Positions 1 to 64,000 of a DNA stretch of 64,000 nt are shown here, piece after piece. Origin of the DNA: Moniliella sp. 'wahieum'. Taxonomy: Eukaryota. Position 1 is the stretch's first letter. The number at the start of each line of letters is the position of its first letter. Both the position numbers and the translations under genes were made by a program. The notes beneath the pieces were generated by a model that saw only the letters and a program-made list of their open reading frames with translations, had not been told where the DNA came from and made no database searches. The stretch spans positions 62,001-126,000 of the forward strand of contig RSEE01000047.1 of NCBI GenBank assembly GCA_003971905.1, read 5' to 3'.

Positions 1-194
1 AAAATCATAACTTCAGCATAAGAGGGCGGTCCGTCGGGCGGGCGGGCGGTCGTGGAGACAGGTAGAGAAAACAAAACGTATCGGAAAACGGAGTAAAGAG
101 TATAGCAGCGTACGGTCGTAGGATCAGCAGGTCAGGACGGATGCAGATGTCGTGAATCGTTAGGGGCGCATAGGACGGTCAAAGGGCCATTCAC

Positions 195-1152
195 CTAGAA
201 TGTCCGGCGTGTCAGGCGCAGGAAAGCCAGGGCAACGAAAATGTGCCAAGTTGGTATAGGATCGCATCGAAGTGAGTCTCGGGGCCAAACAGCGGCACCC
301 GGATTGGATACAAATGGTTGCATGCTAGTCTATATTGACATGTTAGACGTAAGACCGGACCAAACGTGTAGAAAGTGACATACTCGTTCAAAATCGGGCA
401 ATTTACTGACCACCACGTACTTTTCCCCCTGTTGGGTTTCAACGGAGAAGTGGTGAAGACCCATTTTCTGGGCAATAACGTGGACCACTCGGCGTTCGGC
501 GGATGTCAGGGAAGATGAAAACGACAACTCGTCTCTCATGCGATCATCATGAAAGAGAAGAATGCGAGAATAGACGTCCAGTGTGGTGGGGTCATTCATA
601 TTGAGTTCAGGTGTTGCTGTCAGATGCGTCGTAGGCCCGAGAGGACTCGGGGGACGGGTGCACCATCAGGTTCGGGAGAGGAGCACACGACGAAAGAGGC
701 GGCTGGAAATGATAGTTCCAGTTCTTGCCCTTTTCAATCTGGAGAGAATGCATCCTCTTGATCGCCTTGTCTTTCTCTAGTCGGTCTTTTTCCCCTGGTT
801 TGAGCACACGCTTGTGCTCAGCCCGCAATTTACGACCCGACACATCAAAACCGTTCAAGGCAGCCACCGCATTTTCGGCGTCGGCTGCATGGTGGTAGTT
901 GGCAAACGCTAGGCCACGAAAGATGCCTTGGTCAAAGTGGTAGTTGAACGCGTACGGCATGGGGAGCGATAAATCCGTCATCAGCGCAGCCAAACTTTCC
1001 TGAGGAAGAGTGAAAGGAATGTTTTTGATAACAATGGCGGTGGGGATAATGTCCGCTTTGGTGTGAGGCCACATAATCGGTGCAGCGGGCGCAGGGCTGC
1101 GCTTAACAGGACCAACCAAGGGGTACGGATCCACAGTGCGACCACTGCTCAT
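195..1152 (-). CDS. Pin4/Cip2-like RNA-binding protein (RRM + R3H); 3' end approximate
   Basis: RRM 'AIVIKNIPF...PYAFNYHFDQGIFRGLAFANY...LNGFDVSGRKLRAEHKR' (ORF 607..1383, likely ATG at 1152). R3H 'DPTTLDVYSRILLF...LTSAERRVVHVIAQKMGLHH' (ORF 330..599). Probable intron at about 331-382 (GTATGT..CTAAC..TAG). Confidence 0.85.
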
Positions 1153-2146
1153 GATGAGAAAGTGGGAGGGTGTGCGGAGGGAAAGACGAGTGTAGGTCGT
1201 ATGTAATGAGGAGCAATGGGGTGGGCTAGGAGGACCTGCCCAACGAGCCCAGGAAGGTGGTGGAAGCAACGAGACGGAAGGCTGCGATGCGAAAACAGAA
1301 TGGTATCTGTCCAACAATGGCTGGCACAGCCCCATAACATGCACCAGGGCTTGACAACGTCTGCGGGGGGGGGGGCTCACCAATCACCGATGTGTGCGGG
1401 GACTGCGACCGGTGAGGTTGGTGAGCTGCTAGCCATGTCATAGATTAGTCAGCCGGTCAGACTCATGCGCCCCAACGTCCTGGCAGCTTGGACCCTGGCA
1501 GATGGACTTGGCCTTCCTCGGTCTCATATCCCCCGCCCTCCCGCCGCAGCCACGACGACACGTGTCAGACAGGCATGGCGCCACTGCTCCAGATGATACG
1601 TCTTTCACGGTAATTAGGGTAACCGGTAACTGGCCCCAGAAGTGAGCTCGATGTGACTCGTGAATGCGTGAACGGGTGAACGTGGAGACGTAGGACATTG
1701 GCCTTCCTCCATGGTCACTCGAATTCTTGAGGCCCAGGCTTGCCAGCTGCACGCCTCAAATTTCAAAAGTCTTCCATGGAACGCCTCGTCGGTCCATTTC
1801 CTTTTCCGCCGTAAAACAATGGGAAAGTGAGCTGCTCAGGCAATTCACATGCTATGGCGCAAGCGCCCAATGAAGCCAGTGACTAGTAACTAGTGACTTA
1901 TTAGCGCTGTTAGCGCTTAGTATGTTAGCTGTGATATTATTTTGAAATTTTGACTGGGAACCGAGAATCCGGAATTCAGGGAATAGGCCTTCCTGACATT
2001 CAGTTACTGAGTGAACATAGTGAACGTACGTGCGTGCAGTTTCAAACCCAACTTGAATGTTCATTTGCACGTTAAACGTTAACCCTTGAACTTCAATGTT
2101 CAACGCTTCGGAGATAGAGATCATTATGTGACGCTTCTGGCAGGCG

Positions 2147-2170
2147 TAAGGCCTAAGGCCTAATGCATGA
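2147..2170. repeat. 7-bp-period TNA-palindrome array
   Basis: TAA GGCC TAA GGCC TAA TGCA TGA. Confidence 0.9.
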
Positions 2171-2808
2171 GGGGACTAACTCAATGGGTTTGGTGTTGGA
2201 TGATCGATGATTGGGTACGTTCTGGGAGCGACACCTGGAGTAGGGAACTGTTTGCTACGCGACAAGTGCGGCTTGATATTGAACGTTGAGTGTGGTGAAC
2301 GTGCAATCTGAGATTGAATGTTCGCCCATGGCTTAGGGCTTAGGGTTAGGTGACCGGTGAGGCGGCGAGTGCGAGCCTGGGAGGTGTGCCATGTGATATG
2401 TGGCGTGTGAAGTGTGATGCGGCGATTGCATTGGGATGGAGCAGCGGCCGCGACTGGAGCCCAACTTAAACACTTGCGGTCTTCCGCCCGGTCTACTCCG
2501 AAATTTGCAGCGTTCTGTGCCCGTGACAGCTCTGGTGGCAAGCAGGGGGGTGGCCCGCCGCCCGTGGGAGCGCACTCCACCTGTGTGCGCCTGTGTGCCT
2601 CACCACCTCACCGCCCACGGCATCATCCATCCCTCGCCTCTGCCACAGCGCCAGCCGCCGCTCCAGTGACCGGTGACGTGTGGGCAGGCACGGCACCAGT
2701 CTCGCTTCCTGCTCCGTCGGACGCCTGCCGATGCAACACCGCCCCCCCACCTCTCTCCCCCTGCCCTCTCCCGGTCAGTCCATTTTCACACCTTCCCGTC
2801 GACACACC

Positions 2809-2814
2809 TATAAG
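2809..2814 (+). promoter_or_regulatory. TATA-like box upstream of the desaturase
   Basis: TATAAG about 115 bp before the ATG at 2925, followed by a pyrimidine-rich tract. Confidence 0.4.
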
Positions 2815-2924
2815 GAGCGGCTCCGCCCCTTATCCGTCCTCTCTTCTTTTTTCTTTCTGCCGACCTTGTCCGCTTTGCCACCGACCGATTCTGTCCCGCT
2901 TCCTGCCAAGCGGACACCTTCGTC

Positions 2925-4428
2925 ATGTCCATTTCGCCCAATGTGACCAGCGCCACGCAGCGCAAGTCTGCTGTCGATGCCCCCGCCGCGGCGTCAGCAG
3001 CACCAGCCGCAGCCGCGGGCAAAGCGCCGACCAAGTTCTCCTTCCGCAAGCAGGAGCGGTACGATCCTCGGCCCTCCCGCAAGTGCCGATCCCCGACTTT
3101 TCAGTCAAGGATTTGCTCACGGCCATCCCCAAGCATGCTACGAGCGCAGCGCACTCCATTCGAGCTTGTATGTGCTGCAGGACTTGGTGCTCATGTCGGC
3201 AGCCTTTTACGCGGCTACCTACATTGACCCCTTTGTCGCTCACTTGACTTTACCAAGTCGCCGATGACCCCAGTTGGTTGTCCTTCGGAGCCCAGGCGCG
3301 GGTGCTCTCGTTCAGCCTTTTTGCCATCTACCAATTTTTCCAAGGCCTTGTCTTTACCGGCATCTGGGTGAATGCCCACGAATGTGGCCACCAGGCTTTC
3401 AGCACGTCCAAGACGCTTAACAACGCGGTCGGCTTTGTCTTGCACACGTTCCTTCTCGTGCCGTACCACTCATGGCGCATCTCGCATGCTCGCCACCATG
3501 CCGCTACGGGCCACATGACGCGGGACGAGGTCTTTGTGCCCCGTACCCGGGAGCAACGCGGACTTCTTCCTCTCCGGCCTGCCAGCCCCCCGGCTGAGGC
3601 CGAGAACGACTTTTTGAAGGTGCCTTCGGAGTCAAAGGCGAAGGCGACGAGTGAGGTGGAGGCACCCGTATATGACGACTCCGACTTGACTTGGGGAGAG
3701 TGGCTGGACGAGATGTTGGAAGACGCACCGATCTACAATTTGATCATGCTCGTCTTTCAGCAACTCTTTGGCTGGCAACTGTACCTCACCATCAACGCTT
3801 CCGGCCAGCTGCACTACCCCAAGGGTACCAACCACTTTAACCCCAACTCTGTCATCTTCGATGCGCGCCACAAGTGGCAGATTATTGCTTCCGACATTGG
3901 CATCGCAGTGGTGATTGGGGGTCTGGTTGCAGCTTCCTACCTTGCCCCGAATGGGTTCTGGGACGTGTTCCGCTACTACATTGTGCCCTACTTCTGGTGC
4001 AACCACTGGCTGGTGATGATTACCTACCTCCAGCACACTGACGCTCTTCTCCTCATTACAAGGCGGAGGAGTGGACCTTCCCGCGCGGTGCGCTGGCCAC
4101 GATTGACCGTCAATGGCTGTGGCCGATTGGTCCTTTCTTCTTCCATGGCATTGCCGAGACGCACGTTGCGCACCACATCCACTCGAAGATCCCCCACTAC
4201 CACGCATGGGAGGCGACGACTGCGCTGCAGGCCAAGCTCGGCCCGTACTATGTCCACTCGGAGGAGAATGTGTTCCGCACGCTGTGGAAGTCGTTCCGCT
4301 CTGCCGCTTTGTCGACAAGGATGAGGGCATCGCCTTTTTCCGCAATGCGCAGGGCGTGCCCACCGCGTCCATTGCTCAGAAACGGGCCGAGGAGACGTCC
4401 GACTCGGGCGTGGCCTTGTCGAGTAAAG
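2925..4428 (+). CDS. FAD2: Delta-12 (omega-6) fatty acid desaturase; end approximate
   Basis: Three His boxes: HECGH, 'HSWRISHARHH' and HVAHH (cacgttgcgcaccac, about 4161). Also 'NHWLVMITYLQHTD'. Split over several frames by indels. Confidence 0.93.
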
Positions 4429-5429
4429 GTGTCTGGCCTCGCCTCGCTTGTCCCCATCTCTCACCCCCTGTCCCAGAACGATATGGATATGCTCTTCGCC
4501 CAGCCCAATCCCCTAAGCGTTTATAAGAACAGGTGTCTGTGCATCGCTCCCTGAACAGTGTGATCAGATAGAACGTTCTTTGTACAATGTGCATTGAGCT
4601 TGTCCGCATATATGACGGTCCGGTCGTTGGGTCAGTTAGATGGAAGGCCGCGTCGTCCCCACAGCAATTCGCCTCATTCACAACCTCAGGTGGGGTCTCG
4701 AAGCCTACCAGCGTCTGCACTCCTTTGCGAGTGTCCTCTCAGCACCCCCAACACGCTCGAGCTACTTGCAGAGGAGATTGCAGGAGCGAACATGAGCTGT
4801 ACACAGAGACTACACAATTACTAAGTAGATGCGGTTAACGGTGATCAGGGTCACTGGCGTCTATTCTTGACCTAGGGGGCGATAGTTAGGTTGGGCACGT
4901 GTTTCCCCCACAGGGCAGGAGAAGAGGTATGCCGTTCACAGAAGGAAGTTGTAATTGAAGCTTCAGGTCACATGGCTGAGGTTTGCCCACAAAAGGCCCC
5001 CAGGCCTAGTACTGCTTCCGCGCGCAAACCTAGTCGTAGCTGCCATGCCAGGCCATACCACAGAGCAGAGCTGGGAAGTGCTGAGGTAAGCCAACGCCCA
5101 GGTGGGTCCGTGCACTGCTCCTGCGCATGGGACCACACCAGCTTGGAAGGCCAAGCGCCCGTCTGCGCCCCCCCACCCACCACCTCCCCGTGTCGTCCGA
5201 CAGCTCGTCCTCCTCCCATCCACGCTTTGCCCAGCGTGCTCTTTCCCTTATCCCTCGTGCTGCCACCCCCCCGCGCTGTCTGCCGTGCGCCCAGCTTCGG
5301 TTCCCACCTGCATCACCCGAACCTTCACCATCACCACCGCCCGTCCGCATTCTGTCAAGGTGCGCCCCCCCACCGGCAGTTATGCTGGCCTGAGCTCTCA
5401 TGAACCTTGCTGACCTTGAATGGTTCCAG

Positions 5430-5980
5430 ATGTCGCACCTAGATGACAACTGCCTTTTCTGCAAGATCATCCGCGGCCAGATCCCGTCGCAGAAGTTGTA
5501 CGAGACGGAGACAAGCTATGCGTTTTTGGAGTATGGCTTCCTATCCCCCCCTGTGCGCATTTCTCCGGCACTAACTCTCCACTTTCTTAGCATTGGCCCA
5601 TATCCAAGGGTCACTCGCTCGTGATTCCCAAGTATCACGGGGAGCGTCTGCACGACGTTCCGGATGAGTACCTGTCGGACCTGTTGGCCGTGGCGAAGAA
5701 ACTGGCCAAAGCCCAGGGCATTGTGGACTACAACGTTCTCCAGAACAATGGCAAGATTGCGCACCAAGTTGTCGGCCATGTGCATGTCCACATGATTCCC
5801 AAGCCCAACACGAGGAAGGCCTGATTGTTGGCTGGCCCGGCACTTCGCCCTCGAAGGAAGAGTTGCAGGAGGTATGTGCCATGCGGAGCTTCACCCCAAA
5901 AGGAAAACAGGACGTTGGCTACGGAGTACTGTACTGACTCTTTCGAATCAGACGGCCGACAAGATTCGTAAGAACATCTG
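5430..5980 (+). CDS. HNT1: HIT-family adenosine monophosphoramidase (Hint/Hnt1)
   Basis: 'MSHLDDNCLFCKIIRGQIPS', 'YNVLQNNGKIAHQVVGHVHVHMIPKP' (HxHxH). Introns at about 5531-5590 and 5872-5951. Stop TGA at about 5980. Confidence 0.93.
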
Positions 5981-7797
5981 AGTCTGCTGTATCTCAGGTC
6001 CCAGGTCCAAGGTCGGAGCGCTCAGTCCAAATGAAGCTCGATCCTTGGTCATTGATCAGCAAACAGCTGGTAACTTTTCCTCGACGCTGTACGACCCAAG
6101 GGAAGTTATCCCCCTTGGCCCCTGCGTCTTTTGGTGTGATCATGCATCCTGTATATGGCTACGATGTGGGCGCCCCTGATAGAATGACCGAGCCAGTCGG
6201 CGTTGCATGATTCTCTGGCCCTGTTGACATCCCATAGATCCCAACTAAGAGGTCATCTGAGGTCTGGCCTCAGGAGGCTGACAGGATCCAAATCGCCGGA
6301 TAACGTCAGGTGCACAGAGGGCTAGAGTGGAATTATGATTGACGCTGGGACAGAAGACGTCGAGCGTATGTGCGGTGGAGGGAAAACACCCGCTTTACTG
6401 CAGCGCCGTTACGGGGCTTGTCCAGGTCAGGCACGGTCTCTTCACCCACTTGAAGCTTTATTGCCATCGACAGAATTGACGCGTCCGCATATCTCACCCA
6501 CATCTCCTGCCTTGTCCCGCCCTGCTCTCTTCTATGAGAGAAAGCAATGCCTCACGTTTAGTCTTTCAAAGCGCCCCCTTTACCCCTCGGCGCGCGGTCT
6601 TCATTTCCCGCCGCCATTGGCCCACACCTAGGAAGGATAGCGCCACAGTATTCACGCTCACACGTCAAAATGCATTGCCGCACGAACACTGTCTCTCCCC
6701 GTCGCGTTGGTTGTGCCATCATTCGGCGCGCCCTCCCTTGCCTTGGGGGAAGAGGTGGTACTTCCAGAGATACTGTCCCCAAAGATTCACTCTCAGGCTT
6801 TTTTGTTCATCATCCCATGTTCAACCCCATTGCACTTGGTATGATAGCCCATGATTCAACTCGTCCTCCAGTTCGGACCCGCTGATTTCGGAACGTCCAC
6901 ATCCCGGCGGCTACTGCCTCGTTCTTCGACTCGTTCTCCTTGCCTCTATCTCCCCACTCATCTTTGCGACAGAGGCGCACGGATCGCAGTCCCTGGACCT
7001 CGTTTCCCTGCTACCCGGGTGAACCAAAGAGGCATACGAGACACGGCTTCAGTGGCGCCCGCCCCCGACGACGCCAGTTGATCGTCTTGTCCCTCTCTTT
7101 CCCAACGAGCATATCTCACCACCACCGCTCACGAACCGCCTGTCCGATGTACGCACTTGTCGAGCGCATGCCTCGAATGACATCGACAGCCAGGCCGCCT
7201 CGCTTGACCCCGACGAGGCGCAGCGGCGTGGTGGGTGCGCGGGTGGCCCGTTGAGGACGAGCGGAGGGAAAAGTATGTATGCCCTCACTCGGTGTTGCAT
7301 TGCACGTTGCGCGCAGGGGTCGGGGTGGGCATGTGATGCCTGTGATGCGGCACGGAGCGGTGGCACATGGTGCTTGCCTGGGCTGCCGCAGGCCCAGCAC
7401 CAACGATGGATGAGGCATCATGCATGCGCGATTATTTGCACAGCTGAAATTGAAATCCTGGGCTATGTGATATGTGGCATGTGACATGTGATGCATGATG
7501 CATGATGTGATGTGTGCTGGCCGATAGTCGATAGCAGCCGGCGGCAGCCAGGTGTGGTGCCTGAGGCGCTGAGGCCGGAGTGGGTGCTGGTGTGCTGCTG
7601 TGCTGCTGTGCGTCGGACCCGAACCCAGCTGGCCCTGTCCCTCATGCATCAAGCATCAAGCATCATCGGTCGGTATGCGTCATGGCCATTTGATGGCCAG
7701 CACACCAATCACGAGCACTAGCCAGACCCCGCCCGTCAGCCCACTGCCCGCCGGGCGTCTCGTGCAGCCTGCCCACCATTCCCCATCTGTCCCGGCC

Positions 7798-9866
7798 ATG
7801 TCCCACCTGACCCATCGCCTGTCCCGCGAGCTCCATCGCGTCGAGTCGGACCTAGCGCGCGACTTTAGCCGCTCCGACGCCAGCACCACTTCGCTCTCCG
7901 AGCCGCGCGGCCGCGACCCGCACCCCTGCGCACGTCGACCAGCACGCCGTCGCTCGCGCACCACCGCAGCCGCAGCCGCGACAGCATCTATTCCGGCCAG
8001 CAATCTCGTCGGGTGCACAGTCCTGATCCGCGGCTCAAGCCCTTCGTCCGGCCATCCGTTTCCCGCCCGGGTTTGAGCTGGTCAACAACTCCTACACCCC
8101 GTCTGCCTCTCTGCTCGAGCTGGCCTCGTCCAGCTCCCATCCGACGGCCAACAGTTCCGCCGAGAACTTGGACCGGCCTTCGTCCCGGCTTTCCTCCCCG
8201 CCCGCCTCGCCCCGCGTCCCGCACGTCCAGGTCAATGGCACGGCGCCCCCCGAATCATCGACCAAGCGCCACCCGGCCTCGGTGCTAGCCAAGGTCGCCC
8301 GACCCTTATCTCCCAACCCGCCCGGTGCGACCCCCTCTCGCCCATCCACGAAGAAGGCGCATCGGGCGAAGCCGAGACGCCAACGACCCCAAGCAAGTCG
8401 CTTTTGAAGTCGCCCAGGCTGGGCCCAGCGCTCGCCTGGGTCCAACGCACCCAGCGGGTCGCACCCGCCGTCGGCGGCGCCGGCGCCCATCGCCTCTTCG
8501 GCGCCTAGCTCGGCACAGGCGGAGATCCCGACTACCAAGAAAGAGGGTGCGGAGGCGGACAGGTGGATCGCCCGTCTCCCCCCATCGGGCCTCGGTCGAG
8601 GGCGAGGGCGAGGGCGAGGTCCCCGATGGGGGGGTGGAGGATAAGGAGGAGGAACAAGAGGGGCCGGGCGGCAGCGGAGCTTACTGAATCGATGGCGAAA
8701 CCGGACGCCCCCCGACCTCGAACGCGCCGGATGTACAAGAGCAGGAGGACAAGGGTGAGTCGGGCGGGCCGAACGTACTGCGGCGAGCGAGCAGTCTGTT
8801 GCGCCCCAACTTCAAGTCGGCCGCGCCGGAGGCGGGCTGGATGAGCAAACGATGGCAGCCATGCGCGGCGGTGGACCAAGTCGGTTGGATTTGATACCAT
8901 GCCGGATGCGCTGGACACGGTGAGCGAGTCGTTTACCTTTACGCTGCAGGCCAAGACCAAGGGCTACCAGCGGAGCAAGAACACGCGCATCTTTATGTGT
9001 GCGGTGGACAACAACTTGTATTCCGAAACGGCGCTGGCTTGGTGCATGGAACAGTTGGTCGAGGACGGCGACGAGCTGGTCGCCATCCGCGTGGTGGAGG
9101 GCGAGAAGGAGGAGTTGGACCAAGATTTGATTCGCGAGCAAGCTCATGACTTGCTCGCCCAAATTGCCGAGATGAACGATGAAGTGCCCGGTCGCAAGGT
9201 GAGTACATGCTGCCCTTGGCAGTGCCCGTGCGCTGGGTCTTGACACTACGAGCTACAAGCTAACTTTCGCACCTGCGATTCTTTTCTTTTTCTTCCCCCC
9301 TAGATTTCGATCATTGTGAGTTTGTCCATGGCCGCCCTACCTCGACGATCTTGCGCGTGATCCAAGTACCGACCCAACAGTCTCACCATCGGCACGCGGG
9401 GCAAGACGGCCAACCCACTGCAGAAGCTGCTGGGGGCGCGCCCATCATTGGCCACGTTTCGCGTGACATTCTGCAGCGCTCGCCCGTGCCGGTGGTGGTG
9501 GTGCGGCCGGAAGCCAAGGTGCGCAAGCATCTCAACAAACGGCTCAAGGACCCGTCCCGGCGCGCGTACCGCAACCTGGTCTGCGACGATATCGACGGCC
9601 CCAAAACACCTGACCTGGCGCTTTCCTCGGGCCGGTCGGGCTCGCTGGTGCGATCCCAGACGAGCCAGACGTGCTTTGAGCCTGAGTTGGAGCTGTCTAC
9701 TTCGTGTGCTAACCTATTTTTTGCTGGGACCCTCGGGTGGGCTGTCGCCCATGGATGGCCCTGCGTGTACTACTACGCTTGTACGCTCCACCGCGTTGCA
9801 ACGAGAATGCCCACTTTTGTGCTACGAAGGAGGGGGGAAGGGGGAGCCATACATTCGCGTAGCTAG
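7798..9866 (+). CDS. Universal stress protein (USP) domain protein with long low-complexity N-terminus; end uncertain
   Basis: 'SVGFDTMPD...FTFTLQAKTKGYQRSKNTRIFMCAVD...ALAWCMEQLVEDGDELVAIRV' and 'IGHVSRDILQRSPVPVVVVRPEAKVRK'. Intron about 9199-9303 (GTGAGT..CTAAC..TAG). Confidence 0.8.
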
Positions 9867-9935
9867 GAAGGAAGGAAGTATTGGTACAAGGCGCGCGCCG
9901 ACAGAGCTCCAGCGGGCAAGAAAGCGCCGACACGC

Positions 9936-10176
9936 CTAGGCCGCAGTGGCCGCGTTGTTCTTCGGGTTGGCCGGGTGACTCTTCCAGCTCTCGGCGACCT
10001 GCTTGAACGCGTCCTTGTGGCTCAGGTCCGGGTGCTTGGCCTTGACCTTGGGCAGCTCGGCCTCATGAAGAGGTTGTAGGCCGAGGCGGGCGTTTGGGCG
10101 GCAGCACACCCGGCTGCGGTAGCGCTGCTGCGCTTCTTGGTGGCGGTCGAGTCGGACTTGGCGGGGGGCGCCAGTG
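9936..10176 (-). CDS. Small YABBY/HMG-box-like DNA-binding protein
   Basis: 'SAYNLFM..AELPKVKAKHPDLSHKDAFKQVAESWKSHPANPK', preceded by a basic Lys/Ala N-terminus. Upstream 5'-UTR intron about 10193-10272 and TATAAA at 10353-10358 (minus). The start codon appears corrupted (gccactggcg). Confidence 0.75.
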
Positions 10177-12653
10177 GCGGGAGCGAGGAAGCTGGTGGAA
10201 AGGCGACGGGGGAGGGTTAGTGCGTGTGCCGGCAGAGAGCAGGGCTGGGGCAGGGGCGGGGGAGGGCACGTACCGAGTACGGAGAGCGGGGGGGGGGGTG
10301 GGGTGAAGGGGTGGGGGGTGGGGGACGAGGGACGCGTCGGGGAGGCGCGTTCTTTATAGGCGGCTATATGCTGGCGAGGCTGGTCGCAATAGTGCCAGCG
10401 CGCCACGATGGGGCTGGGTGGGGGGTGGGGCGCAGGGGCAGTGTGCCGTGGGCCAGTCTGGTGGGAGGCGACGCAGTGTGCGTACTGCGGCCAAGTCCCC
10501 CGTTACAACGACTACCCGAGCGCGCCAGAATCGAGGGGCTGGACTGCGGCCGGCTGCAGTCGGCTGCAGTAGCGTGCATTGAATATGAATGCTGAATAGG
10601 CGGCGACGCAGGTGCTATGCTAGTGCTAGTGCTGTCTAGTACGTGGGGCATCGCAAGGCAGGCAGCCACTGCGATGTGCTGCTGGGCGGCGGCGGACTAG
10701 GTAAGCAAGCGCATCGAGGCGGGGGGCACTGTGTATAATGGCGTGTGCGTGGGTCGGCCTGCAAGGAGCACGGATGGCTGCCCACTAGCCATGATCTGCA
10801 GAGCGCTCTACGCCAGCCTGCGCCCGCCCACACAGCCATGCTGCCCGCCGCCTGCTACCTATTGCCCCCATCAAATCTTGGGCATCGCTAGTAGTAGCGC
10901 TGACGCTGAGGTCAGCGTCAGTGCTGAGGCTGGGCCTGACGCTCCGCCTGCGCCCGCATTAAGCGCATTCTGCCTTGGGCTCCTAGTGCAGCCGGGCGCC
11001 ACGCAGCACACCAGTGTCAGTGTGCCCCCACCGAGCGACATGGCCTACGCACTGGCCTGCTGTGCATGCATGCTGCCACGCCATGCACTGCTGATTCGGA
11101 TTCGTGCCAACGCACCAACGGCCTTTCCGTGGCTCTCGACTACTGGCACGCCCAGCAGCCCAACAACACGGCCCATGCTTGCGCCATATGCATAAGCACT
11201 TCTCCTATCTACCCACCATCGGCCATCGGCAATCTCCTATCGCCACCACGAAACCTTTCAAAAGCGTTGGCCTCACTTTGAAATTGCATTCTACAGCGCG
11301 GTCGTTGTCACACGTGACACATGGCACGTGACACGCGCCTTCGCGTCCAGCCCCACCCCTCTCCTCCCCTTTCCCCGCTGCCATCAAACCGACTCTGCAT
11401 CCGCCCAGTGCTGACTCCAGTGGATTGCATCCAGCGCCGCCGACACGAGGGAGGCACAATATCAATGACCCCGGGGCTGCTTATATGCAGCAGCGCCACA
11501 CCAGTGTGCTCCTGCCTTGTGGTACGATGCCTTGACGTATAATAGCCGTCCTCAACATGAGGCAGCCCCCCCATTGGTCCTGTGCTCTGTGGCCCATTAC
11601 TACACCAGAGCCCCCTGGCCATCTCACAGTCGAAACGCCCAAGTTCAAGCTGGTCATCATGAGTTTTCGTCTGCGCCCCTAGCCACCATCTGCAAGGAAG
11701 CGCTGGTGGACTCTGCTGGAGAGAGTTGGGGACAATATGATATGCTGCAAGTGCCGCTCCACATTGTTGTTGTTACGAATTGGCGTGTTCTGATTGAGCT
11801 CCCACGTCATGGCTTCAAGCTCACGCTTGACAGGCGGTAAACGTTTGCTTTTCCGCATCTCAACCGACTCCCTGTCACCCCAACTCGTGTGGGTCTTCGG
11901 AGGGAGAGAGCCAAACCAAAAGAAAATGCATTTCCCATCCTCCGCTGACCCAATCCGTACAAGTGCTCTCTCTTCTCCCCCGCGTGCCGCCTGTCCATCT
12001 GTTGGTGAGTAAGGCAACGTAAGAGTGCCATGTCCCTCTCCCACCATTCCAGTTGGGCTGTACAGTTCGCCATCTCGCCCGCCTACTATTTGCCAGCTTC
12101 CACGGTCATCAAAGTCTGCTAACACCCGGGTTTCTTCCAGACTTGATTAGTGGTGGAAGATGGGCCGTTGTGTTGATGGGGTTCGGCACCGGATTCCTGC
12201 CTCGGTATGGCATTGTGGCTCTCCGCCGATTCCGTCAGCAGCAGGGGAAGTTGAGCGCCTCTGAAATGGACAAAGGTGCCCTACTCTGGCCATGCATAGG
12301 CCGACAATACTCGACCTATACAGCACGCAGGGTAGGCTCACATAACGCTCACATAACCACGTCACAAACCACTACCACGAGCCTAGCCATCGTGTACGAC
12401 TTTCTGCCAATACGCGTACCTTTTGGTGTGTTTTTGACAGGCTGCTCTGTACCAATCCTATTCTACCAACAGTCAACATGGATCCAAGTGGTATGAGGTC
12501 TGTCGGATGAGGTCGTGCTCCAGACTAATTTTGGATGCAGTTGCTTCATTGGTGTTTCCGTCATTGGGGAGGGGGCAGGTAAGAAAGCCCCGCCTCCCCA
12601 TAGCCAAGTAGGCCGTAGCCGCCCCCCAGCTCCCCAGGTGCCTGGGCACCCAC

Positions 12654-13297
12654 TTAGATGGGGTAGCTCGTAACAAAGCCCTTGCCCTTGTAGCCCTCCG
12701 ACGAAGGACCAGTGATTGGGTCGTTCTTCTCCTTGATCGCACGCTCGTTCATAGCCTCCGCCACTCCGTCTTCCACGACTCGGGACGGTCCTTGGCACCT
12801 GCATCCAATCGGGGTCAATTTCGTTGCTCTGACCACGACGAAATCCCAAGCAAAAGAAAATACGTACCTCCCACAGCCTGGATCGACATTGTCATGGCTA
12901 CACCAGCAAGGCAAGCGAGAATGGTGCCAATGAGCACCTTGATTTGCGTCCCAGGCGGTTCAAGCTTCCGAGGTCCTACGGCCCGTACGAAATAAAGTAG
13001 GCAGCGCGCTTCTCGGCCAGGACAGTTCGTTCCAGTCCTTCTTCATAATGTCTTCCAACAGCACCCACGTGCCAATCTGCTCCGGCTTGGACAAGCTCTT
13101 CCACTTGCCCTCCAGGTCGGGCAGAGTCTTGTCCAGGCTGAGCGAGTTGGTCTTGACCAACGCATGGGCATTGTGCCAGTCGTCCTCGTTCCAGCGCTCG
13201 GCGGCCGAGACCATGCCACGGCGGGGCACAGCAGTAACAGAGCGCGCAAAAGTGTGGGCGCCGCACGGAGAACAGAAGGGGTGCGCGTAACGAGCAT
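12654..13297 (-). CDS. COX5: Cytochrome c oxidase subunit V (mammalian COX4 family), mitochondrial precursor
   Basis: Arg-rich presequence 'MLVTRTPSVLRAAP'. 'LPDLEGKWKSLSKPEQ...MKKDWNELSLAEKRAAYFISYGP', a TM segment, and C-terminal 'EAMNERAIKEKNDPITGPSSEGYKGKGFV'. Intron about 12799-12867. Confidence 0.92.
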
Positions 13298-14766
13298 GGC
13301 GAAAAAGGGCGGTGGAGGAGAAGAAAGAGCTCGGGAGCCAGTCCGGCCGGCTCGGTGGCGTTGGCCCTGGGCAACCAGACGGCCGAGCTGGTGAGGCCGC
13401 ACGGCGCCAGTGTGGGGCGTCCCGGAACCGGGGCCGCACGGGGGCAGACTAACGCCCGCTTACAAACGCGGTTTTGAAGGGTGGTTCGATTATTTTGCAA
13501 ATGCATTTGAAATTGCAGCTCCCGGCTTTGCACCGATTTCCCCGGCCCCACGGCAGGAGGATGCATGATGTGCATGATGCATGATTCAGGATGCAAGATG
13601 CGGATCGACGCTGCGACCGCGATGAAATTGCAATCTGACAAGGGAGAGTGGCTAGTGAGTACGCGGTCTTAGACGGTCTTAGATCTTAGATCTTACCGAG
13701 TACCACCTACGCGCGCGCCACCATCAGCACCATCAGCGCATCAGCGTTGGAATGCGCGGAGCCTGCAACAAGCTTCAAGCTTCAAGCACAAGCCTGCTCA
13801 GGCTTCCGAAGCTGAAGCTAGTCAAGCCACACACCGTCGCAACAAATTGCCAGCGCCAATGGGTCTTCGTATTGGCCGTCCGGCGTAGATCCAATCTCCA
13901 GCCACCAACATCCGCCGAATCCATCGTAGTAGCCCATTGTCTAGCGCCCCTACATCAAGAGTGACGTCACCGGTCGCCCCACCTCGCTCGGCACGTGGCC
14001 CGCGTAACGCGTAGCACGCGTTCTTTCCTTGAACCCACACTGGCACCCACACGAAGGTGCGTGCCTTTTTATATCTTCTCACCCGGGCGCGGTGGATACG
14101 GGATGCAGCTCCTTCTCGACGCCCTAATACACAGAACCCAAGACTGGGATGGCGGGCATCACATCCGTCCATCAGGTGCATCAGCGCAGGTGCGCACCAA
14201 CTGCCCCGCGGGACTGGCTAGCCATCGTGGTGGAGAATGCTGCTGCGGCTGGTGCGGGGGTTAGGTTATCGGTTATCGGTGATGTGTATAATGTGGCGGC
14301 GGAGGAGGATGGATTGAATACTGAGTACTGACACGTGTTGCGCCTGGGCTCACGCTGAGCTCAGCGTAGGTTCGCGTGGGCCCGACCAGCGCAGCCCCCG
14401 CGCAGTGACATCACCACATCACGTGCTGGTGTGATGCGACACGCCCCACCTGCTGCGGGCGCGCGGGGGCAGTGCGCCCCAGCGGGAGCCCACACTGCCC
14501 CTGGGCGGCGCGCGCGCTCGCCGCCCCGCCGTGCAGGCCGCCCCGCCCAAGCAGCCCGCCACAGAGCGACACCAGCACCCGCCGCTCCACCGCCGCTCGC
14601 CCCGCCCTCGCCACCACCACCACCACCACCGCCTCCGGAGCTCCCTCGGCACCCCGCATCCGCTCCTGTGCCTCCTGCGCCTCCTGCGCCTCCTGCCCCC
14701 CTGCTCCCCTCCCGCCCCCACGTTCATGTCTGTTTCCACGGTCCCCGCCCCTGCGCAGCCTGCCGC

Positions 14767-17700
14767 ATGAAGTCCCTCTTTGACCGCCGCCGCCCGCGAG
14801 CCACCGCGTCCGGCCCCGGCCCCGCCCACGACCAACTCGACGCGGAGCCCCATCGCCCCCCCCGCCGCCCCCTCCACCTCCTCCTCCTCGCTCTTTTCCC
14901 GCTCCCGTCCCCGCCCCTCTGCCCACACAGTCCACGACATCTCCCACCCCACTCTCACCGGCCACACGGGCTTCTCCCCCGACTCCGTCCTGTATGGTAA
15001 CCTTACTGTACGTCCCCTCTCCTTCCTCCCTCATCCTTGGCCCATCCAGAGCGCAACACGCTAACCATCCTCTTCCCCAGCCCATCTCTCCTGCCGCTGG
15101 GGCCACCTCGCTCCCACAGAGGGGGATTGGGCAGCGCGCTATGCCATGCACCCCCCTCACGCACTTCGGCCGGATCCTCGTCGCAAACGCTGACTGCGTC
15201 TTCCTTTGGGTTTGGTCACCCCCCCACCAGCGGATCGGATCTCAGTCGTCGTCTGTCTTTAGCGCCGCCACTACCGCCAACCAGACCAACACCCCTCCCC
15301 CTTTCCACATGGCCTCCTCCTCAAGCACCGAGGGGTACCCGCCATTCCTACCCCCAGGCCCCAATGGCAGAGGACAGGGCCTGAGTGGACTGGCCAGCTA
15401 CCCCTCTCGTGCCCCAACCTCCTCTGCATTTTCCCACTCTTCTTCAATGCCCTTGGGCCTGCCCCTGTCCAACGGAACGCCCCCCTCTGCTCATCCCATG
15501 GTGGCGAGTGGGAGCAACCCGCTCCTACACAGTCCCTCAGCGGCCGCGCAGATGCCGCCCGTGCCATTGTCTTCTTCCGCCACCCCGATCGGATTGGGCC
15601 CATTCCCACCCATGTCGAGCGGTGCGTCGATGGGTGGTGCGCCTGCCAGCTCGTCGCTCTCAGCCTCTCACATCACGCCGATCACCTCTCTCCTCCGACT
15701 CTGACCCTCCCACCCTAAGGGCCAAGTCCAAGCGAAACACCCTTCCCGGCCTTCTTTTTCCAGTCCTTCTGCCGCCGATCCATGGAGCCCAGCTCATCCA
15801 ACCCAAACCGACCTTACGCGCCTCCTCCCCGGGCTGGAAGCAGCGGGTCCGGTCCCTTGCCCGCTCTGCGGCCATGAAGGACTCGGTCATTCGTTCTGCC
15901 CCAGCCGAGTTTCATATGGAACGTCCGGACGATGAAGCGGTGGAGCGCATGTTTGAGGAGTTGGTACAGAAACTGGATCTGCTGGAAGGCGGACAACGCG
16001 CTTCGACCAGCCAGAACATGATGGCCATGAGCACCGATAACAATGGACCTCGTATACAACGATCGGCTGACCGAGTGGCACGCGGCCCGCACGCGTCGCC
16101 ATGCCGCTCCAACTCCCACGTTGCATACCCTGGTAAAGGCCACCATGGTCAAGGTGCTGGCTTGAGCACCGCTCCTCCCCTGAATGGTTCATTCGCCGAT
16201 CCTTGATGGCAAAGTGACCGTGACCGACTGGAAGCGTTGGCAGTGACCCTGCGCACGTGCGCGATGGGGTGGATCGAGGAGTTTGTTCATGCGGAAGGAA
16301 CTTCGACGTTGGGCAACCTGCTCACTACGCTCCACCAAAAGCAACTCAAGTCCGAAGCCGACATTCGGCTTGAGTTTGGCGTGCTCAAGGCCTTCCGTGC
16401 GCTTTTTAACTCGCGCCCAGGTGCCAATGATGCGCTTCGGCAACCCAAGTGCGTGTCGAGCATTGTCGCCTCCACCACCTCGGGCATCTTCCCACCCGTC
16501 GCCAGGTAGCCGACATTTTGCTGTTCCTGTGTCATTGGGCAAAGCCCCAGGGGCAGCAACTTGTCTTGCGTGGATTTGATGATCTGCGCCAGAGCGAGGG
16601 TACGCATGGCCGGTTTGATGCGTGGATGACTGTGCTGGAACGCACGATCGATGGGCGGGGCAAGATGGGAAGCCTGGTGGGTGCGTCGCATGAGCTGCTC
16701 GATCTAGGTACTGGGTCGCACGAAACGACGCTCAACGAGTATGCGGTCAACACGATGTTTCTCATCAACGCCATTCTCCATCCCGGCATCGCGCCCGACT
16801 ACCAAGTGCGCGTGCATCTGCGCAACCAGCTCGATGCGTCCGGTCTGCAACGGATCATCATCAAGCTGCGCGCTTCAAGTACCCCGACCTGGACCAACAG
16901 ATCGAGGTGTTTGAAGCGGGTGCAGCCGCTGACCTCGAGGAGCTGAACGAGAGCTGTGAAGGCGGGCTGCTTGATGGCGGCGACTTGTCGGACCCAGTGG
17001 ACGTATTCAAGGCGATCGTGACCAAGGTGGACGGTTCCCGAGCGTATGACTTTTTCCTCTCTTCCCTTCAGCATCTCCTGCTGATCCAACAGGACCCGAG
17101 GCCTTGGCTACGCGCTTCCAGCTCATCGATTCCCTCGTGACCGCTGTCGCGATGGACGAAAAGGGCGAGTTTCTTCGTGGCCAGGATTTTGCTTCGACGA
17201 TCGGGATGAGCGTCAACAAGCTGGTGCAACAGTTTGAGGACCAAGGCCAGTTGGAAGTGCTCGTGCGGAGCGAATGAGCTGCAAGCCCAACTGAACGAGG
17301 CCGAATCGTCAAGAAGGACTTGCAAGTGCAGCTCAAGGTGGCTTCTCAACGCCTCACCCGCCTCTCCCAGCGCACCTCAACCCAGCCCCCGCAGGAGGCG
17401 AAGGATGGCTCGCTGTACCCTCCTCAGGCTCTGCACCCGACGACGAGCAAAGGCGCTCGATGGCGGATACCAACGACCGATCTGGCCGAGGCGGATCAGT
17501 CCCTGGCTCAAGAGACGGTCGAGCTTGAGTCGGAGCTGGCTCAGCTGCGGAGGCGAGTGGCTCAATTGGAGGCCGACTTGGCCTTAGCAAGGGAGAACAA
17601 GGATGCGATTGAGATGGAGGCGGCGCAGATCCATGCAGGCTTCCTGGATCGGTGTGCGCACTTGGAATTGCAGCTAATGGAAGCGCAGCAGCTCATGCAC

Positions 17701-20700
17701 CAGGCTCATCTCCATAGCGCCGAGGATGACGGCCGCGAAGAGACCCCCGTCTTGATCGAAAAAATGGAGGCTGCACTGCGCAAACAAGTGGAGCGCGTCC
17801 GGACCGAGAAGATCCTCACTTCCAAACAACGAGGCCATCGCGGTACGGTGCCGGCTCGGGCTCAGGCTCGCTCAGGCTCCATCGGCGGCTCAGGTTCTCT
17901 GGCCGGGTTGGGATCTGGCTCCTTACCGGCCCACGAGGCGGAAGGCGCGCAGCCGCACCTGTCCCTCCTGTCAACGGCACGAAGGACCTGGAGGCGCTCG
18001 GGATTCGCCTCCAGCCGATGGCGGGAAAGTGAGCTGGAGGCGCGGCAGGGTCGAGATGACACGAGCGACGATGGTGCCGCCGGGCTGGGCGCCGCTGCGC
18101 TGCTCACGCCCTCGTCAGAGGGACACCGGACGCTGGGTCAGGACGTTGGACGGACGACGATGCCCTGCCGCCGCAGCAGGTCCGTGCCCAGATCGAGGCG
18201 TATTGGCGCGCCAGCTGGCCTCGAACGCGGACATGGGCTCGCGCATGGCGGACACACGCGAAACTCGGATGAAGGCGCGCCAACGTACCGAAGCTCGTGC
18301 GGATGGTGCGGCGACAGGGCAACAAGGGGCCATCTGACGACGCCAGTCTGTCCGACCGCGAAGGCGAGGGCGAGGGCGAGTACGACACACCCGACCGCTC
18401 GTCGTTGTACGACGCGGAGGCGGCAGTTCACGTGGCAGTACCAGTGCAGCGACGCAAGCTGGATACGTCACCGGTTCTTTTCAGGGCATTCCCACCACCC
18501 GGGGCAGCTTCGGTACCTGCCTCTCGGCCCGCGCCAGGCTCTTCCCTGACGGGGCGCAAGTCGTGTCAAGTACAGCCGAAGCACCTGAACCAACGTCGGT
18601 ACAAGGGCCGGCTGCAGCCAGCACCAGCACCAACAGCACCAGAACTACTGCCAGAAACAGCACCAGGACCTGCCTCTGTATCAGACCAGTCCCCTCTGTT
18701 CCTACTTCCGAGAGGGAGTTGGCGACTGCCGAAACCCCGGTTGCAATCGTCTCCAACGGAGATCTCTCGCCCGTATCGACGCTGAACGGGAGCTTGAAAC
18801 GGTGCCAAAGTCTGATGAGGGAGAAATCGCTGAGCGTTGCCAATCCGACCTGGTATGGAACGAGCTTCCATCAAGTTCGCACCAACCTTCACAGACCTCG
18901 TTCTTGTCTGCCCCCACCAACTCGAATCCCCCCTGCATCGGCCCAGGGCGCCCAGCTGTCTCCCCTAGCGGCCCAAACGGAGTCCGAGTCTCCCTCAGGT
19001 GCTCCAGCTTCCCTTTTGACCCCTTCACCCCCGCAGAGTGGTGCCGGGTTGAGGAACCAAGCTTCCTATGAACTCTTCTCTCTCTCGCCCCGATCCCAGA
19101 CGATCGATGGCCTGTCTCCAGCGAGCCTGCCCGTGCCGCTACCGGGGAGCTTGTCCAGTTCCATCCCGGAAGAGTACATGTACCTGCACGCCTATCAGCG
19201 CCGCCGCCCACGGCCGCCATGTCCCAGCCCCTACCGGCCTCTACTCCCCCCTTCCAGATCGAAGGACGGGAGGCGCCTCCCCCATCCTCTACTGGGGCGG
19301 ACGCCCGTGTCCACGTGGACCTGCATCATCGCCATCGCTCGCGGTGGAGACAGCCATCCCGGCCCACCCATCTGGTCCGCCTGAACGTGTTTTGTTCCAG
19401 ACGAGGGCAGATTTCTTCACCTCGTTCCTCTTTCACCTCACGCTTCTCAGTCTGCTGCTGGTCGATTCATGAGCTGGGCTTGCATCTGCCCCTGGACTTG
19501 AACATGAACCTGATCCTCAGCTCACACCCACTCCTAAGCCTGACTTGACACATACGCCTAGGCCTGAGCCTACTCCTACGGATGAGTCTGAATCTGCCCT
19601 TGCCTTCGCTTCCTGTCATCCTCATCACCCCCACCACCACCACCACCACCACCACCCCCGCCTCCTCCTCCTCCTCCTTCACAGCCACCCTCTTCTCTGA
19701 ATACGGCAACTGATAGTGGAGATGCTCCTCCTCCGCCACCTCCCCCTCCCCCTCCTCCCCCACTTAACTTGGCATTGGGCCGGATTGGGGGAGTTGCCGG
19801 GCTCCGTCCATCGGCCAACTCAGCTCTGTTGCGTTCGTCTTCATCGCCCACTCGGCCGTGGAGGCTTCCGCGATTCAATGCTCAGTATGCGCACTTCGTA
19901 CCTGGGCCCGCGTGGTATGGCTGGCCCTGCTGCGCCTCCCCCCCCGCCCGACTCGGCTCTGTTGCGGGAGATGCTGAAGCGGAAAGAGGTGGCAGAAATG
20001 GCGAGCGAGGATGAAACAGCTTCAGTGGGACAAGCTCTCACTTGCCATGCAGCCGAGACGATTTGGGGACAAAACCAAGGCGCTGCGGTGACGAGTTGGC
20101 GCTGGCACGAGCGCTCAAGATGTCGGGGATGTTTCAACATATGGAGACTGACTTCCGCGCTCAGACGCACCTGCCAAAGAAGGGGTCGGGGCGGCCAAGA
20201 AGCCACGGGTCGAGTTGACCAGCCATCTTTCGCTCCAGACGCGACAGGGAATTGAACTGATTTTGCGCCGGGTCAAGTCTCGCATCACGGGCGGGAAGCA
20301 TGCTACGCCCGAGGAAGTTGCGACGACATCATTCACTGTCGTCCCTCGATTTTGGACCAGGGGTTCCTCTCGGAACTGTTGCGACACTACCCTGAGAGCG
20401 AGACCAAGGGTCAACTGGGTGAATATCGCAACGCGTCGAACGAGGAGTTGCTCCTGCTTCACCCGGCCGACCGATTGGTGGTGCTGCTGATGACGGTGCC
20501 TCACCTCAAGGAAAAAGTGCAGGGATTGCTCTTTACTCTCGCTACCGCGAAACGTACGACTTGATCGAGGCTGCCAGCTCCAAGATCCGAAACGGCGCGG
20601 AGCAGTTGATGCAGGCACCGCACTTTAACCGGCTGCTCCACATCATCCTCACAATGGGCAACTTCCTCAACGCCACCGGAATGCAGGGGGGTGCGTTTGG

Positions 20701-22012
20701 GTTCAAGATTTCGTCCATCAAAACTGGTGGATACCAAGGCTGCTGATGGCGCAACCTTGCTTCACTTTGTCGAACGCTCCGTGCACCAATGTTTCCCAGA
20801 GACCCAGCCTTCCTCACTGAGCTCGAGGCGCCGGCCGAGCGTGCCGAGGTATGTCCTCCCCTCTTTGTGTTGTTTTCGTCTTCCTAACTTGCTCCGTTTT
20901 CCAGTACAATTGCTTGACCTAAAGCGCGAGCTGGCCGAGCTCAAGTCGGGCAGCTACCAGCACAAGCGTGAGCTGGACCGCATCTTGATGGAACAGAACG
21001 AGACGGTGGCCGATCCCTATGCACGGCTGATGCTTCCCTTCCTGCAGACTGCGTCCGAAGAGCTGAGCCGGCTGAGCGACCAAGTGCAGAAATCCGAACG
21101 AATCTATGCCGACGTTTTGCGCTTTTACGGCGAGGGTCCGGACCCGCGTCGGCGGGGCTTCCCGGCGCAGCAACTACTTCGCACCGAGGACTTTTTCGGT
21201 ATTTTCCGCGATTTGTTGTCTCGTACCGCAAAGCGCAGAAGGAAAATGCGCTTCTCAGCGAGCAGCGGGCTCGAGGTCAAGCGTCGTGCCTTGGCGAAGA
21301 AAGAGAAAAGGAACGTCAACTCGCTCTGCAACGCAAGCAAACCGCCTCGCCAGATGATGGGCAGTTGCTCGAGACGCTCTTGGGTCATTTGCGCGAGACG
21401 GGCGGGCCTACTGGTCGTCACCGACGCAAGAACCGCCGGCACCCTTCCTCCAACCGGTCGATTGCGTCGAGTCTGTCGGGCGAAGCGTTTTCCGACCCAA
21501 CCGCCCTCCGGTGCCCGAACCGTCCCCGCCCATGCCAATGGGCGTCACAGCCCCCGTCCCTGCTGCATCTGCCATGCCGGGGGCCAATGTCAACCGTCAG
21601 TCCACATCGGTCTTGGCCGAAACGCTCTTGGCCCAACTGCAAGGCGAGCCCCCCCTCCGACCCCCGCCTCCGGGGCGGCACCAGAGGAGGGCACAGAACG
21701 CACCACGCGTCGGCGGATGCGGCCGCGGCACAAGCGTACATTGTTGCTGAGGCTGAAGAGGACACGCCAGAGGTGCTGGATACTGTGCAGGACTCCGAGT
21801 TGGCCCACTCGCCTCCGGCTCCCAGCATCCGCCGCCTCGGCAGCTGAAATACCGCTTGTCCCCTCCCCCACTTCGCCCCCGCTAGCCCCCTCGACTTCGG
21901 CCGCCACTTTCTTGTCTGCCCACTCGCTCTCCACTGAGCCTGGCTCGACGGCCGAACCCTCCGCTTCGCCGCACAACGAGCCCGTTCCGTTGCCCCCCCG
22001 GCAATGGAGTAG
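14767..22012 (+). CDS. Diaphanous-related formin (GBD/FH3-FH1-FH2), SepA/Bni1-like; end approximate
   Basis: FH3 'GRFDAWMTVLERTIDGRGKMGSLVGAS...EYAVNTMFLINAIL...RVHLRNQL'. Polyproline FH1 at about 19620-19760 and 19930. FH2 'MKQLQWDK', 'LLHIILTMGNFLN..GGAFGFKISSIK.LVDTKA..TLLHFVER', 'TEDFFGIF'. Probable introns near 15010-15080 and 20849-20903. Many indels. Confidence 0.9.
19617..19761 (+). repeat. CCA/CCT trinucleotide repeats encoding formin FH1 polyproline
   Basis: ccaccaccacc... and cctcctcct runs. Confidence 0.85.
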
Positions 22013-22472
22013 ACTCTGCTGTTCACTTGGTCTCCCCCCTCCACCACCTTCTCCACCCTTGAATTTTCTGTGCGACTTGTTTTTTGTAGCGTGTCTGAGC
22101 ATTGGCGCAGATTCCCATGTACGACCACGAACAACGTTCATTACGCACGCTCCTCTTTTGTCCCCGCGGGGGGAAGCCATTCTGTCGCTGGTATATACAG
22201 GACCTGATTAGGCATCCCAATGGACAGCGAGATCGAGTGGTTAGATGCACGTGACCGCCACGTGACGTGGGATGGGATGGAGGCTGGCTGATGATGATGT
22301 CTAAGATCTGAGCCCGGGTGCTGCTGGGAGGAGCGGAGGAGGATCGACGGGAGAGACGCCGCCGGACGGGCAGCCCCACTGCGCATCTCAAGAGCACTTG
22401 CTCCCCCCACCGCCCGCCCCCCCTCCGCCCCCCTCCGCCCCCGCGTCGGCAGCAGTGCTGCCTCTCTGGCCC

Positions 22473-24509
22473 ATGCCTCTCTTCCCCGCCGTCGCCGCCT
22501 TCTTCGGCGTGCCCCCCCCGCCTGCCCCTGCCGAGCGCACGCCTACCGACTGGGGCGGTGGTATGACACCTCCTGGCGCCTCCCCTTTGCAACCCCAGCC
22601 CCCCCCGACCCCTCCACCTCCACCTCCGCCATTCCTGCCGCAGCGCCGAGGTCCCCGCCAGGCCAAGATGCCGCGTACCCCCGTCTGGCTCCCACGTGGG
22701 CACGCATCCGCACGTGGTGCCGTCACCAATTCCCCGAGATTGCCGACACTCTCAATTTGCCCGCATCGTCCGAGGTGATCCACGAGTTTGAGCGCCGCCT
22801 CGGCCGCCGCCTGCCCGCCGCGGTGCTAGAGAGCTTTGCCTTGGTCAACGGACAGGAGAACGAATCGCTGTCGGATGCTGCCTTGGCCCGCTCCCGTGCC
22901 GGACTGGTGCTGGGGTTGCCCCTGCTCTCCATCGAGGAGGCTATGGCCGAATGGTCGTATTGGCGCCAGGTGGACTCGGATCCTTCCTCGGGTCCAATGC
23001 CCAAGTGAAAGCGAATATGGCCTCTTGTCCCGATGGCTGGGTCGCACCGCAGTACAGCAACCCGGCCTGGGTTCCTCTTGTGACCGACCGAATGGGCAAC
23101 TACATTGGTGTCGATCTGAGCCCGCCGAGCGTGGATTCCGCCGGAAGGAATGGGAACGACTAGCCAATGCGATGGCCAGTACGTCGATCGTTGACTTTGG
23201 TCTTTCTTCCCGGGCCATCGCTTCTTCCTCCGCCTCGCCTCTCAGGGGAATCGGTACCTCACGCGAAAGTTTCCCAACACCTGGAACGCTGAATGCTGTT
23301 CCGAGTCCCGTCCCAAGCCCCTCTCCTCTTCCACGTGTTCACCTTCGTATTCCTCCCAAGGTCATGGGGAGGCAGGGCAAGTCATCATTTTTGGTCGGGA
23401 TTTTGACACCAAGGTTGTCCTCCACCCAGGCAGCGGCAAAGGCGGTTGGGCTACTTTTTTGCCTACCTCGCTGATACGCTGGACCGCGGAGTGTTCTTCA
23501 CCCTGGATGACGAGTTCAGTGAGAACAGCGATGAGGAAGACTACATTGGGTATGAGAACTACTTTGGAAGTACGACGGCCAGTGCTGTTGGGGGCGGATT
23601 GGCCAGTACCCATTTAGGAGGGTATGGGTTCCGTCTCCGCAAGCCGTACAAGGGGGTCAGTGTTCTGGAGGCGCTGGCGGACCAAAGTGCACGCCGATGG
23701 GAAGAAGAAGGGTTTTCCGCGGCGTATCTATGGCTGAGCTAGAGTGGCATCAAGCTGAAGCTGCCGAGAACGAGCCCGACGAGAACAACGAATTCGATTT
23801 CCCCCACTCTTCCAGTGACGACATTGGGGACCATCGAGAAGATATCCTCGTTGACACGCCATATGGGATGCGATTCCCCGTATCTGCCGCCGCCTCTACC
23901 TCGTCTGCGGCTAGAAACAACTTGTCTGACGCAACTGCTTTTGATCACCCTCTTTCCCCTCGGCGAAACGGGGATGGTGGACGGTGTCCCTACCACCAGA
24001 TCCTCTTCCTCGGCCGACTCGGGTACTGCAACACCCCCGCTGCGGCGCAAGCCTCCGCCGCCTCAGTCCGCCGATTTGATGGCCTTGCCTACCATTGAGG
24101 ACTGCAGGCGGTACGAGAGGAAGTGCTGCAAGATGCACTAGGCCACGATTACCACAACATGACATCTGCCGCGGAGCGCAAAAGACGCGGCCCAGCAATG
24201 TGTTCAAGTCGATCCCCTTTGGTTGGTCATCCGCGGGACCCCCGCCCGAGCCCGACATTGAAGCCGACTTGCCCACGAACCGTGCCGCCCCGTCACTGGG
24301 GCTGACTAGCCCCACCTCAACATTGGCGCCTCCAGATTCCCCACTAGAGTCGCGAACGACCCTCTCTCCCAAACTGACGCCCGATCAGGCATATCGCTCC
24401 CTTTTGGATGCAAGTCCGGGTCAAACGCCTAATGGAAGCAGCCACGACCTGCGACCTACTGGACCCCCGATGCACCTCCCCTCCACCCCCCTGCCAGAGC
24501 GCACAGTAA
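22473..24509 (+). CDS. SMI1: Smi1/Knr4 family cell-wall (glucan synthesis) regulator; ends approximate
   Basis: 'HEFERRLGRRLPAAVLESFALVNGQE', 'GLVLGLPLLSIEEAMAEWSYWRQV', 'SCPDGWVAPQYSNPAWVPLVTDRMGNYIGVDLSP', 'GQVIIFGRDFDTKVV'. Confidence 0.85.
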
Positions 24510-26153
24510 GTGCCAAGGGAAATCGGCAACTCGCTGTACTTCATGGGTTGGTGGATGCACATATCCTCCTTCCTTGTCCACCTCGGTGTCGGTCGGGCGT
24601 AGCCCCACCTGTCTATGCTCTTTCACGCGTGTTCTTTCCCTCGTCTGGTTCTGGCTTTGCAACCTGCGCACCCACCTCATTTTGCGTCGGGCCAAGGCGG
24701 CTGGCCAGAAGGATGCTGGGCGGGACAAATGTGTCTGCCTGCCGTTCGGGGCCCACTTACTACTTCAGAGGAAGAGAAGGGAGGAAGGGCACAGCAGTGA
24801 GCTCAGCCTGAGCATTCGCCATTCTTTTTCATCCCCCTCCTCCATTGTAAGATGTCCATGGCCCTTGCTTTCTTGTGTGCGCAGCTTGGTCTACTGATGT
24901 ATTGGGCGTGGCTAGCCGTCACTGTATTATGTTCCACCACAATCCCTCTCCCACCCCCTCTTTAGCCCTCGTGCCCTCCACTGCGGTGGACCGAGCGCAT
25001 AACATGGAAAGCGTCTTGTGTATCCTCTCTTTCCGCTCGCAGGCTTGAGCACCTGGACGCCTAGCTGAACGCTGTATCCCTGGTCTCCTTCCGGACGTTG
25101 AATAACGTTCTTGTGTCTGTGCTCGTGGAGCACCGGTGGGGGCAAGAGCTGGTAGATAGACAAGGACTGGCTTATCGTAGCTTGATAGCTTGATCCTCTC
25201 CTAGATGGTGTGGCACAAAACGTGGCTCTAAGCATCACTCTCTGTCTCTCGTAGTTTTGTGATGATGGCGGGCCTACGTGCCAGGCCTACACCCTCCTGC
25301 ACCGCCTCTCTCCTACTTGGTTGCGAAATCTGGCTTGCTCCGCCGTTCATCCCCACCCCGCGCAACCACTGGCCCCTCCTATTATGCCTCTTGCGGGGGG
25401 CAAGTCAAACGTATACTGGCTGGGATTGAGCAAGGCGGCTGCAAGGGGGATCAGCAGCGTCCCCAATCCAGGGGCGCTGCGTTGGCACGCGCGCATGCTG
25501 CCACCTACACGACGCAGGACGTGGAACCACGGCAGGACTAAGCGCACGAAACTACAGCTTGATGACCGACAGCTGAGAGACCCACCGAGTGAACGCCCCG
25601 CTGCTCTCGTTCCCCCTCGCCCCCCTCTCCTGACAGCTGACACTACGAGCCGGAGGCAAGGAGACATGCATGGTGCCCTCAGGCCTCCAGGCCCAACGTA
25701 TCGTCCTCGCCGGCGCGTACGCAAAACAGCCAGCAGGACGGGGCACTGCGGAGAGCGTGGCCACCGAACACTCCTACCGGGACACTATGAAAGAAAACGG
25801 CGTAGCCCCGTTCCGGTCCAGCCTTGGGTCGCGCGCTGGGAATTGCCAGCCCGTCCCCGTCAAACCCAGAGAATGCCCCCAGGCAACTGCCCACGCACTC
25901 GTCCCAGCCAGATCGGGCAAATATCATGTGTATCATATACGCCGGACGGACCCAGCCCATACAAAGGCGCCTTGCGCATTGATCATCGATCATCCCAGCC
26001 CCGAAGACGACCAATGGTTGAGATCAAAGAAACGGAATGGGACCAAAGGCGCGTGTGTGCGCTCGGCAGACCAACCCAGGCAAACCAACCATGGCTGGCT
26101 GAGCTGCTGCCAGCGGTTCACACAAAAAAAACCAAACACAGAACAGAACAAGG

Positions 26154-28154
26154 TTACAGCTTGGGTTTTGGTGCTTCCGACGTTTCTGCTGAGCCCGCGG
26201 GCGGATGGATGGGCTCGTCATGAAGGAGAATGACATTGACCGTCATATCGTCCCGATAGCGACGCGATTCGGGCGATGGAATGGCCAAAAGTCCCGCCCA
26301 CACGATCCCGGTTCCCGCCGCCCAACGCGTTGCGAATCAAATGGGTCGACAGATTCTCATCAGCAAAGGTAAAAATCTGTTCGCCCTTGGCCGCCGGGGT
26401 CAAAGGGTTGCCCCTCCTTGGCTGGCACAGGCGATGCAGCGTCGGACAAGGCGAGCGCATGCGGTTGCCCCATCGAGCACTTGGGCCAGCAGCGCGTCCG
26501 CACGCACGTCACCCTTTAAGCCGGCAAGATGACCGGCCACCAGAGCCCCCACCTCTTCGTTCGGCAGCATGTCCCACAGCCCATCGGTAGCCATGACGAT
26601 ATGAAGCGAAGCTGCTTGCCCGCTTGAGGCGATCCGGGCGCGACCGTATCGGGGGCGGCACCGGAAGATAAGGGCCGCCAGTCGCCGAACCGGACCAGAG
26701 GCTCCGGAGTGACATAGGGCGGCGTCCGCAGCAGCCGAGGAATCCGACGCGCACCCGCCACCCCACCGGGAACGAACGCGTCGTACAGTCGCTCCTGCAG
26801 CGAGCGGTCCCACTTGTACACCGCGTCTCCAACGCACGAGTCGGCTCCAGACCACCGAGGACGCGACCACGCATGATTACCTGGTCTGCCTCTTGCGGCG
26901 GGTGCTCGGACCGCATCCGTGCCACCTCGTCGAGGTTCCGTCCCGTCTGGTCGGTAGAGAGGGGCTCAAACGTCCATACACCTGCTTTGGCATCCCAGAA
27001 TCCCCCCACGGCCCGACTATCGCCCGTGCACGCCACATACACGTCCCCCCGCGCACTGTCAATGTAGGTGAGAAGGGCGCACGAACCGTGCATGGCCGGG
27101 CGCAGTGCGGCGTAGGCCGCCTTCTGGCGCGCATCCAGGGACGGACCTTCGGCAGCCTCGTTCGGACGCGAGTTGAACAAGGTTTTGATCCCCTTGTCCC
27201 CGGCTGCGCTTGCCCCGGCATCGGGAGCTGGGGCCGACGAGCTGGCGGAGACGACCCTGCCTTGTGGAAGCGAAGCACTGGGCAACGCCGCCAGCGAGAT
27301 TTCGTACTCGTGCAGCAACTCGACTGGCGTGGCGCAAATTTCCTTGTCCAAATTGGAAAAGGCTGTGCGCAAAGCGCGTTCCACCAAGTCCGGGTCGGAT
27401 TCGGGCGTGGCAGGCGGAGCAGCGCTGGCGGACGGGGGCGAACGAGAGCCCAACAGCCCCCCTAACGACAACCACGATCCGCTCTGCTGCTTTTGCGACG
27501 CCACCTGCGCATACTCGGCCGCTTGGCGGAACAGCTTGTCGAGCTCGAGCGCGACAAACGGAATCAGTTTCTGCGCTAGGAGCGTCGATGTGGCCGCGCC
27601 CGCATGACCATCCATCACGGCAAAGAAACACAGGTCGCCCTTGTCACTTTGCGAGCCAGGCGTAGGCCAGTCGCGCTCCACAATCACTTCGGCCCGCTTA
27701 TCTTCGCACGGGGAATTGGAAGCGACCGAGTTGGTATCGAACCGAGCCACCCGGCACGCGCCAGGGGGACGATCCACGCGCGTGGACCGTTCGTGGGCAC
27801 GAAGCACACTGTCCACCTCATCGGACGCAAGCGCAGTAACGACCTTGTACCCGCCGCCTTGGGCCTTGGAGCGCACGGAAAAAGTGGCCGGGGCAGAGGT
27901 GGCGAGACCGCGTGCGCCCTCCTTGGGCGTAGGGTCCGTGTAGAGGTACCAACTCCCAACGTCACGCACCCGGCCACGGCGGCATACGCGGGCCAGTGCA
28001 TCCGCAGATGCTCTTTGAGCACCGAAGGCGGGGGCGTCTTGCCGGTCGAGAAGGGACGGTGTTGGAGCGCGGGCGAACGAAGCAGAGCAGCAGGCAGCTC
28101 GGGGGCAAAGGGAGGGAGGGACAAGGAAGATACGTGGGCCAACCGGCTCGCCAT
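26154..28154 (-). CDS. PTC5: PP2C-family (pyruvate dehydrogenase) phosphatase Ptc5
   Basis: 'SNSPCED', 'FFAVMDGHAG', 'YVACTGDSRAV', 'GRVLGGLEPTRA', 'VMATDGLWD', 'HLIRNALGG', 'SRRYRDDMTVNVI'. Presequence 'MASRLAHV..' plus a hydrophobic segment. Ends EAPKPKL*. Confidence 0.92.
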
Positions 28155-28401
28155 GTATGCCGGCGTGCCGACGGAGCGGGACGCGACCGCCGGGACTCGG
28201 CGCACACCGCGCCGCACGGGGGGGAGGGGGACAGATGGCTGCTGCTGCCCTTGCGGGCGGCAGCGGGCTCGTCTGCGGCCGAGTCGGACCCGGACGAATC
28301 GTCGTTGAGCCAGGCAGAGGAGGAGGAGGAGGTGCGGGTGGCACTGGATCCGCCCACGCCGGCCGAGTGGCCGAGTGGTACGCGCCGCGGAGGGAGCGGC
28401 T

Positions 28402-28540
28402 GCTGTGGGTGTGGCTGTGGCTGTGGCCGTGGGTGTGGCTGTGGGACTTGGCGCGGGGGTCGGGATGGGCGGAGGCGGCGCGGCGGCTGGCAGCCCGGGG
28501 GCAGCCGGGAGCACCGCCGGGAGCACCGCCGGGCGCGCCG
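28402..28540. repeat. (GTGGCT)n hexamer repeat and 14-bp tandem GCCGGGAGCACC(GC) in the PTC5/ASI divergent promoter
   Basis: gtgggtgtggctgtggctgtggccgtgggtgtggctgtggg; gccgggagcaccgccgggagcaccgccggg. Confidence 0.7.
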
Positions 28541-28962
28541 AGGGCGGCCCAGCGTGCGGACGACGGGAGTGCGCCTGCCTGGGTGGCGCGCGCAGACACG
28601 CAGGCGGAGGGCGGCGCGCGCAGCAGCAGCGGCAGGCCGCAACGCAGCGGCGCGGTGGGGCAGCATGGGCGGCGCGGCTCGGCGGGCTAAGCGGCGGGCG
28701 GAGGGCTGGGCAGCGCGACGAGAGCGGTGTTGGCCAGAGCAGAACGCCCAGCAAAGGCATCTACCCGACTCAGCGGCCCAGCGCAGGGGCAGCCTGCCCG
28801 CACACTGCCCGCATGCGCCCCCGCCCTCCGCCGTCTCCGTGCATATTGCATGCCCAACGTCATCGATCACCCACAGCCGCCGTCCCTCAGCCGTTGCCTG
28901 CCCGCCATTCCGCCCCTGGTCCAGCCCCAGCGTCTCATGGCCGTCCCCATCGAGTGAAATGT

Positions 28963-28986
28963 TCAACGTTCAACGTTCAACGTTCA
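28963..28986. repeat. 7-bp-period TNA-palindrome array
   Basis: TCA ACGT TCA ACGT TCA ACGT TCA. Confidence 0.9.
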
Positions 28987-29045
28987 GCGCGCTCAGCACG
29001 CCTGGCCCCGCTGCGCCACCGTCTGGCCAGTGTTTGTGAGGCACA

Positions 29046-30875
29046 ATGCTTGGCATGCGCCCAGCCACCACCACCCGCTTGGCCGCGCGTCTGTCTTCCA
29101 TCCCGAGAGCGGCCATCTGCTGCGCACGCCCATGGAGGATCCCGGGACATTGATCCGATGGATGGCCCCGCTTGTGCCCTATCAGGGTGCCCGCTGGATG
29201 CGCCACCGTGGCCCCATCGCTGGTCGGCTCCATGCGCTCTTCCCAGCTGCGCTGGCGCTGCTGGCCGCGAGCATGGCACTCGCATGTGCATCCGCTTGGG
29301 GGTCGACTCCGCCAGCCCGGCTATGCTACAATCCACGTTCTGGGCGTATGGGACCACGACTCTTGTTGCCTCGGGTCTTCTGATCGGGGCCCTGACGTCG
29401 CGGCCACAGTGGAAGGATGGGCTAGTTTGGACGGCAGCCCGCTTGCTCGTTCCATACATGCTCCTCGCACCCCTGCTTCAGCTCCGGGGGGGGGTGAGAC
29501 TTCTCCACCGTTGCCATTTTCTAATGAAGGTCATTTCCCTTGGTATGCATTGATCGCCCTCTTGCCCTAGGGCTAGACACTCTGCACATGGTGGTCATCG
29601 CCATCGCCCCATCCCCCAGTCCTCGCATGGTCTCCTCCACCTTGGCCACCGCGTTGATCCTTCTGGCCTGGGGCAACCTTGCGCTTCAAACGTCGTCGGT
29701 TGTTTCGTTGCTGCTGCTGAGTTGGTACGCAGGCACCCTAGCATTGCTTTATTTCACTCTTCTTGCCCTCGCGGCCCGGTGGGCAGCGTACCAATTGGTT
29801 GGTACCCTGCCCCCGTTCTCAACCACGCTCCACCCCGACACCGACTTGACCTCAATGTCATTTTCAGGCCTGGTGGCGTACGTCGTGTTCCACTTGATGG
29901 CACGGCTTGGGCCCATCACCACAGTTGACGAATCAGACCACCAAGTCGATCCCGGCGAGGGATTCAGCACCTTGGTCCACCTGGGGACTGCCAACCCATC
30001 AGAAGGCGCGGATTCCCCCTCACACTCTGTTTCTGAGTTGGGGTGACCCGTCATGCGGAGGTGAACCCTGCCACCCCTTTGTCGACTCGGATGCAGTGGA
30101 AGGCTTTGGGATCGAGGTGCGCCAGGTGGCCGTCACACCTCCCTCACCGCTCAACCTGACACAAGCGCAGCCGAGGCTTGCTTTGACTGGGATGCAAGCA
30201 TTACTACGCTCATTTACTGCGGAGAATGTACATCGCGGCCGGTACGCAGCTCGGACGTATGTACTTGGCTTTCACTTGGCTCCTAGTCGGACGCAGGCGA
30301 GCTCCCCTGCGCCCGATACCTGTCCGACCCCCACCCTCCTCGATACGTCAAGAGACCAACACAAACTTCTCGTATCCTTGCCATGGTAGAGGAGGAAGAA
30401 ACATGGTGCTCGCTCCCCTCTCCGCCTTTACTGGCCAAAGTGGAGCACGGTCCGGCTCTTTTGGCATGGCCGGTTGGGAGAGATCACACAGCTACGTATG
30501 GTGGAGGAACATCGACTGCGCACGAATTCAAGCAGCAGATTCTCTCTTCCCCGAACAGTTGGAAGGGGGGCACGTTCAAACCCCATCCACCGCATCAAGG
30601 GTGGCAGATACCTCCCCGTGGCCGCCCCTGACCTTACCACCCCTTCAAGCGGGCTGGGGGTTGAAGATGTCCCGGCACGAGGAGAACATGGCATGTGCTG
30701 TGTGGTATGCTATGCCTCCCCACGGAGCGTCATTCTGTGGCCTTGTCGGTGCGTCAACCTCTGCGAAGGGTGCCGGATCGCTTTGGCCGTGAGGACCGAT
30801 GCGGCGAACCAAAAGGCACTGTGCCCGACGTGCCGCACCCCGGTGCGTGGATTTAGTCGGTTGTTCTTTCCATAA
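29046..30875 (+). CDS. Asi1/Asi3-like multi-pass membrane RING E3 ubiquitin ligase; start uncertain
   Basis: Several hydrophobic segments at 29200-29910. C-terminal RING 'CVVCYASPRSVILWPCRCVNLCEGCR...CPTCRTPVRGFSRLFFP*'. Confidence 0.8.
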
Positions 30876-31640
30876 AGAGATATCCATTGTATATTATTTG
30901 TCCTCATTTGCAAACACCCTCTTCTGGACGTGCGGAATGGGTAAACTCTATCGCCCTCTGACCTGTCCAACCTCCCCAGGCCACGCAACAACGATGTGCA
31001 TACAAAAAGCAGAGCAATATATGGGAGGGGGGCTCTTTTCGTTCAAGGGGGTAATCTGCTACTCCTGACTATAGAATACGGTCGAATTGTTGGCCGGCCG
31101 ACGCCCTGGTGACTGGAGGAGAGAGCCTTGTTCTGGCACACCCAAGGGCAAGCCTTCTCATCCACTCGCTTCAGCGCAAGGTGTCAAGTATATACATCGC
31201 CCCCATTGCCAAAACTGATACCGCAACAGCGCACGATACATAGAGCGGGACAACGAGCAACTCGGGCGTGCCGAGGTGCCAGACAAAAGTGCAATGCGTC
31301 GGTAGTACAGAAGAACTGCTGTGCCCGACAGAACCGGGTGAAACGTCAAAACGGGGCGCCGGGTAAAAGGCGCTGGAAGAACGGAGGGTTAATTGATCGA
31401 GACTCGATAATGGGCGATAATCCGACAATTCCGCAACCGCATTTCGCATGCGTCTGACATGGTCTCTCCTCCGACCATATCACTGCCATTAGTCACTAGT
31501 CACCAGTCACGGCATGCTCATCCATATTTCCTCTGTGAGCCATCCATTTCTTCCACCCCATCCATTGGTATTCTTCGCCAGAAGCGCGACTGCCTCTCAT
31601 CCCTCCGTGATCGGTTAACACCATCGATCCATTTGCCCGG

Positions 31641-33176
31641 ATGCCGCCCCGCTACGCCCTCAATCCACTCGTCGTCGAAGGCACGATCGAGCCGCCAGTC
31701 AGCGTCGCGCGCAGTTGGGTCTATCCCCGCCCTGGCGCGCCCCAACCGCAGCGCCCGCTCATCAACCTCAGCCAAGGCGTCCCTGGTGTCGCTCCTCCAG
31801 CCTCTTTTGTTGCCCGTCTACAGCGTGAGCCGGTCGACTGGGGCTATGGCGACAATTTTGGTGCCCCTCTCCTGCGGCAGGCACTGGCACGCGACCTGAA
31901 CCATGTCTACCGCCCCCACTCCCGTGTCGATGCCAAGCAAGCCATCAAGGTCGAGGACATCTGCATTACCGCCGGCTCCAATTTGGCCTTTGCGACAATT
32001 GCTCAGGTCCTGGCTGCCCGCGGCGACGGCATCCTTCTCCCCACGCCCTGGTACTTCAACCACTACATGACGTTGACTGCCTTGGGGATTGCTGCCATTC
32101 CCGTGGCTACCCATGCGCCCGGCTTCGAGGTCGACCCCGCTGCGGTCAAACAGGCCTTGGCAGCCGCCCGTGCTAAGGGGACGACGCCCAAGGCGCTGGT
32201 GATTGTTACTCCTAACAATCCCACCGGTGCGGTGTATCCCGCCTCGCTTCTCGCCCAACTCGCTCTGTTGGCCCGGGAGGAAGAGATTGCTCTCGTGCTG
32301 GATGAAACCTACAAGGATTTCCTCCTGGCCCCACAATGGGAGAGGGACAGCGTCACCGTGCTACCCCACACACCCTGTTTGAAGATACATTGCCGGATCA
32401 AGGGCCGGCCGGATGGGATTGGCGAGAGAGTACGTTTTGGTTTGGATTTTCTTGCTTGTTGTCCCTGCTACTGACCTGGATCGGCAGCGGTGGTCCAGCT
32501 GATCTCCTTTAGCAAGTCGTTTGCCATCCCGGGCCATCGGCTGGGTGCGTTGGTAGCCCACCCTTCGCTCATGGCCACCGTCGACCGCCCATCGATCCTA
32601 ACAAGGACATTCTTTCCGCCCGAGCAGCAATCGACCGTCCTCACCTACGGTCCCGTGGCCAAGGTGGTGGATGACCTGCAAATCTGTCCACCCGTCGGCT
32701 CGACGCAGGATGTTGTGGCCTGGGCGCTGGCCGACCCAGAGCTGATTCGGTGGCGGGCCGAGGAGGCAGCTGCGATCCAGGTGCGGCGAGAGACGTTTGC
32801 GGATGCCCTGGCCAAGCTGGAGGTGCATTCGACCCAAGCGAAATGGGCAGTCGAGTCGTCGGGCGGGTACTATGCCTATGTGCGTCACCCTTGGGCCCAG
32901 TACCTTGACTCGGAATCGGTGGCAAGGGCACTAGCCACCCTGGTCGGCGTCAAGACCCTGCCGGGCGCCTTTTTCATGCCCCCCGGCAGGCGAGGCCCCA
33001 GCCCTGGCCCCGGGGGTAAACCGGTGCTGCGCAAGGACTGGACAGAGGATGACCCAAAGGATCGTCTGCGCTTTTCGGTAGCCAATGTGGATCTGGCCAC
33101 GCTGCAGGAAGTGCCATCGCGCTTGGTGCTTTTGGACCAGCTGTGGACGGAGAAGGGGATTGGCTTTGGCCTCTAA
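31641..33176 (+). CDS. PLP-dependent class I/II aminotransferase
   Basis: 'LINLSQGVPG', 'ICITAGSNLAF', 'PTPWYFNHYM', 'VTPNNPTGAVYP', 'LVLDETYKDF', PLP lysine 'SFSKSFAIPGHRLG', 'LRFSVAN'. Intron about 32430-32487. Confidence 0.92.
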
Positions 33177-35400
33177 TCTTTCCCTGTTGGTGGCGTTCAT
33201 TACAATTGCTCTTCAAGCGCCAAGGCTGTCAGTCTATCAGCGCCACTGAAAGTATGTGATAAGCAGCACATCGCGATCGTTCCATCTGTTAAGAGGATTG
33301 GGAGACGTGGAGGTAGACGATAAGACAGAGGACAGTAGTTCAAACCGGAAACGATCATTAGCGAAACAAAGTAGCTGGAATCCCATTGCGCTATAATATA
33401 AGAGTGAAGTCATCTTCACTGCTTGACACTCAATGTCAGCCCCGTCAGGGAGAGGCCAGGCTTAGCGCCAAAGATAAATGGCAGAAGTTAAGCGCGCACA
33501 GTAGGGTAACGCCCACGACGGCTTTATACGCAGGACGAGTGGCATTGGCCAGCAGCAAGCATGACACCTAAGTTCATTTGAAGTGGTTCTGACTGTACAT
33601 CCACCATATGCAGGGCATCATGGATAAATACTGCCCCACGCAGCACGATAGGTTGAGATCTTGTCGGTCCAGGTAGACTTTGTCACTTGTGATGAACCGC
33701 CAATGAAGGTGATGGTGCTTTGGAAGCCATAGAGACACCCACAACCTCAAGAATCCGGCATGTTCCAGTCCTGGAGCAAATTCTGTTTCCAAGATGGCTG
33801 CATTGAAATGGCTATGAAATGAAGGTGAGCTGAGGAAGGAACCCCCATGCACGCCGCAGATCCGCCACCCACGCACCCAGCTCAGTTGCCCTGGTTCGCA
33901 AGCCGGTCGAAATATGGATGACAACTCAGGATCTTGGCGTATTGGACTTGGCCGAGGGAGTCACAACAGAAAAGCAATAAGCGCTATACCAAAAGTACCT
34001 CCGGCTGTTGAAGTGTGTAACTGACGTGAGTTCTCGTAAATTCGTAAGAATAAGGTGAAGGAGTCAAAAGGACGAAGCGAGAAGGGGGAAGGGCGGCCAT
34101 AGTACAAATCAGATTTAGAGAGAGATTGTTCGGGGTATAAGCACAACAAAAGTATCATAAGCAACAGGGTGGTGGGCTTCAGGTGGCAAGCCATATGTGT
34201 GCAGGGCAGGTTTATATAGTACAGAAATGGGATCAGGCTGATCAGGCCTCAGTACTACAGGTGTAAAAGAGGATGTCGTCGGAGTAGGCTTAACGAGACT
34301 AACATAATGCCTTTTGAAGAGATGCCTACACTGCTTGTGGGGGGCTCTGCGTCCGCAGATAACAGGACCGCCCTGCAACAACAGTACACCACCCATGGTG
34401 CTGTTTTATCTGATGAGAATATCCCCTACTACGTTCTGCCCCTAACGGGGGCTCATATCTTGGAATCAATCCATTATCTTTCTATGGCGTATTGAGCCTA
34501 CAGCTTTCTGTCCAGACGCGAGGCTGTCAACCTGTCCGCTTGAGTTGCCCCCGAACTCCTCATTATCAGTACACCAGTGCATGGTGGTCTCCATCAGGTG
34601 GGACTCCACTCTGGAAGCTCTACTGGCGACGTCTTCTCGACATTGAGTCTCTTCTGTCAGCTAACCAGCACATGTAAGCGGCCGCCGTCGCCGCCACAGC
34701 TGCTCCCCACTCCCCTTTCGCTGCCCCCGAACTGGTGGCCACTCCTCCCTCCGTCGCCACCACGCCGGCTACCCCCGCTGGTACCGTACGGTAGGCCAAG
34801 GCGCCTTTTATCACACCTTGTCCGTTATATTTGTGTCCTCCGAAACCTCCACGCGTGTATACTCTTCGGCTTGTTCGCCCTGTCTCTTTCACGGGTGTGG
34901 CGGGGCAGAAGGGTTCCTCGTTGAACGTACGCATGCAACCATCACCATTGCGATTGCATCGTTCTAGTATACATTTCCAAAGGTTCACCAACACATCCAA
35001 ATCCTTTTGGGTTCCTCCGGTCTTACATCTGTGCCATATATACACTGCAGGGCACTATACATAAACAGGATGTGGAACCGCAGAATCGCTTCCTGTGTCT
35101 TATTAGGGAGCCCGTCGCGGTGGAGTGCTATAGCGTGCCCTGTGCCCAACAATCCCTGAAATGTCTGGGTTTATATATACACCGACGAAGACCACACAGC
35201 GTGGAAGGCTGTGGCTACCGTCGCCGGGGGAGAGGAGAGGGGTCAGTGACGTTAATATATCTGCGAGGAGGACGTGGCTACTATTGTGAGATACATAGTG
35301 TGTGGTTATCGAGAGGCCGTCCCAATTAGCTTTTCTTGTGTGGAGCCACCGCGGGTGGCTCGTGTGTTTTGGTCAAACCTCGTCCCTTTTTCAGTCCTCT

Positions 35401-35423
35401 TCAGGCCTCAGGCCTCAGGCCTC
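35401..35423. repeat. 7-bp-period TNA-palindrome array
   Basis: TCA GGCC TCA GGCC TCA GGCC TC. Confidence 0.9.
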
Positions 35424-38208
35424 GGCCTCACAGGCGTTGGAGTTCCGTCGTTTTGCCGCTTCTCATCCGTTTTCCTTGTTCGGCAGCTTATAGCCCCTGG
35501 CGGCAACTATTGGCTGCTTTGATGTTCCTCCGTATATAGGCTAGGGACGGCTGGCTTATTGCTCCACCACCGCGTGTCACTAGTGCCTTTGCATCACGCT
35601 CGATGAGGACCACATCTGAACTCCAGGCCTCAGGCTGTGGCCTCATCGCGTGCATGGAGCTATCCTATATTGCCCGTGGGAAGATGTGCATGACTTTGCG
35701 CCAAGGCCTCCATTATGCCGAAATGCACCAGTGCATCTGCACTTCTCCATTCAGTAATACTCCCAGTACACTCAGTATACTCTCAGTACGTTCAGTCAAG
35801 GTGTGCAGAGCCCCTGTCCGCATAACTATGCTATGCATCAAGAAGCAATGCATGTCACAATGACATTGTTCCTGGGACATATGTGACTGAACCCCGTGCA
35901 CTATCCTAGTGTGTTGGCCCGAGACGTCCGCCAAGCACACCACCGCTGAAGCATTGCTCCCGCGTCCCTTCTCGCCGCCCCCGCATCGATCATTATGCAT
36001 TAATCGAACTAATGGACTAATCCCTTCTGCGAAAACAGGGCGTGGTACTGTGCTGGCTGGCAAATGCCACAACGTCAATTCTCAATAGGGCATTTACCGG
36101 ATTCATATTCCTTTTCGAGCTTCATGCTCTATGCTTCATGGACGCGACGGAGGGAATGCGAGAGGCCCCCACAGCTAAAGCGGCGCGCGCAACACGTCAC
36201 TGGTCGCCCCCTGAGGTCTGAGGGCCTGACTAGCTGACTAGTGACTAGCGACTCAGGGTACTACTCAGACGCTATTGACTTTTTCTGTAGCGCGAACGTT
36301 TGCTTTCAAGCATCACATGCAGGCGCCACGATGGTCGATGATACCGATGATGCAGCAGCACAGTGCACGATGCTTTGCGGGCAAATGTGCGTTAGAGGAG
36401 GAGAGCGGAGTGGAGCGGAAGCATGCGGTAACCGATTATAACCTGTGACACGCGCGTACCGCGTAACGCCAGTGTATTAACATGCAAGCCTGGTAGCACA
36501 TGGCACACACATCTCATGGCCGCATCGATCATCGATTATCGACCTCGACCTCATCCATGCACACACTCAAAGAAACATAGCTCTGCCATCCTGTGGAAGC
36601 TTCCTCAGGCCTTAGGTACATATAGCCGACACATGCTGTACTCCGTCTCGCGTTACGCGCTACGTATGGCCGACGTGGACGACGAGAGAGAGACGAGGGA
36701 AAAGCTGAGGCGAAAATACTGCTCTTCCTCGTCATCGCGTCATCATGCATCATGCATCATACATCCCATGCACCACATCAGACTCTTGCTTGCCTGGACC
36801 TCACCCGTATTAACAAAAGCTCCCCTACAAGCCGCGAGGAAGCGAAGGCGGGCCTATACGGCGTGGCTTTTGGGGAGGGATAGATGATCGAGATATTGAT
36901 GAAGTTTGAACTTTGATGCGTCGATAATCGATAACGGACGTGTTACGACTGTGCCGGAGATGCTGCTGAGAAAGGAAGCACTCAAACATCTTCGGGGGAA
37001 TGGGGCAAGGGACGGGCGGACTGGATGGGACTGTGGATGCGATAGAGAGGAGGCTGGCGAGAGTGTGTGTGTGACTGATAGCTTCCAGCCTTCGGCCTTG
37101 TGGGCCCGTCCCGCCACACTGCCTCCGTCCTGGTTGTTTGAGGTACATGCGATACCACGAGGCCGCCTTGGGGGCTGTCTTGCTCGTCGTCCCTATCGAT
37201 CTATCGACTATCGGTCACTCGGTCACTCGGTCATCCACCGTTGAGTACTTGAGTACTCAGACTGAGTACAGACAGGTACAAACTCGTGAGGTCGGTGACC
37301 GGTGACGGTGAGGTGGCTCGAGTGACTAGTGACTAGAGTGACCAGTGACAGTGACTATCGCGACGGCCGATTCCAGGCGGCCCGGGGCCACTGGACCGGG
37401 CTGGCACGGGGGCACAGCTTCTCTATCGCCCAGCTGCCCATGGGGTTAAGTTTATCGATCTCATGCTAAATTCCGCATGGGCTGCGGCAGCAGCTGCAGC
37501 GCATCAGTCAGCTGGCCAGTCCTCATGCGCTCATGCACTCATGCACTCGTGCGCGCGTGGGGCCGGTTTTCCCAGCCAGGAACCCAGTTTGCCACAGCCA
37601 CTCCATGCGAGACAGCTGCGTGCACTCGCGTCCCCCGGCACAGCGCCAGTCTGCTGCGGCGAATCCGCTCGGGTGGAGCGTGGCGCGTGGTGGGGTACAC
37701 TGGACAGGAACGGCGGTGCGTCTATCGCATGCGTGCGCGGACGGGAGGACCCTCGTGTCCGGGGCATATCGCCCTTCGAGGAACCGAACGTCACGACACC
37801 CCCCCCCCAGCACGGGCATGGCGCCAGTGTGCGCCGCTATCTCCCTCGGGCGTTTTAGATTGCTCCGTTGTCGCAGCAGGCAAGTGTGGGTGGATGGTCG
37901 CGCAGTGGGCCGCATGGAATCGGCAGCCGCGTTGGGCTGGCCCGACTGGGCAGCCCAGCACAGCACCGCATCGCCCCCCCAACGCTCTCTGCCTGCTCTG
38001 GCTTGCCTCGCGTGGGGCACAGAGCCAGTGTAAGCGTTATCCACGCCCGCTGCTGCCCTGCTGCCAGGCTCCGCATGGGCAGCAGTCAAGCCCACGCCTG
38101 CCAGCATCGCAGCCACGCAAACACATGGCCCCCAGTCCGTCGGCCTCGCACTGCACCAGCGAAGGACCCGCCCGCCAGAGCTGCCAGAGCCTGCGGGCCG
38201 ACCTGCGG

Positions 38209-38215
38209 TATATAA
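38209..38215 (+). promoter_or_regulatory. TATA box upstream of the amino acid permease
   Basis: TATATAA about 80 bp before the ATG at 38290. Confidence 0.55.
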
Positions 38216-38289
38216 GGCACCAACACCATGCGGTTCCCCAGCTTCTTCCTCTCTATCCCGCCCGCCTCTCTCTCTCCTATCGCCTCGCC

Positions 38290-40193
38290 ATGTCCCATTT
38301 CGTCAGGGACTTCGTGGACGGCTTCAAGCCGGCCCAGGTTGCGCCGGGCCCTAGCGAGATCCCCGCCGGCCCCGGCTACGACGCCGATATCACCACCAAT
38401 GTTTATCCCGACGACAAGGGCTCCATGGAAAGGGGCAGGATGTCGAGGGCGCCTCCATTACCCTCGAGCACACCGAGGGCGGCGCTGCTCCTGAGACGCT
38501 CAAGCGCCATCTCACTCAGCGTCACATGCAGATGATTGCTTTCGGCGGCAGGTTCGTTCCTTTCCCCTTCATATCGCAATCTTGATGTCGGCCCAAGATG
38601 TGCTAACCCTTCCCTGACGCAGTATCGGAACTGGTCTCTTCATCGGTTCTGGTGGTGTGTACAACACGGGTGGTCCAGGTTTCTTGATGCTGGACTACCT
38701 TTTGATCGGCACCATGCTTCTCTGTGTGGTTATGGATCTTGGTGAAATGGGTTCGCTCTTCCCCATCTCTGGTTCGTTTGCTACCTACTCGACTCGGTTT
38801 GTCAGCCCCGCCTGGGGTTTCGCCATGGGCTGGAACTACTGGATGCAATGGTTTATCGTCTTGCCTTTGGAACTCACTGCTGCCTCGATTGTGATCAAAT
38901 ACTGGGACCCTAATGAGCACATCTCTCCTGGTGTCTGGCTTATCATCTTCCTTGTCGTCATTGGTGGCATCAACCTCTTTGGTGTCCGTGGCTACGGTGA
39001 ATTTGAGAGCTTTGCTGCTATGATCAAGATCATTGCTGTTATTGGCTTTATCAGTGCGTATTTCATTTCAACTTGCACCGTACAGATTCTGATTGACTAA
39101 CCTTTCCTGCATCCTCAGTCTGTGGCAGTGTTATTTCTGCTGGTGGTGCCCCCTCCCATGAGCACATTGGCAATAAGTACTGGAATCCTGCTTCCGATGC
39201 TTTCCGCAATGGCTTCCAAGGCTTTTGCTCTGTATTCGTCAGTGCCGCCTTTGCCTTTGCCGGTACTGAGCTGATTGGTCTCGCCGCTGCCGAGTCGCAC
39301 AACCCTCGCAAGGACATGCCCAAGGCTGCCAAGCAGATCTTTGCCCGTATCATCATTTTCTACGTGGTCTCTCTTTTGGTTGTGACACTCATTGTCGACC
39401 CCACGAACCCGCGTCTGACTGGAGGTACCTCCTCCTACGATGCTCGCGCCAGTCCGTTCGTCATTGCCATCGAGATTGGCAAGATTAAGGCCCTGCCTTC
39501 CATCTTCAATGCTGTTATTCTCATTTCCGTCCTGTCGGTGGGCAACTCGGCCGTGTACGGTGCCTCGCGCACCCTTACCGCGTTGGCGCAGCAGGGTCAG
39601 GCCCCGGCCATCTTCAAGTTCGTTGACCGTCAAGGTCGTCCTATGCCTGCTGTGGTCCTCAGTTTGGCCATGGGCTTCCTTTCGTTCCTGATTTACTCTG
39701 CGTCGAGCACGGACGTGTTCAACTGGCTGCTTGCCCTCAGTGGTCTCTCGACCATCTTCTCTTGGGGCTCGGTTACCCTGTGCCACGTTCGCTTCCGCAT
39801 GGCATGGAAGAAGGCCGGTTACACTCTTGAGGAGCTTCCGTGGAAGTCGCCGACGGGCATGATTGGCTCCATCTGGGGCACCTTCTTCTGCTGCCTGGTG
39901 GTGGTGCTGCAGTTCATCATTGCCTGCTGGCCCATTGGTGCATCGTCCATGTCGGGTTCGGGCCGTGCGGTCACCTTCTTCCAGGCTTGCCTTGCCATCC
40001 CCGTTGTCTTGGTCTTCTTCTTGCCGGGCTCTTCTTGCCCAAGAAGGGCAACCGGTCCAACCTCTGGGTTCGCCTTGAGGACATTGACTTGACCACGGGC
40101 CGTCGCATGATTCCCCTCGATGTGCTCCGACAAGAGCGCGAGGAGGCGTCGCACCGTTCCTTTGCTCGCAAGCTCCTTGAAATCTTTGTCTGA
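38290..40193 (+). CDS. Amino acid permease (YAT/Gap1-like, APC superfamily)
   Basis: 'LKRHLTQRHMQMIAFGG|SIGTGLFIGSG', 'GSFATYSTRFVSPAWGFAMGWNY', 'AAFAFAGTELIG', 'SPFVIAI', 'VDRQGRP', 'EDIDLTTGRR'. Introns about 38551-38622 and 39055-39118. Confidence 0.95.
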
Positions 40194-41743
40194 GCTCATA
40201 TCCCTGTTAGAGCGCCCTTCCCCCTTCCCACACTTACTTACGTATATCCCGTTATCAGGCCGATTGACATCGTCACGGGTTGAATGTACATTCCCATGAT
40301 CATATCTCCTTGCTCCCATCGCTTACGCCGCACATTGTGGAAGATTTTATATGGTGTTTTCGATAGTTGTCCATCCCATCTCGGTTGGGGCCTGAGGGGC
40401 CGGAGGCATCTTTTTCGGTCCATCAGGTTTCATCGACGCTCCTATGTCTGTTTTCAATGTCACTCCTGATTAATGATTAGCTTTCGCTTGTACCTCAACA
40501 CAGGCACTTGATAACTGCAGCAGCTTGGGATCAAAGTTATTCTGATAATGATCCTGCGGATCCACCTGGTTCCTTAACATGGTGGCACTACCAAGTAGCG
40601 CAACACGCAAGATGAACAGATCGGTTTAACCGTAGCGTTTCCCTGTCCCAGCCTTAAGCTCTGTCAATGGTATGGATGCACTATGAGACGCTCGCAGACA
40701 CTGCTAATAAGAAACGTCGAAGCGAATGTTTTCAGTGGGCGAAAATGCGTGCGTTTTTCTTTTGTTTCGGGCGTGTAATAGCGGTGGGCTGGTTGGTTGT
40801 CGAAGAACGATGTTGTTTATGTGGATGACTAGTTGGATGCTGACGCGCTGACGTTGATGGACGACAACATTGAACGCTCTGAGCAGCTCCTCTCCTCACA
40901 CATCTCACATCTGCGTGGATCTATCTCCAGTGTGCATGATCTCTTCAGGATTCTTCAGGTCATCTTCAACGTATCAACTCTCATGACGCATGATGCAGTA
41001 ACATGCTTTTATCTCATGGAGGGTGGAGTGGCTTTCCCGCCGTTACTTGTTACCGGTTACCAGTTGCTGTTGACCTCTGGTCATTTATGGCCAAGGTCAC
41101 TTCCGAGTGACATCATGTGTGATGCGCGTGTGATGTTTTCTGACGTGGCGTTTCCGACTCCATGATGACTTGGATTCGCCATCGCCTTAGCAATTTGATC
41201 TCCATCGACCACCATTCCCATTTGCTGCTCTTTGAGCTCTTCCTAGGCGTTAATAGTTGCGGGTTACTAGCTGCGATAAGGCCAATCTCCTCAGATCTCG
41301 GTCTTGGGTCCTGCACCATCGATAATCGATAAGGCCCTAAGGCCTAAGGGCAGCTTTCTAGCTACGCGTCCGGCCGACTTTCATTACTTCGCCGCGCGCC
41401 AACATGCGCGCGGCCAATATTAAACGTTCAAAAAGGTGTTGATCTGGCGGGCTGCGCACAGGAGCAGTCTGCTCAAGGTGGCGTGGTTCTTTCGGCGGGG
41501 CCCTGGGGCCTAATAAGCGCCTCTGTTAGGGTTTGTTTGCCTCCACCGCCGCCATCGCCTCCTGGCTCCTGGCTCCCCCACAGGCCACCCGACCTCGACC
41601 CCGACCCCGATCCCAACTCCGGCTTCCATCTTTTCAGCGCCACCGCAACCACCCACATAATTGTGCACATCGCCCTTCTCAACGCGCCCGCACGTCGCAC
41701 TTTTTCGTTTTCGTCCGCGCTTTCCGTTTTGCCCCTTTCGTTC

Positions 41744-42527
41744 ATGTCGACTTCGTCCACACCAGTTGCGTCTGCATCTGCGTCTGCGCCCGAAGAGGGT
41801 GAGCGCCAAGCGTACGTTGGTGCCCCATTCTTCCTTTGCAAATTGAGCCGGGACCAGCTTCTCTCGCTGACCCGCCTTCTGTTTATTCCAGTGTTATCCT
41901 CAAAGTTGGCATTGTGGGGGATGCCCAGATTGGCAAGACATCGCTGATGGTTCGGTACATTCACAATCAGTTTGATGAAGAGTACATTCAAACGCTGGGG
42001 GTTCACTTTATGGAGCGTACCATCCGCATCCGCCAGACGCCGATTACGTTTAGTCTGTGGGACTTGGGAGGCGCGCGCGAGTTTGTTAACATGCTCCCAT
42101 GGTCTGCAACAGCGCGGTTGCCATCCTGTACATGTTTGACCTCACTCGCCGTCCGACGCTGGACAGCGTTCGGGGGTGGTACCGCCAAGTGAAAGGGTTC
42201 AACCGGCGTGCGATCCCGATCTTGGTGGGCACCAAGTACGATCTGTTCAACGAGTTGCCCCTGGTTGAACGGGAGGACAACATCCGTGCCGCGCGGCGGT
42301 ACGCTCGAGCAATGCGCGCTCCCCTCATCTTCTCCTCCAGTACTGAGGCCACCAACGTCCAAAATATTTTCAAAATCATCCTGGCCCGCGCGTTTGGCTT
42401 GCGTCTCACCATCCCCGAGGTTACCGATCACAACCGACCCCTGCTCATCTACGAAGAGGAGCACCTTCGTATGACGGAGGAACAAAGCGCCGAGGGGGTG
42501 CGCGCCGTCACGGGCGCAGCAGTGTGA
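41744..42527 (+). CDS. TEM1: Tem1/Spg1 small GTPase (mitotic exit / septation initiation network)
   Basis: '[20 protein letters not shown]...[15 protein letters not shown]...FSLWDLGG', 'MFDLTR', '[12 protein letters not shown]', '[14 protein letters not shown]'. Intron 41812-41891. Confidence 0.9.
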
Positions 42528-42725
42528 GTGTAGAATTGGTTAAAGTTATCCTCACCTGCTGCCGCTGCATACCACTTTGTCGTTCTACTTCTCACTCTAC
42601 CGTTCCTCTTTTCCCTTTCCTCTCTCTCCTGTGGCTCTTCCTCTCTCCTGTGACCCTTGCGTGGCCCTTCCTCTCTTTCCTGTGGCTCGCACAGTATACC
42701 ATCTTGTACTCTAGAATCCGTATTC

Positions 42726-43482
42726 TCAAGACGACTTCTTGACGAAGTTGGACTCGCGAATTGCCGCGCGGGCTTTTTGATCGAGCTTGGCCTTGGTGTC
42801 TTGAAGGGCACGCAGGCGGGGAGTGATACCAGTGCGAAGATAGTACTCGTGGTCCTCTTCTCCTTCTTCTCCTTCTCAAGTGCTGCACGGCGCTTGGCTT
42901 CCTCGGGGTCCTCAGCCTCAATCTTCTCACCCCGCGCAATTCGTTCGGCCAGGATGGCTTCCTTGCGCAACCGTTCCTTCTCGGCCAACCGCATCTGGCG
43001 ACGACGCTCACGGACCAACCGCTTTTCTGCAGTACGCGCTTGACCTTTGGTCATACCCGTCGTGTCAAGTGCCAGGCACCCAAACCACCGGGACCCGTGT
43101 TCACCTCCTCCTCCACACCACGCCGCGTGTTGACTCCCACACCCAGGGAGGATACCACGAGTCGGGCTTGGCTACCGGGTCGGGCTTGTCCTTAAAGATG
43201 GACAGACCCGCCAGCACAGTCCCAGCTGGCGTAGCCGACCTTGATCCTGACGGAAAGAAATGAATAGGTTAGTTTCGGAGGGGCCAACAGCTACTGTTGA
43301 TTGAAATGAATCCCACCAACCTTCTTCAGCGGCAGCCTCGGTGTGGAAGGAGCAGCATCCGCGTCTTGGTCGGCCGCAGACGAGGCACGAGTACGGCTGG
43401 TTGTGGAGAAGAAGCGTGGCGAAAGTGCCAGGGACGTCCTGCGCACGCTGGCGCCCAGCCCAAACACACGCAGCGCCGACAT
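42726..43482 (-). CDS. MRPL37: Mitochondrial ribosomal protein mL54 (MRPL37 family)
   Basis: Presequence 'MSALRVF...RFFSTT'. Intron about 43247-43320. 'SATPAGTVLAGLSIFKDKPDPVAKPDSWYPPWVW' and C-terminal 'KARAAIRESNFVK'. Confidence 0.8.
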
Positions 43483-44019
43483 GCTGAAGCTGCTGTCGTC
43501 GTCGTGTTGGGGTGGCAGCGGTGGGGGCGGCTTGTTATGTCAAAACGGGTGGATCTTCCTGCAGCTTCCGCTCAGTCGGGCGGAATTGCGTGTTCAAGTT
43601 ATTATTTTTGGGCTGGGATGCGGCGCACCTTGCCATTAGCGAGCATGAACGACTCCCAGCTGCTCTCCCCCATGTACCACTACTGCTCCAATACGACTAC
43701 TACCGCTGGTTCAAGCAATCTTGCTGCTTGGTTAAACATGCTTATACTGTTCTGCCATCCAATCTACAAGTCAGGGCCAAGACATTGGTAAAAAAAGCTG
43801 TTTTCGAATGGATGCAAGCTACTAGAGATTTGTGAGTGTTTGAAGTGGCAGTAGTAGATGAAACAGGAGCGGACGGAATCACGAGCGTCGAGGGCGCTTG
43901 GCCTTGCGCTCATCGCCAACAGAGGGAAGTCTTTGGAGAGGAGTGCTTCTTGTGATGCCTGTGCCCCTTGGCAGGCTTAGAAGAGGTATGGGATGGTTCG
44001 GTCGGCGCGGACGGAGTGT

Positions 44020-46852
44020 TTAGTCCAGTGGCTCGATGGGGTTGGGGCGGTTGTAAAAATCCTCATCATCATCATCGTCATCGTCAACGTCAGACGGGTC
44101 CAAATCCTGGAATTGTTCCGGAATTGGATGGTTGGCCTGGATCTCAAGGTGGTTTTCTGGGCCGTTGAACGTAACGTGGATTTTCTCGCCATCCTGCACT
44201 TGACCGCGCAGAATGTAGACCGACAATGGGTTCAACAGCTCTCTCTGGATCGCCCGGGCCAGAGGACGAGCGCCCAAAGTGGGGCTGTAGCCGACACTGG
44301 CAGGTAGTCTTTGGCACCATTGTCCAGCTCAATCTTCATCCGCTTGCCCGAAGCATTGAGACGCGCTGCTGCACTTCCCGCACCCGGTTGTCGACAATTT
44401 CACGAATGTTGCTCCGGCTGAGCTTGCAGAAAATGACAATCGAGTCCACACGGTTGCGGAATTCGGGTGGGAGATGGGCAGCAATGGCGCCATGACCAAG
44501 TCGGTAGTGTGTTGGCTGATGGGGCCGCCATCGGTATCCGACTCCATCAAATATTGGGCTCCCAAGTTCGAGGTCATGATGATGATCGTGTTCTTGAACG
44601 AGACAACGCGGCCTTGGCCATCGGTGGCACGGCCGTCGTCCAGGATAGCAAGGAAGAGCGTGGAGGAACTCCCGTGCCGCCTTTTCAATCTCATCAATCA
44701 AAATCACCGAGTATGGCCGGCGACGAACCCACTCAGTCAACTGACCACCTTGGTCGTGGCCAACGTACCCCGGTGGCGCACCAATCAGGCGAGATATGGA
44801 GTGCTTCTCGCTGTACTCGGATGCATCAATGCGCATCATCGCGTTTTCATCGTCAAACAGCTGCTTGGAGAGCGACTTGGACAACAGGGTTTACCTGTAC
44901 CCGAAGGCCCGCAGAACAGGAACGAGGCAATGGGGTCGGTGGGGTTGGCAAGACCACTGCGCGAAAGACGAATGGCGCTGGGCGACAGCTTGACTTGCTG
45001 CCTCGGGCTGACCCACAACGTCACGGGCGAGATACTTCTCCAAGGTCAAGAGCTTCTTCTTCTCGCTCTCCATCATCCGGCTCGCTGGTACACCAGTCCA
45101 GCGCGAGACAATTGTAGCGATAGCCTCGGGCGTGACTGAGTTCTTGCCGGAGTTGACGTCTTTGCTCCTCACGCTTGCGCTCCTCCTCCTGCAGTCGCTT
45201 GACTTTGTTCTCCAACTCGGGAATCGCATAGTAGCGCAGATCAGCCGCCGTTTGCACATCGTACCGACGCTCGGCATCAGCCGCCTTCGCTTGCAGCTCG
45301 TCGATGAGACGCCGCGTCGCATTCAGCTCATCGCCCTCTCCTTCTCGGCCTCATGAGCAGCAATCTTGGGGCCCAAACTCGTCGAGCTGGGCAAGCTCCT
45401 TCTTGGTGTTCGCCAGGGCCTCTTTGCTGTGGCCGGGTCCTTCTCGCGCTCGAGCGCGTGGATGGCCACCTCGAGTTGCAGCTTCTTGCGCTGCAACTTG
45501 TCGATGTCTTCCGGAACTGTGTCGCGCTGAACCCGCACGTCCGCACTGGCCTCATCGACCAAGTCAATCGCACTGTCGGGCATGCGGCGGTTGGTAAGGT
45601 AGCGCTTGGCTAGAGTGGCGGCAGCAACAAGCGCCGAGTCGAGGATGCGAACACCGTGGTGAACCTCGTACTTGTCCCGGATGCCACGAAGGATGGCAAT
45701 CGTCGCTTCCACATCCGGCTCCTCCACCAAAACAGTCTGGAAAACGACGCTCAAAAGCAGCGTCCTTCTCAATGTACTGGCGGTACTCGGCCAGCGTCGT
45801 GGCGCCAATGCAGCGCAGTTTGCCACGAGCCAGCATAGGCTTGAGCAGGTTGGCGGCATCCATGCCGCCGCTGCCGCCTCGGCCATGATGAGGTGAATCT
45901 CGTCAATGAACAAGACCACATTCGTCCCATCTTCTTGCATTTTTTCGATTTCCTCGAGAACCGCCTTGACTCGCTCCTCGTACTCGCCGCGCGGTATTTG
46001 GCTCCGGCCATGAGAGCGCCCATGTCGAGCGACAACAGTCGCCCAATCAAGTGGGAGGCACGTCCCGGTTGACAATCCGGTTGGCCAAACCCTCGACAAC
46101 AGCGGTCTTGCCTACACCGGGCTCACCAAGTAGCAGCATTGTTCTTGGTACGACGGGAGAGAACACGAATGATGCGGCGGATTCAGCGTCGCGTCCTGGG
46201 AGATAGCAACAGTCAGTACAAGCAGTCATGGGATGGTAGGAGAGATGAGTTACGCACCAATACTGGGTCATCTTGCCCTCGGCAGCGGAGGGCAGTGAGA
46301 TCGGTGGTATACTTGTTAAGGGCGTCAAAGCCAGCCTCGGCATTCTTAGAATCGATGCGGCGTGCGCCACGTGCTTGGGTTAGGGCGGTCTGAGGACCTC
46401 GACATTGGTCGGCCGTTTGCCTTGAGAATGTCGACAAAACTTGCTGTCGTGGTCAAGAAGGGAGAGGATAAGGTGGTTTGGGCGATAAAGCTGTCGTGTT
46501 GGGAGGTGCGGAGTTTGTCGGCAGCCTTGAGGGACTTGAGCAAGGGGCTGCTCATGCTCACCTCGTCAGGAGGGGGATTTGCTGGGGGATTTTGCGGATA
46601 GCAGAGCGCAGTTCCTCCTCCACGCGCTGCGTGTTGACCCCGACTTGGCGAGGACAGCATGGAGAAGGGACTCGTTGGCGGGGCATCCTTGCCGCTTGAT
46701 GGCCCTTGAGAAGTTTGAGTGCGGTCGGTGAGCAGGGCAAGTTCGAGGTGGGCAGGGGCGACGAGGGCATGGGCACTGTCCTTGGCAAGCTGGAGCGACT
46801 GGGCCAGGACGCCGTTGGCACGGTCGGTGAACTGGAAGCCGTCGTTGGACAT
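44020..46852 (-). CDS. HSP104: Hsp104 (ClpB family) AAA+ disaggregase
   Basis: 'FTDRA', Walker A motifs '[10 protein letters not shown]' and 'FCGPSGTGK', 'LFIDEIHL', '[13 protein letters not shown]', '[25 protein letters not shown]', '[10 protein letters not shown]', acidic tail ending IEPLD*. Intron about 46195-46254. Confidence 0.97.
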
Positions 46853-47100
46853 GGTGGGGATGGATGGGGGCGGAAGGGATGGGTGGGTGATTAGGAGAGA
46901 GTGCCTGTTGGCAACTGAGGGGAGATGAGATGCTAGGCTGTGGGTACGCTGCTTTTAAACGGGGCTGCGCGTTGGCAATGACATGTGGCATGCGACATGT
47001 GATGGGTGTGGCCCGTGCTCTGTGTCTGACGCACGGCGTACACCACTGGGCCAGTGAGGAGGCGAGCGCGGCGGGCCAGGTGTGTGCTGAAGCGGGTCGG

Positions 47101-47164
47101 TTCGAGGTGCTTCGGGATGCTTCGTGCTGCTTCGTGCGGCTTCGTGCTGCTTCTGCTTGTTTCC
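47101..47164. promoter_or_regulatory. Step-type heat shock element array upstream of HSP104
   Basis: TTC at 47101, 47111, 47121, 47131, 47141, 47151 and 47161 (exact 10-bp spacing), 250-310 bp upstream of the ATG. TTTAAA at about 46954. Confidence 0.7.
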
Positions 47165-47691
47165 CATGCTGGCTCGGCTATTCAAGCCCAATCCACCAGC
47201 ATCGACCCTCTCTCCGACCTCCTCTGAGATGTTCTCCCCAGGTCGAACCATTTCCTAGCGCCTCAGCCCATCAGCTCCGTACCTCGTTTGACCAGACACG
47301 CGGCTTGAGCGCGTCAGCGAGCGGTGATCACAGAGCGCTGAGGCTCAGCTTTGAGGATCAGATGACCTCTTGGCGCAATGCAGAGTTCAGTCGTCACGCG
47401 TCACGCGTCACTAGTTCGCATGCCTTCCCCGCACTCCCTATCTGGGCATCTGACTGCCCCTTGTAGGACCCAACGCAATTGGCGTCAGCAGACTGTCTCT
47501 CCCGGGACAAGTATTGACATGCAGAATGACATTTCCTCACCCTCCCTCTATCACTCCGGACAACCATCTCCTCACATTGGCGACTTGAAGCTAAAGCTTC
47601 ACGGGCCACCTATGGTCAGTGAATGTAGGGTAGTGGTGGCAGACCCCAGATGCAAGCTCCTCGGGTTCCTCTGCCACAGCACAGCACTTCT

Positions 47692-49392
47692 TCATACCGT
47701 CCCCACCTCTCATCTTACCGACTCAAAAAAGACCATTCTCACACTCCGTCCCTCCCTCAACATGCCAAAATCAAATGGCGAGTGGGCGCAAACGATAGGC
47801 ATCGCATCCAGGAGTTTTGTTTTTACTTGCCAGCTCATTTGCACTTGTCGAAGAAAAGTTCAGGATCCCGCCCTCATCCAGCTTCTGTACCGTTTCTTCC
47901 GCCTGCGCGAGCGGCATGCGGCCAAGGCAGGCATAACCTTGTCCAGCTCCTCCGTTTGAGCGCTTCTTGAAAGTCAGGTGGGAAGGAAGAGAAGATGTCC
48001 CACTGCCGCTGCAGCATTTCCCGTACCATCTCGGGCGTGACCCCCTCGAAGCCTTCACTGGCCAGCTCCAACTTCTCGGGTGGTGGCCCTCGGGGATGTT
48101 AAAGCCAATCTTGACATTCGGGTCTCGGCGACCAACTGGATTTGCTCCTCGCCTTCCTCGCCTCTTCCTCGGCCGCCTCGGCCGCCAGCTTAGCTGCACT
48201 CCCGCGAATGCGAACGTACGTGTTCAGCACATCGTTCAAGAAAAAGACGGCAGCCGATGACCAGTCTGGGTCATGCGCTGGAAAAAGAGACGGACACCGT
48301 CGGGCCAAGCTTGGCGCAGAACTGCAGGAGCACTGCTTTTTCCACCACCTTGCGTGCTTGGGATCCTTGCCCTGCTGTTGAGTTTGCAACGCGTCAGCAA
48401 CAGACTATCCACCGCACGGGACAATTGACTCTTGACCAGCGCGAGGGTGGGCCTTGAGGAAAAGTCATAGGCCTTATCAAACGCATCCATCTTGATCGTT
48501 TTGAGGGGAGAAGTTGGCTGGCAGCACGGACGTCTCCAGGGGCAGACTGGGGGGGATGGACGAAGGCAGCTGTGTGAACTCGATCATCTCGGGCGTCGCG
48601 GAATGAATCGCCTCTTCCTCTTCCTCCTCCTTCCCCGCACTGGAGCTCACGCCTGCAGTCTCAGTTTGTACACCGGGCGAGTTGAGCGTCTCGATTGTTG
48701 TTGTTGTTGCGGGCGCCTTGGACTTCAGCGCAGCCTTGGCGGCTTGAGCATCTGCCTCTTCCTTCTCCTTGGAAACAAACTACGAGAACATGGGGTCAGC
48801 AGGGTCATCGAAAGAATAATCAGAAAGTACATACGCCCGTATTGAACGCATCGTGAATGTTTTCACTTGTGATCTTCTTCTTGTCCTCCTCGTCCATTTC
48901 AGCGATCTCAGCAAGGACCTCTTGGTCGCGCTGCTCGAGGCGATCGCGGTGGTAGGTGAGGCTTGAAACAAGGGCCTCGTCCAGTTCAGCACCCTGCTTG
49001 CCCTTGACCGAGTCGGCCGTTTGAATCTGGAGCAGGAGGGAGAGGATCATATCATCGTTGGTTGGGTTATTGTTGTCCACCTCACCCTTCGCTGCGCGCG
49101 CGTCGCGCTCGGCGGAAAGCTGGGCAACACGACGGGCAAAGAATTTGTGGCCCATGTCAGCGTCGGTGGATGCGGTCTTGCTCTTGAGGTCATCAAGTAC
49201 AGGCAGCAGTTCCTGCGACATGAGATGCTCGGCCTGCAGCGCATCGTGCGTGGCCTTGCGCGCGGCGCGCTTCTCGTGAATGTCGCGCTGCTTCCACCGA
49301 ATGAAGGAGCGCTTGTCGACGTTGGGGTGGACCTCCACGTCGCTATCGTCGGAAAGTTCGAGGTTGTCCCACTTGGAGTAGTTGAGCGGCAT
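47692..49392 (-). CDS. CDC37: Hsp90 co-chaperone Cdc37; 3' end approximate
   Basis: 'MPLNYSKWDNLELSDDSDVEVHPNVDKRSFIRWKQRDIHEKR', 'KKKITSENIHDAF', 'FFLNDVLNTYVRI', 'FSSFPPDFQEALK', 'LDEGGILNF'. Intron about 48769-48834. Confidence 0.95.
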
Positions 49393-49612
49393 GGCAGCAG
49401 ATGGTGGAGCACTGTGGCAATCTCGCGCTCGCTGCCCCACTCGTGCGTTGCCCGTGAGCGCCCCAAACGGCTGTCTCGACAGGGCTTCCGCCGTGTTCGG
49501 GGTGGATTAGGTAATTTACTCCACCGGCCATGAGCGAAATCTGCGACATTTTGTTCCGATCGCCGGGACATGTCGAGGTGGAAGATCGATGATCGCGGCG
49601 GATCGGTGATCC

Positions 49613-51047
49613 ATGCCGGGCTGCTGCGATGACGTCAGGCACAGGCAGCGCCGTATGCCATGGTATTCGGTGTGCGCGCGCAAGCAGCTCCTGAGCGCCG
49701 CGGATCAACGTTGCGATCAACCCAGCTGCTCCGTCCCAGTCCCGCCGCGGCCGATCCCGCCGCGCGCTCGTCGCCCGTCCATCTCCTTCTACCATCCCCT
49801 CGACGCTGAGCCCACCCGCTGGTCGGCCGCCATGCCGTCCCACTCGACCACCTCCGAAGCGCTTATGCCCCCTTGTCCAAGTCCTCGTCCTCACGCCCAT
49901 GTCGGTGCTGAGCACACAGTGGTGGCGGTGCTGTGCGGCGGCTGCTGGTGCGCCCTAGCGCCGATGTGCGTCTGGCCCGCCATTGGACCTATCTATCCCC
50001 CTCCGAGTCGGGCATCATCGGGCTTGGCATCAGCCTGCTGACCACTGCGCTCTTTTTCAGCCTGTTTGCCTTGGCCACCGCCGGCTCCGTCCGCTCTGGT
50101 CGGGGCGCGAGGAGGTGGCGCGTGCGATTGGGCTGATGCCCGCGTTGGGCTACGCGTCCGTTGGTGCTGCCTCCCTTTCCTGGTCGTTGGGCGTGGCAGG
50201 GACGAACCATGCAAGCCAAGGCGTGCTCGGATTTGCTGCAATCGTGTCGTGGGTATCGGCTGTATTGCTGCTGTTGGGCGTGGTGCGCACGTACTTTATC
50301 CATGCCCACTCGGGCACGGGCGGCATAACGCATGCCCCGCTCCGGCCCTTTTTTGCTGCTCACCCGGTGGAATGGGCATGTGTGCACCTTCCCTTGCGTG
50401 TACTGCTCGCTGTGCATGCCCATGCGTTGGCCCCAGCGCTGACGCTCATTGCCACGGGGCACGACGCCTTATCGGGCAACAAGGCGCTGGTGGAAGCTGG
50501 GACGAACCTGGCCAACGCGTTGGCGCTCGGACCAGCCATCGTCGCTGGCATCTGGGTGTTCGCAACGCAAGATGTTGCCTATGCTACGACGGCCACCACG
50601 ATCTACATCAACATCCTCAAGTCGCACTACGACCGGACAAGGCCCGTTCCATCAATGGCCGCCCCATCCCACCTTTTGATCCGGGCTACCCGCCCCCCAT
50701 GGGGTACAAGACGTGCGACGCGCTCCACTCGAGGCCGAACGTCCGCCCAGCGTTGCATTTGCTCTGATTGGTGCTATCATCATCATCCTCACCTGCATTG
50801 CAGGCAGCTTTGTTGGGGCGACCTTGTTCGCGGCGCGTGTGGCCCCACGCGCGGCGCTGCGCCTCCTCCATCTGCCCCTCCGGGCTCCCATGTCCACACC
50901 GTTATCCACTCCGGTGATGCCGACGCCTGCGTCGACGATCCAGAGCGGCAGCCTTTGCTCCCCGACACTACCCCGTCGCCGCCTGACCACGGCGCGGTGG
51001 AGGAGGCAGGACCCAAGTCGAAGGCCACTCCGCCACCTGCGGCCTAG
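49613..51047 (+). CDS. Hypothetical multi-pass membrane protein; start uncertain
   Basis: Several hydrophobic segments across frames ('GIIGLGISLLTTALFFSLFALA', 'VLGFAAIVSWVSAVLLLLGVV', 'FALIGAIIIILTCIAGSFVG') and a C-terminal 'ERQPLLP' dileucine-like motif. Family not recognised. Confidence 0.6.
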
Positions 51048-52053
51048 ATAACCAGATTGAAACACCCTTGTCTCTCTGCTCTGTTCTGCCCTCCCTTTGC
51101 TATGAACGGACTCTGCACCCCATCTACCCTTCCGTACGGGATACCAGTGAGGGTATAGCGTACAGCCAACTGGAGGATAGGGACCTGCCGTAAGGGTCGG
51201 CATAGACGCCTTTTGCGCGGCATGATGGGCGCCGATGTTGACAGTGAACGGGTTTATCGCCGAACATCATGCACTGCAGCACCACGTAGGGAGAGGCCGC
51301 AACCAAGGGTACCAGATGCCGACTGCGGCGCTTGCCGTCGGCTGGGCGTTCATGCAACTCAGCATCATCCCAGTGCGTGCTGGACGGGACAGTGCGGCGC
51401 ATATATAACACTCCTACGGTTTCACTTGTCCTTGCAGATGCCCCCGAAAGTCCTGGGTAGCAATGTCATGAGGATGTGATTTTTGCTAATGCGGCGTGAG
51501 AGGAAGACACGGGGACGCATTGCGGTGGCGTGTGGGCATGGAGAGGCGTGACGGCCAAGTCGGGGGGTGGGGATGGAACACGCAAGCCATCTAGGAACCC
51601 GAAGGGGAGGGGGGCCGTTATGAGGAGGGAGGGGGGCACGGTCTACCCAGTAGCCTACCTCAACCAGCTGGGCATTGAAAAGATTGGGAGGCATAACAAA
51701 AGAATTTGCAATGGGGCATGCAAGTCGAGAGGATGCTGGGAACTCTTCACGAGGCCAATGGTCTTCGACCGTGCGGCTTGGCCCTCAAAGGGCAAACGAA
51801 GGGTGGGTGGCAGAGACTGTTGGAAGAGAATGTAGAGCCTGAGACACGCACATGCAAGTGACGGGATATGGTAGGCAAAGCCAAGATCACGAGACCACTC
51901 CCATAAGGCGATTCCAGAAAAACGGGAGCGGAACACCACCCAAGGCCGTCAAAGAGAGGGTGGCTCATGAGAAAGAAGGTGAAAGGGTTGGAAGGTAGTG
52001 TGATATGGGTGGTAGGCAGCGGAAAAGAAGGTTACGGCGGCCTTAGCTCTCAC

Positions 52054-53874
52054 TCATGACTCTTCCATTGCGACTCGACAAAGGTGGTGCTCAAAGGTTC
52101 GTCGGGGGTACCTCCCCCTTAGGTCGGCATGCCTCGCGGCCAGACGCCGGTGGATGGCGGCGAGCTTCGCGCGATCGTTGTCCCGTTCGGTCATTGAAGA
52201 CACGATCCATATCCTCCAGCCGGACCCCCTTGGTTTCTGGGAGGCAGAAGATGATCCAAGGGATGGAGACGGCTGCGAAACAGGCATAAAAGACAAATGC
52301 ACCATACCCCGTCTTGTTGACCAACTCGGGGGTGATGATCCCCACGACCCAGTTCCACCACCAATTGCTGATCACCGCATAGGCCACCCCCTTGGACCGA
52401 AGCGACTGGGGGAACAGTTCGCTCGGCATGGCCCACCCAATCGGGCCCCAAGACATGCCGTACATGACCATATACACAATCAGCATTGCGACACCAACCC
52501 AGCCGGCGGCGCGATGCTCAGGCCAGCTGTGCTGGTAAAGCCCCGTCAACACGGCCACAACCACCAGCGAGGCGGTCGTCCAAGCCGACCCCCACAGCAA
52601 CAACGGTTTGCGACCCACATGGTCCATCAAAAAGAGAGAGATGATGACGCCGACCCACTGGGCAATGTTGGTCACACCACTCAGCTCCAGCTGAAGATTG
52701 TAAGCCAATCCCAATTGCTGAAAGAGCGAAGGGGCATAGTAAATCAGACTGTTGATACCAATCATCTGTTGGAAGAACATGATGATGATACCGATCCACG
52801 TGCGCTTGGCGCACCCAGGCCGGAAACAGTCGATCCAGGCAGCCACCTCAATTTTCAGCTGACGGTGACGTACGTCGGGCTTGTACAAGTTCGGGTGCCG
52901 TTCGCGACTGGTCTGTTCCTGCAGCTCGACTTGGGCAATAATTTCGAGCAATTCGGCCTGGACGCGGATATATCCTCAGTACTCCGGTTGCGCAGCTTGG
53001 CCACGGTGAGCAGGGCCTGGTGGTGCGCATCGGGCCCACCCTTTTGAACCCACCAGCGGGGAGAGTCGGGCAGCAGAAAGCTGAGCCCCATGAGCAGGAT
53101 ACCGGGGACCATCTGCACCAAGAGCGGCAAGCGGAAGGACCAGTCGGAATCGATGTAGCGTGTGCCAAAGGTAAACCAGTATGCCACCACGATGCCGCCG
53201 ACAATTGAGAACTCTTCCGAAGCCAACACAAAGCCGCGAATCGACGTTGGGGCAATCTCGGCCATGTAGAGGGGTGCGGTCATGGACAGAACACCAATCC
53301 CAATGCCGCCAACGAAGCGACCAACGACAAACTGGGCATAGTCGTACGAGCTGCACTGGAGAATGGCGCCAATGGTGAACCAGACGACACCCTGCTGGAT
53401 GGAACGTCGACGACCCAGCCTGTCCGCTACATAGCCGGCGATGATCGCACCAATGACTGCACCCAGCTCGAGGAGGGCAGTGACGATGCCCTTGTAGAGA
53501 CCGGAACTGTGGTGGCCAGGAGCGACCTTGGGGAACTGAGCGAGGAAGTGGTCCATGGTAAGAGTGACACTCATGATACCCTGGTCGACACCAAAGAGGA
53601 AGCCCGAGAGGGAGGCAAAAAAGGCACAGGCGAGGACAAATTTGTTCTCCATAAGCGAGAAGCGACTTTCGGTGTCTCCCCGGGTGAGAAGGGCGAGAAC
53701 GTCGGAGGCAGAGCTTTCATGGTCGCGCGACTCAAAGACGGGCTGACGGACATGCTTCTCGTCGAACGCAGAGGCGGAAGAGGGGGGCTGGACGGCGGTG
53801 ATATCGATCTCGGAGATGGGGGTCTTGGCCTCGCCGGCCACGGCCGTGGGCTCGGGAGAGAGGTGGTCGGCCAT
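52054..53874 (-). CDS. MFS sugar porter family transporter; end approximate
   Basis: 'SLSGFLFGVDQG', 'ADRLGRRRSI', 'GRFVGGIGIG', 'PLYMAEIAPTSIRG', 'LPDSPRW', 'FFQQMIGINSLIYYAP', 'SWGPIGWAMPSELFPQSLRSKG', 'PETKGVRLEDMD'. Confidence 0.95.
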
Positions 53875-55993
53875 GGTGGGGCGGGGGCTGCAGGGAAGCA
53901 AGGTGGGGGGGCGAGCAGGACAAGCAAGGGGAGGAGGCTGGAGAAAGAAGGTGTGGTAGAGAAGGAAGTGGGCGTGGCTACCGACGCGGCCTGCCGCTGG
54001 CGGCTGCTGCTGCTAAGGCCAGTCGGGGCGAGCCTTATCACAACACCAGCGCCATGCGGCCCCCCGATCGCCCCGACCAGCAGCCGAAGGGTTACGTAGC
54101 AGCCGCTGGACACTGCGCTCCCGCCCGCGGCCACGCCTGACTCAAGTAAGGCGTCGAAGGGGGAGCACACACTGATGAGGTGCCGGGGTGCCCTGTGCAG
54201 GCACCAGGGTGCAGCCGATCCTCTCAGCAGCGCGCCAGTTGAAGCCAGACCCACCGCCCTGCGCGGGGCAGGCCAGCAGAGGCCACACTGGGGGGTGCTA
54301 CCTCGGAAGCTGGCGCATCTCATGTCTGACGTGTGCCGCGTGCCGCGTGACGCGTGACGCGTGACGCCTGGAGCGCCGACGCGCTTTTGCACCGAGGATG
54401 GGCCCCAGAAAAAAAGGCTCCGCTCTTGCTCCATCTCCGCGAGGTGTGCACTGGACCTCGGGACGACGTTCAAGGACCGGACCGGGCCCTGCCAACATGT
54501 TCAACTTGAACACCCAGCCAGCAGAGGAAATGCTGCTTGTTCATCGAAACTATCCCACGTCCCAAACGTGTTTCTTTTCTGCCGCATTTGAGGCGTTGAG
54601 CGAGAGCGCTGAGTGCTGAGGCGCCGAGATCTGAGACCGCGGGTGTGCCAAGATTTGCCGCTTCGATCTCACAGTGCTCCTTCAGTAATACTTGTTCCAA
54701 TCGCCCGGCCGTGATAACATTTTGACCACCTTCTCTCCAATATCAATAGCATCACTAAGTACTAAGTACTAACATCACTAACATGTAACACTCAGTTTAG
54801 CACACCCGTCTTTTTTCACGGACTGTGTCGGGATACCATTGCAAACCTTAATATTCTTGCGGGGCATCTTGCTCGAGGCTCTGCCACGGCTTCAAGCGTT
54901 TCCAGCTCCGCCCTGCTCCCCCTCAATTTTTTGTGCGCAGGCCCGTCCTGGGCTGCGCCAGCGTGCCACCAGGGCCACCCGTCCAGCACTGGACAGTTTG
55001 TGTTGGGCAAGCCAGTTGTCACAGTGACTAGTGACATGACGCACTTGGCCGTTGCGCAAACGGATTGTCCATTTTTCCAGCACTGCACCATTTGTCATCG
55101 CGACCAGTATCACGAGTTGCTCGCATGCTCGTGTGACAGGCACATGTGAAGCTTGAAGCCGGCGGAATAGATCCAGCCAGCATGGACTCTGTGAAGGCGT
55201 CTGAAACCCTTCGGCCTCGGGCTTCATCGGCCGGTCACTGGTCACCCTCACCGCACGTCGGGCATGATGCATGATGCATGAGATCGATGATGAATGAGAT
55301 CCGAGATACCTGCAATCGTACTCCTTTGCCTTCTGGTGAAGTGCTGCGTGTTTGGCAATTCACGTTGAATGTGTTGAACATATAGCTGAACGTGAACGTC
55401 GTGAACGTTGACCCGCACTTCACGAGCTTTGCCAGCAGCGCTGAGATTAACTATCTCCATGAGAATAGAGTGGGTTGTGGCCTGTATGGGAGTCCGCATA
55501 TTACATTTCGCCGTGCACATGCCATTGTGGTGCCGTCATACATTAAAGAGCCGTCCACCCCCCCCCCTCAGCTGAACTGTGAGGGTAGAAGTCAAGGAGG
55601 GGCGAGACGGAGCACATCGGACATGGGATGGAAAGAGAGAAGGGAGGTTTATTAGGGGGAAATCCAAGCAAAAAATACACGCCAAAAATAGCGAGGCCTG
55701 ACCGGTGACCGGGGCCTGAGCGAAACTCAACGTTCAACGTGTTCACGTTCATCGAGCGATCATCATGACTTGTCCGTACGCATCATCTTGTCGTTTGGTA
55801 GGCCTCGATCCAACCTCCAAACAACTGAATACAGCCAGAACAGTAAAAGAAAAGAATAAGAAAACCCGGTGGGGTCGCACCCACGACGGCAACAGAAATG
55901 ATGCCAAGAGAGCACAAGGCCGAAAAAGAGGTGTGGCGAGAAGCGCCAGTGAACCAATAACTGGAGAGGGTGGGGGGGGCGGAGTCCCACCTC

Positions 55994-58900
55994 TTATGGG
56001 TTGACGCGCAAAAAGTAGAGCAGCATATATAGCGTCGACCCCAAGAAGCGAATGGCACTGGTCAGCCCCACATAGCACAGTACCACCAGCATGTACACTC
56101 CTGGTCGCCCACCGCCGTTTTTGCCGCCGCCGGTATCGTCGCCAACAATGAGGGCCACAAGGGCGCCATTGCAGAGGATCCAGGCAAAGAGGAGGTTGGT
56201 ACGAATGTTTTTGTAATTGTCCAGTTGGATTTGGGTTGGGTCGGGGGCGGGGGCAGGCACGGGCGGGTTGAGTTGCAAGTTGTGCACTGCCTCGGCATAC
56301 AAACTGTCCACATCGCGCTGGGTCGACGGCAAGTCCACCCGTGCCGATGGTTTGTCTTTGCTTGTCGTGGCCCGTGACGTCTTGGCTCGTCGTAGGTCCG
56401 TGCCAGGCGCTTTGTTCTCTCCCTTGGTACCCCACGAAAGGTCGTGCAGGTTACAAAAGGCATACACTTGGAGAATATTGACATAGGTACCGGTCATGAT
56501 CAGGTATTGGGGAAAACTGGTAATGAGGTGAAGCGGATCAAGGGCAATGATGCTGGCAACCACGTACACCCCCACGTCAGCACCATAGCAGCAAGGGTTT
56601 GCCCGTACACGGACGAGGCGGAAATGTCCAGGGACGCGCGCACAAAGCAGAAGACGGCTGCTACCAACATGTATGTTGTCACTGCCAAAAGACATAAAAG
56701 AGGTCAATTGGTTTGGTCCACATGAAGAAAGAGGAAGGGAAATAGAAAACGTACAGACAGCAAAAATGGAAGCTGCCATTGTGTACTTCCATCGTGATGA
56801 CTGGGGCCGATTCCCCAAAGAACAGACAAAAACGAGGCCCAAGGTGGCAATGTAAACATATTTGGTGATGGTGTTGAACACGCCAATTCCATGTAACTTG
56901 AGCTTGGGTTCCTCCAGTGCCGTGGTGATGATACGGAAGAAGAGATAAAGTTCCCGACTGACAGCCAGGAAACGATGAGGTCCAACACATGATACAAGTC
57001 CAGCACCAACAGCCAAAACTTGCGCAGAAACGAGTGCCCGGAGCGACACATCTGCCCCACATGACTCAGGGCATACATACCCGCAAAGAAGGAACCGTTG
57101 AGCCAGCGTCGTCGTTGGGAGATGAACTCGGCCAACCCACTCGGTACGTCGGTCCAAGCCCTGGCTGACTTGACGTACTGCAACCTCCAGGCTGCCCTCG
57201 CCTTGGCCACCAACTCAAAGCATAAGATCCGATCCTCAGCCAAGTACATGTTGGAAGTAAACACGTCCGGATTGTTTCCCAGCGGGTTCTCCCAAGAAAG
57301 TATGAGCCGAGCGGCCCGCGACCATACTCGTCGTTGAGCAACGCCTGGTATCGGTATGCGGAGAACGCACCCGGCAAAACCGACACAAAGCCAAACAGGG
57401 ACTCGGTCGTCTTGTCGAGAATGTTGGAGACTTTGTACTCAAAATTTTGAGATGAAACGAGGGGGTTAAGCAAAGACCAGCCCAAACCCCATTTGCCCTT
57501 GGGATCCGCACAAATCTCTCCGCACGCACCACCCACCGAGGCGTTCTTGTCGAATGCCCGCCAGAGGTGGTAGATCGACTTGGGTTCGGGCCGCGTACCC
57601 GCATCGACCAAGACACACACATTGGGGTTGAGCGTCGGACAAAACGCCTCAAAGAACCAGCGATGGGAATTGATCTTTTTCAGATTCCGTTCTTTGAGAC
57701 AAAACAGAATCTGGATGGGTACCACGCCTTTCTCTGCTCCGCGAAAGCGCAGCTTTGGGTTCAAACTCAACTGGGTCGAATACTCAAACAGATGTGCCTC
57801 GACCGGCTGGTCGTCCACGGCACCCTGGGCAATCCCATCTTGGTACACGCCCATGGCAGCAAGGCAGTCTAGCACACGAGGATGCACGTGGGCTCGCCCA
57901 TCTGCAATAATGGCAACCACAACTTTTTTCCATCCGTCGGGACCCCAGATGGGGGAACGCTTGAGGGAGCAAAGGTGCATAATGTTCTTCATCACTCCGT
58001 GGAGTGTGCGCGTGAAAACTGAGTGCGGGTTAGCGGGCCAAATAACGAAACCGGGGCACGGAGTAAAAGCAACGTACGGACTTCATTCTCATTGTACAGA
58101 GTGAGACAGATGAACAGTTCGGTTGGTCGGTGCATCAGGGCCGAGCGGAGGGTATAGTGCTGCTCGACAAACTGGCGAGGATCGCAGGTCACCGCGTATA
58201 ACGCATGCGCGTAAACTCGGTCGTGTGGGCGGTACCAGCTCGAGCATACGGGAGGGGACAGGACAGTCGATCACCAAGTGGCCCTGGGTAAGACGCACCG
58301 ACTTGTGGGTAAGCGCACGGCGCAAACCGGAACCAGTGCCTACATCAGCATACGAGTCGTGGGACTCGGTCTCGGTGTATTCCCCGCCCTCGTCAGTGTA
58401 GGCACGGGTGGCATGCAAGTCGAGGTAATCTTTCTCTCTTCGCCCAAATAGTTGGTGGGGTGTAGGATGTGGGTGCGTCGTACCCTGAGCTGGAGTAAGC
58501 AGAGGGGTTCCAGTGCACCCCACCCTCGGCCTCGTCGGTAGGCTGCATGTCAATCGCAGTTGAGAGACGCGGGGGCTGGCTCGACCAGCCTTTGGCGCCG
58601 AGGAAGCGGGGCGGGCGTATGCGTGAAGCACGTTGCTGGCATCTTGCAAGCGCGAGCGCAGAACATCTAGGTCCACATCTGGCATCTCATCGTCCATGGC
58701 CTTGGGCAAATGCGCTAGCAATTCCTTCTCTTCGTCGATTGGGTCAGAGTGACGGGAAGGAGACTCTTCCGAATAGGCGGTGAGGGTATACCTTGGGAGG
58801 CTGGCTGGCAGGCCCGCTTGGTGGCTCACGGCCAAAGACCTGGGTATACGCCGAGGGTGGGTTCATCTCGGTGGGTGGCTGGCTGCCTCTCACAGAGGAA

Positions 58901-59514
58901 GGAACGATTGGTCTTGATGCCGGTGCAGGAGGGGGTGCAGGAGGGGATGCAGATACGGGCGCTGCCTCGTACACTACAGGCGCAGGCACAGGCTGATACA
59001 CAGCAGGGGCCGGTGGTGGTTGATATGCCGCCGGAGCAGGCGGTGGCTGGTATGCTGCTGGAGCAGGCGATGGCTGATATGCCACTGGGCTGGCGACGCT
59101 GGTAGTACCCGACTGGGGAACGCGCTGGCTCGTACACGGTAGGTGGCCGGGGCTGCGGTTGGGGCGCCAGTGTGGGGAGTGGCGCAGGTTCGTAGACGGC
59201 GGGGTATGAGTGTGGGCGCGGGGGGGGCGGCGGTGGCGGGGTAGGGCGCGGGATAAGCGAGGGGCTGGTATCCGGCTGCGGGGGCGGGAACGGGGCTGGG
59301 GAGTGTAGATGGGAGAGTGCAAGGCAGGGGGCACGGGGAGAGCGGCCAAGGGTTGTGCTGTGGCTCGTACACTGTGCGCCGAGAAGATGGGAGATGTGGG
59401 GCCGACGAGGCGGTGGGAGGGGCCAAAACCGAGGCGGGATATGGCGTTGCTGTCGGGGCGGCTACCGGGAGGTGGGGGTAGGCGGCGTCCTGGAAGCCGG
59501 GGAGAGGTAGGCAT
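55994..59514 (-). CDS. Chitin synthase (division 1, class I-III type) with Pro-rich N-terminus
   Basis: '[12 protein letters not shown]', '[15 protein letters not shown]', 'LVDAGTRP', '[13 protein letters not shown]', '[11 protein letters not shown]', '[13 protein letters not shown]', 'QRRRWLNGS', '[15 protein letters not shown]'. Introns near 58020-58077 and 56685-56755. Confidence 0.95.
58960..59090 (-). repeat. About 30-bp tandem coding repeat (PAPA[A/V][A/V]YQPxP-like units) in the chitin synthase N-terminus
   Basis: '[41 protein letters not shown]' in ORF 58744..59589. Confidence 0.8.
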
Positions 59515-60394
59515 GGTAGCCCCCCTGCGGCGGTGGGTTGGCCATGTCGATCGGACAGACAGACGGCAGAAGGACGGGCCAAACGACACAATCGCCGATG
59601 GGTCCTGGAAGGAGGTGGCAGGGTCGAGGTGGAGTAAAGAGAGGGCCTTGGGCCGCTGCGGGATTGCTTAACGTTTTTTGCTTAGTGCCTGTCTACTACA
59701 TAGGCCACCCACTACAGGTTGGGCCGCTGTGGGTTTCACAGCCGAGAGGAGAACACCTTTGGTCTCCCTTCGATGATCATATCAGTGAGCGCCTCTGCCC
59801 ACACCGTCTTGCACTGCCCCTCTGGCAGTTTCCATGGATGGTGATCATGATTACTGAGTACGGGCGCCAGCACCACAGGTAGCACAACCCAGCGCCCCAC
59901 AGCACACACATCACGCCCACTGATGTTCTACCAAGGTAGTGAGGCACATGATCGCCATCTGCGCTTCCTACTGCTCCCCAATGCCTCGTCCTAACTGCTG
60001 TGCTGCTGCTGTCCTTACCGCTCGGAACCTGCGGAGGGCCGGTGACCGGTGGCCGGAGACTCGAGTGAAGCTAGCGAGTACTCTGTCTGAGTCCAGTTAG
60101 TCTTGGGCCGAGTACCGGACTGTTGCTGTGCCCGCCAGGCGGGCTGGGAGGGCACTGTGCTTTGGGACACTTTTGTCCATCTCGGGTCTCACATGTCAAC
60201 GCCACAGAAGGGCAAGACTCGAGAAGGCGAAAGTGCTGCGGGTGGGCTTGAGTCGAAATGCATGACCATAGAACCTGCGTCAACAGTTCCGCCGCTGGTC
60301 CAAGCAAAGTCGGCGCGTATTACGTACCCCCTCGCGGAGCGTGTAATTTCAATTGCCAGCCAGCAGACTTGGGAGCTTGGGCGCTGACAGACGC

Positions 60395-60425
60395 TGACCG
60401 GTGACCGGTGACCGGTGACCGGTGA
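60395..60425. repeat. 7-bp-period TNA-palindrome array
   Basis: TGA CCGG TGA CCGG TGA CCGG TGA CCGG TGA. Confidence 0.9.
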
Positions 60426-61121
60426 CCAGCTGATTTGCCCCAAGTGACTAGTGACTCAAGCAGTATAGTCACTCTCGAGTCAGTAATACTCAGTACACTC
60501 AGTAGCAAAAGCTGCACTGAAATAGAAACCCTTCAGAACCCTCTCCTGGCCCCAGGCGTCGGATCATCCTCATCACAGTCGCATATATAGCAAGCCAACA
60601 GCGGACAACCACTTGGTAGCTTGCCCAGCTTATCTTCTTCAGCCGCTTGGGTCTGCCTCCATCCCTCACAGCTGTTGCCCACTCTAGAATCCATCATGTG
60701 TTTCCAAAAACAGATGTATATGATGCCGTATGTTCGTTTGGCTGAACGCGCTGTTTGCTTCCCAACAAACAACGCGTCCTGCCCGCCATACATCATTCTC
60801 ATGTGCCCTTTCACAACTCCATGTCAAAGAAAAGTGATGTCCCTAACGGTCATGGTAGTCAGGGCAACGGTGAGAAAAAGGGAGGATACAAAACGAAAAG
60901 GAGAGATCAGGAGAAACAACACGCATCTTCGTAGATGAACGCAACGGAAGGGGATGCGAAGAGTGTGAAAACTGCGAGCATCAAGGCGAAAACATAAAAA
61001 CAGAAAACAGTGACTGATGAGGATGAGACAATCAGGGTAATACATCCTCAACAATGATACCAGCTGTAATATAGCTGTGAGCCACGCGAGCGGAGGATGG
61101 GTGAACGAGACAAGGTATATA

Positions 61122-61998
61122 TCAAACGACAATCTTGGATGACCGACGAACGTTCTTGCGTTCCCCGGCATCTTCGTGGCTCTGGAACTCGACCGAAGAC
61201 CGGTCGTTCCCTAGGCCTAGGGTATTGACCTTGAACTGCTGTCCCACATCGTAAGTGCGTCGTCCGATGCGGTCCGCATCTGCTTTGGCAGAGGGGGTGG
61301 CGTCCAACGGCGCCCTGGTCCAGACGGAAATACGGTAAAACGTGGGCCGAACAGCCAGGGCCACGCCGGTGACCGCACTCGGTTCATCTAGGCTAGCGGC
61401 AGGTCGAGAACCCACGGGAAAGGGTAGATCGAGCGTCTCCCCAATCGCTCCCAGCATTGTTTTTAGCCAGAAATTGTCAATCATGCTGAGATACTTGTTG
61501 TGGGGGAACTGGACCACCCAGGACCCCCCTCCTACGTTGGCTGGGTCTTCCCAAGCAGGCTGGACGCCGTCGCGGAAGAGGTAGTAGGTAGCCCTTTGGG
61601 TCTGCTTAGAGGGGGGTGGAATGTCAAAGTACAGACTAATGTATGTCTACCAGGTCAGTGTGATCGAGGGGCCAAAAAGGAGAAGCACACGCATACACAT
61701 AGAAGGCCTCAATGCTGTCCACGTCGGCCACTTTGTCCATGCTCTGGCCCCAATGGGACGACGTGACCTTGCGAGTGGCAGCGTGCGGCGTATCGGCATA
61801 GAGGGTCCAGGTGGAGGCAAGCGGGTGCTTGGCAGTATAGTGGACAGGGTCGTCAAAAATGGTCAGTGGGTGCGATGTGCGTTGGGTTGCATCGTGAGGA
61901 GAGGTAGAGGAGCCGGATGCGGGGACATGCGGCTGGACATCGTCGTGGGCGTGGGGGGTGGAGATAGAGAGGTGGGGCTTGGGCGGAAGGGGGACCAT
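61122..61998 (-). CDS. eIF4E-family cap-binding protein (divergent)
   Basis: 'KHPLASTWTLY', 'SHWGQSM', 'YYLFRDGVQPAWEDPANVGGGSW', 'IDNFWLKTMLGAIGETL', 'FYRISVWTR', 'VEFQSH'. One intron about 61636-61695 (GTATGC..CTGAC..TAG) keeps the frame. Confidence 0.9.
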
Positions 61999-62327
61999 GG
62001 CGGGGGCAGGCTGGGCAGGCTGAGGGGGATGGTGGGTGGCGGGATGGAGGAGAGGCTGGGATGCGGCGGCCGAGGCGATGCAGGGGGGGCGGTGGGGCGC
62101 GGATCCCGGGGGTGGGCAAGGGCGCTAGGCACTAGCCCAGTCCTCGAGCTGCCGCTTCCTATGTTAAAGCACGACTGCCTCGCTTGGCTCCACTCGCAAA
62201 TGAAAGTTGCAATCCCCACCCCGCAGCACCACAGGGCACAGGCCGATGATCGCTGACCTGTCCAGTCCCTCCTTCCCGCGGAGGCCGCCCGCCAGTCTAC
62301 GCTGCGACAGACCACCACCTGCCCCGC

Positions 62328-64000
62328 ATGCCCATCGACCCGCAGTTCTTCAACCAGGCCATCAGCATCGCTGGCGGTCTCTTCAAGGAGTACGAGCAGC
62401 AGCACCAAGGCTCCGGCGCCTCCACCGGCAATAGCTCCGGCCATGGCAACGGCAATGGCAATGGCAACGGCAATGGACAGAACGCTGCTCAGGGGCAAGG
62501 CGACAACCCGCTCGGGGGCCTGCTCAACTCGTTTCTCGGCGGGCAGCAACAACATGGCAACTCTCAACCTGGCGGGAATGGGGGTGCCCTAGATGGGGGG
62601 AACCCCCTCGGTGCGTTGGTTGGTGCTTTCCTGGGCGGCCAGAGCCAGGGTCCGAACCAAGGCGGGGGCGGAGGCCAGAACCAGGACCAGTACCAGAGCC
62701 AGCACCAGAACCAGGGCCAGTACCAGAACCAGAACCAGAACCAGGGCCAAAACCAAAACCATAACCAGGGCCAAAACCAACAGAGCGGGGGGCCTCAGCG
62801 GCCCCAATATGGTCACAGTCAGGGACAGGGCCAACAGGACGGTGGCTACTCAGCTCATCAATCCCGCCCACAAGGATTCCAAGGTCAAGAGAACGAGAGC
62901 TACTCGGGTGGGGGCTATGGTCAGAGCCAAGGTGGCTATGGAGGTAACTCAAACCACTATGGAAGCAACGCAGATAACTACGGAGGCAACCCAGGCAACT
63001 ATGGGGGAAACCAGGACAACTATGGGGGAAACCAAGGCAACTATGGGGGCAACCAAGATGAGTTCGCGGGCAATCACAGTCACGAACACGAGAAGGAGCA
63101 CCACCACAAGAAGCATCACAAAGACAAGAGCAAGAGCAAGAGCAAGGCACGAGAGTGGGTACAGCTCCGAGGGGAAGAAGCATGAAAGGACCACGGGGGT
63201 GAGCATTCCAAGAAGCATCACAAGGACGAGAGCGGTACTCGAACCAAGGGTACCAAGGTGGCCAAAGTGCGTACCAGGAATCCGAGGGTACCTACGGTGC
63301 TCACGCTGCACCCTCGGGCGAGTCGCGCCCCGCAAAGCATGGGAAGCACACGGAGGAAGAACCGTCGTCGTTTGGTCAAGCACAGAGCACGGGAGTAGGG
63401 TACGCCGCGGCCTCCTACGGCGCATCGTCCCACGTTGTGTCTGGGGCAGGTGCGCTGGGTTCGGGTTCGGACACGTGGCCCGACGCACCACCTTCCTGGC
63501 ACGCCGCGGCGCAGGGCAAGATTGTGGAGCCCAAGGCGGATTACGGCGACAATCAAAAGAACAGTTCTGATCCGCAGTACCGTTCGTGGCGGGACGAGGC
63601 GCGGCGCGAAGGGGACTTGATGGCCCAGGCGTTTGACCAGTCCAAGAGGCGTATTCCTCGGGAGATGGTGCTCGGGCCAAGGACCTGTCCAACCAAGGTC
63701 ATGCCCACCAGACTCGACGGGACCAACTCAATCAGCAAGCTGCTCGTTGGATTTTCCAGGCCAACAACCAAGATTCCGGGTCGAACGAAGTGGACCTGCA
63801 TGGTCTGTTTGTCAAGGAGGCACTGGAAGTGACGCAGCAGGCGATTGCCGAGGCACGTCGCCGGAAGCTGGATGTGCTGCGCGTAATTGTAGGCCAGGGG
63901 GAGCACTCCCAAGGTCATGTGGCTAAGATCCAACCGGCGGGTGGAACAGTTGATGTCGGACGAGCACCTTAGTGCCTCGCTGGATGAGCATAATCGCGGA
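62328..64000 (+). CDS. DUF1771 + Smr (small MutS-related) domain protein with long G/Q/N/Y-rich N-terminus; runs off the window end
   Basis: 'YRSWRDEARREGDLMAQAFDQSK..AKDLSNQGHAH..AARWIFQANN..EVDLHGLFVKEAL...LRVIVGQGEHSQGHVAKI'. The N-terminal ORF 62328..63185 joins it via apparent frameshifts near 63150-63240. Confidence 0.85.
62954..63058 (+). repeat. 21-bp tandem coding repeat (NYGGN[QP][GD]), about 5 units
   Basis: cactatggaagcaacgcagat aactacggaggcaacccaggc aactatgggggaaaccaggac aactatgggggaaaccaaggc aactatgggggcaaccaagat. Confidence 0.9.

Follow-up and report, generated by a model that had tools for sequence, protein, structure and literature searches.

Flank-templated 7-bp insertions at TNA sites in non-coding DNA of Moniliella sp. 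'wahieum': putative excision scars of a cut-and-paste transposon

In a window of 64,000 nt from Moniliella sp. 'wahieum' (GCA_003971905.1, contig RSEE01000047.1, positions 62,001-126,000, forward strand), we observed a recurrent insertion of 7 bp at TNA sites that is confined to non-coding DNA. The elementary event converts xyTNAzw into xyTNA-y'x'-xyTNAzw, or yields the mirror image. The inserted bases are templated by one flank, the product is one-sided and uniform, and its copies form a series of decay by point mutations. We interpret these insertions, with moderate confidence, as the excision scars of a putative cut-and-paste DNA transposon, which would duplicate 7 bp centred on TNA and leave hairpin-capped flanks. 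Coordinates are those of the window, and no strand is assigned to the scars.

Results

The sequence TNA-N4-TNA occurs 157 times in the window when overlapping matches are counted, and N4 is a palindrome in 71 of these sites (45%). Dinucleotide-preserving shuffling of the whole window yielded 6.58 +/- 2.59 palindromic sites (maximum 15 in 200 shuffles), and shuffling within 500-bp blocks 7.05 +/- 2.42 (maximum 15 in 100 shuffles). Moreover, in the 15 other flank classes of the form aNb the palindromic share ranges from only 4.1 to 9.4% in the window. An earlier note on this DNA had named 35 positions of such sites, all of which were recovered in our match list, and had proposed comparisons with shuffled DNA and with other flanks, both of which confirm the excess. 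Fourteen of the 16 possible 4-bp palindromes are in use as spacers. As the note had stated, all 12 that contain G or C occur; two AT-only spacers are present as well (AATT at 1756, TTAA at 40467), and ATAT and TATA are absent from the 71 sites. Spacer length 4 is the sole length enriched: 59 of the 103 sites with the same N on either side are palindromic, vs values near chance for spacers of 2, 6 and 8 nt (9/28, 3/64 and 0/39, respectively). The suggestion that symmetry and spacing are conserved, and sequence is not, is thus borne out, and the use of 14 different spacers agrees with the view that no single transcription-factor motif is involved. The base N is identical on both sides in 59 of the 71 palindromic sites, compared with 1.97 in shuffles, in line with the constancy of N described for the arrays; the 12 sites with unequal N include a complementary pair in just two cases. 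However, the statement of the note that the arrays are direct and not perfect inverted repeats needs correction, since the 7-base unit xyTNAy'x' is a perfect palindrome about the central N.

None of the 71 palindromic sites lies within the ORF stretches with Pfam matches, which make up 25% of the window. Chains of such sites occur at a density of about one per 1.2 kb.

The spacer is set by its surroundings. In 40 of the 54 chains in the window it is the mirror image of the dinucleotide just outside the outermost TNA, vs about 12% expected (binomial p 1e-25). Twenty of these chains mirror the left flank only, ten the right flank only, and ten both flanks. When five-base repeats of the form xyTNA were counted on both strands, 92 were found to be separated by a gap of 2 nt, vs 23-62 for seven other core types, and in 70 of the 92 the gap equals y'x'. 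Gaps of 0, 1 and 3-7 nt between xyTNA repeats are at background, and so are the seven other core types; a gap of 0, corresponding to a joint without P nucleotides, accounts for five cases. The inverted bases were found on the xy side in 70 cases, on the TNA side in 0 and on both sides in 0. Only one product class is enriched in the window, and its spacer, y'x'xy, forms an even palindrome whose arms are 2 nt long. Pairing of the form z = y' is not enriched (10 of 30, 25% expected, p 0.29).

A further candidate cause is ordinary slippage of heptanucleotide microsatellites whose palindromic nature would be incidental, or would reflect more frequent slippage of hairpin-prone units. Arrays of three to five units exist and may have been lengthened in this way, and 9 of the 20 single same-N events that mirror one flank lie within a periodic run of at least 14 nt. 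However, 42 of the 54 chains contain two TNAs only, and in the remaining 11 of the 20 single events the run is shorter than 14 nt, so that these are not tandem duplications of a pre-existing heptamer. Likewise, slippage does not create inverted copies of a flank, leaves the restriction to T and A around N unexplained, and accounts neither for the mixed chain at 7482 nor for the pair at 54756/54779. We therefore consider it a very improbable origin of the pattern. The claim that this is no ordinary microsatellite is strengthened by these 11 events, as well as by the 40 perfect repeats of period 7 in the window that span 14 nt or more, 27 of which obey the palindrome rule.

The insertions are distributed along the window in clusters and as single events. 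The first cluster (1620..2360) is located between an ORF for an RRM protein on the minus strand and a fatty-acid desaturase ORF on the plus strand; it comprises left-mirroring chains at 1620-1629, 2073-2082, 2201-2210 and 2351-2360, a right-mirroring chain at 1756-1765 and a chain mirroring both flanks at 1880-1896, and palindromic spacers that do not mirror a flank are found nearby at 1910, 2147-2170, 2280 and 2667. A single left-mirroring scar with unequal N (TGA, TTA) is present at 6451..6460. The chain at 7482..7505 reads TGA-catg-TGA-tgca-TGA-tgca-TGA, an arrangement expected if the target TG-TGA-TG had undergone a left-mirroring event and then two right-mirroring ones. The cluster upstream of the formin gene (13575..14331) contains left-mirroring chains at 13575-13584, 13679-13695 (three TNAs) and 14322-14331 and a chain mirroring both flanks at 13775-13784, and directly 3' of the formin ORF there is a single left-mirroring scar with unequal N (22302..22311). 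A single scar at 25983..25992 has the fully palindromic target GA-TCA-TC. Adjoining the PP2C gene, the left-mirroring array (TCA-acgt)n with four TNAs extends over 28963..28986, near a flank-independent site at 28860, and a single left-mirroring scar lies upstream of an aminotransferase ORF (31493..31502).

A further cluster (35401..37332) is embedded in a long gene-poor stretch that extends from position 33.2 kb to 37.4 kb, approximately. Here, the left flank is mirrored at 35993-36002, 36743-36759, 36925-36934 and 37296-37305, the right flank at 35401-35417 and 36235-36244, and both flanks at 36529-36538, 36605-36614 and 37323-37332; flank-independent sites of the same stretch are at 34242 and 37250. 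Between an amino-acid permease and a Ras-family ORF, the cluster 40467..41347 consists of right-mirroring chains at 40467-40476 and 41050-41059, a left-mirroring chain at 41323-41332 and one mirroring both flanks at 41338-41347, with a flank-independent site nearby at 41421. The left-mirroring array (TCA-cgcg)n at 47394..47410 has three TNAs, and a flank-independent site is found at 47592. The array (TGA-cgcg)n at 54348..54364, likewise with three TNAs, has a palindromic target and is located upstream of the sugar-transporter gene. The 7-base target AC-TAA-CA is present in two adjacent copies at 54756..54788: in the first (54756-54772) the spacer gtac occurs twice and mirrors the left flank, and in the second (54779-54788) the spacer catg mirrors the right flank. 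Between the sugar-transporter and chitin-synthase genes, the cluster 55025..55736 comprises left-mirroring chains at 55025-55034 and 55265-55281 (three TNAs) and right-mirroring chains at 55147-55156, 55699-55708 and 55727-55736, together with a flank-independent site at 55402. Finally, upstream of the chitin-synthase gene are the longest array, the right-mirroring (TGA-ccgg)n with five TNAs (60395-60425), a single scar mirroring both flanks (60445-60454) and a flank-independent site at 60189.

In addition to 36 perfect loci (0.25 expected), the window contains 43 loci with one mismatch (8.2 expected), and half of the recognisable scars carry one mismatch. These mismatches affect all 12 positions and are spread evenly (T 8, A 12, N 4, x 10, y 9), which fits a mixture of old and young scars that are not under selection. 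A rough steady-state estimate from the two counts would place the rate of events per TNA site at about one third of the point-substitution rate per base.

The location of the insertions in intergenic DNA, often upstream of genes, might indicate regulatory sites under selection, with palindromic spacers maintained because a dimeric factor recognises two TNA half-sites at a distance of 7 bp. However, the spacers take 14 different forms and are set by the two neighbouring bases and not by the position in the promoter, and one-mismatch copies are affected alike at T, A, N and the arms, as expected of unselected scars. Moreover, direct TNA repeats would not correspond to the inverted half-sites that a symmetric dimer reads. 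The dimeric factor considered in the earlier note therefore fits poorly, and we regard an explanation by selection as very unlikely. An error of assembly or sequencing is less probable still: the pattern is confined to non-coding DNA, shows a decay series of point mutations and follows the local flank, and we know of no assembler error with these three properties.

Discussion

Among the causes considered in the earlier note, transposon footprints at TNA targets and a staggered cut with fill-in come closest to what our data support; the palindrome is not arbitrary, however, but an inverted copy of the two bases next to the TNA. In the scheme that we favour, insertion would proceed by a 7-bp staggered cut centred on T-N-A, and the target x-y-T-N-A-z-w would thereby be duplicated on both sides of the element. 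Once the element has left, both flanks would be covalently closed into hairpins with blunt ('even') tips, each of which would then be nicked at a distance of 2 nt; nicking at 3 nt would give the identical product because T and A are complementary. The left flank would thus end in the duplex xyTNA with the self-complementary overhang z-w-w'-z', and the right flank in the overhang y'-x'-x-y followed by the duplex TNAzw. The two 4-nt overhangs would be overlaid and sealed, and repair or replication would settle the mismatched joint toward one strand, resulting in xyTNA-y'x'xy-TNAzw or xyTNA-zww'z'-TNAzw. The net effect would be a gain of 7 bp: the core that recurs would measure 3 bases (7 minus 4), and the palindrome, templated by one of the flanks, 4 bases. 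Good targets would be recreated by every scar, so that repeated hits, perhaps together with slippage, could build short 7-bp arrays, and scars would later decay by point mutation.

Several observations are consistent with this scheme. Inverted copies of flank bases at a joint, known as P nucleotides, are diagnostic of hairpin opening, as in the Ac/Ds footprints treated in PMC5873905, and the direct repeat xyTNA points to a staggered cut of the target. The presence of both mirror products on AC-TAA-CA at 54756 and 54779, as well as the mixed chain at 7482, supports successive events of both kinds. A duplication length of 7 bp would follow from the symmetry and the 3-base core. From the scheme as a whole one would expect a core of 3 bases, a palindrome of 4 bases, products of either mirror type and a one-sidedness of 70:0.

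The scar could also be read literally, namely as a 5-base direct repeat with two inverted bases, left by an element such as a Transib/RAG-like transposon that duplicates xyTNA and acquires two P nucleotides at one hairpin-opened flank only. In V(D)J recombination and in Transib and RAG-like transposition, flank hairpins are even-tipped and are opened about 2 nt off the tip, which gives 2-nt P nucleotides, and Transib and RAG-like elements create 5-bp duplications. The even palindrome and its 2-nt arms resemble these products, and the five-base repeat is present here. However, symmetry and the distribution of inverted bases (70:0:0) favour 7 bp: a symmetric 7-bp duplication explains the one-sidedness without any asymmetry, whereas a 5-bp duplication needs complete asymmetry. 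In addition, TNA would not be central in a 5-bp stagger, and a dimeric enzyme would therefore be confronted with an asymmetric target, and joints without P nucleotides are at background. Moreover, the P-nucleotide length at V(D)J joints varies and is accompanied by trimming, whereas the scars described here are uniform. We consider a 5-bp duplication improbable.

A number of points count against excision scars of a 7-bp-duplicating element. We did not find inverted termini next to TNA duplications of 3, 5 or 7 bp, nor recurrent termini between identical nnTNAnn heptamers, in the 64-kb window, and no transposase domain was detected among 148 ORFs, hand-picked and mostly the longest, of the 182 ORFs of at least 130 codons. 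No element was found in the window by these searches. Known hairpin footprints vary much more than the product seen here, and the sealing of two non-complementary 4-nt overhangs is not a usual outcome of end joining. A target that almost always demands T at -1 and A at +1 is uncommonly stringent for a eukaryotic transposase. Finally, the observed density of chains requires a very mobile element that is kept at a very low copy number.

The absence of an element from the window and a product so uniform that it appears fixed by an enzyme rather than by end joining would both be expected if an endogenous break-and-repair or replication process wrote the 7 bp at TNA sites without a mobile element. 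Candidates are a domesticated hairpin-forming nuclease and a template switch at the ends of Okazaki fragments or flaps. However, a single break cannot duplicate 5-7 flank bases unless the copies are first separated, and snap-back or template-switch schemes would need extra homology that is absent from the flanks. Moreover, nothing similar was observed in 882,458 bases of metagenome sequence from other fungi (80 contigs with chitin-synthase homologues), where 178 of 2531 TNA-N4-TNA sites are palindromic (7.0%, the chance level), and the pattern is therefore not a general fungal repair outcome; the best relatives in these metagenomes have a chitin synthase that is just 65% identical. We regard such a process as unlikely.

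As to the kind of element that may have produced the excision scars, Ac/Ds and other hAT transposons, to which the Coen hairpin model applies, likewise leave a direct repeat of the target with short inverted flank copies at the joint, and their scars remain in non-coding DNA after the element has left (PMC5873905). The same paper reports 28 footprint types among 128 revertants for Ac/Ds in Candida albicans, and palindromes that have as their centre the complement of the base adjoining the element. In contrast to the varied P lengths and small deletions of flank-hairpin footprints, essentially one product is found here, its palindrome is even instead of odd-centred, and N is unchanged; hAT chemistry predicts a complementary N on either side. 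Given the same N in 59 of 71 sites, classical hAT chemistry does not fit. The spacer that it predicts, z(w or w')(x or x')y, fails for instance at 1620 and 2073. The hAT duplication is 8 bp (7 bp in hAT7), compared with the 7 bp that we deduce.

DNA transposons of Basidiomycota with 7-bp duplications are described in PMC12730594, namely hAT7 of the rusts (Pucciniomycotina) and Kyakuja, a member of the KDZ group in Laccaria. They are the only fungal elements that we found in print with the duplication length required, and they belong to the same phylum. The text and supplementary table of PMC12730594 that were searched give no target consensus for either, and that text contains no description of their excision scars. 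The odd-centred palindromes of hAT type that are expected for hAT7 do not fit the scars. Galileo, a P-superfamily transposon of Drosophila, has a 7-bp duplication with the odd-palindromic consensus GTAGTAC (PMC2775673). However, its centre is A-G-T and not T-N-A, and it is an animal element. Excision of P-type elements leaves bases derived from the element and not flank-derived palindromes. The footprint of Tc1/mariner elements such as Sleeping Beauty is stereotyped and comprises the duplicated target with a fixed number of extra bases. These are derived from the element ends and constant across sites, whereas the bases observed here are derived from the local flank and are specific to each site. 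PIF/Harbinger elements, which the earlier note had suggested, are not supported as the source, as their scar, a 3-bp TNA/TWA duplication with leftover element ends, cannot give flank-templated palindromes; a spacer that follows the flank in 40 of 54 chains and takes 14 forms is not a fixed element end.

In the literature, we found neither a published description of this pattern nor a system for which duplication of 7 bp is described together with strict nnTNAnn targeting and repair to a single outcome. Our broader reading, which we put forward only tentatively, is that this basidiomycete may harbor an undescribed, very mobile, low-copy cut-and-paste system or its domesticated descendant, with a TNA-centred 7-bp stagger, RAG-like even hairpins and a single fixed mode of rejoining. 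Such a system might have left thousands of 7-bp scars in promoters and spacers and be the main source of the heptanucleotide repeats of the genome. Should there be no element, a novel process of site-specific insertion would be defined by these data. If the interpretation as excision scars holds, it would point to an element class that combines 7-bp duplication, strict nnTNAnn targeting and one outcome of repair. The genome would then preserve the visits of a transposon densely and with unusual clarity (the 64 kb hold 36 perfect scars and about 35 with slight decay), and excision rates, the choice of targets and the processing of hairpins in a fungus could be read from this record without experiment. 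Moreover, a mobile element would then seed 7-bp tandem repeats and shift promoter spacing in steps of 7 bp, providing a transposon-driven route to the birth of microsatellites and to variation in promoter length.

An excess of palindromic spacers is confined to TNA flanks and a spacing of four nucleotides

The 64 kb window has a G+C content of approximately 59% and comprises eukaryotic, fungal-type genes that are split by introns. The genes with Pfam matches include those for a chitin synthase, a formin (FH2/FH3), a PP2C, an amino-acid permease, and a sugar transporter, and further genes encode an Hsp104/ClpB-type AAA protein, Cdc37, eIF4E, a class I/II aminotransferase, and a fatty-acid desaturase. 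In or near the formin gene, low-complexity coding repeats composed of CCACCACC and CCTCC are located at 14591-14645, 19611-19761, and 22594-22639, which are proline-rich and FH1-like. A CAG/AAC-rich repeat of the CAGAACCAGGRC type with a period of 12 bp is present at 62676-62778 within an ORF without Pfam match, and a 37-nt stretch at 18634-18670 is related to it.

Throughout the window, the spacer is a palindrome in 71 of the 157 TNA-N4-TNA sites, i.e., pairs of TNA triplets separated by 4 nt. An earlier note, made from the sequence alone, had named 35 positions at which TNA triplets alternate with 4-bp palindromes, all of which are found among these 71 sites. A surplus is borne out by comparison with shuffled DNA, as 200 dinucleotide shuffles of the whole window yielded 6.58 ± 2.59 palindromic sites (maximum 15), and shuffling in 500-bp blocks yielded 7.05 ± 2.42 (maximum 15, n = 100). 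The palindromic share amounts to 45% with TNA versus 4.1-9.4% in the 15 other flank classes. Among sites with the same N in both triplets, 59 of 103 spacers of 4 nt are palindromic, as compared to 9/28 for a spacer of 2, 3/64 for 6, and 0/39 for 8 nt, and no enrichment of TNA with a 2-, 6-, or 8-nt palindrome was observed in the window. The effect is thus limited to TNA flanks 4 nt apart. Pfam-supported parts of ORFs were employed as coding mask; they cover 25% of the window and contain 0 of the 71 sites. A GC3-based mask was set aside as too strict, as it covered 14% only.

As a control, we used 80 metagenome contigs from other fungi (882 kb), fetched around chitin-synthase homologues. Here, 178 of 2531 TNA-N4-TNA sites (7.0%) are palindromic, which corresponds to the chance level and indicates that fungal DNA does not show the pattern in general. 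A metagenome scan with a chitin-synthase exon revealed no close relative (best identity 65%), and in the literature we found no description of a genome-wide pattern of this kind.

Perfect tandem runs with at least two copies number 58 for period 6, 40 for period 7, and 9 for period 8, and 27 of the 40 period-7 runs follow the palindrome rule. An interstitial telomere-like run at 2330-2350 (GGCTTAG GGCTTAG GGTTAGG) likewise has a period of 7 and contains TTA, and it breaks the rule.

The palindromic spacer is copied from the flank

Merging of sites 7 bp apart resulted in 54 chains, 42 with two TNAs and 12 with three to five. With xy denoting the two bases that precede the first TNA, zw the two that follow the last, and a prime the complement, the spacer mirrors only the left flank in 20 chains, where it ends in xy and reads y'x'xy, and only the right flank in 10, where it begins with zw and reads zww'z'. 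A further 10 chains obey both rules and 14 obey neither; the approximately 7 palindromic sites expected by chance account for about half of these 14. As either rule would be obeyed by chance in about 12% of cases (binomial p = 1e-25), the palindromic spacer is copied from the flank. Consequently, the elementary event converts xyTNAzw into xyTNA-y'x'-xyTNAzw or the mirror image, hereafter termed a scar.

Counting five-base repeats xyTNA on both strands yielded 92 with a 2-nt gap, and this gap reads y'x' in 70 of them. For gaps of 0, 1, and 3-7 nt and for seven other core types, only background was observed. It is always the xy side that the inverted bases mirror (70 cases, versus 0 for the TNA side and 0 for both). 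There was no enrichment of P nucleotides from the TNA side, of mosaic or plain-duplication spacers, or of a product offset by 1 nt (yTNAz-pal2-yTNAz) beyond cases that double as rule arrays or plain duplications. Microhomology was not enriched either (z = y' in 10/30, w = x' in 4/30).

The target shows little definition outside T and A, with a mild preference for G at -2 and C at +2 (32/80 after symmetrising) and with G or C as the central N in 58/80. Fully palindromic targets are in excess (10 of 40 chains versus approximately 2.5 expected), for which possible reasons are the choice of target, easier sealing, and repeated hits.

Individual loci comprise both scar types. Two adjacent AC-TAA-CA targets contain the spacer gtac at 54756 and catg at 54779; the region 54750-54790 harbors the 9-bp unit CATCACTAA twice in tandem, and the scars in the two copies differ in type. 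The mixed chain at 7482, with the spacers catg, tgca, and tgca, would according to the model arise from the target TG-TGA-TG by one event that mirrors the left flank and two that mirror the right. The identical 14-15-nt scar sequence (A)TCGATAATCGATAA is found at two unrelated loci, 36925-36934 and 41323-41332, and probably stems from independent events on the same GA-TAA target sequence. In addition, two intergenic stretches of 36 nt each (2385-2420 and 7459-7494) with an ATGTGATATGTGGC-type motif are 86% identical and lead into period-7 TGA arrays; they may represent a promoter element common to both, or targets of similar sequence on which scars arose in parallel.

Slippage could extend arrays that are already formed. 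The scars themselves are not slippage products: at 11 of 20 single same-N events mirroring one flank, the period-7 run is shorter than 14 nt, and hence no full heptamer was there to duplicate, and the inverted copies are beyond slippage. Element-end remnants between 3-bp duplications were ruled out by the flank templating, and an odd hairpin of the hAT kind was dropped, as the two triplets share their N at 59 of 71 sites. The models of snap-back or template-switch synthesis, of staggered-cut fill-in without an element, and of hairpin resolution of strand-transfer intermediates were dropped as well.

A proposed symmetric 7-bp model

We infer a cycle of insertion and excision of a putative cut-and-paste element, in which 7 bp are duplicated, hairpins form, and mismatched overhangs are sealed. 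A dimeric enzyme with a 7-bp stagger would place the dyad on the central base, about which T (-1) and A (+1) are symmetric. The element would be flanked on both sides by the duplication xyTNAzw, and its excision would leave even-tipped hairpins on both flanks. If these hairpins were opened 2 nt from the tip, the left flank would consist of the duplex xyTNA followed by the overhang zww'z', and the right flank of the overhang y'x'xy followed by the duplex TNAzw. If the two 4-nt overhangs were overlaid and sealed, exactly 4 nt would separate the TNA copies, and mismatches settled toward either strand would give exactly the two observed products. As a general rule, the repeated core would equal the duplication length minus 4, here 3. 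Since T pairs with A, opening 3 nt from the tip yields identical products, and the offset is therefore not fixed by the data. A 5-bp stagger is unattractive, as it would put TNA at the edge and need one-sided P nucleotides, with the 70:0 count against it.

No element, remnant, or transposase was found in the window, the latter among 148 hand-picked ORFs. Searches of the window for terminal inverted repeats of at least 10 bp with 2-9-bp duplications, for relaxed ones adjoining 7-, 5-, or 3-bp TNA duplications, and for long repeats were either empty or returned artefacts of the arrays. Likewise, 0 of 440 pairs of identical nnTNAnn heptamers located 8-3000 bp apart in the window had complementary inner ends.

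Comparison with known systems

The classical hairpin footprints of Ac/Ds consist of inverted copies of the flank at excision sites (PMC5873905). In contrast to Ac/Ds and hAT elements, the palindrome in the window is even and N is unchanged (the same in 59/71 sites, with 2 of the 12 unequal pairs complementary), and the scars are essentially one product. They behave as hairpin footprints yet fail the classical hAT chemistry test. RAG and Transib generate even hairpins with 2-nt P nucleotides and a 5-bp duplication, and the window scars are closer to these hairpins than to hAT.

Among Basidiomycota, duplications of 7 bp are described for hAT7 in rust fungi and for Kyakuja of the KDZ group in Laccaria, an element with CA..TG termini and without inverted repeats (PMC12730594); the supplementary table of that paper gives consensus sequences without target sequences. 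Galileo has a 7-bp duplication with the odd-palindromic consensus GTAGTAC (PMC2775673). T1 of Cryptococcus inserts mostly into intergenic regions near promoters, with no motif reported in the accessible text (PMC9942834), and KDZ1 and KDZx1 generate 8-bp duplications (PMC11343200). In their accessible parts, the Cryptococcus T1 and KDZ papers give neither a 7-bp duplication nor a TNA target. A single product and a near-absolute need for T..A are unusual for a eukaryotic transposon, and such uniformity and strictness would also be compatible with a different kind of process that is fixed by an enzyme.

Age structure of the scars

Every 12-mer was scored against the rule word xyTNAy'x'xyTNA, and overlapping matches were clustered into loci. 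This analysis revealed 36 perfect loci versus 0.25 expected and 43 loci with one mismatch versus 8.15 expected. The single mismatches strike all positions (T 4+4, A 6+6, N 4, x 4+4+2, y 4+3+2), as in unselected scars that decay by point mutation, and their even spread argues against selection acting on either the TNA or the palindrome. One-mismatch and perfect loci are about equally numerous (ratio near 1), as a long-running process at a steady rate would give; one burst at a divergence of about 8% would also fit. Under the steady process, the gain of scars per non-coding TNA would, as a rough estimate, amount to about one third of the per-base substitution rate.
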